Shown piece after piece: positions 1 to 64,000 of a stretch of DNA of 64,000 nt. Positions within the stretch are counted from its first letter, which is position 1. Each line of letters starts with the position of its first letter. Where the stretch lies: NCBI GenBank assembly GCA_016185705.1, contig JACPMZ010000003.1, positions 143,929 to 207,928 of the forward strand, written 5' to 3'. A model generated the notes under the pieces. That model did not search any database. It was given only the letters and a program-made list of their open reading frames with translations, and was not told the DNA's origin. A program made the position numbers and the translations under genes. Source of the stretch: Candidatus Woesearchaeota archaeon (GTDB taxonomy: Archaea; Nanobdellota; Nanobdellia; Woesearchaeales; UBA10216).

Positions 1-1
1 C

Positions 2-205
2 AGCGAAATCATACTCACAGAAATAGGCGACAAGCAAAACCCGCAGCTGCAGCCGCTGCAAAAACTGCTTGAAGCAGACACGCTGGTAATATTCAAAGAC
101 AAAAAGCCGAAGAAGATTGCTGCCATGACAAAAAAAGAATTCATGAGCTACGATTCTGCACTGGAGCTGATAAAGTTTGTCAAAGAGTTTGAGCAAAGCT
201 TATAA
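2..205 (+). CDS. 3' end of a gene truncated by the window edge (hypothetical protein)
   Basis: Open frame 2 from base 2 to TAA 203-205 (SEIILTEIGDKQNP...LIKFVKEFEQSL*), protein-like composition. Confidence 0.6.
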   Translation, partial: SEIILTEIGDKQNPQLQPLQKLLEADTLVIFKDKKPKKIAAMTKKEFMSYDSALELIKFVKEFEQSL

Positions 206-232
206 AGCTGCTGCAGTTGCTGATTCATACAA

Positions 233-2068
233 ATGGTAAAAAAGGAAGCAAATAAGGCAGAGAAACTGGTTCCGGACACTTCTGTAATCATTGAAGGCCT
301 TGTAAGCAAGAAAATAGAAAGCAAAGAGCTTGCAGCAGACATAGTGATAATACACGAGGCAGTTGTTTCCGAGCTTGAGCACCAGGCAAACACCAACAAG
401 ACCATTGGCTTCCTGGGACTTGAGGAGATTGGGAAATTAAAAGAGCTATCGGACAAGCATGGATTCAAAGTGGAATTTGCCGGAGTGAGGCCGGGAGCTG
501 ATGAAATAAGGCATGCCCGCCTGGGAGAGATTGATGCCATGATTCGGCAGCTTGCATTTGATGAAAACGCAACGCTGATGACTGCTGACCGCGTGCAGGC
601 AACAGTGGGCAAAGCAAAAAACATGAAGGTAATATTTGTGGAAGTTGAGCAGCTCGTAACAACGCTTCAGATAGAAAAATTCTTTGACAGCATGACCATG
701 AGCGTGCATCTGAGGGAAAATGTCAGGCCGGCAGCAAAAAAAGGCCAGCCGGGAAACTGGGAGTTTGTTACCGTAGCTGAGAAAGAGATTCAAAGAGATG
801 AGCTCAAAGACATCAGCCGCGAAATAATAGAAGAAGCGAATGTGCGCAAGGACGGATTTGTCGAGATAGAACGGCAGGGCAGCAGCATAGTGCAGCTCGG
901 AAACTTCAGGATAGTCATAACAAGGCCGCCGTTCAGCGACGGATGGGAAATAACAGCAGTTCGTCCAGTAAAGAAGATGTCGCTTCCTGATTATAAGCTG
1001 ACTGAAAAACTTATGGCGCGCATATCAGAGCAGGCAGAGGGCATACTCATAGCAGGCGCGCCAGGCCATGGAAAAAGCACATTGGCAAGCGCGATGGCAA
1101 TACATTACGCTTCGCAGAACAAAATAGTCAAGACCATTGAAGCTCCCAGGGACCTGATACTGCCTGACAACATTACGCAGTATTCAATGAGCCAGGGCTC
1201 ATCGCAGGAAATACACGACATACTTCTCCTTTCGCGGCCGGACTACACAATATTTGACGAAATGCGCAACACCAACGACTTCCGGCTGTTCGCAGACTTA
1301 AGATTGGCAGGCATAGGGCTTGCAGGAGTGGTGCACGCAACCAACCCAATAGACGCAATCCAGCGGTTTGTCGGCAGGATAGAACTCGGCGTAATACCGC
1401 AGGTAATTGACACAGTGATTTTCATCAAAAACGGGAGCGTTGACAAGGTGTTAAGACTGAACATGACTGTAAAAGTTCCTGAAGGAATGACAGAAGCAGA
1501 CCTCGCAAGGCCGGTAGTAGTCGTAACAGATTTTGAAACAGGAAAAATGGAGTACGAGCTCTACAGCTACGGCGAGGAAACAGTCGTGATACCAGTCATG
1601 TCTTATTCATCACCGGTAAGGCATCTGGCATCCAAAACAATAGCAGATGAAATCAGAAGGTTCACAGACCAGGTAAAAGTAGAGATGATATCTGACAACC
1701 GCTGCACTGTGTACATACCTGAGCAGGACATGGCGCGCGTTATCGGAAAAGAAGGCAGGACTATTGAGGGCATTGAAGAAAGCTTAGGAGTTTCAATTGA
1801 TTTGCAGCCATTGGGCAGGAAGCAGGCACAGGAAAGCCAGGGCAAGGAAGTGAAATTCCGCGCAAAAATAGGCAAGAAGCACGTCATGCTTGAAGTGGAC
1901 TCAGCGCTTGCAGACAGCAGCATAAACATAACTGTTGACAACGATTATGTCATGACAGCTCACGTAGGAAAAAGCGGACTTATAAAAATAAGCAGGAAGA
2001 ACAAAATAGGAAAGCTTATAGGAGAGGCAGCGGCAAGCGGCGGGAGAATAGCGCTGAGCAGCTCTTAA
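233..2068 (+). CDS. PIN-domain ATPase with KH domain (PINA / PINc-VapC family ATPase)
   Basis: N-terminal PIN (VPDTSVII), Walker A GAPGHGKST, DEMR Walker B, C-terminal KH (VIGKEG); TATA-like TTATAAA at ~200. Confidence 0.9.
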   Translation: MVKKEANKAEKLVPDTSVIIEGLVSKKIESKELAADIVIIHEAVVSELEHQANTNKTIGFLGLEEIGKLKELSDKHGFKVEFAGVRPGADEIRHARLGEIDAMIRQLAFDENATLMTADRVQATVGKAKNMKVIFVEVEQLVTTLQIEKFFDSMTMSVHLRENVRPAAKKGQPGNWEFVTVAEKEIQRDELKDISREIIEEANVRKDGFVEIERQGSSIVQLGNFRIVITRPPFSDGWEITAVRPVKKMSLPDYKLTEKLMARISEQAEGILIAGAPGHGKSTLASAMAIHYASQNKIVKTIEAPRDLILPDNITQYSMSQGSSQEIHDILLLSRPDYTIFDEMRNTNDFRLFADLRLAGIGLAGVVHATNPIDAIQRFVGRIELGVIPQVIDTVIFIKNGSVDKVLRLNMTVKVPEGMTEADLARPVVVVTDFETGKMEYELYSYGEETVVIPVMSYSSPVRHLASKTIADEIRRFTDQVKVEMISDNRCTVYIPEQDMARVIGKEGRTIEGIEESLGVSIDLQPLGRKQAQESQGKEVKFRAKIGKKHVMLEVDSALADSSINITVDNDYVMTAHVGKSGLIKISRKNKIGKLIGEAAASGGRIALSSS

Positions 2069-3741
2069 GCGACTGCCTTCATCATGTTACTTTTCCTCAC
2101 GCTACTTTTCCACGCCAGCGCCCTATACTCAGCAAGCATCCTCTCTGAGTGAACTAAAGGCCCCAGACCACTTAAAATGAAAGGCATCATATTCTGCTGC
2201 CTGCCTGAGTAATAAAATTCTCCAGACCTTCCCAGCACCGTAACAACCGCAATCGCGTCATTCTTCCGGTTGCCGTTAGTGGCAAAAGTCCAGCCAGTAA
2301 CGCGGTCAATCCTGGGCGCTTCATACCACCAGCCAGCAGGGTTGCTTATGTGGGGTATTCCATTAAGCGCAGCTTTCATGCCGCTCGTAGCGCAGGCCTC
2401 AGAGGCCGGATTTTCGTTCTCAGGGTTCTGCTGCCAGCCGTCCACTGTCCGCAGCATAAGCCTTGCAGTATCCATGCTGTAATCAGGAACAAAGGCAAAT
2501 GTTATCCTTCCACCACTGATTTTCGTCAATTCGCGTCCGGCAGCAACCGCATTTTCCAGCATATGCCTGCCAGCATCGTCATTAGGATGCGGCTTCCCTG
2601 CCATTATGAACTGCATCCTGAAAGGAATGTTATCTGCAACGTAGCCAATAAAATCCGGATTCAATACAAGGTCGTGCCGCTTGTACAGAGTTGCCCTCCT
2701 TGCAAAGCCAACAGTATAAACATCGGGGCTCAGCTGCATGCCTGTGAGAGCTGACAGCTCTGCCAAGGCAGCGGCTTTTCCTTTCATGTGAGCTTTCCAG
2801 AGGTCTGCAGGGCTGATTTGAGCTGCGCCCAAAAAGGCAGCAGGATTTGTTCTCCAAGCCACAAGATGCCTGTCATAAACCTCTGCCATGTCTGCAGAAA
2901 CCCAGGTCGGAGGATGAACGGCATTTGTTATGTAACCAAAATTCATGTTAGGGAAAATAGCGTTAAGCACCTCGGCATGCTGGAGCGAAACGCCGAAGTT
3001 TGCACTGCTGTGCCTCGCACACAGCCTGTTTGCCACGATTTCTGAGCCCTCCACGCATTCATCAACACTACGGTTGCCATTCATCAGGTCTCCAAGCTTT
3101 GAGTGCAGCATCCCAACCGAAAGCCTTGGCATGGTGTTTTGCATGACACTGTGGTTAAAGAACGTGTTTCCGGCTATCACATCTTCAAGCTCATGCGACT
3201 GCCTGAGCTGCTCCAGCACAATCATGCTTGAATGGCCTTCATTCAAGTGATGCTTTGTGATGTCAAATCCAAGCTTCTGAAGCATGAGCAGGCCGCCGAT
3301 TCCAAGCACCATCTGCTGGAGATGGGCAGTGCTGCTGCCGTGAATGTATCCGTTCCTGTAAAGCCCGGCTGTTATGCCCCTCGCCCATTCCTCGTTTCCT
3401 TCTGTGTCGGTTGTCAGCATAATTACTGGAACATTTCCTGATACGCCTTTAGCATCATACTGCCATGCCCCGACCTCAACCCGGCTGCCATCAAACGGAA
3501 TAGCAACTATGTCGTCAAGACGCCTCATGCCATGGTCTTCCGGCTTCCAAAACTGCGGCAGACCTTGCTGAGTAGCATAACCCTGAGGATACAGAAGAGT
3601 AACTGCAACCACATCGTCTCCAGCGTCTGCAGCAGCCCGCATGGTGTCGCCTGCAAGCACGCCCAAGCCGCCGGAATATGTTGGAATGCCGCTTTCAACC
3701 GCGATTTCCGAGCTGAAATACCCGACCGTCATCTGCTTCAC
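2065..3741 (-). CDS. glgP: alpha-glucan phosphorylase family protein (GT35), divergent
   Basis: YSGGLGVLAGD, HLNEGH, FARRATLYKR, AGKPHPND, PLP-lysine motif EACATSGMK. Confidence 0.85.
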   Translation of the reverse strand: MKQMTVGYFSSEIAVESGIPTYSGGLGVLAGDTMRAAADAGDDVVAVTLLYPQGYATQQGLPQFWKPEDHGMRRLDDIVAIPFDGSRVEVGAWQYDAKGVSGNVPVIMLTTDTEGNEEWARGITAGLYRNGYIHGSSTAHLQQMVLGIGGLLMLQKLGFDITKHHLNEGHSSMIVLEQLRQSHELEDVIAGNTFFNHSVMQNTMPRLSVGMLHSKLGDLMNGNRSVDECVEGSEIVANRLCARHSSANFGVSLQHAEVLNAIFPNMNFGYITNAVHPPTWVSADMAEVYDRHLVAWRTNPAAFLGAAQISPADLWKAHMKGKAAALAELSALTGMQLSPDVYTVGFARRATLYKRHDLVLNPDFIGYVADNIPFRMQFIMAGKPHPNDDAGRHMLENAVAAGRELTKISGGRITFAFVPDYSMDTARLMLRTVDGWQQNPENENPASEACATSGMKAALNGIPHISNPAGWWYEAPRIDRVTGWTFATNGNRKNDAIAVVTVLGRSGEFYYSGRQQNMMPFILSGLGPLVHSERMLAEYRALAWKSSVRKSNMMKAVA

Positions 3742-3845
3742 CCCTATTGCTTAATATATCATACTTTGTATGAGCTTGTATTTAAATTTTTTGGAAACAT
3801 CACTGAGTGCAGGCAGAATGATGAGGTTGGTGTCCTGCTAATTAA

Positions 3846-3921
3846 TGGAAGACATCATAGGAAATGTTATGCCTTCCAAACTTTAGCTGAGGAAAATGAA
3901 TATGCGAAACTATTGTCCTCA
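3846..3921. repeat. two-unit palindromic mosaic (GGAAGACAT-type + TGAGGA/TCCTCA-type units)
   Basis: Near-identical to 12422-12505; the units recur at 55905, 6586 and 63941. Confidence 0.8.
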
Positions 3922-3968
3922 ATTAAATTTACAAAAGATTTATATTAGCGTAGGGGAGTAAAAAGAGC

Positions 3969-5240
3969 ATGCTCGACATCAAATTCATAAAGGAAAACAT
4001 TTCTGACGTCAAAAAGGACCTCCAGAAGCGCGGGGAAAAGGAAAAAGTTGGCCTTGTTTATGAGCTTGTCAAGAAAAACGATGAATTCAATGAGCTGCGT
4101 GAGAGCAATGAGAAGCTAAGGCACAAAAGAAACCTGATAACACGGGAAATTAATGAACTGCGAAAAGAAGGCAGGGACATAAAAGCCAAGGTAAAGGAGG
4201 CACAGGAGCTTCCATCAAAGATTGAAGCATCTGACAGCAAACTGCATGAGCTGGAGCAGCGCATGCAGGAAATTCTGCAGCAAATACCAAACGTGCTGCA
4301 CAGCTCAGTGCCCGCAGGCAAAGATGAAACAGAAAACAAGCAGGTAAGAGTGTGGGGCAAGCCGAAAAAGCTTGTTGACATCCACAGCCATGGAGAAATA
4401 CTGGAGGACAAGGGACTGGCAGACTTCAAAAGGGCTGCAAAAATATCCGGCGCAGGATTTCACTTTCTGAAAGGAGATTTGGTTAAGCTGTCGCTGGCAC
4501 TGATAAATTTTGCCACAAGCGAGCTTGAAAAAAAAGGCTTCACGCTTATAGAGCCGCCGTACATGATGAGAAAGCAGCCGTATTCAGCGGTAACCGAAAT
4601 GCACGCATTCCAGGATGTAATGTATAAAATAGAGGGCGAGGACAGCTACCTGATTGCAACTTCGGAGCATCCGATAGCTGCGATGCACATGGATGAAACT
4701 TTCAAAGAGGAGGATCTGCCCATCAAATACTGCGGGGTAAGCACAAATTTCAGGAAGGAAATAGGAAGCCACGGCGTTGATACAAGAGGGCTGTTCAGGG
4801 TGCACCAGTTCAGCAAAGTGGAAATGTTTGTGTTCTCAAAGCAAAAGGAATCATGGAAAATGCATGAGGAGCTGCTTGCCACCGCAGAAGCCCTTGTCAG
4901 GAAGCTGAAAATCCCATACCAAGTTGTTAACGTATGCAGCGGAGACATAGGAATGATAGCAGCCAAGAAATATGACATCAATGCCTGGTTCCCCCGCCAA
5001 AACAAGTACGGCGAAATAATAAGCTGCAGCAACTGCACAAGCTACCAGGCAGCATCCCTTAACATAAAATATGAGAAGAGCAGCGGAGAGAAGGAGCATG
5101 CGCATACATTAAATTCCACAGCCATAGCAGTCGGCAGAATGCTCGTTGCAATAACAGAAAACTACCAGAACAAGGACGGAAGCATAAGCGTTCCTCTGGC
5201 ACTGCAGAAATACATGGGGAAGAAAGTGATTGGAAAATAA
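3969..5240 (+). CDS. serS: seryl-tRNA synthetase
   Basis: MLDIKFI start, coiled-coil arm, LIATSEHP, FRKE..GLFRVHQF, EIISCSNC, HTLNST. Confidence 0.97.
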   Translation: MLDIKFIKENISDVKKDLQKRGEKEKVGLVYELVKKNDEFNELRESNEKLRHKRNLITREINELRKEGRDIKAKVKEAQELPSKIEASDSKLHELEQRMQEILQQIPNVLHSSVPAGKDETENKQVRVWGKPKKLVDIHSHGEILEDKGLADFKRAAKISGAGFHFLKGDLVKLSLALINFATSELEKKGFTLIEPPYMMRKQPYSAVTEMHAFQDVMYKIEGEDSYLIATSEHPIAAMHMDETFKEEDLPIKYCGVSTNFRKEIGSHGVDTRGLFRVHQFSKVEMFVFSKQKESWKMHEELLATAEALVRKLKIPYQVVNVCSGDIGMIAAKKYDINAWFPRQNKYGEIISCSNCTSYQAASLNIKYEKSSGEKEHAHTLNSTAIAVGRMLVAITENYQNKDGSISVPLALQKYMGKKVIGK

Positions 5241-5399
5241 GCAAAGCGCGCAAAGCCCGTACTCTACACCCTGTTATGCTACTCACTCACATATTTTTAT
5301 TTACTTAGTAACATATGTAATTAAGTTCCATAAAGTTTAACTTGATTTTTTGTTCGTGCTTGCACAAACTATATAAACATTCCTTCCAGACTCCAGGCA

Positions 5400-6476
5400 A
5401 TGGGGACATTCAATGAGCTGCTCAAGAGCGGGGAGTCTTTGATAAAGAATGAAGTTGCGCTTGACTACAGCTACATCCCGAAGCTTGTCCCTTACCGCGA
5501 AAGCCAGATGAAGAAGATTGCCTTCGCAGTAAAGCCGCTGTTTCAGAAGCGGAATGGCAGGAACATGTTTGTTTACGGCCCGCCGGGAGTGGGGAAAACA
5601 GTGGCTGTAAGGCATCTGCTGCAGGAGATTGAGGAGGAATCCGAAGACATTACGCCGTTCTACATCAACGGCTGGCAAAAAAACACTGCATTCAAGATAC
5701 TGGCAGAGATGTGCGATATCATTGGCTACAAGCTAATCCAGAACAAGCGCACTGAAGAGCTGTTTGCATTGGTAAAGGAGTACCTCAACAAATCAGAGCG
5801 CGCAGCAGTGTTCGTGTTTGACGAAATAGACAAAATCGAGGACACGGACTTCATATACAACCTTCTTGAAGAGATATTCAGGAAATCAGTAATCCTGATA
5901 ACCAACTACAAGGAATATGTCGCTGAGCTTGACGAGCGGCTTAAGTCACGGCTTACAGCAGAAATGCTTGAATTCCAGGCCTACAACCTGACTGAGACAA
6001 GGGGCATACTGCAGCAGAGAATGGAATACGCATTCGTTCCAGGAGTATGGGAAGAGGCAGCGGCGGAAACAATTGTGCAGAAGACAGCCCAAATTTCAGA
6101 CATACGATCCGGACTCTACCTGATGAAAGAAGCAGCGCTCATGGCAGAGGAAAGAAGCTCAAAAAAAATTACGGCTGCAGACGTGAACGCATCCATGAAG
6201 AAGCTCGATGACTTCAGCATCAAAAAAACAGAAGAGCTGGATGAGGAAGTAAGGAGAATCCTGGACATTATCAAGGAAAACAGCGGCAAAAGAATAGGGG
6301 ATGTTTACCGGGCATACCAGGAAGGCGGTGGCAAGCTGGTGTACAAAACATTCTGGAGAAAAATAAACAAATTAGAGGAAGACAAATTCATAACAACCAA
6401 AAAGATAGAAGGCGGAAAGGAAGGAAAAACAACAATAATCAATTATGGAAAAGAGAAAAAGCTGACGGAATTCTAA
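5400..6476 (+). CDS. cdc6: Cdc6/Orc1 family replication initiation AAA+ protein
   Basis: YIPKLVPYRE, Walker A GPPGVGKT, FDEID, C-terminal winged-helix region. Confidence 0.85.
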   Translation: MGTFNELLKSGESLIKNEVALDYSYIPKLVPYRESQMKKIAFAVKPLFQKRNGRNMFVYGPPGVGKTVAVRHLLQEIEEESEDITPFYINGWQKNTAFKILAEMCDIIGYKLIQNKRTEELFALVKEYLNKSERAAVFVFDEIDKIEDTDFIYNLLEEIFRKSVILITNYKEYVAELDERLKSRLTAEMLEFQAYNLTETRGILQQRMEYAFVPGVWEEAAAETIVQKTAQISDIRSGLYLMKEAALMAEERSSKKITAADVNASMKKLDDFSIKKTEELDEEVRRILDIIKENSGKRIGDVYRAYQEGGGKLVYKTFWRKINKLEEDKFITTKKIEGGKEGKTTIINYGKEKKLTEF

Positions 6477-6532
6477 AGCCTAATCCTTCTGCCAAGCCCC
6501 CGATTCCGCCTAACAAGCCAGCTAATACGAGT

Positions 6533-6619
6533 TATAGCAAATGACACAAATCTTTATACATGGATATGTCATTTGCTTATTACGAACGGACAACTATTTG
6601 TATGAAAACTATTGTCCGT
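6533..6619. repeat. two-unit palindromic mosaic (AGCAAATGACA arms + ACGGACAA arms)
   Basis: Inverted repeats 6536-6546/6567-6577 and 6586-6593/6612-6619. Confidence 0.75.
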
Positions 6620-6652
6620 GAGTATAATTCATTATAACTCCCCTCTTTGAGT

Positions 6653-7972
6653 TTATTTCAGCAGCCATTTCCATAACGGAATAAACTTAATCTTCCTGCC
6701 CCCCCTTGTTTCTTCGGCTTCATAATCATCAGTTATTACAATCAGTTTTCTGCACTTCAGCTCCTTTCCTGATTTAAGCAATGCATTTACCTCTCTTTTC
6801 TTTGTGTCATAATTGCCTGTATCATAGCATACCTGAATCAACTCCTTTATATCCTTGCCTTCCTTTACAACAAAATCAACTTCATTCTGGTATGTATCCT
6901 GCCAGTAGTATATTTCAGATTGTGCCATTCTTCTTGCCAATTCCAGAAAAACCATGTTCTCGTATACCTTCCCGATATTCTGCGAGAAACTAGTGCTTAA
7001 TGCGCCTATCATTCCAGTATCAACAGCATATATTTTTCTTGCGGCAATCACCCTTTCCTTTGCCTTGTATGAGAAGCGCGGCACTAAAAAGAACAAAAAT
7101 GATTCTTCCAGGAAAGACAGATAGTTTAATGCAGTATGCACGCTTTTTAGGTTAAATATGTTTTTTATCTTGTTAAAGCTTACATGCGAAGCGGTATTAG
7201 AGATGAGGCTGTTTGCTATATCCCTTAAAGTTTTTGAAAATTTTATCTTATAGCGGATTATTATATCCTTGTTGAGTATGTCGGAATATAAGGATTGAAG
7301 ATATGCCTTTTTATTTGCAGGGTCCTTGACAACTTCGGGAAACCCTCCTGTGGATATATACTCTCCAAGCTTTTTTTTCAAAAGACCCCTCTCCTTTGTG
7401 GATAATAAATCCGCATTCTTGACAACAACTCCATGATATTTCAGGAACTCCCTGAAAGAAAAAGGGAAAAGCTCAAGAGGTATATTCCTTCCTGTAAGAT
7501 GGGTTGATAATTCCCTACTCAAAAGATGCGCATTGCTTCCTGTAACAATGACATTAAACCCCTGCCTTTGCAGCCTGTTGACGAATAATTCCCAGCCGGC
7601 AATATTTTGCACCTCATCCAGCAATATATACTTAAAATTCCCATATACCTCGTAAAACACTTCGAGAACATCATTTAAATCTGCAGCAGCAAGATTGGCA
7701 AGATTCTCATCATCAAAGTTAATATATGCAAATGGCTTGTCTTTAAGCAGCTGATAGGAAAGCATTGATTTGCCGCATCTTCTTATTCCCATTATTACTT
7801 TAACCTGTGTTGATTTTGAATAAGCCCTGTATTTTTCAAAGCAGCTTCTTTCAATTATCTTTGTTCTTGAGGATAATGATTCTATCTCTTCTTTTTGGTC
7901 TATAACTGCTTTTTTTAATTTGTTTTTTTCCATGTTGAGTATAAATGCACATTTTATATCTAAATTATGCAC
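6653..7972 (-). CDS. AAA_14 ATPase with C-terminal DUF4143 (PD-(D/E)XK-like) domain
   Basis: GIRRCGKS, LDEVQ, VTGSNA, GGFPE, KIYAVDTG, EVDFVV; AT-richer than flanks; start probably the second Met (7933). Confidence 0.88.
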   Translation of the reverse strand: MHNLDIKCAFILNMEKNKLKKAVIDQKEEIESLSSRTKIIERSCFEKYRAYSKSTQVKVIMGIRRCGKSMLSYQLLKDKPFAYINFDDENLANLAAADLNDVLEVFYEVYGNFKYILLDEVQNIAGWELFVNRLQRQGFNVIVTGSNAHLLSRELSTHLTGRNIPLELFPFSFREFLKYHGVVVKNADLLSTKERGLLKKKLGEYISTGGFPEVVKDPANKKAYLQSLYSDILNKDIIIRYKIKFSKTLRDIANSLISNTASHVSFNKIKNIFNLKSVHTALNYLSFLEESFLFFLVPRFSYKAKERVIAARKIYAVDTGMIGALSTSFSQNIGKVYENMVFLELARRMAQSEIYYWQDTYQNEVDFVVKEGKDIKELIQVCYDTGNYDTKKREVNALLKSGKELKCRKLIVITDDYEAEETRGGRKIKFIPLWKWLLK

Positions 7973-8010
7973 TGGAGAAGCATATTATTATTTAAACCTT
8001 TCTATTTTTT

Positions 8011-8153
8011 GGTAATGTCAAGTTAAGTGGCAAAACTGTCGCACACTGCTCTGATTTTTTTCTCCCCCCCTTAAAAAATAAGGGGGGAGAAAAAAATCAG
8101 CCAAGCAGGCATCGGCAAGCTCAGGATTGCAGGACACACAACTTGACATTACC
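8011..8153. mobile_element. 143-bp MITE family A, complete copy
   Basis: 14-bp perfect TIR GGTAATGTCAAGTT...AACTTGACATTACC; internal 50-bp hairpin 8051-8100; degenerate 9-bp flanking duplication CTATTTTTT/CAATTTTTC. Confidence 0.85.
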
Positions 8154-8191
8154 CAATTTTTCTGTCCTTTATGGAGTAATATTTCTTTCCC

Positions 8192-8464
8192 TCAATACCT
8201 GACATCAAACCCGTCAAATTCTGCCGTAGCCGCGCTTTCCTTAACATCAATGTTCCTGACAAAAGCCATCAGCGGCCCCTTTTTGCAGGCCTTAACGAAC
8301 TGGTTCAACGCATCCTCAGCTCCCTCAGCAACAACTTCAACGTTCCCATCGCCCAGATTCTTCACATAGCCGGAAATATCAAGCTTCTCGGCTTCACGCC
8401 GGGCAAAGTCCCTGTAAAGAACTCCCTGAACCCTGCCTGAGATTATCATATGGATGCGCTTCAT
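8192..8464 (-). CDS. acyP: acylphosphatase
   Basis: ISGRVQGVLYR, GYVKNLGDGNVEVVAEG. Confidence 0.95.
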   Translation of the reverse strand: MKRIHMIISGRVQGVLYRDFARREAEKLDISGYVKNLGDGNVEVVAEGAEDALNQFVKACKKGPLMAFVRNIDVKESAATAEFDGFDVRY

Positions 8465-8506
8465 GCAGCGCGAAAATGCGAACTGGTATTAATTATTTGC
8501 TGCATA

Positions 8507-8630
8507 TGCAGCATCTCCGTAAGTAGCTACTCTGCCCTGGCAACTGCGCCCTGTTTCCACCTCCCTTAGAAAGTTAAGGGAGGTGGAAACAGGGTGCTTA
8601 GGAAAAAGTCCCCGTTTCGGAGATACCGCA
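8507..8630. mobile_element. MITE-like family B element (CAGYATCTCCG ends) with perfect 20-bp hairpin
   Basis: Ends 11/13 inverted; hairpin 8549-8594; homologous to 27091-27270 and 48076-48199. Confidence 0.7.
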
Positions 8631-8857
8631 ATTTAAGGGAAGGAAAAAGGAAGCTGGCATGAGTAACGAAGCTGCCATAGCTGGGCACGCAAAAGTCGGC
8701 ATTGCCAACCTGACCTTACCGAACCTACGCTGCTTTTATAAATTATATAACGCCTTTTGAAAATATGCATGTAATGCCAGTACTATATATTATCAATAGG
8801 CAAACTATAAAAGAGCAGCATGCACGCGAAAATCACAGGGCAAGAGAGGTGATTGGA

Positions 8858-8986
8858 ATGAGAAATATGTGCACGCGCTGCGGCATGGCAATATTCAAAA
8901 GTGCGCTGGCTGATGCATATCTGTGCAGGATGTGCGAACGCACAATGAGCACAGAAGAATTGTATGCGCACTTCGACATGAGATAA
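8858..8986 (+). CDS. small Zn-ribbon protein (42 aa, CxxC..CxxC)
   Basis: GAGGTGA Shine-Dalgarno at 8846-8852; MRNMCTRCG...LCRMCE. Confidence 0.65.
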   Translation: MRNMCTRCGMAIFKSALADAYLCRMCERTMSTEELYAHFDMR

Positions 8987-9031
8987 GCGGCAAACAAAAT
9001 CTTTAAATAGTACTCCTAAATATCAGGCTAC

Positions 9032-9436
9032 ATGGCTATTGTCGGATTTAACTTTACGAAAATTCTTGTTGAGAAAAAAGCAGCCCTCAGGGGAAAGGTA
9101 GACATCAAAAACAACGTATCAGTCAAGGAAGTTGACAGTACAGAGCTGTCACTGGGCAGCTCAAAAGAAAAAGCGCTGAGATTCGGCTTTGAATTCACCT
9201 CCGAATATTCGCCTGACGTCGGCCAAATAATGCTGAATGGAGACGTTCTGTATATGAGCGCTGATGGAAAGCACGAAGAGATACTGAAAAACTGGAAAAA
9301 AGACAAACAAGTTCCAAAAGACACAATGAGCGATATTCTGAATACAGTCCTGCTGCGGTGCAACGTAGAGGCATTAGTGCTGAGCAGGGATGTAAACCTG
9401 CCGCCGCCAATACCGATGCCCAAGGTACAGAGATAA
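9032..9436 (+). CDS. conserved archaeal hypothetical protein
   Basis: Clean ORF, TTTAAATA box 30 nt upstream, C-terminal LPPPIPMPKV. Confidence 0.8.
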   Translation: MAIVGFNFTKILVEKKAALRGKVDIKNNVSVKEVDSTELSLGSSKEKALRFGFEFTSEYSPDVGQIMLNGDVLYMSADGKHEEILKNWKKDKQVPKDTMSDILNTVLLRCNVEALVLSRDVNLPPPIPMPKVQR

Positions 9437-9537
9437 TTCTTTGTGCGCTAAACAAAAGCTGCATTTTCCCAAGAGCTTCCACTGGGAACGTTACACATAC
9501 TAAAAATTTAAATAAGACGTATTAATGCCGGTGTAAC

Positions 9538-12417
9538 GTGGTTAAAGAACTGAAGCTTAAGGTTGCGGAGTCGGTGCAGGACGACGTAAACAAGGGCATA
9601 GTAAGGGTAGATACCGGTTTCATGCATGAAATAGGAGTCAGGCCCGGGGACTTTGTTGAGATAGAAGGAAGCAGAAAAACAGTGGGCATAGCTGACCGCG
9701 CCTATCCCGGAGACATAGGCCTTGACTTGATAAGGATGGACGGGCTTGTAAGGAGGAACGCAAAGACAGGCATAGGAGAAATAGTCAAGATTACAAAAGC
9801 TGACGTGAAGGAAGCGAAGAAACTAATCATTGCGCCTGCCAGGAGGGGAATAATGATCAGGGCAAATCCTGAAGTTTTCAAGCAAGGACTTCTGGGAAGG
9901 GCATTAGTCAAGGGCGACATTGTTGCGCTTGGCGGAACAACGCGCAGGCGCTCAACACTAAGCCACAGCCCGTTTGAAGACATATTCCGCATGCTGGATG
10001 AAGACATAATGGGAGGATTCGGGTTTGGCGACATAAAGTTCGTAGTTGTAGATACGTTGCCGAAGCAGGCGGTAATAGTAACTGACCTGACAGAGGTCGT
10101 GTTCAACCCCGAAGCAGCAGAAACAATTGAGGAGCAGCGCTTTGACATAACCTATGAAGACATTGGCGGCCTGAACGATGAGGTGAAGAAAATAAGGGAG
10201 ATGGTTGAGCTTCCGCTGAAGCACCCCGAAATATTTGAACGCCTGGGAATTGAAGCGCCGAAAGGAGTGCTGCTGCACGGCCCCCCAGGAACAGGAAAAA
10301 CGCTTGTAGCCAAGGCAGTTGCCAATGAAACCAACTCCCACTTTATAGTCATCAACGGGCCGGAAATAATGTGCGTTGGCGGGGATACCAAAATAATGAC
10401 TAATCCGCATGGCGATTTAAAGGCAAAAGATATCTATCAACAAAAAGGCAGGAGAAAACAAGTTTCGGGTTATGAGGTCAATGAATTAGCCGAACCAATA
10501 AAAACTTACGGGTTTAAAGATGGAAAAGTTGTGAAAACAAAAATTACACATGCTGCGAAACTTAGAGCTAGCGCATACAGGGTTAAGATGGACGATAAAA
10601 CAAGCTTCATTACTTCTTCTAACCAGCCATTCCTGATATATGAACAAGGTAAATATGACTGGAAACCTGTTCGCAGTCTTCGTGCAGGAGATTCAGTGAC
10701 CAAACTGAAATCACTTGCGACCAAGAAGCTGGCTTTGCAACGAATAAAAGAAATCAAAAGCATAGGAGAAAGTGCCCTATACGATTTTACTGCACGCCAT
10801 GATAGCTTTTTAGCGGGATTGTATTTACTTCATAATAGCAAATTTTATGGCCAAAGCGAACAAAACCTGCGCAAAAAATTTGAAGAAGCGGAAAAAAACG
10901 CGCCGGCCATAGTTTTTATCGACGAGATTGACGCAATAGCAACCAGGCGGGAAGAGGTGCGCGGAGAAGTTGAACGCAGGGTAGTAGCGCAGCTGCTTGC
11001 CCTGATGGACGGCTTGAAAAGCAGGGGCAAGGTTGTGGTAATAGCAGCCACGAATGTTCCAAACCTGCTTGACCCTGCGCTTCGCAGACCAGGAAGGTTT
11101 GACCGCGAAATAGAGATAAGCGTGCCAAGCAAGGAAGGGCGGCTGGATATTCTGAAGATTCACACACGAAACATGCCATTAAGCAAAAACGTCAGCCTTA
11201 AAGAAATTGCAGCTGTAACGCACGGCTTCGTGGGAGCAGACGTGGCAATGCTGGCAAAGGAAGCAGCAATGGTAGTCCTGAGAAGGGTGCTGCCTGATTT
11301 GAGGCTTGATGAAGAAGAGCCCATACCAAAAGAAATACTTGAAAAGATGCAAATCACAAAGAAGGATTTCAAGGACGCGCTGAAATTTGTAAGGCCTTCT
11401 GCAATGCGAGAAGTATTGGTGGAAGTGCCAAACGTCAAGTGGAGCGACATTGGCGGACTTGAAGAGATGAAGCAGGAACTGAAGGAAGCTGTTGAATGGC
11501 CAATAAAAAGCCCTGAAGCGTTCAGGAGACTGGGCGTAAAGCCGCCAAAAGGGCTGCTGCTGTATGGGGCGCCCGGAACAGGAAAAACGATGCTTGCCAA
11601 AGCAGTGGCTACAGAGTCAGAGGCAAACTTCATCCTCGTAAACGGGCCTGAACTTTTCAGCAAGTGGGTGGGAGATAGCGAAAAAGCTGTTCGCGAAGTT
11701 TTCAAAAAAGCCAGGCAGACATCGCCAACAATAATCTTTTTTGACGAAATAGACTCATTAGCGCCGAGACGAGGCACAAGTTCAGACACAAACGTAACTG
11801 AGCGCGTAGTGAACCAGCTGCTGACAGAAATGGACGGCCTTGAAGACCTGTACGACATCGTAGTCATAGCTGCAACCAACAGGCCAGACATGGTGGACCC
11901 TGCCCTGCTGCGCCCCGGAAGATTTGACAGAATGGTGCTGGCACCTGTGCCCGACGAGAAAGCGCGGCTTGAAATATTCAAAGTGCATACACAGAATATG
12001 CCCATAAATTATAAATCACTGTCCAAAGATTACACGCCGGGCAAGGCTGTGAACGAAATACTTTCCAAGATGGCTGCAGATAATGCTATATCTGACAAAG
12101 ACGCAAAGAAAAAGCCGGCAGCGACTGATTTCAGCAAATTAAGCGATGAAGATAAGTTCCTCTACTCTCTGGCCGAGAGAACAGAAGGATACGTAGGAGC
12201 AGACATAGAGGCAGTGTGCAGGGAAGCAGCAATCTTTGCCTTAAGAAAAGACTTCAGCGCCAAGGAAGTGGAGGAAAAGCATTTTGCGGAAGCGCTGAAC
12301 AAAATCAGGCCCTCAGTAACAAAAGAAATCCAGGAAGCCTACGAGATGATAAGAGAAAGCTTCGCAACAGCAAGAGCAAAGGAGCTGAGGGAGGAAAAGC
12401 CGAGCTATATGGGTTAA
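9538..12417 (+). CDS. cdc48: CDC48/VCP family AAA ATPase containing a mini-intein
   Basis: Two AAA modules ([16 protein letters not shown]; DEID; RPGRFDR). Confidence 0.97.
10372..10836 (+). mobile_element. mini-intein (155 aa, no endonuclease) in Cdc48 D1
   Basis: GPEIM|CVGGDT...YLLHN|SKFYG; removal restores GPEIMSKFYG. Confidence 0.93.
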
Positions 12418-12421
12418 ATAA

Positions 12422-12505
12422 TGGAAGACATAAGCAACGCACAGGAAATGCCATGCCTTCCAAACTTCAGCTGAGGAAAATGAATATGCGAAACTATTGT
12501 CCTCA
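12422..12505. repeat. two-unit palindromic mosaic, copy of 3846-3921
   Basis: Shared ATGCCTTCCAAACTTyAGCTGAGGAAAATGAATATGCGAAACTATTGTCCTCAA. Confidence 0.8.
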
Positions 12506-12602
12506 ACTAAAAATACAAAAACCTTAAATAATTCTGATGCTGTGATAAGCCGATACATATGCTACTGATGCCATCCAAGGCGCGTGCGCCAGCTGCTTGG
12601 GT

Positions 12603-12648
12603 TCACTTTTTTCCCTACCTCTAAAGTTTAAGGGAGGGAAAAAAGTGA
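12603..12648. repeat. CCCT/AGGG intergenic hairpin
   Basis: TCACTTTTTTCCCT...AGGGAAAAAAGTGA arms with AT-rich loop. Confidence 0.75.
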
Positions 12649-12700
12649 GCGGTGAAACGCGATAAGCTGACATTCCGGCTGGCAATAAGAAGAAAAAGAG

Positions 12701-12958
12701 GTGCAAAACATGTGGCCATTCAGCGAACGCAGAGCAGGAAAAACAGTTGCAGAAAGGCGCAAAGACAGCAGTTCGCAGGTAGTTAAGCTTGCCGACACGA
12801 TTCACCGGCTGCAGTCAAGAGTGGTATGGATTGAGCGGAATGCGCCTTACGAAAAAAACGATAAGAGAAGAGAAAATTTAGATAAGGAGAAACTAAGACT
12901 TGAAAGGCAAATCCAGGCCCTTGAGAGGCAGCACCACGCACTGTCAGGAAAAAGATAA
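12701..12958 (+). CDS. small coiled-coil hypothetical protein
   Basis: ORF ends 2 nt before gatD; GAGGTG upstream suggests start at ATG 12710. Confidence 0.55.
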   Translation: MQNMWPFSERRAGKTVAERRKDSSSQVVKLADTIHRLQSRVVWIERNAPYEKNDKRRENLDKEKLRLERQIQALERQHHALSGKR

Positions 12959-12960
12959 CC

Positions 12961-14253
12961 ATGGCAAAACCGGGAGACTATGTTGAGGTAACCACTTCTG
13001 AAGAAAGCATTAAAGGAATATTGCTGGAAAGCCCTGAGCTGGACAAAGACGTTGTTATCGTAAAGCTGGATTCCGGCTACAACATAGGCATTGACAAAAA
13101 GAAAGTCAGGAAAACATCCTTGCTGCAGCAGCCGAAGGCAGCTGAAAAAGCAGCAAAAAAGGAAAAAACTGCCGGCAGCAAAAATCTGCCAAAAATATCC
13201 ATCCTGCACACCGGCGGAACAATAGCGAGCAGGGTTGACTACCGTACAGGCTCTGTGTATTCATCCTTCAAGCCTGAAGACTTACTTGAGCTTTCACCAG
13301 AACTTGCAGACATAGCGAAGTTTGACTCAGTGTTTCTGAGCAACATGTGGAGCGATGATTTACGATTCCCGCACTTTGAAAAAATAGCTGAAGCAATAGA
13401 AAAAGAAGTCAAACGCGGCGTAGACGGAATTATCATCGGAATGGGAACTGACAACCTGGCAGTTGCCGCAGCAGCCGTTTCCTTCATAGTTGAGAGCACA
13501 CCAATCCCAATAATTTTTGTAGGCGCACAAAGAAGCTCAGACCGCGGAAGCAGCGATGCAGCCATGAATTTGATTTGTGCGGCAACTTTTATCGCGCAGT
13601 CAGACTATACAGGCGTGGCTTTGTGCATGCACGAAAGCAGCAGCGATAATGACTGCTTAATCCTGCCTGCGTGCAAAACAAGAAAGATGCACACTTCCAG
13701 AAGGGACGCGTTCAGACCTGTAAACGCAAAGCCAATCGCAAGAGTAAACTACGAAACCAGAACTGTAACAACAATCACGAAAACCGAAAAAGCGGATAAG
13801 CTTACAATAAAGCCAAAAATGGAAGACAAGGTAGGGCTGCTCAAAATACACATCCACATGCAGCCGCAGCAGTTTGAATTCTACAAGGGCTACAAAGGAC
13901 TGGTAATAGAAGGCACCGGGCTGGGGCACACGCCCGGACAAATACCTGACGACATCGCGGCAATGCACAAAAAAATCTATCCGGCAATAAAAGAAGTGAT
14001 AAAATCAGGGTGCGTAGTCGTAATGACATCACAGTGCCTGTACGGAAGGGTGCAGATGAGCGTATACGACAAAGGCCGCGACCTGACTGCGCTTGGCATA
14101 ATCCCGGGCGAAGACATGCTGCCGGAAACAGCGTTTGTAAAACTGGCATGGCTGCTCGCCAACCACACAAAAGAAGAAACCAAAAAGCTGATTGCCGAAA
14201 ACCTACGAGGAGAAATAAGCAGCAGAAGCGAGGAGAAGAATTTTTTGGCATAG
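12961..14253 (+). CDS. gatD: Glu-tRNA(Gln) amidotransferase subunit D
   Basis: KLDSGYNIGI, TGGTIASRVDYRTG, GAQRSSDRGSSD, KMHTSRRDAF. Confidence 0.96.
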   Translation: MAKPGDYVEVTTSEESIKGILLESPELDKDVVIVKLDSGYNIGIDKKKVRKTSLLQQPKAAEKAAKKEKTAGSKNLPKISILHTGGTIASRVDYRTGSVYSSFKPEDLLELSPELADIAKFDSVFLSNMWSDDLRFPHFEKIAEAIEKEVKRGVDGIIIGMGTDNLAVAAAAVSFIVESTPIPIIFVGAQRSSDRGSSDAAMNLICAATFIAQSDYTGVALCMHESSSDNDCLILPACKTRKMHTSRRDAFRPVNAKPIARVNYETRTVTTITKTEKADKLTIKPKMEDKVGLLKIHIHMQPQQFEFYKGYKGLVIEGTGLGHTPGQIPDDIAAMHKKIYPAIKEVIKSGCVVVMTSQCLYGRVQMSVYDKGRDLTALGIIPGEDMLPETAFVKLAWLLANHTKEETKKLIAENLRGEISSRSEEKNFLA

Positions 14254-14334
14254 AACCCTTCATTATCTGTAACCACTATTAAGTTGCTATTAAATCGAAA
14301 GGTTTAAATAGTCCCTCCTTCTGCTTCCGCCAAT

Positions 14335-14985
14335 ATGGAACACGACCCTCTGGAAAGAGCAGCTGAATTGATGGAATCGGCCATGAGCACTGACAACCCT
14401 GCCAAAAAAGCTGCATTTGCACTTCAGGCTGCACTGCTGTACGGGAGAGTTCTGAACAGGCGAAGGGACGCAGGACATTTTGGCGGAAACGAGATGCTGA
14501 ACGCCTTTGGGCGTGCGGCTTATGAACTCGCTGAACGTTCCAAATGTGAGGCGATTGAGAAAGAACTTGAGGAATTTGAAGGTTCTCCAACACTGACTGC
14601 AGGCAATATAGATAAAATCGTCCTTGATGTTCATTTGCATAATCTTATCAGACAGAAAGATGGCATTGCTGCAAAGATACAGGAAGCAGGAATGAAGCTG
14701 AATACTTATGGAGAATATTTTGGGCTTCAGATTGCGCCTTCCAAAACAAGCCCTCTAACAAGGCAGCTTGATGAGTTATTCTGTCATTACAGTAACCTTG
14801 TAACCCAGGCAGTGACTGTGTATGCACAACTGTTGGAAATCCTCCCTCGCAGCCCATTCAAGGATAACATTATTTATGAAATAAAAGGGCATGTTGCAAA
14901 ATGCATTGAGCTTAGAAACCAGATTCGCCTTAGAGACCACCCGGGCGATTCCGAAATAATTCAATCCCATCCATTTCTAAATTAG
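14335..14985 (+). CDS. hypothetical helical protein between gatD and gatE
   Basis: 216-aa ORF with its own TTTAAATA box at ~14303. Confidence 0.7.
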   Translation: MEHDPLERAAELMESAMSTDNPAKKAAFALQAALLYGRVLNRRRDAGHFGGNEMLNAFGRAAYELAERSKCEAIEKELEEFEGSPTLTAGNIDKIVLDVHLHNLIRQKDGIAAKIQEAGMKLNTYGEYFGLQIAPSKTSPLTRQLDELFCHYSNLVTQAVTVYAQLLEILPRSPFKDNIIYEIKGHVAKCIELRNQIRLRDHPGDSEIIQSHPFLN

Positions 14986-15213
14986 TCTGCCCTGAGAAGA
15001 GGTGAGGAGTTTGGGGTGTGTTGTTAAGCTTTCTGATGCTGCTAAAACTAAGCAGATGCAGTTTCGGAGCAGCAGCAGTGGCGGCTGCCGCTTCTGCGGA
15101 AAAACTGAAAATCCTCGTTAGCGCTGCTACTACTGAAATTCAAGAAACCACCCGCAGATTGAACAATGCCGACCACCAAAAAGATTTTTAAAAAGAAACA
15201 CGGCAATAAAGCC

Positions 15214-17040
15214 ATGGCTATTGATTATTCTGCCCTTGGCTTAAAAGCAGGACTGGAGATTCACCAGCAGCTTGACACTGCCAATAAACTGTTCTGCAGC
15301 TGCCCTGCTGAGATACGGGATGACCGGCCTGACGTAATCATCAAGCGCCGGCTTAGGGCTTCTGCCGGCGAGTCAGGAGCAGTGGACGTAGCTGCTGCCT
15401 ATGAGCAAGTGAAAGACAAGCATTTCATTTACCACGCATACAACGACTCTGTCTGCGAAGTGGAGTATGACGAAGAGCCGATACATGAGCTGAATCCTGA
15501 TGCGCTTAATGCTGTGCTGCAGGTTGCCCTGATGCTTAATTCCAGAGCTGTTGACCGCGTAATAGTGATGCGGAAAACAGTTGTTGACGGCAGCAACACC
15601 TCAGGATTCCAGCGCACGGCACTGGTTGCGCGCAACGGGAAGGTTGAGCTGCTGTCAGGAAAAGTGGGAATAGCCAGTGTGTGCGTAGAGGAGGAATCAG
15701 CAAAAATTGTTGAAAGAGCAGCTGACAGGGACATTTACAATTTATCGCGGCTCGGCATACCGCTGGTGGAAGTGGCAACAGAGCCGGACATCAAAAGCCC
15801 AGAGCAGCTGCGGGAAGTGGCAGAATACCTCGGCATGGTGCTGCGAAGCACCCGGAAGGTAAAACGCGGCTTAGGCACAATAAGGCAGGACATCAACGTG
15901 TCAATCAGGGAAGGGGCAAGGGTTGAGATAAAAGGCGCGCAGGATTTAAGAATGCTGGCAAAACTGGTTGAAAACGAAGCACTGCGGCAAAAAAACTTAG
16001 TTGGGGCAGCAAAAGAACTGCAGCAGAGAAAAGCTGCGGTTACTGACAGCGTTGTTGACATCACCAGCGTCCTCAGCAGCAGCGAATCAAAACTAATCAA
16101 AAACACCATTGACAACAAAGGAGCAATAAAAGCAATTAAGCTGCGGGGATTCAAAGGGCTTGTTGGCAAAGAAATACAGCCGGGAAGAAGACTAGGCACA
16201 GAGCTTTCTGACTGCGCAAAAGCATACGGAGTCTCAGGCATAATACACTCTGACGAACTGCCAAAATATGGGATAAGCGAAAGCGAAGCAGAAAAAGTCA
16301 GCAGGAAACTTGGCTGTAGCAGCAATGACGCATTTGCATTCGCAGCTGCCTCAAATGAAAAAGCGGAGACAGCAATGAAAGCAGTCATTGAAAGGGCGAA
16401 GCAGGCAATTGCCGGAGTGCCCCAAGAGGTGAGGAAAGCAAATCCCGACGGAACAACAAGCTTTTTGCGACCGATGCCGGGCTCGGCAAGAATGTATCCT
16501 GAAACAGACGCGCAGACAGTAAAGCCCGTAACTGCCGGAATAAAGCTGCCGCAGCTGATAACAGAAAAAGCCGGCGACTACAGCAGCTTAGGGCTAAGCA
16601 GGGATTTGGCGCAAAAAATAATCAGGGAAGGAGCAGAGCAGCTCTTTGAGGAAATGATTGAAGCAAACAGCAAGCTCAGCGCATCCTACATAGCAGAAAT
16701 ATTGGTCAGCTACGCAAAAGAAATGGAAAAGCGAAAGCTGGACTGCACAAAAATAACAGACAACCATTTCCGGGAAATCTTTGCAGCGCTGAACAGCGGA
16801 AAAATAGCAAAGGAAACAGCAATGGATGCGCTGGCAGATGCCGCTGCGGGCCAGAGTCTCAGCCTGGAAAAATACAAAACAATGACCGATGCCGAACTTG
16901 AGAAAGAACTGAAGAAAATAATAAGCGGCAACAAAGAGCTTCCGCCCAATGCGCTTATGGGAAAAGCAATGCAAACGCTGCGCGGAAAAGCGCCGGGGAA
17001 GAAGGTTGCGGAACTGATAAGAAAGCTTAAGACTGCCTGA
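15214..17040 (+). CDS. gatE: Glu-tRNA(Gln) amidotransferase subunit E
   Basis: GLEIHQQL, DGSNTSGFQRT, RGLGTIRQD, RPMPGSARMYPETD; start moved to the ATG after the TATA at ~15185. Confidence 0.96.
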   Translation: MAIDYSALGLKAGLEIHQQLDTANKLFCSCPAEIRDDRPDVIIKRRLRASAGESGAVDVAAAYEQVKDKHFIYHAYNDSVCEVEYDEEPIHELNPDALNAVLQVALMLNSRAVDRVIVMRKTVVDGSNTSGFQRTALVARNGKVELLSGKVGIASVCVEEESAKIVERAADRDIYNLSRLGIPLVEVATEPDIKSPEQLREVAEYLGMVLRSTRKVKRGLGTIRQDINVSIREGARVEIKGAQDLRMLAKLVENEALRQKNLVGAAKELQQRKAAVTDSVVDITSVLSSSESKLIKNTIDNKGAIKAIKLRGFKGLVGKEIQPGRRLGTELSDCAKAYGVSGIIHSDELPKYGISESEAEKVSRKLGCSSNDAFAFAAASNEKAETAMKAVIERAKQAIAGVPQEVRKANPDGTTSFLRPMPGSARMYPETDAQTVKPVTAGIKLPQLITEKAGDYSSLGLSRDLAQKIIREGAEQLFEEMIEANSKLSASYIAEILVSYAKEMEKRKLDCTKITDNHFREIFAALNSGKIAKETAMDALADAAAGQSLSLEKYKTMTDAELEKELKKIISGNKELPPNALMGKAMQTLRGKAPGKKVAELIRKLKTA

Positions 17041-17082
17041 ATCCTGACTGCCAATTTTGGCAAAGAAACAGAAAAGTTTATA

Positions 17083-17108
17083 TATGTGAAATAATGTGTA
17101 ATCACATA
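17083..17108. promoter_or_regulatory. putative autoregulatory operator (TATGTGA-N12-TCACATA) overlapping the TA promoter
   Basis: Inverted repeat between TTTATATA box (17077) and antitoxin start. Confidence 0.55.
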
Positions 17109-17109
17109 A

Positions 17110-17343
17110 GTGATGAACATGACAAATCTTACCTTAGCAATACCAGATGAATTGCATACCAAAATGAAAAGGCACTCTGACATCAGATGGAGTGAAGTAG
17201 TCAGAAAATCAATTGCAAAAAAAGTGGAAATGTTGGACATTATGGACAGAATAGCGCAAAAAAGCAAACTTACCCAGAAAGATGCCGATGAAATCTCGCA
17301 TAAAATTAAAAAAGATATTTTTGAGGATTTAAATAAAAAATGA
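17110..17343 (+). CDS. ribbon-helix-helix-type antitoxin (VapB-like)
   Basis: MTNLTLAIPDELH..WSEVVRKSI; ATGA overlap with the PIN gene. Confidence 0.8.
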   Translation: MMNMTNLTLAIPDELHTKMKRHSDIRWSEVVRKSIAKKVEMLDIMDRIAQKSKLTQKDADEISHKIKKDIFEDLNKK

Positions 17344-17768
17344 TTGTAGTAGTGGATGTTAACCCCCTTATTTCTGCATTAATCAGGGATTCGTACACAA
17401 GACGTATTTTTGCTGGCGCTGATTTTGATTTTTGCCTTCCAGAACCTGCGCTTCAGAAAATCAGAAAGTACAAGCAGTACATTATTGATAAATCAGGCCT
17501 GTCCGAATTGGAGTATTTAGCCATCCTGCATTCACTACTTCGCTTCATCAGAATAATACCTGTCGAAGATCTGCAACAGCATTTCAAAGAAGCCAAAAAA
17601 ATTATGGAACACATAGACCCCGAGGATGCAGCCTTTATTGCCGCTGCCCTGAGCCAGGAAAATGCAGTAATATGGTCTGACGACGCCCATTTTGACAAAC
17701 AGAACAAAGTCAAAGTGCTGAAAACAAAGAACATGGCCGAATTATGCACGGAAAAAACACCTGGGTGA
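17340..17768 (+). CDS. PIN-domain toxin (VapC-like)
   Basis: VVVDVNPLISAL, DPEDAAFIAAA, IWSDDAHF. Confidence 0.88.
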   Translation: MIVVVDVNPLISALIRDSYTRRIFAGADFDFCLPEPALQKIRKYKQYIIDKSGLSELEYLAILHSLLRFIRIIPVEDLQQHFKEAKKIMEHIDPEDAAFIAAALSQENAVIWSDDAHFDKQNKVKVLKTKNMAELCTEKTPG

Positions 17769-17866
17769 TTAAGGCGCTCTACAAGGCGCACTAAATATTC
17801 GGGAATATGTCCATAAGTCGCCAACAGCCGCACTGATAGTTAAAGACATCGCAGCAACAAATTCCC

Positions 17867-18006
17867 GGTAATTTCAAGTTAAGTGGCAAAACTGTCGCAC
17901 ACTGCTCTGATTTTTTTCTCCCCCCCTTAAAAAATAAGGGGGGAGAAAAAAATCAGCCAAGCAGGCATCGGCAAGCTCAGGATTGCAGGACACACAACTT
18001 GACATT
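17867..18006. mobile_element. MITE family A copy lacking the last 3 bp
   Basis: 140 bp, 1 mismatch versus 8011-8150; ends at GACATT. Confidence 0.88.
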
Positions 18007-18017
18007 CAGTAAAAAGC

Positions 18018-18875
18018 GTGACAGCCATCGGCAAGAACCTCAACATCGGCCCCTTTGTGCTCAGCTTTCTGCTGGTAGGGCTTGTCAGCGCCCTGCCTGA
18101 AGGATTCATATCGGTAATATCAGGCTTTCAGGGCGTTCCGAAGCTGGGGTTTGGAACACTCATAGGAAGCGTAATACTTGACCTGACGCTTGTCATAGGG
18201 CTGGTTGCCGTGGTTGCCAGGAAGACAAAAGTAACGAAAGGGCTGACTTATGAGCTCTGGCTGTTCTCGCTGATGGCATTGCTGTTTGCGCTTGCCTTTG
18301 ACGGCACTGTGTCAAGAATGGACGGCGCAATACTAATTGGAGGAAGCGTGCTGTTCTTCTACAACATACTACAAAACCACCACATCATGGACAAGCTCGT
18401 GCATTCAGACAAAAGGCATCTCATAAAGCAGTCAATGATTTTTGCGGCATCTGCAGCAGCAGTCTTCATAAGCGCAAATTTCTTAGTCAAATATTCGCAA
18501 TCCATGGCAGCAGACTTCGGAGTGCCACTGGTGGTAATAGGAATAATACTGCTTGCGCTTGCAACATCACTGCCTGAAGCAGTGTTTGCAATAACAGCCG
18601 CATCCAAGAAACTGGCTGACGTAGCCCTCGGGGAGATGTTCGGAGTGATTGTAATAGACGGAACGCTGCTAATCGGTTTAGTTGCAGTAATACGCCCCAT
18701 ACTGCTGCCGGCAGCAGAACTCACAAAGCTTGCCGTGTTTGTGCTTACGGCAATAGCGCTCGCAACATACTTCACAAGAACAGACAAAATGCTGACGTGG
18801 CAGGAAGGAGTTTTCCTGATAATGTTTTACATACTGTTCCTGTTTACCGAATTGACGACAACGGCAATTCCGTAA
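18018..18875 (+). CDS. sodium:calcium antiporter (CaCA), apparently 5'-truncated
   Basis: Alpha repeats SALPE and TSLPE; first TM helix missing, in-frame TGA at 18000 lies inside the MITE end. Confidence 0.8.
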   Translation: MTAIGKNLNIGPFVLSFLLVGLVSALPEGFISVISGFQGVPKLGFGTLIGSVILDLTLVIGLVAVVARKTKVTKGLTYELWLFSLMALLFALAFDGTVSRMDGAILIGGSVLFFYNILQNHHIMDKLVHSDKRHLIKQSMIFAASAAAVFISANFLVKYSQSMAADFGVPLVVIGIILLALATSLPEAVFAITAASKKLADVALGEMFGVIVIDGTLLIGLVAVIRPILLPAAELTKLAVFVLTAIALATYFTRTDKMLTWQEGVFLIMFYILFLFTELTTTAIP

Positions 18876-18910
18876 AAGTTTTAAATGGGCTTAGAGAACT
18901 TAATTGCTAT

Positions 18911-18996
18911 GCCTCCGTAGCTCAGTGGCCAGAGCGAGGGTTTTGTAAATGCATCAAAACAACCTTAGGTCGTGGGTTCAACTCCCATCGGAGGCT
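18911..18996 (+). tRNA. tRNA-Thr(TGT) with 13-nt canonical 37/38 intron (18948-18960)
   Basis: GCCTCCG/CGGAGGC acceptor, AGGGT-TT TGT A|A-ACCTT anticodon arm, GGTTCAACTCC T arm. Confidence 0.92.
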
Positions 18997-19181
18997 TATT
19001 CTTTTTTTCGTGTTATATGAAGATGAAGTTTCTAACAGGCAGCCCTCAGCGCTTTATCTTCCATCCCCTTATCTCATCTCTGACTGAGGGAAAATAAATA
19101 GCGCAGGGCAGGCGGAAACTGGAAAATCTGCTTTGCATTTCGCAAAAATTTAAAAACATCGCTTCCAGCCTGCCAGCAAGG

Positions 19182-20006
19182 ATGGCTTCGTTTATAGGAG
19201 AGGTAAGCCTGGAAAGGTTTGTGTTCTTCATAGTCGTAATAGTCATGACAATAGCAGTCGGGAACACCCTTTCAGCTTTTATCAGAAAATATTTCAAGCT
19301 CAAGGGCAGGAAATCGTGGTTCTACATACTGCTGCCAAAGCTCGTCCTTTACACCATATACGCTGCCGGCTTCTACTACGCAACCAACGAAATCATACGC
19401 TTCAATGTTACGGCCTTCGCAGCAGCATTCGGAATAATCGGCATTGTAGTGGCTTTTTCGTCGCAGCAGACAATCCAAAACATAATAGCAGGAGTCATAC
19501 TGTTCTTTGACAGACTGATACAGGAGGGCGAGTACATCGAGTTCAACAACGCTCTCTGCAAGGTTGAGGACATTTCCCTGAGAAAGACAAAGCTCCGGGC
19601 TGTGGACGGCAGGCTCATAGTAGCGCCAAACTCCCAGTTTGTCACGGGAACTGTCGTAAATTACAGCAAAGGCCACTTTTACCGGATAACCGCGCAGATA
19701 CCGGTGGGTTCTGAATCCGACATCGACAAGGCAAAAAGCATACTATACCAGATTGCTGTTGACCATGCCGAGATAGTGCCCAGAATACCCCTCAGGAAAA
19801 AGTCGGTTATTGAACTAATGCTGAACGTCCCGCCAAACCTCCAGAAATTCGAGCCAAAGGTGTGGGTGAAAGAGTTGAGCAAGGAAAAGACAGTGCTCGA
19901 GGTATGGTGCTGGATAGGGAACATAAGGGCAAAGGAAAGGATACTGACTGATTTCTACCAGGAAGCGAAAAAACGCCTGGCTGAAGCAAATATAAAACTT
20001 GCATAG
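19182..20006 (+). CDS. small-conductance mechanosensitive channel (MscS family)
   Basis: 3 TM helices, QQTIQNIIAG, EDISLRKT, APNSQF. Confidence 0.9.
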   Translation: MASFIGEVSLERFVFFIVVIVMTIAVGNTLSAFIRKYFKLKGRKSWFYILLPKLVLYTIYAAGFYYATNEIIRFNVTAFAAAFGIIGIVVAFSSQQTIQNIIAGVILFFDRLIQEGEYIEFNNALCKVEDISLRKTKLRAVDGRLIVAPNSQFVTGTVVNYSKGHFYRITAQIPVGSESDIDKAKSILYQIAVDHAEIVPRIPLRKKSVIELMLNVPPNLQKFEPKVWVKELSKEKTVLEVWCWIGNIRAKERILTDFYQEAKKRLAEANIKLA

Positions 20007-20260
20007 CTGTTATATCTGCTTTCCAAGTGCAATGCGCGCTTTTCACCTCTGAACTCCTTGCGCTGCTTTTGTCAGAAGCATCTGCTTCTGAGCATGCTCA
20101 GAAACCTCCGGTTTCTGACATTTCCCTCTGGCAGTTGCAGCTGGCAGATTCTCCTTCCCAAGTTTGCCATAAAGTAACCACTTCTAAATAGCTACAAAAA
20201 CGAAAGTTTTATATAGTAGTTGTTTCTCTAAAGTAGTTACATGTTGGGGTGTGAAGGAAA

Positions 20261-20881
20261 ATGGCAAAAAAGACTGCAAGAATTGCGGGGACAGCGCGAA
20301 ATTTAAGACTGCGCAGAAATGCCCGGATAGCCCGAGCCCGCAAAACAAGGAAAGTGAAAACAGGCATACAGCGCATGAGCACAAAGCTGACGGAAAACGT
20401 AGTTATGGAATCAATTGGGCAGGAAGCCCTGCCGGTAGTTGAATATCTAAAAGGCAGAAAAGACATTTCTGAATTCGTAATAGCAAAAGGCATAAGAGCA
20501 GAAGTTGGATATGTAAGGCAGATGCTCTACAAGCTGCAGAACCAGAACCTTGTAACGTATTTCAGGAAGAAAGACCGCGAAAAGGGGTGGTACATAAGCT
20601 ACTGGAGCTTTAACCCGAAAGGCGTGCCTGACTTAGCATTAGCGATAAAGCGCAACAGACTGCAGATGCTTAAAGAAAGACTCTATAATGAAGAGAAGCA
20701 CCGCGGCCTGTTCTACATATGCCCGAAATTCTGCAGCAGAATGGAATTTGAAGCAGCCACAGAAGCAGGATTCCGCTGCCCGGAATGCGGGCAGCCACTG
20801 CAGCACCAGGACAATGGGAAAACCATAGAAAGAATTAAAGAGAACATAACAGAACTGTCAAAAGAGGCGGCGGTGGCGTAA
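20261..20881 (+). CDS. tfe: transcription factor E (TFE/TFIIE-alpha)
   Basis: Winged helix VRQMLYKL..RKKDREKGWYISYW plus Zn ribbon CPKFC..FRCPECG; Arg/Lys-rich N-terminal extension. Confidence 0.85.
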   Translation: MAKKTARIAGTARNLRLRRNARIARARKTRKVKTGIQRMSTKLTENVVMESIGQEALPVVEYLKGRKDISEFVIAKGIRAEVGYVRQMLYKLQNQNLVTYFRKKDREKGWYISYWSFNPKGVPDLALAIKRNRLQMLKERLYNEEKHRGLFYICPKFCSRMEFEAATEAGFRCPECGQPLQHQDNGKTIERIKENITELSKEAAVA

Positions 20882-20883
20882 AA

Positions 20884-21300
20884 ATGGAAGAATACAAACC
20901 ACGATATAACCCCGGGAAAGCTGCAAGGTTTCTGAGCGATGTTCTGGCCTTCAACCTTACCGGATACAGAACTAACCCAACGGGCGATACCGATTCTTCC
21001 GGACTATTTGAGGTTATACGTAAATTACGGCCTGAAAGTCTTGATGATGCAATTGACGAGGCAATTGCGACGGCGGGCATAGGAGAAGGGGCTAAAGAGT
21101 TGGTACTGCGGCAGGCAGGTTTAAAGACAGGCAAAGAGCAAAGTTACAAAGAACTGGAGGCGTACTTCTTTCCAGATGACCTGAAAGGTGCGAACAGAAG
21201 AGCTAAAAGTATTCTGGAGGCTATGCACAAAAAACTGGCAGGTTTTGGTGTAAGGAGACAAATACAAGAAGAGCTGCATTTAAAAATAGGATGGGGATAA
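20884..21300 (+). CDS. hypothetical protein with sigma70-region-4-like HTH at the C-terminus
   Basis: ELVLRQAGLKTGKEQSYKELEAYF..RRAKSILEAMHKKL pattern. Confidence 0.6.
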   Translation: MEEYKPRYNPGKAARFLSDVLAFNLTGYRTNPTGDTDSSGLFEVIRKLRPESLDDAIDEAIATAGIGEGAKELVLRQAGLKTGKEQSYKELEAYFFPDDLKGANRRAKSILEAMHKKLAGFGVRRQIQEELHLKIGWG

Positions 21301-21302
21301 AA

Positions 21303-21596
21303 ATGGCACTAACACAAATAATTGGACAAATTGAACAGGCAGGATTTGAGTATGATGGCTGCATCTATGTGCGCGGTCATTGGCTTGTCGGACAGGATGT
21401 GATAAGTGTGGATGTGATGCGTGTAAGTGAAGCGGGCAGCACATTAAAAGTAACCCATTACACGCAGCCCTCAGCTATGCGTTCAGCTGTGCAAAAATTC
21501 TTAGGAATGGGAAAACCACAAGTGAGGGAAACAAGCTTTATCTTTTCAGAGAATAGTGGATTGCCTGAAAGTCTTGCAGAAATACTGTATAGTTAG
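21303..21596 (+). CDS. hypothetical protein
   Basis: ORF starts 2 nt after the previous stop. Confidence 0.6.
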   Translation: MALTQIIGQIEQAGFEYDGCIYVRGHWLVGQDVISVDVMRVSEAGSTLKVTHYTQPSAMRSAVQKFLGMGKPQVRETSFIFSENSGLPESLAEILYS

Positions 21597-21656
21597 TAGA
21601 AGTGATGAGCAGATTAGCCACGCTCAACTTTGCGGGGCAAACCCAAAGAAAAATCG

Positions 21657-21732
21657 TTGTCATTCGTAGCGTTGCGTTATTCGTTTCACTCGTATCTCAG
21701 AGCGTCCACAGGCTTGAGCCTGGCTGCCTGCA
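21657..21732 (-). repeat. displaced duplicate of the ABC permease 3' end
   Basis: 21681-21732 = 22559-22610 (51/52 identical); 24 further bp match at 17/24. Confidence 0.9.
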
Positions 21733-21755
21733 AGGCGGAGAGAATTTCAGAGTTT

Positions 21756-22223
21756 CTAGACTTTTTCCGGATTAAACGTTTTCAGGCCTTCCTTTCTTGC
21801 AGCGATAAGCAGCTTTTTATCTGAGCAAACAAACTCGGTAACCTCGCTTTTGTTCATCAGAGCTGTGTGCAGATGTATCGCATCGTTAACGGCAATGTGA
21901 TGCTTTCCTATAAATTCCAGGCAACCCAGGATAACTCTTGTATCAACGGGTTTGAACTCAAGCATTTTCCTCTCAACAAGCTCTTTTATGTCAAGCACAA
22001 AACGTTTCAGCAACTCTTTGCTTTCCAAAGGCAGCATACGCTTCTGCCGCGCCCACTTGTCCAACACAGAAACCAATTCGCCAATCATAAGGAAAGAAGA
22101 TGTTAGATGGCTTTCTCCCCTCTTCGCCTTTTCAACAAGCCAGTCCATATAGCGAATTCCTTTCTCTTCACGCTCATCGCCATAATATTTGGCGAATGCA
22201 GACGAGTCAACATATATCATCAC
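21756..22223 (-). CDS. VapC/PIN toxin
   Basis: IYVDSSAFAK, VNDAIHLHTA, FVCSDKKL. Confidence 0.9.
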   Translation of the reverse strand: MMIYVDSSAFAKYYGDEREEKGIRYMDWLVEKAKRGESHLTSSFLMIGELVSVLDKWARQKRMLPLESKELLKRFVLDIKELVERKMLEFKPVDTRVILGCLEFIGKHHIAVNDAIHLHTALMNKSEVTEFVCSDKKLLIAARKEGLKTFNPEKV

Positions 22224-22465
22224 TCATCCCTTACTTTCCTCACTAAATCTGACATGCTCTTTCCGGTCTTACGCGTCTTTTTCACTATCCTTCTTATTTC
22301 CTCTATTGAAAGCGCGGTTTCAGCACTATATTTATATGCCAGTTGCCTGATAGCATCCCTTACAACCTCTGACTGAGATTTGTAAAGGCCGGTTTTAATT
22401 AGTTTTCTGGTCATTCTCTTCACTCCTTCAGTCACGTCAGCTGTTAAAGTAACCATTCGCATCAC
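22220..22465 (-). CDS. RHH (CopG/Arc/MetJ) antitoxin
   Basis: LIKTGLYKSQSEVVRDAIR; overlaps the toxin start. Confidence 0.85.
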   Translation of the reverse strand: MMRMVTLTADVTEGVKRMTRKLIKTGLYKSQSEVVRDAIRQLAYKYSAETALSIEEIRRIVKKTRKTGKSMSDLVRKVRDE

Positions 22466-22477
22466 CTAATAGCCTAC

Positions 22478-22493
22478 TAATAGTATACTATTA
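22478..22493. promoter_or_regulatory. 16-bp perfect palindrome TAATAGTATACTATTA, putative antitoxin operator
   Basis: Lies between the TATA-like tract (~22494-22500) and the antitoxin start. Confidence 0.6.
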
Positions 22494-22563
22494 TTTATAT
22501 CTTTTTGCTTCACTCATCCCTCAAAGCATGCTCATTGCCATTCGCAGCTTTGAGATGCTCGTT

Positions 22564-23745
22564 TCACTCGTATCTCAGAGCGTCCACCGGCTTGAGCCTG
22601 GCTGCCTGCATTGCGGGAAGCAGGCCTGAAACTGCTCCTACAAGGAAGCTGAAAATTAACGCAGCTATTACAATAACAGGGTCCACTTTTATGCTCAGGA
22701 AAGGGAAGCCGAATGCCTGCGCGGCAAAGCCGACTGCGAACGCAAGCGCGGTGCCGACTGCTATGCCTATTGCTCCGCCTGCTGCGCCCATGATGCCTGC
22801 TTCTGACAGAAAAATAATTGCTATGTGAGAGTTCTTTGCGCCGACTGCCTTCATGACTCCTATTTCACGGGTTCGCTCAAGCACAGAGGTGAACATTGCA
22901 TTCATTATGCCGACTGCTCCGACGAGCAGCGAGATGGCTGCGATGCCTGCAAACACTGCCTGCACTGCTCCCAGAATGGTGTTAATCTGGCTGAGGATTT
23001 GCTCGGGAGTGAGGATGTCAAAGTCCTCGTCGTCAAAACTTCTCAGCAATTCACGCTCAATCTGCTGCTGCGCATCGCCTACCGAAACGCCGTCCTTGAC
23101 GTGCACGACCATTGCATTAATGTCGTCATGCCTGTTGAATATGTCGCGGGCATCCTGCAGCGGAATGTAAACTCTGCTGTCAATCTCAGTGCCTGTCTCA
23201 GCAAAAACTCCAACAACCCTGAACTTATTATCCTGAAATACCACATTGTTTTTCGCGCTTATAGCTTTATCAAACTCTTCCTCAGCGACAGTGCTGCCAA
23301 GCACCATCACGCCGCTATCGCCAGGAAGGAACAGGCGGCCTTCAGCAGCCATCACATCAAGGTCTGCGAAGCCGCGGTCTGCGAGCTTGACGTCAACAGC
23401 CCAGACCTGGACAAACTTCTCCTCTTTGTTAAATTCAAGAGTGCCTGACTCTATCATCGCAACGTCAACATACTCAACAACGCTTATAGCTTCAGTTTTG
23501 CCAATTATCTCATTCGGCAACGTGAAAAACGAAGTGGGAGGGCCGTGCAAACTTGCAGGGACAATGCGGATGTTTCTGATGCCGAGCTTCTCAAACTGCT
23601 CCTCAATGGCGTTGCTCATGCCCTGGCCGATGGTAATCAGCGAGACTATTGCTGCCACGCCTATCACTATGCCAACAATTGTCAGCCACGAGCGCAGGCC
23701 GCGATGCCTTATGCTGTTCCACGAAAACAACAGGTAGTCTTTCAT
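22564..23745 (-). CDS. ABC transporter permease (MacB/FtsX family)
   Basis: RSWLTIVGIVIGVAA, ERTREIGVMKAVGA, PVDALRYE. Confidence 0.93.
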   Translation of the reverse strand: MKDYLLFSWNSIRHRGLRSWLTIVGIVIGVAAIVSLITIGQGMSNAIEEQFEKLGIRNIRIVPASLHGPPTSFFTLPNEIIGKTEAISVVEYVDVAMIESGTLEFNKEEKFVQVWAVDVKLADRGFADLDVMAAEGRLFLPGDSGVMVLGSTVAEEEFDKAISAKNNVVFQDNKFRVVGVFAETGTEIDSRVYIPLQDARDIFNRHDDINAMVVHVKDGVSVGDAQQQIERELLRSFDDEDFDILTPEQILSQINTILGAVQAVFAGIAAISLLVGAVGIMNAMFTSVLERTREIGVMKAVGAKNSHIAIIFLSEAGIMGAAGGAIGIAVGTALAFAVGFAAQAFGFPFLSIKVDPVIVIAALIFSFLVGAVSGLLPAMQAARLKPVDALRYE

Positions 23746-24926
23746 TTTCTCAATGCATCTGCCGGCTTTAAGCTGGATGCGCGCCTGGCAGGGAAATAAC
23801 CTGAAGCTGCGCCCACTCCGACTGCAAATATTAATGAAAACAAAATCAGCAACGGCTCAATCCTTATCTTCAAAACACCAAATCCTGCCTGAGCTGCGGC
23901 AAAGCCGATAAGGTAAGCGATGCCAATGCCGAAAGCGATGCCGATAATGCCGCCTACAAGGCCTATAAGCCCTGCCTCTATCAAAAAAATCATGGCAATC
24001 TCAGCATTGGTTGCGCCGACAGCTTTCATGATTCCAATATCCCTTATGCGCTCCAGAACAGAGGTGTACATTGAGTTTGCGATGCCCACTGAGCCAACAA
24101 GGAGCGAGATTGCAGCGATGCCTGCAAGAACGCCCTGAAGAATGCCCAGGATAATGCTGAGCTGCTCAATAAGCTGCTCGGGGGTGGAGACCTCAAAGCT
24201 TTCCTCGCTCCTGATCCGCGAAAGCTCAGCTGCTGTGCGGGCTGACACCTTATTCAGGTCAGAGCCGGGCTTGACCTTGCCAACTATAAAAGAAACGCTT
24301 GTGCGGTCGCCAAACAAATCACGCATGACTTCAAGAGGCATGTAAATGTTGGAGTCGTCCTGAGGATTCCCGACTGACTCAACAATGCCCACTACCTCAA
24401 ATTTTTCGCTGTTAATTTCCAGCTTGCTGCCAACGAAAAGCTGCGAATCAAAAAGGTCGTCAGCCACTCTGGAACCAATTACAACCTTGTTTGAATCTGA
24501 CTCAAAAGGCCCGCCTTCACGAAAATCAAGATTAAACTCCTTGAAAGTTTCCACAGCAATCCCGGAATCAAAGCCGGAAATAAGCGCATTGACCGGCTCG
24601 CCCCTGAACTCAACTTTTGCTGACTTGAACAGCATTTCAACAACCAGGCCGTAATCCTTCACCTTCCGGACAGCATCAGCATCATCCACGTTCAGGTTAG
24701 CATCAAAGCCAGGAGGGCCGCCACTGGAGGCAGCGTAAATGCTTATCTTATCGCTTCCAAACGCCTCAAACTGCTCCTGAATGGAAGCTTCCAGGCTGCG
24801 GCTTGCTGACACCAGTGCGATGATGGCAGCTACTCCTATAACTACCCCGATAACAGTCAGCCACGAACGAAGCCGCCTGTGAGAAACGTTTCTCAATACA
24901 ATTACAACATCGTCCTTAAGGCTCAT
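23742..24926 (-). CDS. ABC transporter permease (MacB/FtsX family)
   Basis: RSWLTVIGVVIGVAA, ERIRDIGIMKAVGA, PADALRK; start taken at the ATG overlapping the upstream stop. Confidence 0.93.
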   Translation of the reverse strand: MSLKDDVVIVLRNVSHRRLRSWLTVIGVVIGVAAIIALVSASRSLEASIQEQFEAFGSDKISIYAASSGGPPGFDANLNVDDADAVRKVKDYGLVVEMLFKSAKVEFRGEPVNALISGFDSGIAVETFKEFNLDFREGGPFESDSNKVVIGSRVADDLFDSQLFVGSKLEINSEKFEVVGIVESVGNPQDDSNIYMPLEVMRDLFGDRTSVSFIVGKVKPGSDLNKVSARTAAELSRIRSEESFEVSTPEQLIEQLSIILGILQGVLAGIAAISLLVGSVGIANSMYTSVLERIRDIGIMKAVGATNAEIAMIFLIEAGLIGLVGGIIGIAFGIGIAYLIGFAAAQAGFGVLKIRIEPLLILFSLIFAVGVGAASGYFPARRASSLKPADALRK

Positions 24927-26227
24927 TTTTTCCTGCGAGCAAGGAAATAATAAAGAACCGCGCCAATGCCTGTGAGTATGACAACCGTCCACAAAGTCTT
25001 CTTATACTTAGGCATACTGTTTTTCTGGCAGTCAATCAGCATGAACAGAACAAAGACAGCTGCTATCACCTGCACGCCAAGCATCGCAAACACAACCAAA
25101 TAATTTCGCTGCTTGGCAGCCAAGCCAAACCTGGCAGCGTCCCTTCCAGAATAAATCGGAAGCTGAACGACCTCAGTATTAACAATCTCGCGGTTAAGGC
25201 TGTCCTTATGCGTTAACTTTACGCGCAAATCAATATTCCCCGGCCTGACCTTCGCGGTCCTGATGCTAAATTCAGCAGTCTCAAAATCATCTGCCTCAAG
25301 GTTGCCGAGATAAACCTTTGGAGCTGAAAGAACCCTGTAATCAGCAGTGCTGAGAAGCTCAGCTTCCATAAACCTTATCTCAGCAGGGCCGGTATTGGAA
25401 ACGCTAATCACAACCTCGCCGTTAGAATCAGGCGTGTTAACATCTGATTCCTTAACAGCCAAGCTGTAAACGGGCTTATCATAGACAACAATGCCGATGC
25501 TTGCGTTGCGCAGATGAGACTTGCCTGAGTCATCCAGGTAGTGAAGCTGAACTCCGGTCTTGTAATATGAAGAAGCAGCATCATGGGCAGCAACCAGCTT
25601 AAAAGCAGCAGTTTCCGAAGCGCCGGCAGCAATGCTTTCAATAACCACCTCATTTGAATTGCCCAAAGGAAAAAGCGGAGTGCTGCCCAGGTCCAGCTTA
25701 ACCCGAACATCCTTTACCAAGGACTTGCCGTAATTCTTTAAGGTAACGCCAAAATCAGCCACTGAGCCTGAACTAATATTAATGTCATCAGCAGAAACCA
25801 CACCCAGAATCGCGTCAGCCGGCTCAACGCTTACATCAAAAGCTGTTTTGCTCCAGGCAGCGTTCCCAATCCTGTAGCGCACGTAAAGCGGATGCTCGCC
25901 CTCGTCAGCGCTGCTTTCCACAAATACCCTGTATTTGACAACAAAAGCACTTGCACCCTTCTGGCTGGCGTCAAGACTGCCTATATTCTTCAATGCAGGC
26001 CCAAGGATTGTAAAGGGGTATTCTGCAAGAAGCTCCACCTCGACATCATCAACAGTGGCAGAAATGTTGTTATCCACCCTAAACCGGAGCTCAACATCAT
26101 CGCCCGGCTCAACCGGGTCAGGATTCTGATTTATAAGCTTAACATCAATCTGAGGCCCTTTAACCTCTGCACTGGCTGCGGCAGCCAGCATCAATGCTGC
26201 AAAAACTGCAATCGCAAAAAGTTTCAT
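24923..26227 (-). CDS. COG1361-type S-layer/Ig-like exported membrane-anchored protein
   Basis: Signal peptide, NQNPDPVEPG, Ig-like repeats, C-terminal TMs; typical partner of MacB-type ABC systems. Confidence 0.8.
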   Translation of the reverse strand: MKLFAIAVFAALMLAAAASAEVKGPQIDVKLINQNPDPVEPGDDVELRFRVDNNISATVDDVEVELLAEYPFTILGPALKNIGSLDASQKGASAFVVKYRVFVESSADEGEHPLYVRYRIGNAAWSKTAFDVSVEPADAILGVVSADDINISSGSVADFGVTLKNYGKSLVKDVRVKLDLGSTPLFPLGNSNEVVIESIAAGASETAAFKLVAAHDAASSYYKTGVQLHYLDDSGKSHLRNASIGIVVYDKPVYSLAVKESDVNTPDSNGEVVISVSNTGPAEIRFMEAELLSTADYRVLSAPKVYLGNLEADDFETAEFSIRTAKVRPGNIDLRVKLTHKDSLNREIVNTEVVQLPIYSGRDAARFGLAAKQRNYLVVFAMLGVQVIAAVFVLFMLIDCQKNSMPKYKKTLWTVVILTGIGAVLYYFLARRKK

Positions 26228-26898
26228 GCCAATCGGCCGTCCTTCAGGTGCTCAATGCGGTCAGCGAGCTTAGCCAAACTGCGGTCATGCGTAATCATAA
26301 CAACCGTTTTTCCCTGCCTGTTCAAGCCGGCAATGAGCTTCATTATCTCCCTGCCAGTCCTGGAGTCAATGTTGCCAGTTGGCTCGTCAGCCAGTAAAAC
26401 TTCAGGGTCGTTGGACAAAGCCCTGGCTATGGCAACGCGCTGCTGCTGCCCGCCTGAAAGCTCAGACGGCTTGTGCATTAAGCGCTCGCCCAGACCAACA
26501 GAAACAAGAAGCTGCCTGGCGCGCTCACGCCTTGCGGAAACAGCAACGCCCTGAAACATCATGGGCAGCTCAACATTCTCCAGGGCAGAAAGGTTTGCAA
26601 GCAGATTAAACTGCTGGAAAACAAAACCAATCTTCCTGCCCCTGATGACAGCGAGCTGGCTCTCAGAAAGCCTGCTGATATCGTGATCATCAAGATAAAC
26701 GCTGCCTTTCGTAGGATAATCCAAAGCTCCAATCATGTTCATGGCTGTTGACTTCCCGCTGCCAGAAGGCCCTTCAATCGCAACAAACTCGCCAGAGCTT
26801 ACTTCAAAACTAAGGCCGCGCAGCGCTTCAACCTTAACCTCACCCATCTGATATATTTTCCAGACATTCTCAAGGCGGATAACGCTCTTTCCGGGCAT
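26224..26898 (-). CDS. ABC transporter ATP-binding protein (LolD/MacB type)
   Basis: GPSGSGKST, LSGGQQQR, LADEPTGN. Confidence 0.95.
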   Translation of the reverse strand: MPGKSVIRLENVWKIYQMGEVKVEALRGLSFEVSSGEFVAIEGPSGSGKSTAMNMIGALDYPTKGSVYLDDHDISRLSESQLAVIRGRKIGFVFQQFNLLANLSALENVELPMMFQGVAVSARRERARQLLVSVGLGERLMHKPSELSGGQQQRVAIARALSNDPEVLLADEPTGNIDSRTGREIMKLIAGLNRQGKTVVMITHDRSLAKLADRIEHLKDGRLA

Positions 26899-26943
26899 AA
26901 CTGCAATTCTGGACGCTGCTATTTAAGAATTTTACTGGTTTTT

Positions 26944-27083
26944 GGTAATTTCAAGTTAAGTGGCAAAACTGTCGCACACTGCTCTGATTTTTTTCTCCCC
27001 CCCTTAAAAAATAAGGGGGGAGAAAAAAATCAGCCAAGCAGGCATCGGCAAGCTCAGGATTGCAGGACACACAACTTGACATT
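26944..27083. mobile_element. MITE family A copy lacking the last 3 bp
   Basis: Identical to 17867-18006; GGTTTTT on both flanks (partial TSD). Confidence 0.88.
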
Positions 27084-27090
27084 GGTTTTT

Positions 27091-27270
27091 CAGCATCTCC
27101 GCAGGCAACCTGCTTTGCCTGCTTGCAACCACGCCCTGTTTCCTCCTCTGTCGTTATTGCTTTGCGCTGCTTTTTTCCCTCCCTTAAATTTTTTGGGAGG
27201 GAAAAAAAGCAGATGGCAGTTATTCAAAGGGAAAGCGTGGCAGGAAAATAGTCCGGTTGCTGAGATACTG
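27091..27270. mobile_element. MITE-like family B element, long variant with nested hairpin
   Basis: CAGCATCTCCGCA...TGCTGAGATACTG; hairpin 27167-27212. Confidence 0.7.
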
Positions 27271-27316
27271 CGTCAAAACAATAATAATATAAACAATCAC
27301 TCAGCTACACGCCCAA

Positions 27317-27913
27317 ATGCCAATACGCCCGGAAGAAAGCAAGTGGAAAAAAAGAACATTCACTATAGTAATTTTCATAGTTCTGTTCAGCAGCGTAATC
27401 GGATTTACGTTCAGCGCAGTGCCGTTCGGGCTGCAGGGCGGGGATGATAAGATAAAGTACAACGGCATTGAGTTTTTTCCGACGCAGACAGGGCTTGCCA
27501 CGCAAGTAGACGGGCAAATCTTTGAGTTTAGCCATTATCCGGAGGATTTAGCTGATGAGGACGTTGCAGCAATTGCGGACAGCATAAATTCAGCGGCGAT
27601 GATTTACGCAACTTCAGATGCAAACAGCAGCATCGCAGGAGCAATAAGCAGCATGCAATACGATGTAAGCAGGCTCATTGGCGCTGACACTTTTGTCCAG
27701 GTTGCATTTACAGCCGAAAATGAATTCGGGAAAGAAATAATAACCTGCGAAGACGCAACCGAATCAATTCCTGTGCTGTACTTCAACTTTACCAATGCCA
27801 CGACAGAAATAACTGAAGAAGCCAACTGCATTATAGTAAACGCAGAGTCTGAAACCGCTTTAAGCAGGATAAAAGACAAAACAATGTACGAGCTATTGGG
27901 TGTAAAGCCATGA
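27317..27913 (+). CDS. membrane-anchored exported hypothetical protein
   Basis: N-terminal TM; IITCEDAT..NCIIV motif shared with the next gene. Confidence 0.75.
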   Translation: MPIRPEESKWKKRTFTIVIFIVLFSSVIGFTFSAVPFGLQGGDDKIKYNGIEFFPTQTGLATQVDGQIFEFSHYPEDLADEDVAAIADSINSAAMIYATSDANSSIAGAISSMQYDVSRLIGADTFVQVAFTAENEFGKEIITCEDATESIPVLYFNFTNATTEITEEANCIIVNAESETALSRIKDKTMYELLGVKP

Positions 27914-28491
27914 AAATCAGCAAGAGCTCGATAATTGTGGCAGCAGCGGTTTTAATTATAATTGCAGGATTTGCCGCCCTGCTGCTAATCTCTGAAAATG
28001 GCGACCGGGCAGACTACAACGGCTACCAGTTTGTAAACGAAAATGGCCTTTGGCAGACAGAATGGGAACGCGAAGGACAGATTTACGTGCTGGACTTCCG
28101 CCACCATCCTGAAGAAGTTGAGAGCATTCCGATAACAGGGCAGACAGACATAAGGTTCCAGCTGGAGCCAGTGTACATCACTATCGACCCTTCTGGCGAA
28201 CAACCCGATCAAAAATACCTCGCCCTGGCAGCAATTGACCTTGCACGCAAACTGACAGAGCCGTTTGAAAGAGAGGTGCAGGCAGCATGCACGCGAAACG
28301 AAACAGAAGCATGCGAAACACGCCCAATCGTAACATGCGAGAACACAAACAGCACAGTCATCTACCTAAAATCAGCTGAGCAAACCAAAATAGAGCTTCT
28401 GGGCAACTGCGCTGTCATCCAGGGGAACGGGGAAAGCATAGTCATGGCAGCAGAAAAGGCAATCTACCAGTGGCTGGGGATAATGGATTAG
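27910..28491 (+). CDS. membrane-anchored exported hypothetical protein (paralog of upstream gene)
   Basis: N-terminal TM; YNGYQF, HPEEV, IVTCENT..NCAVI. Confidence 0.75.
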   Translation: MKISKSSIIVAAAVLIIIAGFAALLLISENGDRADYNGYQFVNENGLWQTEWEREGQIYVLDFRHHPEEVESIPITGQTDIRFQLEPVYITIDPSGEQPDQKYLALAAIDLARKLTEPFEREVQAACTRNETEACETRPIVTCENTNSTVIYLKSAEQTKIELLGNCAVIQGNGESIVMAAEKAIYQWLGIMD

Positions 28492-29177
28492 GACCACTTA
28501 GCCCTGTCTTCTTTGTCAAGAACTCTGGCTGTTGACAACACCTGAACAATCAGAACAATCCAAATGAAAGCTGCAGCAACCGTGCCAACAACGTCCAGAA
28601 AGGTGAATGGGTAAAGCGTCCGGGCAAATTCAAATACAAAAAGCACCGGATTTTGGGCAAAGAAAAGCAAAACGCTGAACCCTGCTCCAATCAGCCGTGC
28701 CTCAGTCGGCCCAAGCGGCCCCAACGAAAGCTCAAAGCTGCCGGTAACGCTCGCTTTCAGGAAAGCATGAATCATAAGCAAAAGAAAACCCAAAGACACC
28801 CACAGCCACGCAGCCGTCAACGTAATGCCTGAAGCAGTCAAGCCACCAAGGATAACTGCGGCAGAAACTCCATCAAGCACGTGGTCAACGTAATGCCCGT
28901 AATTAGGACGGGGCGTTTTGCGAATCCGCGCAATCCTGCCGTCCAGCGAATCGCCAAACCAATGAACAAAATAAAGAGCAGCAGCCGCAAGATAAAGCAC
29001 TTTGAACTGAGGCGCGAAGAAATACGCAGTGCCAATGCCAATGGCAGCAAGCAGCGCAATCAAAGTAAGCGCGTCAGGACCTGCAAATTCCGGAATAAAT
29101 TTCACTAATTTATCCAACAAAGCATTTTCTGCTTTTGCCGTAATTGACAAGTTGACCCTCTTCATCACTCCTTGCAA
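28488..29177 (-). CDS. CDP-alcohol phosphatidyltransferase family protein
   Basis: DSLDGRIAR...GHYVDHVLD signature. Confidence 0.9.
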   Translation of the reverse strand: MQGVMKRVNLSITAKAENALLDKLVKFIPEFAGPDALTLIALLAAIGIGTAYFFAPQFKVLYLAAAALYFVHWFGDSLDGRIARIRKTPRPNYGHYVDHVLDGVSAAVILGGLTASGITLTAAWLWVSLGFLLLMIHAFLKASVTGSFELSLGPLGPTEARLIGAGFSVLLFFAQNPVLFVFEFARTLYPFTFLDVVGTVAAAFIWIVLIVQVLSTARVLDKEDRAKWS

Positions 29178-29211
29178 TAAGATTATTGTTTAAATACTTT
29201 TAGAAATCCTA

Positions 29212-29562
29212 CTAAATTTCTTCAACTTTCTCATTGGACATGCCAACCAAACGTATCCCGAAGCCAAGCTTAATGAGCGCAGACAACACTGCCATATGCA
29301 GATTTCCGGAGCCGGAAGAAAGATTAACCGCAACCTCTGTGTCAGCAATTTTGCCCTTCAACTGACTGATTATTACAGGCGTAATTGCCTGCGGCGGCTG
29401 CAGGTCGTCAACAACGATGAAATCAGCTTCTGCTTCAAACCTTTCCTTGCCGAATGCGTTAGTGACCAAGAAAACCTTATCCCACGATTCAGCTGCAATC
29501 AGCTTCTTAACCTCAGTCCACGTACCCTTCCCGGAGCCAAGGCAGGCAACAAGCGAAGTCAT
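29212..29562 (-). CDS. small Rossmann-like (possibly CARF-like) hypothetical protein
   Basis: MTSLVACLGSGKGTW..VAVNLSSGSG; start set ~28 nt downstream of the TTTTAAAA box. Confidence 0.75.
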   Translation of the reverse strand: MTSLVACLGSGKGTWTEVKKLIAAESWDKVFLVTNAFGKERFEAEADFIVVDDLQPPQAITPVIISQLKGKIADTEVAVNLSSGSGNLHMAVLSALIKLGFGIRLVGMSNEKVEEI

Positions 29563-29605
29563 CGCAATAGGCAATGAGCGAAATTTTAAAAAGTTATTGC
29601 CAACT

Positions 29606-29748
29606 GGCAATTTCAAGTTAAGTGCCAAAACCACGCTTGCTCTGAGCTGATTTTTTCCTCCCCCTATAAATTTTTAAGGGGGAGAAAAAAATCAGCAAAG
29701 AAGGCATCGGCAATCTCAGGACTGCAGGACACAAGACTAAACATTGCC
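29606..29748. mobile_element. MITE family A, divergent complete copy with perfect 9-bp TSD
   Basis: GGCAAT...ATTGCC ends, 143 bp; TTGCCAACT at 29597-29605 and 29749-29757. Confidence 0.88.
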
Positions 29749-29758
29749 TTGCCAACTC

Positions 29759-30178
29759 TTATTTAATCAGGTTCAACCCGGTATCCTCATCAAACTTCCT
29801 GACAAGACTTTCCTTAAGCGGAACAAGGAAAACCTCGCACGTTCCAGATACCACAGCACTCTTCAGGTGGCCTCCAACAGTTTTCATTTCGCGGTCTGAG
29901 AAATTGCCGTGGGCGTGCAAAACAAGCTTGCCGTCCATCACGGCAATGTTGCCTGTAATGGCGTCAATCTCAACATCTCCAAAAGACCTGGACAAATATT
30001 CCCTCTTCTGAATGTCATAGTAAGAAATCTCTGCAGAAGAAACTGCTCCGATGGCAGTAAAATAAGCTGCGCTAATGTTTTTCTGCACGCAAAAAGCCAG
30101 GGTTTCCTTCACTACCTCCTGGCCGCGCCTCAGAACAAAGAAATGGTGCTGCATTTTCAAATACAGTGCCAGCGCCAC
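29759..30178 (-). CDS. PPC/DUF296 domain protein
   Basis: AIGAV, ITGNI, LHAHG, GGHL motifs. Confidence 0.88.
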   Translation of the reverse strand: MALALYLKMQHHFFVLRRGQEVVKETLAFCVQKNISAAYFTAIGAVSSAEISYYDIQKREYLSRSFGDVEIDAITGNIAVMDGKLVLHAHGNFSDREMKTVGGHLKSAVVSGTCEVFLVPLKESLVRKFDEDTGLNLIK

Positions 30179-30202
30179 TATTTATAATTTTACACTAAAA
30201 CC

Positions 30203-30275
30203 CAGTATCTCCGAAACTGCCTTAGTTCCATCCACTGCGCAGCACGCAGTGCCACAGCTGCAATCGGAGATACTG
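30203..30275. mobile_element. short family B element (perfect 12-bp TIR CAGTATCTCCGA)
   Basis: 30203-30214 / 30264-30275. Confidence 0.65.
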
Positions 30276-30324
30276 TACAAAACTAAAAACTATATAAACT
30301 GATATCAAAATAAGTTATCACAAA

Positions 30325-30903
30325 ATGGCATTCGTAACGTTCGGAGAAATAATAGACTTAGTGATAATGATAGCTGCTGTTGGCTTCATATTCAAAGACC
30401 GTGTTCAGATACGGCCAACCGGCGATTACGACCCGCTGACCGATTTCAGGAAGCAGCGCTTTTTCAGCGAGGGATTCAAAAATGCGGTAATCGTAACTGC
30501 GCCTGCCATCGCGCTGCATGAGCTTGGGCATAAAGCAGCGGCGATGGCTTACGGGTTTGATGCGACGTTCCATGCTGCATACACGTGGCTGGGTATAGGA
30601 GTGGTGCTGAAGCTTCTGAACTTTCCGTTCCTGTTCTTTGTGCCGGGGTATGTAACGTATTCTGCTGCAAACATTGAACCTCTTGTCAGGGCGCTGATAG
30701 CTTTTGCAGGGCCACTGGTCAATCTGCTGCTATTCCTGTTTGCCACAGCTGCATTAAAGCAGGGCTGGCTGAAGAAATACGCGCAGCACCTTGTGCTTAC
30801 AAAGCAGATAAACATGTTCCTGTTCATATTCAACATGCTGCCATTCGGCTTCTTTGACGGAGCGCAGGTGTTCAGCAGTTTGATGCAAGCGTTTGGCGGG
30901 TAG
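30325..30903 (+). CDS. site-2 protease family (M50) membrane metalloprotease
   Basis: HELGH, AGPLVN, FNMLPFGFFDG. Confidence 0.9.
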   Translation: MAFVTFGEIIDLVIMIAAVGFIFKDRVQIRPTGDYDPLTDFRKQRFFSEGFKNAVIVTAPAIALHELGHKAAAMAYGFDATFHAAYTWLGIGVVLKLLNFPFLFFVPGYVTYSAANIEPLVRALIAFAGPLVNLLLFLFATAALKQGWLKKYAQHLVLTKQINMFLFIFNMLPFGFFDGAQVFSSLMQAFGG

Positions 30904-30904
30904 A

Positions 30905-31117
30905 ATGGAAATACGCTATACTTTTCATAGCGAAGAGCAAATTAAGGAAAGAAAGATTGAGAAAGTCTGGGTTGAAGAAACAATAAAACATCCTGATGAA
31001 ACAGAGAAAGAAGGCAAGAACAAGTACTATGCCAGAAAGACCTTAAATGGCATCACCCTTGAAGTGGTTTATGTAAAAGAAAAGTATATAAAGGTAGTGA
31101 CCGTTTACCCTGTGTGA
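30905..31117 (+). CDS. DUF4258-like (RelE-fold) putative toxin
   Basis: YTFHSEEQIKERKI...VVTVY; coupled to a DUF2283 gene. Confidence 0.8.
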   Translation: MEIRYTFHSEEQIKERKIEKVWVEETIKHPDETEKEGKNKYYARKTLNGITLEVVYVKEKYIKVVTVYPV

Positions 31118-31323
31118 TGAAAATACGATATGACCCTGATGCAGATGCCATGTATATAAAGCTAAGAGATACCGAAGTAGCACGCACTAAAAAAGTTGAT
31201 AAGCACACTATACTGGATTATGATAAGGATGGCAGCTTGATTGGAGTAGAGCTTCTTTTTGTTAAAGAAAACAACCCCGGCCTTTTGAGAGAGTTTCAGG
31301 TAGAAAATTTAGTGCCTGCATAA
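31114..31323 (+). CDS. DUF2283 domain putative antitoxin
   Basis: KIRYDPDADAMYIKL...ILDYDKDGSLIGVEL. Confidence 0.88.
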   Translation: MMKIRYDPDADAMYIKLRDTEVARTKKVDKHTILDYDKDGSLIGVELLFVKENNPGLLREFQVENLVPA

Positions 31324-31332
31324 TCCTTAACC

Positions 31333-31371
31333 CGGCTTCTTTGACGGAGCGCAGGTGTTCAGCAGTTTGAT
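31333..31371 (+). repeat. displaced 39-bp duplicate of the M50 protease near-3' segment
   Basis: Identical to 30846-30884. Confidence 0.92.
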
Positions 31372-31428
31372 ATGTCAATGAGACAGCGCCTCGAAACTTT
31401 TAAATACAACCTGCTGCGTACCTTTTCC

Positions 31429-33054
31429 ATGCACACAACACATTCTGCAAAGTGGATAATAGTAACTGGCGGCGTGGTTTCCGGCATAGGAAAGGGAACT
31501 TCCACGGCAGGAATAGGAAAGCTGCTTTCAAGGAATTTCAAGGTCGTGCCTATCAAATGCGACGGATACCTGAACATAGACCCCGGAACAATGAACCCGT
31601 TTGAGCACGGAGAAGTGTTCGTTCTTGAAGACGGCGGAGAAGTGGACATGGACTTCGGCCACTATGAACGCTTTCTTAATATTAACTGCAAGTCAGAATG
31701 GAACCTGACAACAGGAAAAGTGTATGACAGCATAATCAAAAAGGAAAGGAAAGGCGAGTTTCTCGGGAAAACAGTGCAGGTAATTCCGCACCTGACTGAC
31801 GAAATAAAAAACCAGTGGATGCAGATAGCTTCAAAGGAAAAAGCAGACATCGTAACCATAGAAATAGGCGGAACAGTGGGAGACATAGAAAACTCGTGGT
31901 TTGTGGAGGCAGCCCGGCAATTAAGGCAGGACGTGGGCAGCAGCAACATAATGTACGTGCACCTGACCTATGTTCCCTATGTGCCATCGCTGGGCCAGCA
32001 AAAAACCAAGCCGGCACAAAGGGATGTGCAGCTGCTCAGGGAAACGGGCATTATGCCTGACATAATAATTGCAAGAAGCAAAGACAAAATAAGCGAGCAG
32101 TCAAGGGAAAAAATTTCCCTGTTCTGCAATGTTCCAGTCAGCGCGGTGATACCGGCACCTGACGTGCATTCAATCTACGAGATACCCATAGATTTGGAAG
32201 AGGAGGGGCTTCTCAAAATAATTGCCGAGAAATTCAGCTTTACGCCCAAAAATGACCTGCAGGAATGGAGAAAACTTATTGCCAACATCAGGAACAGCAA
32301 CAGGACAGTCAATGTGGCGCTTTGCGGAAAATATACGGGGTTGACAGACTCTTACGCCAGCCTGATAGAAGCGCTCAACCATGCAGGAGCCCATTTAAGC
32401 ACAAAAGTAAAAGTGAAAATGGTGGAGACCACTGACATAGAGCAGGGCAAAGCGCCAATAGACACAGTTTTCTCTGACATTGACGCAATTATCGTTCCCA
32501 TCGGATTCGGAAGCAGGGGGGCGGAAGGCAAGATAGCGGCAGTAAAATATGCGCGGGAGCAGAACTTACCATACCTCGGGCTGTGCTACGGGCTGCAGAT
32601 AGCAGTCATAGAGTTTGCAAGGAACGTCTGCCACCTTAAAGGAGCGAACTCAACCGAAATAAACCCGGCTACAAAAAATCCGGTCGTGATGATGCTTCCT
32701 GAACAACGTAAAATCTACGAAAAAGGCGCTACGATGCGATTGGGGGCAGAATATTCAGTTCTTAAAAGCGGCACAAAAACAATGAAGCTTTACGGCAAAC
32801 CGTCAGTGCACGAAAGGCACAGGCACCGCTACGAGGTCAATCCGAAATACCACAAAATACTTGAAAAGAACGGGCTTGTCATTTCAGGCACAAGCAGGAA
32901 CGGCAAGCTCGTTGAGTTCATAGAGCTGCCAAACCTGAGATTCTTTGCAGCAACCCAGGCGCACCCGGAATACAAGTCGCGGCTTGAGCAGCCATCGCCC
33001 CTGTATTACGGGCTGGTGAAAGCTGCGGCGGAGAAGAAGTATGGAAGGGTTTAA
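31429..33054 (+). CDS. pyrG: CTP synthase
   Basis: VTGGVVSGIGKG, PGTMNPFEHGEV, GLCYGLQ, ERHRHRYE, HPE; start placed after the TTTAAATA at ~31399. Confidence 0.97.
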   Translation: MHTTHSAKWIIVTGGVVSGIGKGTSTAGIGKLLSRNFKVVPIKCDGYLNIDPGTMNPFEHGEVFVLEDGGEVDMDFGHYERFLNINCKSEWNLTTGKVYDSIIKKERKGEFLGKTVQVIPHLTDEIKNQWMQIASKEKADIVTIEIGGTVGDIENSWFVEAARQLRQDVGSSNIMYVHLTYVPYVPSLGQQKTKPAQRDVQLLRETGIMPDIIIARSKDKISEQSREKISLFCNVPVSAVIPAPDVHSIYEIPIDLEEEGLLKIIAEKFSFTPKNDLQEWRKLIANIRNSNRTVNVALCGKYTGLTDSYASLIEALNHAGAHLSTKVKVKMVETTDIEQGKAPIDTVFSDIDAIIVPIGFGSRGAEGKIAAVKYAREQNLPYLGLCYGLQIAVIEFARNVCHLKGANSTEINPATKNPVVMMLPEQRKIYEKGATMRLGAEYSVLKSGTKTMKLYGKPSVHERHRHRYEVNPKYHKILEKNGLVISGTSRNGKLVEFIELPNLRFFAATQAHPEYKSRLEQPSPLYYGLVKAAAEKKYGRV

Positions 33055-33098
33055 TACGCATTTGTCGATTTATTGCTGCTAACGTTCCACATTTCGCT

Positions 33099-33150
33099 GC
33101 GCTGCTTACCTGCCCTCCTTCGAAAGTTAAGGAGGGCAGATAAGCAGCGC
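33099..33150. repeat. CCCTCC/GGAGGG intergenic hairpin
   Basis: 22-bp stem with 1 mismatch, loop CGAAAGTT. Confidence 0.8.
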
Positions 33151-33229
33151 GGACAGCAAACAGCAGCAGGGTGAATTCAAATCCGTTTAATACAAAACCT
33201 TTATTAACCTTCCATAAGCTCCCAGAATC

Positions 33230-34279
33230 ATGGACGAAAAAAACAATCCTGCCGGCAGCACAGACGTATCGCAATCTTTTGAAGGAAGCGGAGATAAGCT
33301 GCCTGAAAACATCAGGGCAGCGGAAGAAAAGAATTACAGGAAAACAGACTTCAGGCCGAAGCATCTTAGGCAGGAACAGCGCAATTTTTTTCTTAAGCAT
33401 TATGATGAAAACTACAGGAAACTGCTGATAATTCCTGCTGCTGTCGTGCTGCTGGCAGTTGCCGTGCTGTTGTTCAGCTACTCCACAACAGGCGAGTTTT
33501 TCCAGAAAGACGTGTCAATCAGGGGCGGAGTGACAGTAACCATCCTTAAAACTTACGACAATCTCCGGCAGTTTGACGATATCTCCGAATCATTAGGAAC
33601 AACTGTGAATGCGAGAAAACTCACTGCAGCAGGAGCTGACAGAGGCATAATACTGGATGCAGGAGTGCAAAGCGACGAGGATGTTGGGAGATTTTTACAG
33701 CTGATACAGGAAAAAACAGGGCCTTTGGCGGACAACGAATTCTCTGTTCAGACAATCGGCAGCTCGCTGGGAGCTAACTTCTTCAAATCAATTATGATAA
33801 GCATGGCAGCTGCGTTTGCGCTGATGGCAGCTGTAGTCTTTGTGTATTTCAGGTTTGCGGCAGGACGCTGGATACTTATCCCGTCCGGGTTTGTAGTGTG
33901 GACAGTTTTTGTAGACATCCTGTGCACCTTTGCCGTAATATCGCTGCTGCAGGTAAAAGTTTCCACAGCAGGGCTTGCAGCATTCATGCTTCTGCTGGGC
34001 TATTCTGTAGATACGGACATACTTTTGACTATGCGAGTCCTCAAAGGCAGGCAGGAAAAAATCTTTGACCGCATTGTGAATGCAGCAAAGACAGGAATCT
34101 TCCTCACAGTAACTGCCATGATAGCAGTAACGGCCGGATTGCTGTTGACGCAGGCAGAAACTATCAGGCAAATAATGCTCATACTTGTCATAGGGCTTGC
34201 GTTTGACCTGCTGCACACCTGGCTGACGAACGCAGGCGTACTCAGATGGTATATGGAGAGAGGCATGTATGAAAAATAA
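33230..34279 (+). CDS. secF: protein translocase subunit SecF
   Basis: DVSIRGG, GYSVDTDILL, six TMs. Confidence 0.9.
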   Translation: MDEKNNPAGSTDVSQSFEGSGDKLPENIRAAEEKNYRKTDFRPKHLRQEQRNFFLKHYDENYRKLLIIPAAVVLLAVAVLLFSYSTTGEFFQKDVSIRGGVTVTILKTYDNLRQFDDISESLGTTVNARKLTAAGADRGIILDAGVQSDEDVGRFLQLIQEKTGPLADNEFSVQTIGSSLGANFFKSIMISMAAAFALMAAVVFVYFRFAAGRWILIPSGFVVWTVFVDILCTFAVISLLQVKVSTAGLAAFMLLLGYSVDTDILLTMRVLKGRQEKIFDRIVNAAKTGIFLTVTAMIAVTAGLLLTQAETIRQIMLILVIGLAFDLLHTWLTNAGVLRWYMERGMYEK

Positions 34280-35813
34280 GCTAATGCGAATAATAAGGGA
34301 CAAGAGGGTGATTGCATTAATCATAGCCATAGCCGTAGCACTCATTGCAATCAATCCCAATCCCTGGAGAGATGGCGTAACAGCCAAAAGCGTTGAGAGG
34401 GACAGTCCGGCATCGCTTGCAGGAGTTAAAGCAGGCGAGCACATCATAAGCGTAAACAGCAGGGAAGTAAAAGATACAGAGTCATTTGCCGAGCTCACAA
34501 GCAACCTCGCTGCAAACGAAACAATCTTCATTGAAACGGAAAAAGCATTCTACAAGCTGACAGTGCTGTTTGACGAGCAAAACCAAAGCGCAGACTTAGG
34601 CATAGAAGTGGCTGAGCGCCCGAAAACAAACATCAGGACAGGGCTTGACCTGCAGGGCGGCACGCGCGTGCTGCTGCGGCCGGCGGAAAAAATAAGCGAA
34701 ACAGACCTTGAGCTGCTCATAGAAAACATGAACAAGCGCCTGAACGTGTTCGGACTCTCAGACGTTGTAGTAAGGGACGCATCAGACATCAGCGGACAGC
34801 AATACATCATGGTTGAAGTTGCAGGCGTAAATGAGGAAGAAGTCAAAGAGCTCATATCTGCGCAAGGAAAATTTGAGGCAACAGTAGGGAACGAGTCAGT
34901 GTTCAGAGGAAGCGACGTAGTGGACGTATGCAGGTCAGCCCAGTGCTCAGGCATTGACTATTACGGCGGAGGATGCCAGCAACTTTCACCATCAGAATGG
35001 GCATGCCCCTTCTACTTTTCAATAACGCTCAGCCACGAGGCAGCCCAGCGGCAGGCTGAGGCAACCAAAAATTTGCCCGTAACAGACGGCTATCTGAGCG
35101 AGAAGCTGCTCCTCTACCTGGATGATGAGCTGGTGGATGAGCTCAACATAGCAGAAAGCCTCAAAGGCCAGCCCTCGGTTTCAGTGCAGATATCCGGCTC
35201 CGGCTCCGGCGCAACGCAAAACACAGCATCAAAAGAAGCCATAAAAAACATGAAGCAGCTGCAAACGATTCTTATAACCGGCTCGCTGCCTGTAAAACTG
35301 GAAGTTGCGCAGACAGATGTAGTAAGCCCGGTCTTAGGAGAGGAATTTGTCAGAAATGCCTTACTCACCGGATTAGTTGCGATGTTAGCTGTGTCAATCG
35401 TCCTCTTTGCCGTATACAGAAAAATTGCAATTGCGCTCCCGATGATGCTGACAAGCATTGTGGAAGTATTCCTGCTGCTGGGGGTGGCGTCATTAATCAA
35501 GTGGAACATGGACCTGGCAGCAATCGCAGGAATAATAGCCGCAGTAGGCACAGGGGTAAATGACCAGATAATCATAACAAATGAAGCTCTAAGCGGAGAA
35601 AACCGCGCAAAAAGCTGGAAAGAAAAAACAAAAGGGGCGTTCTCAGTAATCTTCGGAGCATACTTTACGCTGCTGGTAGCGATGATACCGCTGTTCATCA
35701 TAGGCGCAGGATTATTGAGAGGATTTGCAGTAACAACAATCATAGGCATAACAGTCGGAGTATTAATAACGAGGCCTGCATACGCAAAGATAATTGAGAT
35801 ACTGATAGACTGA
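34269..35813 (+). CDS. secD: protein translocase subunit SecD with PDZ-like insert
   Basis: GLDLQGG, GSLPV, GTGVNDQII; SPASLAGVKAGEHIISVN PDZ motif. Confidence 0.9.
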   Translation: MKNKLMRIIRDKRVIALIIAIAVALIAINPNPWRDGVTAKSVERDSPASLAGVKAGEHIISVNSREVKDTESFAELTSNLAANETIFIETEKAFYKLTVLFDEQNQSADLGIEVAERPKTNIRTGLDLQGGTRVLLRPAEKISETDLELLIENMNKRLNVFGLSDVVVRDASDISGQQYIMVEVAGVNEEEVKELISAQGKFEATVGNESVFRGSDVVDVCRSAQCSGIDYYGGGCQQLSPSEWACPFYFSITLSHEAAQRQAEATKNLPVTDGYLSEKLLLYLDDELVDELNIAESLKGQPSVSVQISGSGSGATQNTASKEAIKNMKQLQTILITGSLPVKLEVAQTDVVSPVLGEEFVRNALLTGLVAMLAVSIVLFAVYRKIAIALPMMLTSIVEVFLLLGVASLIKWNMDLAAIAGIIAAVGTGVNDQIIITNEALSGENRAKSWKEKTKGAFSVIFGAYFTLLVAMIPLFIIGAGLLRGFAVTTIIGITVGVLITRPAYAKIIEILID

Positions 35814-35910
35814 GACAGCGCTGCTGCCAATTAAATTCTCCATCGCGAGATAAACCTCAAGGACGCAGGCGATTGAAACATTTAAATAAACATGCTTCTT
35901 GGAAAACAAT

Positions 35911-36444
35911 ATGATAATAACGGTATCCGGCAGCGCGGGCTCAGGAAAAAGCACGGTAGCCCAGATTTTAGCTAAGAAGCTGAAATACAGGCATTATTCT
36001 GTCGGAGACTTCATGCGGGTAATAGCAAAGAAAAGGAAAAAAACACTGCTTGAGCTCAGCAAAGATGCGGAAAGCGATGAAACAATTGATGAGGAACTGG
36101 ACGACATGCAGATATCGCTTGGCAGGCAAGACAACATAGTGCTTGACTCACGGCTGGGCTGGCATTTTATTCCGCGGTCATTCAAAGTATTCCTCGATGT
36201 TGACAAAAACACCGCTGCTCAGCGCATATTCAAGGCAAAAAGACACCTGGAAAATGAGAACCAAAGCTTAAAGGCAACTTTGGAAAACATTAACAAACGC
36301 AAGAAGTCAGAACTGCACCGCTACAAAAAATACTACAACCTCAACCCGTACGACAAAAAACATTATGATCTGGTGATAGACACCACCGGGCAGACAGCAG
36401 AGGAAACTGCCTTCGCCATAATAAAAGCTATAAGCAATCAATAA
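35911..36444 (+). CDS. cmk: cytidylate kinase (archaeal type)
   Basis: IITVSGSAGSGKST, LDSRLG, YDLVIDT; TATA at 35881. Confidence 0.9.
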   Translation: MIITVSGSAGSGKSTVAQILAKKLKYRHYSVGDFMRVIAKKRKKTLLELSKDAESDETIDEELDDMQISLGRQDNIVLDSRLGWHFIPRSFKVFLDVDKNTAAQRIFKAKRHLENENQSLKATLENINKRKKSELHRYKKYYNLNPYDKKHYDLVIDTTGQTAEETAFAIIKAISNQ

Positions 36445-36489
36445 TGTATATAGACTAAATTTATATAACCACTTCGCGCAGGGTTACGG

Positions 36490-37047
36490 ATGCCCGGCAT
36501 TGATTTTTTGAATGAGCCCATTTCTCTGGAGCCCCGCATGGTAGCGCTTGAGTTTGACCTGCAGTTTCCGCCATCTGAAATTGCCAAGGGGATGAAGCAA
36601 TACGTTACCGAAATCCTGGGGGGAGCCTCGGATGAGGATGCTTTAAAAGCCCTGTATGACGAGAGACGCAGAACGCTTGCTGCCCGAGCAGGGCAATACA
36701 GATCAATAGTCGAAAGCCGGCTTCGAACTGGAGACCTCTCACTATTTGTAACAATGTTTTACGAGGAAGGGCCAATGCTTCATGCGCAAAGAAAAATTGC
36801 CTCAATATGCTATTATAAGGCAAGCGGGGTAATTCCCACTGCCGACCACGAAATGCTGATGGCATTGTCACGCGATACAGCTGAAATCATTGAAGTCCTG
36901 TGGAGAGTCAGACACCGCCTGGACCTGAGCACAGGACTGGGGCCGGCAATTTTCCCATCCCCGGAAGCACGGAGAGCTGCGCCTGAAAATATGCCTCATT
37001 CTCCAGTCCCTGATTCGGTGGCCAAGATTTTTGGGCAATATTTATAA
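36490..37047 (+). CDS. hypothetical protein
   Basis: 185-aa ORF with TTTATATA box at 36460. Confidence 0.7.
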   Translation: MPGIDFLNEPISLEPRMVALEFDLQFPPSEIAKGMKQYVTEILGGASDEDALKALYDERRRTLAARAGQYRSIVESRLRTGDLSLFVTMFYEEGPMLHAQRKIASICYYKASGVIPTADHEMLMALSRDTAEIIEVLWRVRHRLDLSTGLGPAIFPSPEARRAAPENMPHSPVPDSVAKIFGQYL

Positions 37048-37070
37048 ATTGACTGCCCTTTGCCCTTTTC

Positions 37071-37757
37071 ATGCAGGAACTGAAAGAAGGCGACTTTGTT
37101 GAGCTGGACTACACAGGAAAAATCGCAGAAGAAGGAGCAGTATTTGACACCACATCAGACGAAGTTGCAAAACAAAACGGCCTGCACGACTCAAAGGCAA
37201 CGTACGGGCCGGTAATTGTCTGCCTTGGCAAAAAACACCTGATTGCAGGGCTTGAAAAGAATCTTATCGGCAAAGAGGCCGGGAAAAAGTATGCGTTTAG
37301 GATACCGCCTGAAGACGGCTTTGGCAACAAAAGCCCTCAGCTCATTAAACTTGTGTCAACGAACAAGTTCCGGCAGCAGCAAATAACTCCGGTGCCTGGC
37401 CTTCAGGTTAACATGGACGGCTACATAGGAACAATCAAAACCGTAAGCGGCGGCAGGACAGTAGTGGACTTCAACCACCCGCTTTCAGGAAAAGAGCTTG
37501 AATACGAAGTGGAAGTCAAAAGAATAGTGACTGGCGTCAATGAAAAAGCTGACGCAATCCTGAAACTGCTCGGCATAAGCATGGAAAAAGAAATAGCAGG
37601 CGAAACACTGACGCTGAAATCAGCAGCAGAAATTCCAAAAGAAGTGCAGGACACCCTTGCCAGGAAAATTACGGATGCTGTAAAGGAAATAAAAACTGTT
37701 ACCGTCCAGGTGACGAAAACACCTGAAAACAGCCAGCAGCCAAACAACAAAATTTAA
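37071..37757 (+). CDS. FKBP-type peptidyl-prolyl isomerase (SlyD-like)
   Basis: DFVELDYTG, FDTT, VDFNHPLSGK. Confidence 0.92.
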   Translation: MQELKEGDFVELDYTGKIAEEGAVFDTTSDEVAKQNGLHDSKATYGPVIVCLGKKHLIAGLEKNLIGKEAGKKYAFRIPPEDGFGNKSPQLIKLVSTNKFRQQQITPVPGLQVNMDGYIGTIKTVSGGRTVVDFNHPLSGKELEYEVEVKRIVTGVNEKADAILKLLGISMEKEIAGETLTLKSAAEIPKEVQDTLARKITDAVKEIKTVTVQVTKTPENSQQPNNKI

Positions 37758-37806
37758 ATAGTAGTGTCACCCCATTCTGAAATAATTTTTTTTGGCGTTG
37801 GGTTAA

Positions 37807-38904
37807 ATGGGAAGCATAATAATGCATTCAGGGGAAGCCAGAGCACATCCTGTCAGCAATTCTGTAGACGCTGAACTGGAACAAATGCTGTCAATGCAGA
37901 AGGCAAGCATCAAAGTTGTCGGAACAGGCGGCGCAGGAAACAACACAGTAACCAGAATAGCTGAAGTCGGGGTAGTAGGAGCTGAAATCATAGCAGTCAA
38001 CACCGATGCGCAGGACCTCCTGTACACAACATCCGACAAAAAAATTCTGATAGGAAAAGAACTGACTCACGGCCTGGGAGCAGGCTCAGACCCCAAAACA
38101 GGGGAGGAAGCAGCGCGCGAATCAGAGCACGACATCAAAGACGCCTTAACAGGCGCTGACATGGTATTCATAACCTGCGGGCTCGGTGGCGGCACAGGAA
38201 CCGGCTCAGCGCCAGTCATAGCAGAAACAGCAAAAAAACTCGGAGCGCTGACAGTCGGCATAGTAACCATGCCCTTTACCATGGAAGGCAACAGGCGCTA
38301 CGAAAACGCCATGATAGGGCTTGAAAGAATGGAAAACATTGTAGATACGCTTATAGTAATACCCAACGACAAGCTGCTTGAACTTGCACCAGACCTCCCG
38401 CTAATGACTGCCTTCAAGGTAGCTGATGAAATACTGACCAGCGCAGTCAAAGGCATAGCAGAAATGGTGACAAAAGTAGGGCTGATAAACCTGGATTTTG
38501 CTGACATAAAAGCAGTAATGACAGGCGGCGGAGTAGCGCTAATCGGAGTAGGCGAATCAGACTCAGAAAACAGGGCTGTGGAAGCAGTGGAGAAAGCTAT
38601 AAACAACCCGCTGCTTGATGTGGATGTTACAGGCGCCAACGGGGCATTAATAAATGTGTCAGGAGGCCCGGACATGACGCTTGAAGAAGCGAGAAAAGTG
38701 GTTGAGACAGTAAGCTCAAAGCTGGACGAAAACGCCAAAATCATCTGGGGCGCGCAAATCTACGAAGACCTGCCAAAGATAATACGGACAATGCTCATCG
38801 TAACAGGCGTAAGCTCAGAGCAAATCTTCGGAAAGGAAAGAATGCACGCAGCACAGAGAAAAACAGAAGTGGAATCTGAGCTTGGAATAGAGTTTCTTGA
38901 TTAA
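37807..38904 (+). CDS. ftsZ: cell division protein FtsZ
   Basis: [24 protein letters not shown]. Confidence 0.97.
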
Positions 38905-39169
38905 TTCCTGAAATTAATGCGGGCAAGGATAAATATTTTCTGCAATTACCCTACATCCATCTCAACAACTTCTCTGCACTGCTGAGAAATAAGAATAGCA
39001 ACCTCTTTTTTTGCATTTTTTTGTTTTTATTTAACCAATATATAAAAACTTTTTAGTTTATTCCTGACTCTGTCGGAACTAAGGGACTTTCGCTATTCAG
39101 AAGTCCCGTAGAATAGACAGAGTCAAAAATAGCAAGCTTTAAAAACGCCCCCCTGTTTCATGTTTCAGA

Positions 39170-39352
39170 ATGCAGACTTCAGCAGGCAGCAGACTTAAGA
39201 CCTTTATGCTTGAAAGCAGAAGAGTGCTGGCAATAACGAGAAAGCCAACAAAAGCCGAGTTTTTTACCATAGTAAAGGTAACGGGCATAGGCATAATACT
39301 AATAGGGCTGATAGGATTTTTGCTGCAGCTGGCAAGAAACCTGTTTTTGTAA
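39170..39352 (+). CDS. secE: protein translocase SecE/Sec61-gamma
   Basis: RVLAITRKPTKAEF..GLIGF; conserved ftsZ-secE-spt5-rpl11 order. Confidence 0.92.
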   Translation: MQTSAGSRLKTFMLESRRVLAITRKPTKAEFFTIVKVTGIGIILIGLIGFLLQLARNLFL

Positions 39353-39353
39353 A

Positions 39354-39836
39354 ATGGAAGAACCACAAGCGCAAATATTCGCAATACGAACAACCGCAAA
39401 CCGCGAAGAGCAGGTCATGGACTTCATAGCGTCCAATGCCAAAAAGAAAAAACTGGAAGTGTACTCAGTGATACATCCACACGGCATGCGGGGATACATA
39501 TTCATAGAAGCAAAAAGCATGCTTGACGCAGAGCAGGCAGCATTCAAAGTGCCTTACGCCCGCGGCGTGCTTGCAAAACAGCTTGACTATGCAGAAGTCG
39601 AGCACATGCTTGAGCCAGCCAAAAAAGTAGCGATGAACATACAGCAAAACGACATTGTTGAAATCATCTCAGGCCCGTTCAGGCGTGAGCAGGCAAAAAT
39701 AAGCAGGATGGATAAAACAAAGGAAGAGGTTGTGGTAGAGCTGCTGGAAGCAGCAGTGCCAATACCAATAACGCTGAAGATGGACGCAGTAAAAGTCATA
39801 AGAAGGTCAGGGGAAGAAAGAGAACCAGAAGAATAA
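39354..39836 (+). CDS. spt5: transcription elongation factor Spt5/NusG
   Basis: NGN domain (RGYIFIEA) plus KOW (DIVEIISGPF). Confidence 0.94.
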   Translation: MEEPQAQIFAIRTTANREEQVMDFIASNAKKKKLEVYSVIHPHGMRGYIFIEAKSMLDAEQAAFKVPYARGVLAKQLDYAEVEHMLEPAKKVAMNIQQNDIVEIISGPFRREQAKISRMDKTKEEVVVELLEAAVPIPITLKMDAVKVIRRSGEEREPEE

Positions 39837-39837
39837 A

Positions 39838-40602
39838 ATGGCCACGCAAACAATTAAATCAATGGTGCCCGGCGGCAAAGCCACTGCAAGCCCGCCGCTT
39901 GGGCCTGCACTTGGGCCGCTGGGAGTAAACATAGGAATGGTAATAGCCGAAATCAACAAAAAGACAGCAGCCTTCAACGGCATGCAGGTCCCCATCAAAC
40001 TGCATGTGGACACAGATACGAAAAAATTTGAAGTAGAAGTTGGAACACCCACTGCAAGCGCCTTAATTCTGAAGGAAGCTGCTGTAGAGAAAGGCTCAGG
40101 AAATCCCAAAGAAGACAAGATTGCAGACTTAAAAATCGAACAAATCATCAAGATAGCCAAAATGAAAGAGGACGCTCTGATGGGCAAGTCGCTGAAAGAC
40201 AGGGTCAAGGAAGTAATAGGAACATGCAACTCAATGGGGGTAATGGTTGAGGGCAAGCAGGCATCAGAAGCGATAAAAGACGTCAATTCCGGAACATACG
40301 ACGGAGAGATATCCCAGGAAAAGACAGAGCTGACAGCCGAAGAACTCAAGGAGCTTGAGGCAGAAAAGCAGAAGCTGGCAGCAGAAGTAGAGAAGAGAAG
40401 AGAATCATATCTGGCAACAGCCAAGCAGATAATAGACTCAATGCCCGGCAAGGCAAGGGGAGAAATAAAAGCCAAGCTTGTGGAAGCCGGCGTGCCAACA
40501 CTTATAATAAACGAGCTTCTGCCAGTCAGCGGAGCAGCGCCTGCAGGAGCAGCGCCAACAGCAGAAGCACCCAAGAAAGCAGAAGAGAAACAGGAAGAAT
40601 AA
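39838..40602 (+). CDS. rpl11: 50S ribosomal protein uL11 with long C-terminal extension
   Basis: GGKATASPPLGPALGPLG, GTCNSMGV. Confidence 0.95.
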   Translation: MATQTIKSMVPGGKATASPPLGPALGPLGVNIGMVIAEINKKTAAFNGMQVPIKLHVDTDTKKFEVEVGTPTASALILKEAAVEKGSGNPKEDKIADLKIEQIIKIAKMKEDALMGKSLKDRVKEVIGTCNSMGVMVEGKQASEAIKDVNSGTYDGEISQEKTELTAEELKELEAEKQKLAAEVEKRRESYLATAKQIIDSMPGKARGEIKAKLVEAGVPTLIINELLPVSGAAPAGAAPTAEAPKKAEEKQEE

Positions 40603-40605
40603 AAA

Positions 40606-40803
40606 CTACTTTTTGGCCTTTTCCAGCTTAACAAGCTTAGTCAGGTAGCCAGCAACAATATTGCTTATCTTCCGGGAATGGACATCAATAAAGCCCTTTA
40701 AAACCTCCTTGTTCTTCGCATAATCCTCGCTAAAGGCAGCTTTGTGCTGAGCCATCAGCTGCTGAGTGACGCGCTTGATTATCTTGGTTTTAATGCGGCC
40801 CAT
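40606..40803 (-). CDS. rps17e: 30S ribosomal protein eS17
   Basis: MGRIKTKIIKR...NIVAGYLT. Confidence 0.93.
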   Translation of the reverse strand: MGRIKTKIIKRVTQQLMAQHKAAFSEDYAKNKEVLKGFIDVHSRKISNIVAGYLTKLVKLEKAKK

Positions 40804-40848
40804 AACCCTAACGCGCACAGCACCAGTTTAAAAAGTTTGCTGAATTGA

Positions 40849-40988
40849 GGTAATTTCAAGTTAAGTGGCAAAACTGTCGCACACTGCTCTGATTTTTTTC
40901 TCCCCCCCTTAAAAAATAAGGGGGGAGAAAAAAATCAGCCAAGCAGGCATCGGCAAGCTCAGGATTGCAGGACACACAACTTGACATT
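40849..40988. mobile_element. MITE family A copy lacking the last 3 bp
   Basis: Identical to 17867-18006 and 26944-27083. Confidence 0.88.
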
Positions 40989-41202
40989 TGCAGTGGCTGC
41001 AGTCGCAGTTATTATTGGAACATCGCAATTTTTTGACGCCAACCGAGAACCACTTTTACAGCAAGCAATAGAGAACTTACGATACTTTCAACTTACAGGT
41101 GCAGATTATGCGCTGCAAACATTTCAGTCAGCACAAGATGCTGGCGGGCTGGAAGCACTGGCAGAAAAAGCGTTAATGATGCAGCAAGCAACCAATTTCT
41201 AA
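40989..41202 (+). pseudogene. 5'-truncated remnant of a small membrane protein gene
   Basis: Begins mid hydrophobic helix (AVAAVAVIIG) right at the MITE end; the only upstream start codon lies inside the MITE. Confidence 0.45.
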
Positions 41203-41353
41203 GAATATTAGCAGCACAGATTGTTGCGCACGCACATCTGCGGACGCCAGTGCCGCTTAAGCGCGGCAAATGAGTGCAACAATTGCTGCAGCAAACCTTT
41301 CCTGCAGCCTCCACAAAAACTTTATATATTCGAATAGACAGTCATACGAATTA

Positions 41354-41509
41354 ATGAAAGACCCTCGGTTCCTGCCTGTGGAAAACAGGGAGCCAGTCGA
41401 AGAGTACGAAGACGATTTCTTGGAAAGCGAGGAGCTGTACGAAATCCTTTACTCAGCCAGAAAAAACAAGGCAGTAATAAAAAAAGTGCAGTTGTATGTT
41501 GCGAGTTAA
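41354..41509 (+). CDS. small acidic hypothetical protein (51 aa)
   Basis: TTTATATA box ~41320; MKDPRFLPVENREP... Confidence 0.5.
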   Translation: MKDPRFLPVENREPVEEYEDDFLESEELYEILYSARKNKAVIKKVQLYVAS

Positions 41510-41611
41510 TTCTGATAGTTGCTGCTTAAAAGCTGATAGCAGCAGGGAATGCAGAGCGTTCGCATGATAAATAGGAATGTTTATAACACCCGCAGCAGTA
41601 TCCAAACATAA

Positions 41612-41726
41612 GGGCCCGTGGTCTAAAGGCATGATGCGTCCTTCGCAGGGATGAGACTCCGGGTTCAATCACACTCACCGGCGTTCGCAGCGAACACCGG
41701 CGGTGTTGAAAGTCCCGGCGGGTCCA
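41612..41726 (+). tRNA. tRNA-Ala(CGC) with 43-nt T-loop intron (41670-41712)
   Basis: G3:U70 acceptor pair and A73; CGTCC-TT CGC AG-GGATG; strict BHB around 59/60. Confidence 0.9.
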
Positions 41727-41731
41727 TTAAA

Positions 41732-41887
41732 ATGAACAGGAAAAAGCTATCGGCAGCAGGAGCTGCAGCAGCGCTGCTTGCGGCGTTTGCATTATTCTTA
41801 GTTGGCAGGCTTAATTATATGGTGTTTCTTTTGGTTGCAGGGGCTGCTGCCATATTTGCTTACAAGATACTGCCGAGGATGAAATAA
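41732..41887 (+). CDS. small two-TM membrane protein
   Basis: MNRKKLSAAG...AYKILPRMK hydrophobic pattern. Confidence 0.55.
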   Translation: MNRKKLSAAGAAAALLAAFALFLVGRLNYMVFLLVAGAAAIFAYKILPRMK

Positions 41888-41960
41888 AGCTCGGAGGGGG
41901 ATTCGAACCCCCGGATAATCGCTCTGCAGGCGATCGCCTTAACCGCTTGGCTACCCGAGC
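41888..41960 (-). tRNA. tRNA-Cys(GCA)
   Basis: ATCGC-CT GCA GA-GCGAT; U73; GGTTCGAATCC. Confidence 0.95.
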
Positions 41961-41963
41961 GCA

Positions 41964-42090
41964 CGGACCCGCAGGGACTCTCGTTTTTCATTTCGAACCC
42001 TGGACCTAAAGCTTACTTTCCGGCTGCCCAAAATGATTAGGCGAAGCCTTATAGAAGGCTTTCGCTCTGTCCAAGCTGAGCTACGGGTCC
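41964..42090 (-). tRNA. tRNA-Arg(TCT) with two introns (37/38: 42014-42051; 59/60: 41978-41991)
   Basis: GGACCCG/CGGGTCC acceptor; removing both introns gives a 75-nt cloverleaf. Confidence 0.88.
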
Positions 42091-42218
42091 ATACTGCAAA
42101 GAAGCTGTGGCATGTTATTTAAAAGTGTTGCTGCGAGACATGCAGCAATTTCACACCCTCTGTTGCGCTCCCTCCTCTAAGGGGGGAGGAAGGCACGGCG
42201 GCGGGAAACAGAACTGTA

Positions 42219-42740
42219 TCAGCCTTTCCTCTTCTCATGCGGATGGTGCTTTCCGGTTGGCTTTTCGTAGAACGGCATTACTTTGAGGAATCTTGGAAAT
42301 CTGCTTGTTATTCTGAAGGTCTGAATCAGCTTAGCTGTGCGGCCTGCGCGTCCAGCTTCCCGCACGATATTGGCCGTGCCTTTCTCCAGCTTCTGCAGCT
42401 CAGGGGCTTCATGCGCAAATTCCTGGCCCCGGTCTATCAGCTTTTCCAGCCCAAAAAATTCCATGAACCGGAAGGCAAGGAAAAAGGGGATTGTAGCAAG
42501 TATCTCCAGCCAGTAACTTTTAACGAACTTAGGGATATTTTTCGTCCTGTAAAACTTGAACGTCAAATCCGTGGCAAAAACTGTTATGATGAAAAAGTCA
42601 AAGGCGTCAGCATACGCGCCATACGACCGGAAACGCTCACCAAGAAATATTTCGCCAGCAATTATTAAAAGCAACGCAACAAGGAGCGGGGCTATTATTT
42701 TGTCAACAAACTTTTCCAGGCGGTGCAGCCAGATGCGCAT
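42219..42740 (-). CDS. membrane protein resembling an isolated voltage-sensor (S1-S4) domain
   Basis: D..I..VF..D (S2), YWLEILATIPF (S3), FRITSRFPRFLK (S4-like); no pore domain. Confidence 0.65.
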   Translation of the reverse strand: MRIWLHRLEKFVDKIIAPLLVALLLIIAGEIFLGERFRSYGAYADAFDFFIITVFATDLTFKFYRTKNIPKFVKSYWLEILATIPFFLAFRFMEFFGLEKLIDRGQEFAHEAPELQKLEKGTANIVREAGRAGRTAKLIQTFRITSRFPRFLKVMPFYEKPTGKHHPHEKRKG

Positions 42741-42896
42741 GCTTAACTATTGGCTTAGCAGCTTTTAAACCTTTTTAATTTCTAAAGAAAACTTACAGTC
42801 CGCCCCTAATCTGCCTATGCGCCTTTCCCTATCCTCAACTGACATAAAGCTTAGAAAGATGCAGAGTCAGCGGATACCTTGCAATATGAGCTTTGA

Positions 42897-43982
42897 CTAT
42901 TCCAAAAAATCCTTCTTCCTTATCTTCTCAGGCAGGTATTTGTCAGAAATGAAAGTTATGCCTTTGCTGGACAATGCCTGAATTTCAACTTTTGAATTGA
43001 AGTCTTTCATCATCCTGAACTGGCGCTGCCACGGCCCGGAGTTTTTGAACCATTTGTACTCCTTTATCTGCTTCAGGCGGGCCAGGTCTATGTCCTTCAG
43101 CTTGATGAAGTGCTTTTTGAGGTCGTAATTGTTAACGTCGTCTGTTGTAATGCCCAAAAATCTGACTGAAGGGATTGCCAGCTCCGAAGCCATATGCGCC
43201 AGGCTGATTGATCCGAACTTTATAACGCTGTAAATGTAGAGCCCGTAAGGGTCAAGGTCGGTAAGAACATAAATTGGAAGCTTGTGCTCGCTGCTTAAGC
43301 GCTGAAGAAGCCTGCGGATGCCGCGGGTTGACTGCCCCTGCGAGCTCATGATTATGCAGTTGTTCTTATCCCAGAATTTGTCTTCGTGCAGGCGCTCCCA
43401 CACTGCTGCTTTTTCCATGTATATGATGTAGTTTGCCGTAACTTTCCTGAACTTAATGTTCTCTACATTGCTTGGGATGCTCCAGCCGCCGCTTCCAAGC
43501 TTGCTCCAGTCAATAAGGTCGCCCTGGTCCTCAATTACCACTCTGCCTGCAACCGAGCCCATTTTATTTGCGTTGATGTGCAGCAATTCGCGGGAACTGT
43601 CAGTTATGAGTTCAAGGTCCTCTATGGCTTTGTCAGTCTCAGCCTGCTCATCCACGATGTTGATTTTGGTGTTTGGAATTGTGCGCTTGGCCATGTAGAA
43701 TACATCTCTAAGGCTGGCATGCTTCTGCACTTCCAGCAGGTTCTTGGCAATCTTGGCTACCTCCAGGGTCTGCACAAACTTCTTGGTATGGCCAACGTTG
43801 AAGAAAAAGCGTTTCGCAGTCTTATTGCCAAGTTTCAAAATCCTTGTTTTGGCATCAAACGTAATGTTTGCGAGGTTCCTGACAGGCACGTCAAGGTTGG
43901 GATTGCGGCCCTTCTCAACATCTTCAACCAGTTTTTTGCCGATTTCCTCAATTACAGCTGTTGCACTATTCTTTTGTTTCAT
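42897..43982 (-). CDS. top6A: DNA topoisomerase VI subunit A
   Basis: SLRDVFY (catalytic Tyr), EKAAV, TDLDPYG TOPRIM. Confidence 0.95.
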   Translation of the reverse strand: MKQKNSATAVIEEIGKKLVEDVEKGRNPNLDVPVRNLANITFDAKTRILKLGNKTAKRFFFNVGHTKKFVQTLEVAKIAKNLLEVQKHASLRDVFYMAKRTIPNTKINIVDEQAETDKAIEDLELITDSSRELLHINANKMGSVAGRVVIEDQGDLIDWSKLGSGGWSIPSNVENIKFRKVTANYIIYMEKAAVWERLHEDKFWDKNNCIIMSSQGQSTRGIRRLLQRLSSEHKLPIYVLTDLDPYGLYIYSVIKFGSISLAHMASELAIPSVRFLGITTDDVNNYDLKKHFIKLKDIDLARLKQIKEYKWFKNSGPWQRQFRMMKDFNSKVEIQALSSKGITFISDKYLPEKIRKKDFLE

Positions 43983-46900
43983 CTTCAGGAACTTCCATTT
44001 CAAGCTGCGACCTTATCTCTTCCCTGTTCAGCATCTGCCTGAGCTTGGCCGCGATTTTTTCCTTGCTGCTGCCAGTAATATAGGAAAGACTGTCAGCAAC
44101 CTCAGGAATGTAGCGCTCAAACAGGTTGGCGCGCTCAAGCTGCTGGTGGACGCGCACTTTTCTGTTTACGTAAATTCCCAATTTGCGTCCGCACTCCTGC
44201 AAGGCAAGCTTAACCTCCCTCAGGATTTCAGGATAATGGGCAAGGGCTTCCTTTGCCTCTGAAGTGAAAGGCACCCACACAGAGGCCATGTGCACAACAA
44301 TAACAGCAGGGCCCAAAGGTATGGAGCTGCCGGACTGCTGCAAGCCGTAAGGCCGCCAGCTGATGTCGGTAAGCGCTTCAGTTATTGCGCAAGCTCCCTG
44401 CTGATAAAGCAGCGGAACCCGGTTGGCAAAACGCATAATCGTGACAGCCCTGTCTGCAGGAATTTTGCCGCCGTATGCGATTGATGCCTCTACAACAAAT
44501 GGATTTCCCCTGTAAACAGAAGGCGGCCTCGAAGTTGAGCAATAAAATTCAGCTTCCACTTCTTTCTTTAAACCGCGTTCCAGCAGCACTGAGCCGATTG
44601 GAGAGATGCAGTCAGCCGGCGGAGCAATAATCTTTGTGCTTTTGATGCCCTGAATAAGCTTTTCAGCGCTTTCCCTGCTGATTTCGCGGGGCTTTGTGCC
44701 CGGAAGCAAAGCAGCATTCCCGCATATTTCCTTCGCAGTTCCTGAGCCAACACGGGAAAATTCTGTCATCAGAAAAGACTGCAAAGTCCTGGAACTGGTG
44801 GATTCAAGCATGCGCATCAGCAGCCCAAGCTCAATTCCATAAGGATGCGGCTTAATCTCCTGGGGAAGCGGAGGAAGATTATCTGCTGCCCTGGTGTAAA
44901 CAAACTGCTCGGCCTTGGGATTAGTGTAAGTAAGCGTAACATGCGGATTGATGATGGCAGTCTGCCTTATGTATTCGTCCACAGACTGCGGCCCCTTAAG
45001 ATACTCTGCCTCCAAAGTCAGCTCAATCCTTGTGCCATGCTCCTGTTTCCAGTTCACCACATCCTCCTTTATAATCTTGGGCATATTGCTCTTGACGTCA
45101 ATATGCAGCTCGTAATAATAAGCCGGGTCCCTGGCAGAAATCCTTGACGTAATTTTAGCAGCTTTCCCGGTTGTAAGCTGCGCGTATAATATTGCGGCAC
45201 TAATTCCGAGTCCCTGCTGACCGCGGCTGTTGTGGCAGGACAACCCTGCTGCTACAAAATTTTCCCTGCCTGGAACAGATATGTCGTAAACATATTCGCA
45301 GCCCTCCTTAATGCATTCTGTGCCTGTAACTTCCAGCAGGCATATGTCCGACTGATTCAGCACATCCAGCCGGTCTATTATGCTGAGCAATTTCTGCGCC
45401 TTATCTGTTAAGAGATAACCGGAAGAAGTGGCAGAAAGATATCCTTTCTTAACCAAGTTATGCACAGAATGACTTGTTATGTCTTCAAGAAACAAGTCCA
45501 TTAACTCTTCCTTGGAGTATGACCTGCCAAATTCTGCATTTGTAAGTATTTCAAGCTGGAAGAGTCTTTGCTCCTCGCTGACTCCCAGCTGCATGGCTCT
45601 GAGAAAATCAAACAGCCGCGGATTTACAGAGCCATCTTTGATTTTGCTGAAATCGCTGAACAACTCAGGCGGCAGAGACTTATAGCTGTTAAAGCAGTGT
45701 TTCGCAGTGGGCTTGAACAATTTTGAAAGGCTGATGTCAGAGCCGTACACCGTAGTAACAAAAACTTTTGAAGGATGCTTTCCAAGACCTTTCTTTAAAA
45801 TGGACGTGGTGGAAGCTACCGCACCATTCATTAGCCAAAGATAATTCAGCTGCTGAGCCAACTTTTCGCTTACGGTAGAATGCATAAGCTGATTATTTCT
45901 TTTGGTGTTAGGGCCGTCGCCCTGATATGCTGCGTCAATGAAGTGCTGTCGCAGGTCGCTTTTTGCTTCAAAAATAAAATCAGGAACAGCTTTATGGGCA
46001 GCTCCCCTGCCGCACCACCTGCCCAGCAAGTAGCTCAGCATGCCTCCGAACACCTTAAGTCTCAAACTCTTCCTTTCAGGGCGCCTTTCCAAAGTTGTGT
46101 TTAATCCAAGCCTTTCTGCAAAATTCCTGATTTCAGCAACCAAATGCGGCTCGTGATCACCAAACGTAAAACCCACCTGCCTGCTGTCAGAATGCCCTTC
46201 TGCCACAAACAATCCGAGGAAGCGCATAAAGCTCCTGTCAAGCTGCCAGCGCACTGGAACCTCACAAATTTTTCCGTGAAAATACGTTCGCACGACACAA
46301 TTTTCGACCTCCTTATTCAATCCAAGTCTAAGGATAACCTGCAGAGGCAGAAAGCCCTTCTTCAGATAGCTCATCGTGACGCTGTCCTCCAGAATATCCA
46401 AGGATTGCCCTTCAACATCCATAAAACGATAAAACCTTCTCTTCCTTTTTGTCACGACTTTTTCAACAACTTCAGCTTTGCCTATAATGCTCCTGATAAG
46501 TGCAGCGGGAATGTTGTAAACATACCACCAGTTACCTTTAACGTCAGAAGCCGAAATGTAATCCAAAACATTAATTTCTGCCAGCGAGCCAGCATAAGGT
46601 AAGGACTTTGGCGCCACTATGAAATCTCCCTTCTTCAAATCCTTGGCTTCAACCTCCCTGACCTCCAAATCCTTGTTAAGCGTGAACAGGCTGTGGCAGC
46701 CCGTAACCTTAATTGAGCGGCCATAAGCCGTATTTATTTTGTACAAGTCGTGCTGCCGTTTATGTTTAATCAGGGAAGATGCTTTCATGAAAGAGTACTG
46801 ATAATTCTTCCAGTCAAAAGACGGGACTTCTATATTCTCAACTCTTGCTTCCCCTTCACCTGAAACATGCTTATCGATAAGCTCGCCAATCGGAAGTATT

Positions 46901-47268
46901 CTGGTCTTTCCATCAATCCTTGCGATAATGGACTCATCTCCGGCAAGCGACTGCGAAAGCTTAAAAAATTTGCTGCCGTACAGCAATTTTGCAAACACTT
47001 TCGGAATCTGGGTTTTCAAAATTCCGGGGCCGTTATCCTCCACAACAACGCTGTACCTGAACTCGCTGATTTCGTTAATTTCAACCTTGACTTCCGGAAA
47101 GACGCGGGCATCCTCGCAGGCATCCAGGGAATTATCCACGGCTTCCTTGATTGTAGTAAGAAGCGCTTTCCTCTTGTTGTCAAACCCCAGAAGATGCCTG
47201 TTTTTCTCAAAAAACTCAGCGATAGATATATCACGCTGACGCTTGGCAAACTCGTGCGCATCGGCCAT
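43966..47268 (-). CDS. top6B: DNA topoisomerase VI subunit B with intein
   Basis: EAVDNSLDA, VEDNGPGI, SRGQQGLGISA, RFANRVPLLY. Confidence 0.96.
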   Translation of the reverse strand: MADAHEFAKRQRDISIAEFFEKNRHLLGFDNKRKALLTTIKEAVDNSLDACEDARVFPEVKVEINEISEFRYSVVVEDNGPGILKTQIPKVFAKLLYGSKFFKLSQSLAGDESIIARIDGKTRILPIGELIDKHVSGEGEARVENIEVPSFDWKNYQYSFMKASSLIKHKRQHDLYKINTAYGRSIKVTGCHSLFTLNKDLEVREVEAKDLKKGDFIVAPKSLPYAGSLAEINVLDYISASDVKGNWWYVYNIPAALIRSIIGKAEVVEKVVTKRKRRFYRFMDVEGQSLDILEDSVTMSYLKKGFLPLQVILRLGLNKEVENCVVRTYFHGKICEVPVRWQLDRSFMRFLGLFVAEGHSDSRQVGFTFGDHEPHLVAEIRNFAERLGLNTTLERRPERKSLRLKVFGGMLSYLLGRWCGRGAAHKAVPDFIFEAKSDLRQHFIDAAYQGDGPNTKRNNQLMHSTVSEKLAQQLNYLWLMNGAVASTTSILKKGLGKHPSKVFVTTVYGSDISLSKLFKPTAKHCFNSYKSLPPELFSDFSKIKDGSVNPRLFDFLRAMQLGVSEEQRLFQLEILTNAEFGRSYSKEELMDLFLEDITSHSVHNLVKKGYLSATSSGYLLTDKAQKLLSIIDRLDVLNQSDICLLEVTGTECIKEGCEYVYDISVPGRENFVAAGLSCHNSRGQQGLGISAAILYAQLTTGKAAKITSRISARDPAYYYELHIDVKSNMPKIIKEDVVNWKQEHGTRIELTLEAEYLKGPQSVDEYIRQTAIINPHVTLTYTNPKAEQFVYTRAADNLPPLPQEIKPHPYGIELGLLMRMLESTSSRTLQSFLMTEFSRVGSGTAKEICGNAALLPGTKPREISRESAEKLIQGIKSTKIIAPPADCISPIGSVLLERGLKKEVEAEFYCSTSRPPSVYRGNPFVVEASIAYGGKIPADRAVTIMRFANRVPLLYQQGACAITEALTDISWRPYGLQQSGSSIPLGPAVIVVHMASVWVPFTSEAKEALAHYPEILREVKLALQECGRKLGIYVNRKVRVHQQLERANLFERYIPEVADSLSYITGSSKEKIAAKLRQMLNREEIRSQLEMEVPEDETKE
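45229..46950 (-). mobile_element. 574-aa intein with LAGLIDADG homing endonuclease
   Basis: KLSQ|SLAGDE...SCHN|SRGQQG; block B VTGCHSLF; FLGLFVAEG and AAYQGDG motifs. Confidence 0.93.
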
Positions 47269-47491
47269 GCCCGTACAATTCAATGGCGTATTTAAAAATT
47301 TTTAGTTATTCGGCGTGAGTGAAGCGCATAAACTTTTCCCATCGCTTCCCAGAATCTGCGCATGCCGCCTTACTTTTCTCATAGCTCATTTCCACATCCC
47401 TTAAGTGGAAGGAATGAAGCGCAGAGGATTGGAATACGGGTTGCGAAGATACTGGCGTTTAGAGATGGGAAAAGCGATACGGGCGCAACCG

Positions 47492-48031
47492 CTATACCAA
47501 CGCCTGCCGCCTCTTGCTGTCCCTTCTGTGGCGCTCAAGCATCCTGTAGATGGTAGAGTGCTGCGAGCCCTTAATCAATTTTTCGATTGCCCTGCGGCAG
47601 ATGTCAGCATCCTCAATCCTGCCAATTATGGAAATTGTTTTTCCGAATACAGAAATGCGGCAGTCTGCAAGCTCTTCCATAAGCTGCCTGGCCTTTCCGT
47701 TTGTGCCGATAACCCTGCCCTTAACCCTGACAAGGTGATTTTTCGTATTGGCGAAGTCTGCAAGGCTAATCTGCTCAAAGGAAAAGTCAGGCTTCAAAAG
47801 CTGCAATGCAACCTCAGGATTAAAGCCGCGGCCAATTGCCATGATGATTTCCCGGACAGTGTATAAAGCAAGTGCGTCGTCTCCGTAAAGAAAAACATCG
47901 CCTTCCTTTGAATCAATAGTTATCTTCATCCCTGTAACGTGTTCCAGACGCTTCTTTGTCTCCCCTGATTTTCCAATGAGCACAGCAACCCTTGAGGCGG
48001 GTATCTTCAATTCATACGAATAGTCAGCCAT
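47492..48031 (-). CDS. KH-domain pre-rRNA processing protein (Dim2/Pno1/Krr1 family)
   Basis: VLIGKSG, AIGRGF, KGRVIGTNGK, GSQHSTIY. Confidence 0.92.
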   Translation of the reverse strand: MADYSYELKIPASRVAVLIGKSGETKKRLEHVTGMKITIDSKEGDVFLYGDDALALYTVREIIMAIGRGFNPEVALQLLKPDFSFEQISLADFANTKNHLVRVKGRVIGTNGKARQLMEELADCRISVFGKTISIIGRIEDADICRRAIEKLIKGSQHSTIYRMLERHRRDSKRRQALV

Positions 48032-48075
48032 AAGCAAAGCGAAGCAGGGCTGGTTAAAATACTTAACTGAAAAAT

Positions 48076-48199
48076 CAGTATCTACGCAAGCAGCTAATTT
48101 GCGACTTCGCCTAACCGCGCTCTATTTCCACCTCCCTCTAAACTTAATGCAGGAGGAAATAGAGCGCTGAGGAAAATAGTCTAGTTGACGTAGGTACAG
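48076..48199. mobile_element. MITE-like family B element
   Basis: CAGTATCTACG...CGTAGGTACAG; hairpin 48117-48167; AAAAT on both flanks. Confidence 0.65.
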
Positions 48200-48233
48200 A
48201 AAATCTTAAGTATTCAGGCAGATGAGCTAATTC

Positions 48234-48563
48234 ATGATAAAATGGAAATATATTGGTGTTGCAGTGGGCGCAGCAGCAATTGCAGCTGTAGCCGCAACAC
48301 AGCTATGCTTCTCGGGAGGCCCATATTCCGGGCACGTGATTGGCGTTATAGGCGCTGAGAAAACATATTCCGGCATTTATTTATTGCTGGAAGGCAGGGG
48401 CTCACCAATATACATTGCCCGCCCTGAGCCGTGCGATAATGAGTTTGCAGACCTGCAGCGAGCGATTATGAACAGCCTGCCTGTAAGTTTCAGAGGCAAA
48501 GAAACCAGCTCAGGAGCGGCGGTTAATGGCTGTATAAAACTGGAAGATGCTGTTAACCGTTAA
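48234..48563 (+). CDS. exported/membrane-anchored hypothetical protein
   Basis: N-terminal hydrophobic segment; TATA-like tract ~48205. Confidence 0.6.
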   Translation: MIKWKYIGVAVGAAAIAAVAATQLCFSGGPYSGHVIGVIGAEKTYSGIYLLLEGRGSPIYIARPEPCDNEFADLQRAIMNSLPVSFRGKETSSGAAVNGCIKLEDAVNR

Positions 48564-48901
48564 GTGCGCTGCTGAATCTTTTTCCCGGTCAGCTGCTTAA
48601 GGCCCCTGGTGAAATATTCCATGCAGTCCAGGGCGCAGAACGAAATACGCTTTTTGCTCTCAGCTGTTCCGAAAATCAGAGTGAATTCTGCTGCAACCCG
48701 CAAGTTAACGCCAGAGCCGCAGGTGCCGCAGGTTCTTGATTCAGAAGCGCTGATCTCCCTGAGCTTGTTGGAAACCACCTGCTTAATGCCAGCTCCTCCT
48801 GCATAAAGTTCGCGCTGGAGGTCAATCAGCTCCTCGTAATCCAAAGATGATACAACGTCCGTGAACTTTTTCTTAGCAGCCACCGTGAACCAGTATACCA
48901 A
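48560..48901 (-). CDS. hypothetical metal-binding protein (CxxC..FCxxxC, TRASH-like)
   Basis: TCGTCG and SFCALDC motifs. Confidence 0.7.
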   Translation of the reverse strand: MVYWFTVAAKKKFTDVVSSLDYEELIDLQRELYAGGAGIKQVVSNKLREISASESRTCGTCGSGVNLRVAAEFTLIFGTAESKKRISFCALDCMEYFTRGLKQLTGKKIQQRT

Positions 48902-48989
48902 TTACTATACTTATATATAAATATTGCGATTGGTTTTTGTTGGCTTTATTACCCAAGCTGCGCTAAACCACAGTTGCCTTTTCTTCACC

Positions 48990-49042
48990 CTGCTTTCCCT
49001 TTTCTCCTCCCATAATTTTAGGGAGGGGAAAGGGGAAAGCAG
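48990..49042. repeat. CCTCCC/GGGAGG intergenic hairpin
   Basis: 22-bp imperfect stem, loop ATAATTTTA. Confidence 0.75.
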
Positions 49043-49120
49043 CCGAAAAAGAAACTGCAACCCAGATAAATTTGTCCAAATGAAAAACTATATTAATCCC
49101 TGTTTTCAGTTGCAGAATCA

Positions 49121-51760
49121 ATGACTGATTATTATCAGCTTAGTCCTGAGAAAGCGCTTACGGAATTAAAAACTTCCCTGAGCGGGCTGAGCGATGCTGA
49201 GGCATCAAAGCGGCTCACGGCTTACGGGCCCAACCAGCTGAAGGAAGGCAAGGGCGTCTCCCACTTTAAGCTTTTTCTTGAGCAGTTCAACAATTTTCTG
49301 GTGTGGATACTGCTTGCGGCAGTAGCAGTTTCTGCTGCCATCGGCGACATTGTGGAGAGCATAGTCATAGTTGTAATCGTAATAATGAACGCTGTCATCG
49401 GCTTTGTGCAGGAATACCGCGCAGAAAAAGCGATAGATGCGCTGAAGAAGCTTGCCGGGCTGCACGCAGACGTAATAAGAAGCGGCGAGCGAAGGCAGAT
49501 AGACGCCAAGCAGCTTGTGCCCGGCGACATCATTTTCCTTGAAACAGGCGACAAGATTCCGGCAGACTGCAGGCTGCTTGAAGAATCCAATTTTGAAGTG
49601 CAGGAAAGCAGCCTGACCGGCGAGTCAGCAGCTGTCGCCAAAGACATTGCTGCCATAAGGGATGCGCCAATCGCCGACCAGAAGAACATGGCTTTCTCAG
49701 GAACAATAATTGTGAGGGGCAGGGCAAAGGCAGTGGTTGCAAAGACCGGCATGCAGACAGAAATAGGCAGGATAGCAAATCTAATCCAGACAGCAAAGGA
49801 GGAAATGACTCCACTGCAAAAACGGCTTGAAAAGTTTGCAAAGCAAATCGGAATTCTGACGATGGCGATAGCAGCCATAGTGTTCGCTGCCACGGTGCTG
49901 CGCGGAGAGGACATGCTGAAAATGTTTGAAACGTCCGTCAGCTTGGCAGTGGCTGCAATACCTGAAGGGCTGCCTGCTGTTGTTGCCATGTCGCTTGCAC
50001 TGGGCGTGCAGCGGATGATAAAAAGAAACGCGCTGGTAAGGAAGCTGCCCTCAGTGGAAACGCTTGGCTCAACCACAGTAATAGCGACAGACAAAACAGG
50101 CACGCTGACGATGGATAAAATGACAGTAAAGCGGCTTTACGTAAACGGCAAAACAATAGAAGTGAAGGGCGAAGGATATTCGGTTGATGAACCGCTTGCC
50201 CTTGAGGAGGACGAAAAGCTGCTGCTGAGGGCAGGCGCATTGTGCAATGACGCAGCGCTGACCTCAAAAGGCATATCAGGAGACCCTACTGAAGCAGCGC
50301 TGCTCGTGTCAGCAGCCAAAGCAGGAATGAAAAAGGAAGAGCTGGACAGCAGATTCAGGCGGGTGGATGAGCTTCCTTTTGACTCAGACAGAAAGCGCAT
50401 GTCAACCGTGCACGAAGTCGGAAAACAGCGCATAATGTACACGAAGGGAGCGCCTGACGTTGTGCTGAAGCTGTGCAGCAGAATCCACACTGGCGGAAAA
50501 GCAAGGAAACTTACATCATCTGACAGAAGCAGGATTCTGAAAGCCAACGCAGAATTTGCATCCTCTGCACTGCGCGTGCTTGGATTCGCGTACAAGCCGG
50601 CTGCCGGAAAAGCAGCTGAGAAAGAACTCATATTCATAGGGCTGCAGGCAATGATAGACCCTCCCAGACCAGAGGTAAAGGAAGCAATAGAGCGGTGCGA
50701 GGCAGCAGGCATAAGGGTGGTAATGATAACAGGCGACCACAAGCTGACTGCTGTTGCGATAGCAAAGGAACTCGGAATAACAGGCAAGGCAGTAACAGGC
50801 GTTGAGCTGGACAGCATACAAAACCTGGAGGAAAGAGTGCATGAAATAGGGGTGTATGCGAGGGTAAGCCCTGAGCACAAAATAAAGATAGTGAATGCCT
50901 TAAAGAAAAAAGGGCAGGTAACAGCAATGACAGGCGACGGCGTTAACGATGCGCCTGCACTAAAAAGCGCAAACATAGGCATAGCCATGGGGATAACGGG
51001 CACTGACGTTGCAAAGGAAGCATCAAAAATGGTGCTGACAGACGACAATTTTGCGTCAATAGTAAACGCGGTTGAAGAAGGCCGCGGCATATACGACAAC
51101 ATAAAAAAATTCATCTACTTCCTGCTGTCAAGCAACCTCGCAGAAGTTTTGGTTGTCTTTCTGGCAATACTCGCAGGGCTCAAGCTGCCCCTGCTTGCCA
51201 TACAGATACTGTGGGTCAATCTCATAACAGACGGGCTTCCTGCGGTAGCATTAGGCGTGGAGCCGGTAGCGAAAGACGTCATGAAGAAAAAGCCCAGAAA
51301 GCTGAGCGAAGGAATAATAACAAAAGCCATGGCCATACGGCTGCTTCTGACAGGCGCAACAATAACCGCAGGAACACTCGGAATATACGTATGGGCGCTG
51401 TACAGCAAAGGATGGGCTTGGGGAGCTGAATTGCCGGGCAGCAGCCCTGTTTATGTGTATGCAATAACAATGGCATTTACAGCACTGGTAGTGTTTGAGA
51501 TGCTTAATGCAATAGCAGCAAAATCAGAGGAAAAAAATATGCTCACAAAGATGTTCAGCAACAAATGGCTGCTCCTTGCAATACTTTCTTCCCTGCTGCT
51601 GCAATTTGCAGTAATATACACGCCGCTAAGCAACTACTTCCACACAACAGCGCTGGCATTAAGCGATTTGGCAATAATATTTGCGGCAGCTTCATCAGTG
51701 ATAGCCGTGGATTCGCTGTACAAACTGGTCAAGAACAGGATGAGTGTGCAGACTGCATAA
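49121..51760 (+). CDS. P-type (2A) Ca2+-transporting ATPase
   Basis: TGES, PEGL, DKTGTLT, KGAPD, TGDGVNDAP. Confidence 0.96.
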   Translation: MTDYYQLSPEKALTELKTSLSGLSDAEASKRLTAYGPNQLKEGKGVSHFKLFLEQFNNFLVWILLAAVAVSAAIGDIVESIVIVVIVIMNAVIGFVQEYRAEKAIDALKKLAGLHADVIRSGERRQIDAKQLVPGDIIFLETGDKIPADCRLLEESNFEVQESSLTGESAAVAKDIAAIRDAPIADQKNMAFSGTIIVRGRAKAVVAKTGMQTEIGRIANLIQTAKEEMTPLQKRLEKFAKQIGILTMAIAAIVFAATVLRGEDMLKMFETSVSLAVAAIPEGLPAVVAMSLALGVQRMIKRNALVRKLPSVETLGSTTVIATDKTGTLTMDKMTVKRLYVNGKTIEVKGEGYSVDEPLALEEDEKLLLRAGALCNDAALTSKGISGDPTEAALLVSAAKAGMKKEELDSRFRRVDELPFDSDRKRMSTVHEVGKQRIMYTKGAPDVVLKLCSRIHTGGKARKLTSSDRSRILKANAEFASSALRVLGFAYKPAAGKAAEKELIFIGLQAMIDPPRPEVKEAIERCEAAGIRVVMITGDHKLTAVAIAKELGITGKAVTGVELDSIQNLEERVHEIGVYARVSPEHKIKIVNALKKKGQVTAMTGDGVNDAPALKSANIGIAMGITGTDVAKEASKMVLTDDNFASIVNAVEEGRGIYDNIKKFIYFLLSSNLAEVLVVFLAILAGLKLPLLAIQILWVNLITDGLPAVALGVEPVAKDVMKKKPRKLSEGIITKAMAIRLLLTGATITAGTLGIYVWALYSKGWAWGAELPGSSPVYVYAITMAFTALVVFEMLNAIAAKSEEKNMLTKMFSNKWLLLAILSSLLLQFAVIYTPLSNYFHTTALALSDLAIIFAAASSVIAVDSLYKLVKNRMSVQTA

Positions 51761-51810
51761 TTGCCGAACCCTCGCAACCTTAATAAACAACAATAGTTTG
51801 CCTTATTCTT

Positions 51811-53616
51811 ATGAACCCCGGATTTTATCAGGAACTGATTCAGGCAATAAAGCACAAGCCGCAGGATGCTTCCAGAATAAAGCTATCCCTAAGCAGAAAG
51901 CACTGCCTGAAAAAAATTCCGTCAAACATAGAAATATTCCTCAACAGCAGCGAAGAAGATGCGAAGCAGCTTAAACTCGTAACAAAGCCGGTAAGAACGC
52001 TAAGCGGGGTCGCAACAATATCCATCATGACAGCGCCTGCCGGATGCCCGCACGGCAAATGCACGTTCTGCCCAGGCGGACCCAACAGCATTTTTGGAGA
52101 CGTGCCGCAAAGCTACACAGGAAAAGAGCCAGCGACCATGCGCGCAATCCGCAACCAGTTTGACGCTTACCTGCAAATATTCTCGCGGCTTGAACAATAT
52201 GCGGTCATAGGACAGGCGTTTGACAAGGTCGAACTGATTATACAGGGCGGAACATTCCCGAGCATGAACGTGGAGTACCAAAACAGTTTTATTGCAGACG
52301 CATACAGGGCAATGAACGACTTTTCTGCGGAATTTTTTGCTGACGGAGAACTAAACCTGCAAAAATTCAAGGAATTCTTTGAGCTGCCAGGCGATTTCAA
52401 GGAAGAAGGGCGGGTGAAGCGGGTTAAAGAAAAAATACTGAAGCTGAAAAACAAAAACATTGCGCCTGCTGCCATTGCCATTGATGTTAAAACCAACATA
52501 GATGCTGCGAATAAAAACAGCAACGGCTATGAAATAAAAAATGACGGCAGCGATAAAATGAAAAATAATGCCAGTTATAACAGCGGCAGCGAACTGGAAA
52601 AAGAACAGAAAAGAAACGAAACAGCAAAGATAAGATGCATCGGACTGACGATAGAAACAAAGCCGGACTGGGGGATGCTTGAAGAAGGCAACCAAATGCT
52701 GAAGCTGGGATGCACGAGAGTTGAGCTCGGCGTACAGTCAGTTTATGAGCAGCCGTTAAAGCTGACCAACCGGGGCCACACGCTTTCTGATACTGTAAAA
52801 TCAATGCAAATCCTGAAAGATTTGGGATTCAAAATAAACGCGCACTACATGCTCGGGCTGCCGGGCGTAAAGCGCGGGGATGAACTCGCAGGGCTGAAAC
52901 AGCTTTTTTCTGACCCTGACTTCAAGCCGGACATGCTAAAAATATATCCGCTGCTCGTCATAAGAGGAACACCCCTTTTCATCCAGTGGCAGCGCGGGCA
53001 ATACAACCCGATATCTACGGCAGAGGCAGCGGAGATAATATCCGAAGCAAAGCGCTTCATCCCGAAATGGGTGAGGATAATGAGGATAAACAGGGATATT
53101 CCCACTTATGTGACATCCGCAGGAATAGACAGAACCAACCTGAGGCAATACGTTCAGGAACTGCAGCAAAAGAAAAACATTATCTGCAACTGCATCAGGT
53201 GCAGGGAAGCCGGAAGGAACAAAAAGTTTGAAAGCGCTGAAATAACAGTAACAGAATACGAAGCATCCGGAGGAAAAGAATTCTTCATAGCAGCCGAAGA
53301 TACCGAAAACAATGTTTTGCTCGGCTTTTGCAGGCTGCGATTTCCGCATCAGCAGCTGAGAAAAGAAATCACAGCAGGCACAGCAATGATAAGAGAGCTG
53401 CACGTGTATTCTGCAGCGGTAGCTCTGGGAAAAAAAGCCAAAGAAAACGAAATCCAGCATCGCGGCTACGGCAAAAAGCTGATGGAAAAAGCAGAGCAAA
53501 TAGCAAGGGCGCACAGCAAAAACAAAATGCTCGTAATCTCAGGCACAGGCGCAAAAGAATACTACAAAAAGCTGGGGTATGATTATGACGGCGCATATGT
53601 GGGGAAAGAGCTATGA
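51811..53616 (+). CDS. elp3: tRNA uridine(34) acetyltransferase/radical SAM Elp3
   Basis: CPHGKCTFCPGG, RVELGVQS, RELHVY, QHRGYGK. Confidence 0.95.
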   Translation: MNPGFYQELIQAIKHKPQDASRIKLSLSRKHCLKKIPSNIEIFLNSSEEDAKQLKLVTKPVRTLSGVATISIMTAPAGCPHGKCTFCPGGPNSIFGDVPQSYTGKEPATMRAIRNQFDAYLQIFSRLEQYAVIGQAFDKVELIIQGGTFPSMNVEYQNSFIADAYRAMNDFSAEFFADGELNLQKFKEFFELPGDFKEEGRVKRVKEKILKLKNKNIAPAAIAIDVKTNIDAANKNSNGYEIKNDGSDKMKNNASYNSGSELEKEQKRNETAKIRCIGLTIETKPDWGMLEEGNQMLKLGCTRVELGVQSVYEQPLKLTNRGHTLSDTVKSMQILKDLGFKINAHYMLGLPGVKRGDELAGLKQLFSDPDFKPDMLKIYPLLVIRGTPLFIQWQRGQYNPISTAEAAEIISEAKRFIPKWVRIMRINRDIPTYVTSAGIDRTNLRQYVQELQQKKNIICNCIRCREAGRNKKFESAEITVTEYEASGGKEFFIAAEDTENNVLLGFCRLRFPHQQLRKEITAGTAMIRELHVYSAAVALGKKAKENEIQHRGYGKKLMEKAEQIARAHSKNKMLVISGTGAKEYYKKLGYDYDGAYVGKEL

Positions 53617-54566
53617 AACTAGACCCCCTCCCAGAAGCAGAAAAAGCATTTGCAAAGCCGGCATTTGAAAAAAGGTTCAGGCAGCTGCTTGGCAGCAGGT
53701 ATGATGAGTTCATGAAGTATTCGCTTTCCTACATCACCAAAAGCATTCGCGTAAACACCTTGAAGACCGCTGTTGATGAGGTTAAGCAGCGCCTGCATAA
53801 ACAAAATTTTTCTCTTAAGCAGATTCCGTGGTGCAGGGAAGGATTCTGGGTTTCGGGGGAACGTACTGATTTGGGAAACCTGACTGAACACTTTCTCGGC
53901 TACTTTTACGTGCAGGAGGCAGCGAGCATGATACCTGCAGCTGTCCTGAACCCGAAGCCCGGAGATATTGTACTGGATATGTGCGCGAGCCCAGGCAGCA
54001 AGACAACGCAGATGGCAGCCATGATGGCCAATCGCGGATTAATTGTGGCAAACGACATCAGCGGGGCAAGAATGAAACCATTGGGGCTGAATTTGCAGCG
54101 CACAGGAACAAGCAACGCAGTTGTAACGATTATGCGCGGACAGCGCATCAATAAAAAAGGAGTGCAGTTTGACAAGATACTCGTGGATGCTCCGTGCAGC
54201 GGCACAGGCACGATAAGGAGAAATCCTGAAACTCTGCAGGTATGGAATCCCGGAATGGTGAAGCGGCTTAGCAAAACGCAAAAGTCGTTGGTTGCGTCAG
54301 CGTTTGAAGCGCTGAAAGAAGGAGGCGAAATGGTGTACAGCACATGCAGCGTTGAGCCTGAAGAAAACGAAGAAGTAATTGATTACCTGCTGAACAAATG
54401 CAGAAATGCTGCCGTGGAAAAAATTGATTTGCCGATAAAAAAATCAGAACCAATTGAAGCGTTTGAAGGCAAAAATTACAGCAGCGAAGTGAAGAAATGC
54501 CTGCGCATATGGCCGCAGGACAACAATACGGAAGGATTTTTTGTTGCGAAGATTGCGAAAAATTAA
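53613..54566 (+). CDS. RsmB/NOP2 family RNA m5C methyltransferase
   Basis: DMCASPGSKT, DAPCSGTG, YSTCS, EGFFVAK. Confidence 0.94.
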   Translation: MKLDPLPEAEKAFAKPAFEKRFRQLLGSRYDEFMKYSLSYITKSIRVNTLKTAVDEVKQRLHKQNFSLKQIPWCREGFWVSGERTDLGNLTEHFLGYFYVQEAASMIPAAVLNPKPGDIVLDMCASPGSKTTQMAAMMANRGLIVANDISGARMKPLGLNLQRTGTSNAVVTIMRGQRINKKGVQFDKILVDAPCSGTGTIRRNPETLQVWNPGMVKRLSKTQKSLVASAFEALKEGGEMVYSTCSVEPEENEEVIDYLLNKCRNAAVEKIDLPIKKSEPIEAFEGKNYSSEVKKCLRIWPQDNNTEGFFVAKIAKN

Positions 54567-54570
54567 TGAT

Positions 54571-54912
54571 TTATCGTATTTGCAATTCCTTCAACAGCTC
54601 TGTAACATATGCCGCAATTTCTTCAAGCCGAACATTTTCGTATCCTTTGGCTATTCTTGCCTTTAACTCTTTAGTAACATTTGCAACAACTTTATTCTGA
54701 ATAAAGGAAGCGTCTTTTTCAGGAAGAGGATTAACTGCAGGGTTGATTTTTTCTCTGCAATCTCCCGCTATTCTCAACGCGTTTAGCGCTTCTTTTTGGT
54801 AATACTTCTTCAGACCAGTATCCTCAATTGAATCTCCCAAAATCCTGTGAACAACAACAGTCGTTGAATTGCCAACACACACCCGAATAAATTTTTTCCT
54901 ATTTTGACTCAT
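54571..54912 (-). CDS. small hypothetical protein, partner of the nucleotidyltransferase gene
   Basis: Overlaps the upstream stop; AT-richer; lies inside the direct-repeat cassette. Confidence 0.7.
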   Translation of the reverse strand: MSQNRKKFIRVCVGNSTTVVVHRILGDSIEDTGLKKYYQKEALNALRIAGDCREKINPAVNPLPEKDASFIQNKVVANVTKELKARIAKGYENVRLEEIAAYVTELLKELQIR

Positions 54913-55678
54913 TTTCAACACCATCTAAAATCCTTTTTAGCAATTTCCTATGAAAAAGCGCGTATTTTGACCGAAATCCCGCTTCAACAGCATTTTCTTT
55001 AATTTTTATAACGCTCGCTTTTCCAAAATGCCGCTCAATTTCATTATCAACCAAAGAGGCATTCAGGGGCCTGTTGTCCAGAAAACGTGCAATAGCAACA
55101 GCGTTTCTTACCAACTTGTATTTTTCCCGCCCATTTAAAAAATCAAAGCTGTCAATCAATGCTTTACTTTCCAATAACTGCAAATCCAATAATTTGTAAT
55201 TTTTTGTCATGTTTTTAGGCATAATAAGGCGTTTTTTTGCAACAAACCTGCTTAGTAGCATTTGAAAAAGCGGATCCCTGTCCATTCCTTTCAGCAACTC
55301 TCTTAACGGCAGGCAAATCAGGTGAATATCAATTCCAAGTGCAGCTTTGAAATGCTTTTTTATGGCAGCATTACCTATGCTTTTCTCCGTCAAAACAACC
55401 GTATCGATATCTTCAAATTCAAAGCCCTCTTCCAAAAAAGAACCTGCCACGAGCACGTTATCTACATGTTCGAAATAGCTAAAAATTTCATCAACTATTA
55501 TCTTTTTTATTGGCTCCAGATGCTGCACATGATAGCGGTAAATTTCCGCAATTGCTTTGCCTTGAAGCGGCGTTATGGCTACAGCGACGCCCCTTTCAAA
55601 CCCAGGCGCACGTATCTTTGGGACATAAATCTGGTCCATCACGCTACCCTTGCTTATTGTTCCGGTTATCATTACCAT
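54899..55678 (-). CDS. AbrB-like N-domain plus minimal nucleotidyltransferase (MNT) protein
   Basis: GTISKGSVMDQIYVPK; GSFLEEGFEFEDIDTVVL (GS..DxD). Confidence 0.72.
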   Translation of the reverse strand: MVMITGTISKGSVMDQIYVPKIRAPGFERGVAVAITPLQGKAIAEIYRYHVQHLEPIKKIIVDEIFSYFEHVDNVLVAGSFLEEGFEFEDIDTVVLTEKSIGNAAIKKHFKAALGIDIHLICLPLRELLKGMDRDPLFQMLLSRFVAKKRLIMPKNMTKNYKLLDLQLLESKALIDSFDFLNGREKYKLVRNAVAIARFLDNRPLNASLVDNEIERHFGKASVIKIKENAVEAGFRSKYALFHRKLLKRILDGVENESK

Positions 55679-55679
55679 A

Positions 55680-55697
55680 TTACGTAAAATTACGTAA
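55680..55697. promoter_or_regulatory. tandem palindromes TTACGTAA x2 (10-bp period), putative operator
   Basis: Between the TATATATA box (~55701) and ATG 55678. Confidence 0.6.
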
Positions 55698-55731
55698 TGA
55701 TATATATAAAAAGCTTTCGGTTTTCTCTTAA

Positions 55732-55766
55732 AGGACAGCAATACGGAGCTTTTTTGTTGCGAAGAT
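55732..55766 (+). repeat. displaced duplicate of the m5C methyltransferase near-3' segment
   Basis: Matches 54517-54553 at 33/37 positions. Confidence 0.85.
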
Positions 55767-55855
55767 ACAGGAGCAAGATGATGACATAAAGATGTTAAAG
55801 GCGCAGATAAATACCAAGAGTGAAATAAACAGAATATGGAGGACTATTGATGAAC

Positions 55856-56040
55856 TTATAGTAAAGCGCACAAAATGTTTGTAAATTAATGCGCTTTACT
55901 ATAACGGAAGACATAACATTTTAACAGGAAATGGTTATGTCTTCCGAATATAACAGAGGATAAAAACATTAAAAACTATTGGTTCTGTTATAAACAGCAA
56001 ATTGCAAAGTGAATGTTTCTTTATTTTTGCAATTTGCTAT
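55856..56040. repeat. tandem array of four different ~45-bp palindromes
   Basis: Perfect arms of 15, 13, 9 and 13 bp; TATAA at the junctions. Confidence 0.85.
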
Positions 56041-56167
56041 TACACCAGGCAAAAAGCGGAAGAGCTGATATAATAACTGTCCTTATTGTTATCCTTGTAG
56101 TCTTCTTTATAGGAAAAGGGCTGGGCTGGTGGTAGCTGTCGCAGAATGGAATCCTGAATAGCTGCAT

Positions 56168-56851
56168 TTAAGAAGTTGCATTAAGGATGGCCTTGATGCC
56201 GCGCTCGTTTATTGCGCAGCCGTCCAGCTTAAGCCCCCAGAGAATGCTCTCAAGCACCTGCTTCCGCGTGGTTCCGGGGCAGGCAAAGCGGTCAAAAAGC
56301 TTTTTCTCATACGCAACGGCAGCAAGTTCGGAAGAGCGGATAATGCTTATGTCAGCTGTTTTTTCCCTGAAACGGGAAATAAGTTGCCTGTCAACATCAA
56401 CATGCGAATTCAGTTTCCTGCCCATCAGCTTTGCAAGGTGCATCGGGTGCTCAACCAGTTCGCGGGTAATGCGCTCGTCAATGACCAAAGCTGCTGACTC
56501 CAGTTGCGAAGCAGCCACCAGCGAAGACACCTCTGCATAATGCAGGATTTTAAGGTTTTTGCCCTTAATGCTGAACGCTGAGTTGGCTGCCTGAAGCAGC
56601 ACAAGAGTGTCTGCCTTGGTTTTTCTGTCATCATATATGCTCAGGATGCCTTTATTCACCAATTCCTGAACCTGCAGCGACTCAAAGCGGAACTTTTTTG
56701 TCTGGCGCGGGTCATCTATAAGCTCAGACTTAACTGAAGCAGGCAGATAAAAATCTCCTCTGAAAAAAGATTTTAAAGGCTCAAAAATCCATAAAAGGTT
56801 ATTCATCGTCAGACTAATCAATGGACCTGAATCAAAGACAAGCGATTTCAT
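56168..56851 (-). CDS. PIN-like domain protein
   Basis: LVFDSGPLISL, LHYAEVS, LVIDER. Confidence 0.75.
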   Translation of the reverse strand: MKSLVFDSGPLISLTMNNLLWIFEPLKSFFRGDFYLPASVKSELIDDPRQTKKFRFESLQVQELVNKGILSIYDDRKTKADTLVLLQAANSAFSIKGKNLKILHYAEVSSLVAASQLESAALVIDERITRELVEHPMHLAKLMGRKLNSHVDVDRQLISRFREKTADISIIRSSELAAVAYEKKLFDRFACPGTTRKQVLESILWGLKLDGCAINERGIKAILNATS

Positions 56852-57441
56852 CTGAATACGCTCCTCGCAACCGCAAGGCGGCGCTCAGTAGGCACGGACT
56901 CAGCAGACTGCTCGGCAATTTTCGTACGCCCAAAATACCTCATCAAATCCCATTGCGATATCCCGAGGATGTCGGAAGCCCTGGCAATGGAAATGCCGTT
57001 CTCGCATAAAGCGCATCCCTTCTTTATTTCCGCCTGCTCTATTACGCTGGAGGCAAACCTTTTCAAGCGGTAATCAGCGATTTCTATCGCTCTAATCAGC
57101 TCCCTGATGGCAGCCCGAAAGTCAGCGTAATCCTCGAGCGATAGCGAATTGATTGCGCGTTTCAGCTGAGCTGCAATAGCGCTCTTATTTTCTGAGCGCT
57201 CAATAACCTTTGAAAGGGCGTAAATTGCGACGCTAATGCTGAGTATGTCAGCATCCTGAAATATGGAAGCTGCCTGAACGTTGGCTCTGCTAAGCTGCTT
57301 TAGCCTGTACGAATCATTGCTCCTTACAGCAGCAACAGCTTCCTTAAGAAGCTTCAGGGTGTCTGCCCTCACCTTGGAATCCATGGAAACTGATTTGCTG
57401 GCGATGTATTTATATCTTTCCTGCGCCTGGGCTGCTGGCAA
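56848..57441 (-). CDS. hypothetical protein with C-terminal HTH (UPF0175-like)
   Basis: GISIARASDILGISQWDLMRY; ATGA overlap with the PIN gene; start uncertain. Confidence 0.7.
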   Translation of the reverse strand: MPAAQAQERYKYIASKSVSMDSKVRADTLKLLKEAVAAVRSNDSYRLKQLSRANVQAASIFQDADILSISVAIYALSKVIERSENKSAIAAQLKRAINSLSLEDYADFRAAIRELIRAIEIADYRLKRFASSVIEQAEIKKGCALCENGISIARASDILGISQWDLMRYFGRTKIAEQSAESVPTERRLAVARSVFR

Positions 57442-57473
57442 GTTTATGCGCCCTCACTGTTTTGCTAAGCTGC

Positions 57474-57513
57474 CCTGACTTTCCCCTCCCTGTTCAGGGA
57501 GGGGAAAATCAGG
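57474..57513. repeat. CCCCTCCC/GGGAGGGG intergenic hairpin
   Basis: CCTGACTTTCCCCTCCCTG-TT-CAGGGAGGGGAAAATCAGG. Confidence 0.75.
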
Positions 57514-57603
57514 AAGCGCCACGATTAGCGCCAGTGGCGAAGGCAGCCTTTCAATGACTCCAAAACAACAAAATTTTTATATTTCTGTTTGGGAGAGCGA
57601 AGC

Positions 57604-58236
57604 ATGATTGACGTTCTGCACAGGTTTGTAGCCAAGATATTCAGGGATATCTTCAGGCGCAAGAAACACTTCAAGCTCGGGCTTTACGGGCCGCCAAATT
57701 CCGGCAAGACAACGCTCGCCAACAGAATCTCAGAGGACTGGCTTGGCGAAAAAATGGGGAGCGTAAGCAGGATACCGCACGAAACAAGGGAAGTGGTTGT
57801 TAAGGAGCAGATTAACATCAAGTCAGGCAAAAAAGAGCTTACTTTTAATCTGGTAGATACGCCAGGCATAGCAACGAAAATCGATTACGAAGACTTCGTA
57901 AAGGCAGGCCTGAGCACAAAGAAAGCAAAAAAGCGCGCGAAAGAGGCAACCAAGGGCGTGATAGACGCCATCAGGTGGCTTGATGACATGGACGTGGTAG
58001 TTGTAGTTTTGGATGCAACGCAGGACCCGTATTCCCAGGTAAACATAACCATAATCGGGAACATGCAGGCGCGCGACACTCCTGTGCTGGTGGTAGCCAA
58101 TAAAGTTGATTTGAAGAAAGCAGACCTGAAAAAAGTCCAGTCAGCATTCCCGCAATATGATGTTGTGGGCATTTCAGCGAAGTTTGGCACAAACATAGAC
58201 AAATTTTACGAAGCGCTGTTCGCCTTGGTGGGATAA
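57604..58236 (+). CDS. oapA: Era-like GTP-binding protein (OapA)
   Basis: GPPNSGKTT, PHETR, DTPG, NKVD; followed by DUF2073 and Zn-ribbon genes. Confidence 0.88.
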   Translation: MIDVLHRFVAKIFRDIFRRKKHFKLGLYGPPNSGKTTLANRISEDWLGEKMGSVSRIPHETREVVVKEQINIKSGKKELTFNLVDTPGIATKIDYEDFVKAGLSTKKAKKRAKEATKGVIDAIRWLDDMDVVVVVLDATQDPYSQVNITIIGNMQARDTPVLVVANKVDLKKADLKKVQSAFPQYDVVGISAKFGTNIDKFYEALFALVG

Positions 58237-58237
58237 A

Positions 58238-58618
58238 ATGCTGACACTACAATTCATGCCGTACTCAGACATTCAGCACCTCACTCTGGATGAAAAAATA
58301 AAGAAAATTCTGAGCAGCGTCAGGGATGGCAAAATACTGGTAATGGAAGGCCGCCTTAAAAAAACAGAGGAAGCAGAGCTTATCAAGGCAACCATGGAGC
58401 AAATCAACGGCAAATTCAAAGGCATAGAAGTGACTGTGGTCTATCCTGACAGCAAAAACGCGACGTTTGGAAAAAAGCTGAAGAGCGCCCTGGCTGAGAT
58501 GCTTTTGGGAGACAGGCAGGGGCTGACAGTCATCGGGTCTGCAACACTGATCAAAGAAATCAGAAAGGACCCTGACAAAATCCAGCTTATGACTGAAGAG
58601 AGAAAGCGGAGAAGATAA
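58238..58618 (+). CDS. oapB: DUF2073 protein (OapB)
   Basis: EEAELIKATM..FKGIE..GLTVIGSA. Confidence 0.85.
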   Translation: MLTLQFMPYSDIQHLTLDEKIKKILSSVRDGKILVMEGRLKKTEEAELIKATMEQINGKFKGIEVTVVYPDSKNATFGKKLKSALAEMLLGDRQGLTVIGSATLIKEIRKDPDKIQLMTEERKRRR

Positions 58619-58619
58619 T

Positions 58620-58991
58620 ATGCCCCACCAATGCGTAAGGTGCAACACGTTCCACGAGGACGGGTCGGAAGACATACTCAAGGGCTGCCCGTGCGGCGGA
58701 AAGCTGTTTTTCTACATAAAGCCCGAGAGAATGCAGAAAGCAAAAAACATTGTAGTCAACTTAAGCGAGCACGAAAAGCAGCAGATAGAGGAAGACGTCT
58801 ATGACGTTGTCGGCATTGAAAAACAGGATGAGCCGGTGGTTCTCGATATTGAGTCCGTACGCGTCCAGGAGCCCGGCAAATACGAGCTTGACTTAGTAAG
58901 CATGTTCAAAGGCGAGCCGCTGGTGTACAAGGTGGGGGAAGGAAAATACATAATAGACATCATCCGGAGCTTTGGCGAGCTGAAGAAGTAG
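58620..58991 (+). CDS. oapC: Zn-ribbon DUF2072 protein (OapC)
   Basis: MPHQCVRC..LKGCPCG..ESVRVQEPGKYELD. Confidence 0.88.
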   Translation: MPHQCVRCNTFHEDGSEDILKGCPCGGKLFFYIKPERMQKAKNIVVNLSEHEKQQIEEDVYDVVGIEKQDEPVVLDIESVRVQEPGKYELDLVSMFKGEPLVYKVGEGKYIIDIIRSFGELKK

Positions 58992-59481
58992 CAGTGTATG
59001 CTGCCCTCAGCGCCCTCTCAAATTTTTTCTTCTCCCTGATTGCATCGCGCATGATTAGCTGAAATATGATTCCGTAACCATTCCGGAGCGCATAGGTGCT
59101 GAGAGCTGCAAACATAAAGGAGCCGGCCACATGCCAGCCGTCAGGCACATCGGCTGAGGTGCTGACTGCGACAAACCCTGTCCACAAAGCGGATACAGCT
59201 GCTGAAGGAATTGCATACGGCATCATCCTGGCAGTCAAACTCACGCTCTTCAACCCGGCACTGTAACTTTCCACGAAGCCGGGGGCAAGCTCAATCGCCT
59301 TATCCCTGACAGCAGCAACCCTGCCCATATATTCTTTTCCTGCCTGCATTACCAATCTGTTAAACTCATGCCTAATTATGTCCTCAATGCGGCGATCACC
59401 AGCCGAAACCAACTGCTCAGCCAACCCGTTGATGGAACTATAAACTGCAGATTCATTCTTATACTCAAGCCCTTCGCTCAT
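58960..59481 (-). CDS. hypothetical two-TM membrane protein
   Basis: Coupled to the ychF stop; 3' end overlaps the oapC end. Confidence 0.6.
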   Translation of the reverse strand: MSEGLEYKNESAVYSSINGLAEQLVSAGDRRIEDIIRHEFNRLVMQAGKEYMGRVAAVRDKAIELAPGFVESYSAGLKSVSLTARMMPYAIPSAAVSALWTGFVAVSTSADVPDGWHVAGSFMFAALSTYALRNGYGIIFQLIMRDAIREKKKFERALRAAYTATSSARQSSG

Positions 59482-60671
59482 TTTCTCGTCACAATCTCAA
59501 TAACATCCCTGTTGCCCAGCACGTGCTCCTTGCCAACTGCTTTCCTTGTTTTGACGTCTATGGCCTTGATGAACCCTTCCCCAATATCCGTGTGAAGCTG
59601 GAAGGCAAAGTCCAGCGCTGTTGAATCCGGAGGAAGAAGCATGCAGTCAGGCAGCACATTGCCGTGCTGGTCTGCTAATTTGTTTACACCACCCGGGAAA
59701 ACAGCTATATATTTCAGCAAATCAAATACTGCCTTGTTCAGGCAGTCCTGAACGCCGGTGCTGCCAAACTTTGCAATTGTTGATTTGATTGAGGACAAAG
59801 CATTTTTTTGCTGCTGCGACAAACTGCCACTGCTAATTTCAAAATCGTCATCGCCGGGGATGTAGCTGATCAATTTTTCCTTTGCAGCTTCCCTCAAAGC
59901 AAGCTCTGACTCAGCGCTGCACGGAACAATAATGCCGTCCGGAAAGTCCTGCTGCATTTTTCTGATATTTTCCCCGGCAGTCTCAATGTCAGCTTTGTTG
60001 GCAGCTATCAGAATCGGCTTAGTGGCCTTGCGCAGCTCAACAGCAAAATCCTTCAGATTCCCTTCAGACCACTTCAGGGGGTTGTCTGCATCCAGCCTGA
60101 GGGCGGAAATAATGCCATTAACAATTTCAGGCGTTGCATTAAGCCCGGAGAACTGCCTGGCTATCGCGTCATGCACCTTATGATGCTCCATGTACGTCTG
60201 CTTGGCGAATTTCTCCCACGGCTTCCTCAATATGCCTTCATACCACAAATTAAGCTCCTCTTCGAGAAACCTTACGTCATCAGAAGGGTTGCGGCTGCCG
60301 GGCTCAACAGGATTTCCCTGCTCATTTGTGCTGCCAGAGGCGTCAACAACGTGGATAAGAACGTCTGCCTGCCTTAAGTCATCAAGAAACTGATTGCCGC
60401 GGCCAAGCCCTTTATGCGCTCCAGGTATCAAGCCGGCGACGTCAACAATCTTCACAGGCACAAAGCGCGTATGATTCTCGCAAAAGCCAGTTCTCGGATT
60501 GCAGTTTACATTAAACTCCCTATCAACGCAATCCACCTTCACAAAGCCCATGCCGGTATTGGGCTCTATGGTAGTGAAAGGGTAACTGGCAATCTCAGCA
60601 GGAGCAAGCGTGGCTGCACGAAAAAAGGTTGACTTGCCTGCTGACGGCTTCCCGACTAATCCTACGAACAT
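59478..60671 (-). CDS. ychF: YchF/Obg family ATPase/GTPase with TGS domain
   Basis: GKPSAGKST, YPFTTIEPN, DVAGL, GLGRGNQFLDDLR. Confidence 0.94.
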   Translation of the reverse strand: MFVGLVGKPSAGKSTFFRAATLAPAEIASYPFTTIEPNTGMGFVKVDCVDREFNVNCNPRTGFCENHTRFVPVKIVDVAGLIPGAHKGLGRGNQFLDDLRQADVLIHVVDASGSTNEQGNPVEPGSRNPSDDVRFLEEELNLWYEGILRKPWEKFAKQTYMEHHKVHDAIARQFSGLNATPEIVNGIISALRLDADNPLKWSEGNLKDFAVELRKATKPILIAANKADIETAGENIRKMQQDFPDGIIVPCSAESELALREAAKEKLISYIPGDDDFEISSGSLSQQQKNALSSIKSTIAKFGSTGVQDCLNKAVFDLLKYIAVFPGGVNKLADQHGNVLPDCMLLPPDSTALDFAFQLHTDIGEGFIKAIDVKTRKAVGKEHVLGNRDVIEIVTRK

Positions 60672-60710
60672 GCATTATGGCGATTGCCAAGCATATTAAT
60701 AGTTTATTGT

Positions 60711-60801
60711 AATAGCAAATTGCAAAGGTATTTGAACGTTTTACCTGCAATTTGCTATTTAGCAAATCTCGCAAAAGTTCAAAAATTACCGAGATTTGCT
60801 A
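60711..60801. repeat. two tandem TAGCAAAT-armed palindromes
   Basis: 14-bp arms 60711-60724/60746-60759; 12-bp arms 60760-60771/60790-60801. Confidence 0.82.
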
Positions 60802-60868
60802 TAAGTTCTGGAAAAGCGTTCAATCTGCCGAGTACTGTTTTGACATTGCTTCTCAGCTAAGTTTCTCT

Positions 60869-60918
60869 GCGCCTGATTTCGCCTTGGCTTAACTTCGTGG
60901 GAGGGGGAAATCAGGCGC
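60869..60918. repeat. degenerate GGGAGGGG intergenic hairpin
   Basis: GCGCCTGATTTC...GAAATCAGGCGC arms. Confidence 0.65.
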
Positions 60919-61002
60919 GTGAGCAGGGCAGGATTGGCTGCCATTGGAAAATTTACTTTACACCACCAAAACGTTTAAATACACTCAGCGTATATAAAAC
61001 GT

Positions 61003-61596
61003 ATGCCTGAAGTCATAAAGATACCCACGTTGGGTGTTGTGTATAAGGAAAAGTTTGTAATGCAGCCATTGTACAGAGTAGTCAGGCAGTGGCTCATGGA
61101 AAATGATTACACAGACGTGCAGGGCGATGATTCCATGGAAAGCGCAATGGAAATCCTCTACCATTACAGAAAAGGCACTTCCCAAAGCCCGAATGAGAAG
61201 GAGCTGAGGATTTGGTGGAGAACAGTGCAAATGCCGATATCCAGAGGCAGGATGGGCAGCAAATTCTACAAATTCCACATAGACATAGACTGGAACGTGA
61301 TACAGATGTACGACATAGAAATAATGCGGGAGGGCAAAAAGGAAAAGGTGCAGCAGGGCGAGCTGCGCATAGACATAAAGCCGTACATAGAAACGCCTGA
61401 CACCAGCAAAACGCCGCTGCTCAAGTTCTTTGACAGGTGGATGCGCACACGGCTCATAAAGAAAAACCTTGAGGAGAACAGAAAGATGCTTTACCAGGAC
61501 GCTTACAGATTGCAGGGCATGATAAAGAAATACCTGGAATTAAAGACGTTCATACCTGAAGTAGAGGTCTTCCACGAAAAGTTCGAGTTTGTTTAA
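61003..61596 (+). CDS. conserved hypothetical protein
   Basis: Clean ORF, host-like codon usage, TTTAAATA at 60974. Confidence 0.78.
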   Translation: MPEVIKIPTLGVVYKEKFVMQPLYRVVRQWLMENDYTDVQGDDSMESAMEILYHYRKGTSQSPNEKELRIWWRTVQMPISRGRMGSKFYKFHIDIDWNVIQMYDIEIMREGKKEKVQQGELRIDIKPYIETPDTSKTPLLKFFDRWMRTRLIKKNLEENRKMLYQDAYRLQGMIKKYLELKTFIPEVEVFHEKFEFV

Positions 61597-61667
61597 TGCC
61601 TGCTGATATCTTATTTTTGTTCGGCAACCGCAGGCAAAAACTGAATAGCTGGAGAGCGATGCAGCGG

Positions 61668-62660
61668 TTACTTCTTGCGCAAGACATCCAAAATGCTCAG
61701 CCCTTCGTGAGATACAAGGATGAGCCCTACAAGCGTTGTAAGCAAATCCTTAAACCTTATTAACAGCGAGAGCGCAATGCCAATGCTTGCAGCAGATACA
61801 ATGCTGAACACTGAGAAGTGGCCAGCTTCCTGAATGCCGAAAGCTGCAGGAACTGGAATAAACCCTGCAATGGACGTTGCTATTATGCTGAGCAGTATGA
61901 TCGTTACAGAGGCGTCGAATCCAATGCTCAGCAGGGCAAACTTGTACTGAATAAAGGTAACCGGCCAGCTGAGCGCTGACACAAACACTGCCTGAACAAC
62001 TCCTTTCCTGCGCAGATTAAGAAAATCAACCATGGTGTCCTCAACAACAGCAACTGTGCGGATGAGCCTCTGCAGATACCCTTTTGGGATAACTGAGTTC
62101 AGAAGCCGCAGTGCAGATGAAAACGGGCCTCTGTGCTTGATCAAAGCAAAATAAAATACTGAGATCAGGAAAATAGCGGTAATGGCAATATAAAGCGCCA
62201 GGCCTGCAAGCTGCGAAGGGACTGTAAAGAACAGGAGCATGCCAATCAGAACAACTGAAATGAACAGGGCGTCAATGGTCATGCCCAGCGAAGATTCGAT
62301 TAGAACAGAAGAGAAAGCGTGCTCGCCCCGCAGATTGAGCTTGTTCTTCAGGAGCAGTCCGCGGACAGGCTCACCGCCAACCCTTGCAGCAGGGGTCAGA
62401 TAACTGATGGCTGAGCCAATCAGCTTATATCTTAACAGCAGCAGAAAGGGAGATTTAAAGCCCTGATACTTAAGGACAGTCGCCCATCGCCACGTGGCGA
62501 TAAGATGCAAAACAGCAGTGGCAGCAATAAAAAGCGAAAGATACAAAGGAGAGAACTTTTTGAAAGGCTCAACGATGTTGTTAAACCCTACGAAGAGCAG
62601 CACTACAACAAACAATCCTGCACCCACCAATACAGATGCTGCGAACATCAACTTTTTCAT
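61668..62660 (-). CDS. flippase-like (lysylphosphatidylglycerol synthase TM / UPF0104) membrane protein
   Basis: WRW, TPAARVGGEP, PAAFGIQEA. Confidence 0.88.
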   Translation of the reverse strand: MKKLMFAASVLVGAGLFVVVLLFVGFNNIVEPFKKFSPLYLSLFIAATAVLHLIATWRWATVLKYQGFKSPFLLLLRYKLIGSAISYLTPAARVGGEPVRGLLLKNKLNLRGEHAFSSVLIESSLGMTIDALFISVVLIGMLLFFTVPSQLAGLALYIAITAIFLISVFYFALIKHRGPFSSALRLLNSVIPKGYLQRLIRTVAVVEDTMVDFLNLRRKGVVQAVFVSALSWPVTFIQYKFALLSIGFDASVTIILLSIIATSIAGFIPVPAAFGIQEAGHFSVFSIVSAASIGIALSLLIRFKDLLTTLVGLILVSHEGLSILDVLRKK

Positions 62661-62668
62661 TTTGAAAG

Positions 62669-62756
62669 CGAGCCTGCAGGGACTTCCGTTTGCAATTCGA
62701 ACCCTGGGTCTAGAGGTTAGGAACCTCTCGCTCTGTCCAAGCTGAGCTACAGGCTC
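62669..62756 (-). tRNA. tRNA-Arg(CCT) with 13-nt T-loop intron (62683-62695)
   Basis: GAGCCTG/CAGGCTC acceptor; AGAGG-TT CCT AA-CCTCT; TTCGAA[TTGCAAACGGAAG]TCCC. Confidence 0.9.
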
Positions 62757-62830
62757 ACGGGTGCAAGATTATTGGGAGGTATTTAAAAAGTTTCGCAACA
62801 TATTTAAGCAAATGCCAGATAACCAGGTCA

Positions 62831-63385
62831 ATGAAGGCAACAAAGCAGCAGGCATTTGACTGGCTGGGCAAGCAAAAAATAAAGGTGCTAACCGGAATAG
62901 TATTTGTTGCGTTGCTGTCGATGCTTCTTGGAGCATCTGTTAACACAGTGGCAGCAGCTTTGCTTCTGATAACAGTTGCGGCGTTCTCAACCTTTTACTT
63001 CAATTATTTCACTGCTCCAGTAAATTTTGAGCTGGTGAAGATGTCAACCATACTGATGGCTTACACGCACGGAATCGTTGCCGGGCTAATCGTTGGCGTA
63101 CTGTCCACTATCATCGGCAAAGTTCTGATTGGAAGAATTGACGAAAAACTGCCGATATCCGTAGCTGCAATATCGCTGGTTGCAGTAGCTGCCGCTCTAA
63201 TGCCTGCAGCGGGCATTGCAACGCTTGGAATAATATTGGTGGCAGCGTATAATGTTTCCATGTTCGCAATAAGTCTTGCGACGGGCGGAGACATCGGATG
63301 GAACCTGCCTTACGAAGGAACAAATTTTGTGATAAATGCCGTGCTGTTCAGCAGGGTTGCGCCGCTGATAGCGCCGCTGCTTTAG
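62831..63385 (+). CDS. multi-pass membrane protein (ECF S-component-like)
   Basis: About 6 TMs, GIVAGLIVG motif. Confidence 0.65.
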   Translation: MKATKQQAFDWLGKQKIKVLTGIVFVALLSMLLGASVNTVAAALLLITVAAFSTFYFNYFTAPVNFELVKMSTILMAYTHGIVAGLIVGVLSTIIGKVLIGRIDEKLPISVAAISLVAVAAALMPAAGIATLGIILVAAYNVSMFAISLATGGDIGWNLPYEGTNFVINAVLFSRVAPLIAPLL

Positions 63386-63437
63386 GTTAATCAAGAATTG
63401 CACCCGCTTTGTCGTTTCCCCGCTTCCCAGCGGCGCT

Positions 63438-63893
63438 TTAACCAAAGTAGCCGAGCTTTTCTGTGCTTTCGCTGTCAGACTCCCAGGAATCCTTCACCTT
63501 GTCAATAATGTCAGCGAGCCTTTTCTTCAATCCGCTCCATTCTTCCAGAAAGCTCGTTATGAACTCTGCGTTTACAGCGTTATCATTCGTTATTTCAACC
63601 TGCAGAGACTGCCGCTTCCAGTACATCAGGCGCCTGAAAACATCAAAAACCTCCTTCTTCTGGATGTCATCAAAAACCCTGCTCTCATACATGTTGCTCA
63701 GGTTGGTGTCAGGGCTGAGAATCTCTGACAGGAAATCGAGAAAATTCTGGACTTTATCCAGCATGCCGCGCCTTATATCGGCGAGAAGGAACTCCTCCTC
63801 AAGCTCGCTCAGCTGAAATTCTGCGAGTTCCTCAAATTTGGGCAGCTTAAACTGCTTCCTGAGAACATCATAAGACTTCTTAACGTCGCCCAT
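63438..63893 (-). CDS. conserved hypothetical protein
   Basis: Clean helical ORF ending GYFG, TATA at ~63916. Confidence 0.75.
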   Translation of the reverse strand: MGDVKKSYDVLRKQFKLPKFEELAEFQLSELEEEFLLADIRRGMLDKVQNFLDFLSEILSPDTNLSNMYESRVFDDIQKKEVFDVFRRLMYWKRQSLQVEITNDNAVNAEFITSFLEEWSGLKKRLADIIDKVKDSWESDSESTEKLGYFG

Positions 63894-63940
63894 GCGGTGT
63901 GGCGTTAAGCGCAGATATAAAAAAGTTTCTTTAATCTGGC

Positions 63941-63972
63941 TGAGGACAATCGTTTCGCATATTCATCTTTCC
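63941..63972 (-). repeat. inverted copy of the TGAGGA/TCCTCA-type palindromic unit
   Basis: Reverse complement GGAAAGATGAATATGCGAAACGATTGTCCTCA versus 3891-3921. Confidence 0.75.
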
Positions 63973-64000
63973 GTAAATAAGCCTCCGGCGAGATTTGCAC

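Follow-up and report, generated by a model that had tools for sequence, protein, structure and literature searches.

Toxin-antitoxin (TA) and other small defence modules move by routes that have long been unclear, since most of them lack a mobility gene of their own. Integrative elements at the 3' ends of tRNA or protein genes (SSV- and pNOB8-type elements, bacterial genomic islands) bring a replacement end for the gene that they occupy; they encode their own integrase, use one att core per integrase, and their attL and attR differ as alleles do. In the 'orphan' arrays of rhs/CDI toxin-immunity systems, a new module is acquired through homologous recombination within a conserved stretch, and the old end is pushed downstream. 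Integron cassettes, those of archaeal integrons included, are small, promoter-bearing or promoterless, rich in TA genes and devoid of a recombinase of their own. For restriction-modification (RM) units, Nobusato et al. (Gene 259:99) reportedly put forward in 2000 the reading of a long target duplication.

This insertion of RM units with long target duplication is the closest known system. In the study of Furuta, Abe & Kobayashi 2010 (PMC2853133), the repeats vary in length, exceed 30 bp and are present once where a related genome lacks the insert. The criteria given there are an addiction module without other mobility gene, an insert below 20 kb and a repeat above 30 bp; the repeats were read as target duplication, DNA breakage by RM enzymes was proposed, and the screen kept no archaeal case. 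With respect to recombination, PMC5684531 states that arms of 30-50 bp suffice for recombination and pop-out in Sulfolobus acidocaldarius.

The genome analysed here is a 1.23-Mb DPANN (Woesearchaeota-type) genome of a groundwater archaeon, available as a MAG of 14 contigs. The window, that is, the whole stretch of 64,000 nt that was analysed, contains three modules of two genes, each placed behind a host gene and followed by a second copy of that gene's end (Table 1). Host genes and cargo were named by Pfam, and unmatched proteins were also compared with NCBIfam. The earlier note had reported the three repeat pairs at these places, with the repeats beginning about 47-58 nt before the stop codon of an intact host gene; this is confirmed, with offsets of 878, 487 and 1213-1215 nt for modules 1, 2 and 3, respectively, and distances of 53, 58 and 50 nt to the stop codon.

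Table 1. Features of the three modules and their host genes (positions in the window)
Feature	Position	Strand	Remarks
Two further small genes (138 aa and 101 aa)	20884..21596	+	between TFIIE and distal FtsX copy
Module 1 distal repeat	21644..21738		second FtsX gene end, stop codon retained
PIN-domain (VapC-type) toxin	21756..22223	-	Pfam PIN, E 9e-9; also PF01850 match in genome
RHH (CopG-type) antitoxin	22220..22465	-	Pfam RHH_1, E 3e-7
Module 1 proximal repeat	22522..22616		last 53 nt of FtsX, stop, about 40 nt downstream
Host gene 1, FtsX/MacB-type ABC permease	22564..23745	-	intact; Pfam MacB_PCD and FtsX; orthologues in G001, G002, G003
Host gene 2, M50-family peptidase	30325..30903	+	intact; Pfam Peptidase_M50
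Module 2 proximal repeat, 39 nt	30846..30884		inside CDS; -58..-19 from M50 stop
DUF4258 protein, putative toxin	30905..31117	+	Pfam DUF4258, E 1e-7; weak EndoU match
DUF2283 protein, putative antitoxin	31114..31323	+	Pfam DUF2283, E 2e-17
Module 2 distal repeat	31333..31371		100% identical to proximal copy; abuts conserved pyrG promoter
Host gene 3, RsmB/F-type rRNA methyltransferase	53613..54566	+	intact; Pfam
Module 3 proximal repeat	54517..54553		-50..-13 from RsmB stop
Partner protein, 117 aa (113 aa from conserved start)	54571..54924	-	no known family
MNT-like nucleotidyltransferase candidate, 259 aa from ATG	54899..55678	-	ORF from TTG (280 aa) reaches 55741
Module 3 distal repeat	55732..55766		RsmB end with 2-nt deletion

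The repeats of module 1 are 95 nt long and 84% identical, and the proximal copy covers -53 to +32 relative to the FtsX stop codon. The two copies differ at 3 of 53 positions in the CDS-derived part and at 8 of 32 behind the stop, so that the former is about four-fold better conserved. The downstream part of the proximal copy is common to the native FtsX downstream regions of the three congeners (G001, G002 and G003). The enclosed RHH_1 and PIN genes, two small genes with antitoxin and toxin domains and predicted toxicity, overlap by 4 nt. The 138-aa and 101-aa genes on the far side of the distal copy have no family match in Pfam or NCBIfam and are missing from G002; they are probably another cargo at this hot spot. 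In module 2, the DUF4258 and DUF2283 genes likewise overlap by 4 nt as a predicted TA pair, and 448 nt separate the two repeat copies. The C-terminal tail of the host M50 protein resembles the tails in the three congeners, while behind the distal copy no M50 tail is recognisable, except for an in-frame stop three codons on.

The repeats of module 3 match exactly over 17 nt and imperfectly, with a 2-nt indel, over the rest (89% identity). Neither cargo protein (117 aa; 280 or 259 aa) of this candidate HEPN/MNT-type module has a Pfam or NCBIfam match. The nearest ESM Atlas clusters of the larger one carry NTP_transf_2 (score 0.97), which is the sole source of the name MNT-like; its AF2 model, with a pLDDT of 45.7, is too poor to use. 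Among 13 related loci, 12 have the gene for the 117-aa partner behind that for the MNT-like protein. Of the cargo labels proposed earlier, RHH/VapC (as RHH plus PIN) and DUF4258/DUF2283 could be retained, AbrB finds no support in the family searches, and MNT stands as an ESM Atlas lead.

The arrangement recurs throughout the genome. The end of each gene was aligned with its own downstream DNA, with reversed queries as the null; 57 of 1163 genes gave a score of at least 16 (3 with reversed queries) and 28 a score of at least 20 (none with reversed queries), modules 1, 2 and 3 scoring 57.5, 39 and 25.5, respectively. The repeat matches were sorted by eye into bracketed inserts, paralogues and dispersed repeats, and 16 bracketed inserts were annotated; eight further repeat pairs lie outside that classification. 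TA-type cargo was found in 12 of the 16, an RM unit in one and other genes in three. The 12 are RHH/PIN, DUF4258/DUF2283, the MNT-like pair, UPF0175/PIN-like (twice), HicAB, HicB-like, TumE/TumA, AbiEi/AbiEii, two more PIN pairs, and a HEPN/MNT cassette whose flanking repeats are the 3' portion of a tRNA-like gene. The enrichment that the earlier note had asked for is thus present, with gene-end repeats far above the null. Most TA loci have no detectable repeat; among the PIN matches in the genome, only 3 of 22 have a unique flanking repeat and a fourth has a dispersed palindrome.

The inserts measure 0.45-3.6 kb. The repeats are 95, 39 and 35-37 nt long in the window and 111, 64, 60, 78 and 63 nt elsewhere, and in two cases (19 and 17 nt) they are shorter than 30 bp. 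Each module repeat occurs exactly twice in the genome, and no sequence is common to the three, as had been claimed; among 15 repeats, no 7-8-mer is common to more than three. One 38-nt flanking motif is common to two different cassettes, the repeats being otherwise two-copy and unrelated. No terminal inverted repeats pairing both ends were found in the three window inserts.

Pfam scans of the cargo genes detected no recombinase or transposase, in line with the earlier statement that the cassettes lack them, and no phage or plasmid genes were found in any insert scanned. PF00589 is represented in the genome by two full genes and fragments, confined to contigs C8, C5 and C3 and never on the contig of the window; one of these integrases, a 459-aa frame on C5, is non-Xer-like. 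The integrase fragments on C3 lie near another repeat pair. PF00239 and PF01385 had no matches in the genome, and PF01609 had sub-threshold matches only. For homologous recombination, the genome encodes RadA (in a 799-aa frame), a RadB-like protein and Hjc.

The relatives compared include the congeners and two genomes of other genera (G014 and G005). Empty sites for all three modules were found among the congeners. In G002, 45 nt lie between M50 and pyrG; RsmB is directly followed by the neighbouring gene in all three congeners; and the TFIIE and FtsX stops of G002 are separated by 32 nt. For the MetK cargo, no empty site was found among 24 relatives, which show the MetK gene only. The same gene ends are also occupied in relatives. 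The FtsX end of G001 holds a different, bracketed cargo. The end of the ribosomal S10 gene carries HicAB in this genome and in G002, DUF433/DUF5615 in G003 and DUF5615 in G005, all bracketed. Across relatives, the cargo at the RsmB, FtsX and S10 ends is sometimes the one found here and sometimes another, and every insert is accompanied by a separate spare gene end. In three genera (G014 and G005 included) the RsmB end is occupied by the module 3 cassette, with a distal RsmB-end copy each time. Between this genome and G014 the cassette is 83.4% identical and RsmB 67.3%. Along the whole gene, RsmB shows 72% nucleotide identity to the congeners and 67% to G014, and no G014-like tract was found in it; by this comparison of sequences, the RsmB host gene is inherited vertically. 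In other genomes, the MNT-like cassette has a flanking repeat in only 3 of 12 assessable loci.

The relation between the two copies of a repeat was examined in 10 diverged pairs (162 codons). Synonymous differences numbered 54.5 on 107 sites and non-synonymous ones 31.5 on 379 sites, giving a dN/dS of 0.10 (binomial P = 5e-8 against the expectation for one neutrally decayed copy). In G002, 15 synonymous differences separate the two S10 copies, whose 28 encoded residues are identical. The stop codon is retained in 8 of 10 distal copies. Since the differences are mostly synonymous, the copies are gene-end alleles from different lineages, and, as far as codon comparison can tell, the diverged copies are alleles kept under purifying selection. 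None of the distal S10 alleles agrees with a proximal one among those sampled, and no donor emerges from this comparison.

These data bear directly on the reading in which illegitimate insertion itself generates a long target duplication at the site, by staggered breaks with fill-in or by template switching. Perfectly identical pairs (39, 111, 55, 19 and 17 nt) fit it; they carry no allele signal and could equally be such duplications. The geometry also agrees with the published criteria (PMC2853133), and an RM unit in this genome shows it. However, all diverged pairs differ as coding alleles, and their origin by on-the-spot duplication followed by decay is rejected by the dN/dS and P values above; in addition, the better conservation of the CDS-derived part in module 1 and the recurrence of the same cassette with a spare gene end in three genera disagree with it. 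As a general explanation, on-the-spot duplication is unlikely.

We favour, with a probability of roughly 60%, the reading that minimal addiction-type cassettes, mostly TA, are inserted behind conserved genes by homology-anchored insertion-duplication, using host recombination. It is based on the geometry and its frequency above the null, the preponderance of TA cargo, the unoccupied sites in congeners, the allelic copies, the recurrence at given gene ends with like and unlike cargo, and the absence of a recombinase, a shared core and inverted ends. The incoming DNA would carry a copy of about 20-110 nt of the same gene's 3' end, taken from a donor lineage; its most economical form would be a small circle or a concatemer of the cassette with one gene-end copy. 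A single crossover with the resident gene end by host recombination (RadA, Hjc), that is, Campbell-type insertion-duplication, would then leave the host gene intact, followed by the cassette and by an additional gene end shifted downstream. If the direct repeats recombined, the cassette would be freed and one hybrid repeat would stay behind. The borrowed gene end would thus act as a portable att site, by which the same conserved gene could be targeted in other strains, species and genera. We infer the circular form, the single-crossover step, the dependence on RadA and the excision; direct repeats of one homology segment flanking the insert, a gene kept intact through the carried end, and copies that differ as donor and recipient alleles would are what the loci show of a Campbell-type event. 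Logan contigs break at the 39-nt repeat of module 2, and no empty-site or circle joint was seen. The missing M50 tail behind the distal copy of module 2 counts against a plain Campbell event, which predicts a tail. Other points against the favoured reading are the TA loci with no detectable repeat, the lack of an allele signal in the identical pairs, the absence of a match for the distal S10 alleles, and the 38-nt motif common to two cassettes. A variant in which homology anchors one side while the other is joined illegitimately (homology-facilitated illegitimate recombination) may apply. None of the four outcomes that the earlier note had named as refuting its proposal was observed. The homology-driven route suggested in that note gains direct support from the copies being alleles under purifying selection and from the cassette at the RsmB end being closer than RsmB itself across genera.

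Alternatively, a tyrosine recombinase encoded elsewhere might act in trans on a cassette whose attP includes the replacement gene end. The geometry resembles attL/attR, integrase-borne elements also show allele-type repeats, the HEPN/MNT cassette sits at a tRNA-like gene, and the genome does hold the non-Xer-like integrase and the C3 integrase fragments. Nevertheless, we consider this rather improbable: at least 12 unrelated repeat sequences without a common core, ranging from 17 to 111 nt, would have to be used, no integrase lies inside or beside any cassette, and unrelated cargo in different genera uses the same gene end. Erosion of larger integrase-bearing islands or proviruses is a far weaker candidate; the C3 fragments near another repeat pair would suit it, but relative to the congeners the inserted DNA is the cassette alone (448 nt at the M50 site, where the G002 neighbours are 45 nt apart), the scanned inserts lack phage and plasmid genes, and the unit recurs in the same compact form in different genera. 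Coincidental similarity or a misassembly, for which the 14-contig MAG and the short third repeat (17 nt exact) might speak, is practically eliminated by the reversed-query null (0/1163 at score 20), by independent Logan contigs from two studies that contain the region (one of them covering 21000-26971 with zero differences), and by the same architecture in independently assembled relatives.

Compared with the RM units of PMC2853133, the cassettes are likewise selfish modules without a mobility gene, with repeats often overlapping the 3' end of a neighbouring gene; inserts stay below 20 kb, repeats exceed 30 bp save in the 19- and 17-nt cases, relatives have empty sites at M50, RsmB and FtsX, and an RM unit of exactly this geometry is present in this genome too. 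In contrast to those units, the cargo is mainly TA and the host archaeal, and the 10 diverged pairs show allelic differences instead of a duplication of the recipient's target. This allelic behaviour, with the two copies coming from separate lineages, points to a gene end brought in and recombined by homology rather than to target duplication. In Campbell-type insertion-duplication (PMC5684531), a single crossover through a short homology segment gives direct repeats around the insert, and recombination between them removes it; the cassettes would follow the same path. The archaeal pop-in/pop-out described there concerns engineered DNA in the laboratory, whereas a natural cassette cycle with a borrowed gene end is inferred here.

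The cassettes resemble SSV- and pNOB8-type elements in that the target gene stays intact through a carried end copy and the repeats differ as alleles, but they have neither an integrase nor a shared att core. As in rhs/CDI arrays, the old gene end is displaced downstream as a fragment; there, however, the fragment is the locus's own variable toxin tip, and here it belongs to an unrelated housekeeping gene (S10, RsmB, MetK, FtsX, M50). Like integron cassettes, they are small, rich in TA genes and without a recombinase of their own; unlike these, they are scattered and not in an array, with no IntI/attI platform and no common attC-like imperfect palindrome. They also differ from DNA transposons and MITEs, as the three inserts have no terminal inverted repeats and the duplications, instead of being short and of fixed size, range from 17 to 111 nt.

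One small genome provides a dozen junctions; in its relatives, sites are found empty, used again or with exchanged cargo. The test on synonymous differences separates two readings left open in the literature on long target duplication, a repeat made at the target and a foreign allele, and favours the second. It is tentatively conceivable, at somewhat less than even odds, that ultra-small archaea host a general recombinase-free 'gene-end homing' cycle, in which the gene end is the sole targeting device, addiction and defence cassettes pop in and out by host homologous recombination and cross species and genera, and conserved gene ends (S10, RsmB, FtsX, MetK, M50, a tRNA) serve as shared landing pads for exchangeable cargo. 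If the proposed route is true, host homologous recombination and a borrowed gene end of 20-110 nt would suffice for site-specific, inter-genus cassette transfer. Reduced genomes with almost no transposases or integrases nevertheless have hot spots behind conserved genes, and these would then be accounted for. A gene-end fragment with coding-type divergence would then be a signature of recently moved genes in MAGs.

Behind the FtsX/MacB permease, M50 peptidase and RsmB/F methyltransferase genes of the window (host assignments by Pfam) lie three cassettes, here modules 1, 2 and 3, and in each case the repeat pair was found where the earlier note had placed it. As it also claimed, the host genes are intact and the repeats begin just before the host stop, with the proximal copies (those at the host gene's own end) starting 53, 58 and 50 nt ahead of the end of the stop codon; the distal copies form spare gene ends beyond the cassettes. 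Of the cargo it named, RHH plus PIN and DUF4258 plus DUF2283 were recovered by Pfam, whereas its nucleotidyltransferase label for module 3 stands only as a lead from ESM-Atlas. Neither protein of the module 3 pair (117 aa and 259/280 aa) has a match in Pfam (E up to 10) or NCBIfam, the larger one is a nucleotidyltransferase candidate with ESM-Atlas as its sole source, and an AF2 model of this MNT-like protein, built on a three-sequence alignment, was too poor for use (pLDDT 45.7).

The source genome, that of a DPANN archaeon, comprises 1.23 Mb in 14 contigs, is 95.6% complete and encodes TFIIE-alpha. For each of its 1163 ORFs of at least 80 aa, a query made of the final 130 nt and the 70 nt that follow was aligned to the next 120-4500 nt, with the reversed query as null. 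Gene-end repeats were in excess genome-wide, a score of at least 16 being reached by 57 of the 1163 ORFs versus 3 in the null, and of at least 20 by 28 versus 0. Matches were sorted by eye, and paralogous neighbours, tandem or protein repeats and dispersed elements were removed. We then counted as one class the repeat-bracketed inserts that enclose whole genes with annotated cargo (n = 16; eight further repeat pairs lie outside this count). The proposed preference for toxin-antitoxin (TA) cargo held in this class, with TA-type pairs in 12 of 16 inserts. Besides modules 1, 2 and 3, these are RHH-UPF0175 plus a PIN-like gene behind a UPF0175 gene (repeat 111 nt, 100%), HicB plus a broken HicA behind the gene for ribosomal protein S10, TumE plus a TumA-like gene behind MetK, UPF0175 plus a PIN-like gene behind a DHH phosphoesterase, an insert with a HicB-like gene, two further PIN pairs, AbiEi/AbiEii, and HEPN plus MNT behind the 3' part of a tRNA-like gene. 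One insert is a type II restriction-modification (RM) unit with an EVE protein, and the three other or unknown inserts carry a TPR gene, a DsbA-like gene plus a 219-aa ORF, and ORFs of 65 and 162 aa. In the mirror scan of 5' ends, 26 of 1157 genes reached a score of 20 versus 0 in the null; by inspection these were mainly paralogues, tandem repeats and dispersed elements, and clear brackets enclosed the RM unit and one PIN pair.

Several dispersed elements were met in the course of sorting. Repeat 'M' on contig C8 of this genome was rejected as a gene-end duplication since blastn showed that it is dispersed; copies of this element measure about 96 nt and are 92-98% alike, and one of them, behind a DUF3368 gene, had passed for a duplicated gene end. 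Another element, of about 150 nt, has a central G/C-rich palindrome between T/A runs, occurs as pairs of copies 2.5-5 kb apart, and shows a summed contig depth about 25 times that of its flanks. In addition, tandem arrays of a hairpin unit of about 47 nt flank a 3-kb three-gene block on C7, with a related array on C4. Just beyond the distal RsmB copy in the window are two short (44-50 nt) dispersed repeats with copies of 95-100% identity on C8 (beside a PIN gene), C1, C2 and C3, and many in the same-genus relative G003; the approximately 400 nt that hold them are missing from the empty RsmB sites of the congeners.

Positions of repeat pairs, inserts and dispersed elements (C14 is the contig that holds the window, at 143929-207928)
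Feature	Location	Details
Module 1 repeats	window 21644-21738 / 22522-22616	95 nt, 84%, spacing 878
Module 2 repeats	window 30846-30884 / 31333-31371	39 nt, 100%, spacing 487
Module 3 repeats	window 54517-54553 / 55732-55766	17 nt exact in a 35-37-nt match, 2-nt indel, spacing 1213-1215
RM unit	C14 84406-88074	about 56 kb before the window; N6 methylase (500 aa), AccI-like endonuclease (311 aa), EVE-domain protein (133 aa), 63-aa ORF
tRNA-like gene	C14 26690-26812	minus strand; long insert in anticodon region; not called by ARAGORN
38-nt motif pairs	C12 24279-24316 / 26218-26255; C14 27775-27813 / 28530-28569	
HicA of the S10-linked cassette	C8 97018-97221	
RadA in two parts	C1 73390-75417	profile 1-103 and 100-243, about 1.3 kb apart
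44-50-nt repeats	window 55859-55902, 55991-56040; C8 ~100019-100110	
~47-nt hairpin arrays	C7 69406-69641, 72655-72800; C4 40404-40654, 46917-47149	
~150-nt element	window 26921-27084, 29583-29746; C1 96593-99276; C7 118264-121593; C8 113568-118843, 189244-191899	
~96-nt element	C8 233445-233542; window 60710-60805; C7 24839-24904	C8 copy = repeat 'M'

Outside the window, the repeat of the RM unit (55-63 nt) covers the promoter of the next methyltransferase gene together with that gene's first 17 nt, and the unit represents Kobayashi-type RM insertion in an archaeon. The 3' part of the tRNA-like gene is duplicated 1375 nt away, around the HEPN and MNT pair. The 38-nt motif, about 90% alike between its loci, brackets two different cassettes (AbiEi/AbiEii and a PIN pair); it corresponds to no recognisable gene end, and the cargo is antisense to it at both loci. 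In the S10-linked cassette, HicB is intact and HicA, as read from the sequence, is interrupted by an early stop and lacks an internal stretch, which makes it look like a putative toxin decaying after insertion.

The repeats could be a target duplication created at insertion, in which case the distal copy would be expected to decay neutrally, but the distal copies are still readable as the C-terminus of the host protein. Ten diverged pairs, five from this genome and five from relatives, were pooled, and over their short C-terminal stretches (a small sample of 162 codons) the copies differ at 54.5 of 107 synonymous sites and 31.5 of 379 non-synonymous sites, giving a dN/dS of 0.10. A binomial test against the mix that a constrained copy and a neutral copy would produce gives P = 5e-8. 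Repeat 'M' had been part of a first pool (dN/dS 0.16) and was left out of the final one. The two S10 ends of G002, a congener, encode the same 28 residues with 15 synonymous changes between them, and the FtsX ends of G001, also a congener, are told apart by synonymous Leu and Arg codons that lie two substitutions from each other. In module 1, mismatches occupy 3 of 53 nt in the CDS-derived part versus 8 of 32 behind the stop. The stop codon is retained in eight of ten distal copies. It follows from this dN/dS pattern and from the kept C-termini and stops that the two copies have separate histories as functional gene ends, in different genomes, and that one of them arrived with the cassette. 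No allele signal comes from the identical repeats (39, 111, 55, 19 and 17 nt); cassettes with such repeats include module 2, the RM unit and one at C2 60750-61858. A donor of the S10 end was not found among eight alleles, proximal and distal, from this genome, G002, G003 and G005 (a member of another genus), which share 26-39 of 45 positions with no near-identical pair.

The same gene ends are empty or reused in relatives, and the empty sites that the earlier note proposed to look for occur at the M50, RsmB and FtsX ends of congeners. The gap between M50 and pyrG is 45 nt in G002 and about 200 nt, with no cassette, in G001; G003 has a different 225-aa gene there and no M50-end repeat. RsmB abuts its convergent neighbour in all three congeners. 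In G002 just 32 nt separate the stops of TFIIE and FtsX, so that genome lacks the RHH/PIN cassette as well as the 138+101-aa pair seen in the window, and at the FtsX site G001 has other cargo bracketed by its own FtsX-end duplication and G003 yet another gene. The S10 site is bracketed around the same HicAB cargo in G002, around DUF433 plus DUF5615 in G003 and around DUF5615 in G005, and a further relative, G004, has a 25-nt copy of the S10 end about 1.9 kb away. MetK was matched in 23 of 24 relatives, as the gene only. The DUF4258/DUF2283 pair of another genome, G020, lies between two sugar-nucleotide enzyme genes with no flanking repeats (score 12, null 12.5), and three other loci looked at for this pair have a partial or no clear cassette.

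Module 3 gives a view across genera. Its cassette, together with a distal copy of the RsmB end, stands behind RsmB in G005, in G014 (a second other genus) and in a third public genome. The cassettes of this genome and G014 have 83.4% identity and their RsmB genes 67.3%, the own RsmB being 72% identical to that of congeners without the cassette, and sliding windows revealed no G014-like tract in the own RsmB. Since the cassette is so much more similar than RsmB, no part of which is G014-like, it crossed genera after the hosts had split, reaching the same gene end. The lack of such a tract also leaves a long homologous anchor inside the gene unsupported for module 3. Among 13 public loci the gene pair is also found behind DsbA-like genes (three loci) and other genes, and at one locus, a different site again, the repeat measures 73 nt with 99% identity.

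In agreement with the earlier note, the repeats have no sequence in common and no shared core; each is two-copy in the genome, except for the 38-nt motif. Terminal inverted repeats were not found at the inserts. The genome has no serine recombinase or IS605-type gene, DDE matches were sub-threshold only, and its two tyrosine recombinases and some fragments are all on other contigs. Meanwhile, RadA, a RadB-like protein and Hjc are encoded; on C1 the Rad51/RadA domain is split in two within a single 799-aa frame, suggesting an intein-bearing RadA. A homology-anchored insertion-duplication fits the evidence: DNA with a cassette and a foreign allele of a conserved gene's 3' end would recombine with the resident gene end, leaving an intact gene, then the cassette, then the displaced end. 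In its simplest form this would be a circle and a single crossover, with recombination between the repeats as a way out for the cassette; in a variant, one homologous anchor would be combined with one illegitimate joint. In Sulfolobus acidocaldarius, arms of 30-50 bp are sufficient for integration and pop-out (PMC5684531), and thus the repeat lengths here are plausible substrates. Weak points of the homology reading are that in module 2 no M50-like tail can be recognised beyond the distal copy, that the comparison of S10 ends gave no donor allele, and that most TA loci have no detectable repeat. Among PIN-domain matches, 4 of 22 have flanking matches of score at least 18, one of which is a dispersed palindrome.

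These comparisons are based on one genome and fragments of relatives with simple ORF calls, and on read data at the level of Logan contigs. Six such contigs, assembled from groundwater metagenomes in two studies, contain the region. They stop exactly at the 39-nt repeat in module 2, and the depth of the insert contig versus its flanks is 25.5 versus 37-40 in one run and 16.3 versus 12 in another. Among the joints listed for these contigs, none is that of an empty site or a circle, so they weigh on neither side. In metagenome runs X3 and X5, contigs join two adjacent FtsX paralogues (window 22851 to 24094, skipping 1242 nt, short side 24 nt); this joint may reflect a variant in the population whose permease gene is fused or deleted, or else a contig artefact caused by repeats.

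The closest known system is the 'insertion with long target duplication' of RM units in bacteria (Furuta 2010, PMC2853133), which has the same geometry as these cassettes, likewise carries no mobility genes and also overlaps gene 3' ends. In contrast, that study kept no archaeal case, its cargo is RM where ours is mainly TA, and it reads the repeats as duplicated target. No description of TA cassettes with gene-end duplications was found in the literature searched, and none of the 32 papers that use 'long target duplication' concerns TA by title or abstract. What is new here is the TA bias, the archaeal host and the recurrence of insertions at the same gene ends in different genera, together with an allele test that argues for homologous recombination with a gene end carried by the cassette.
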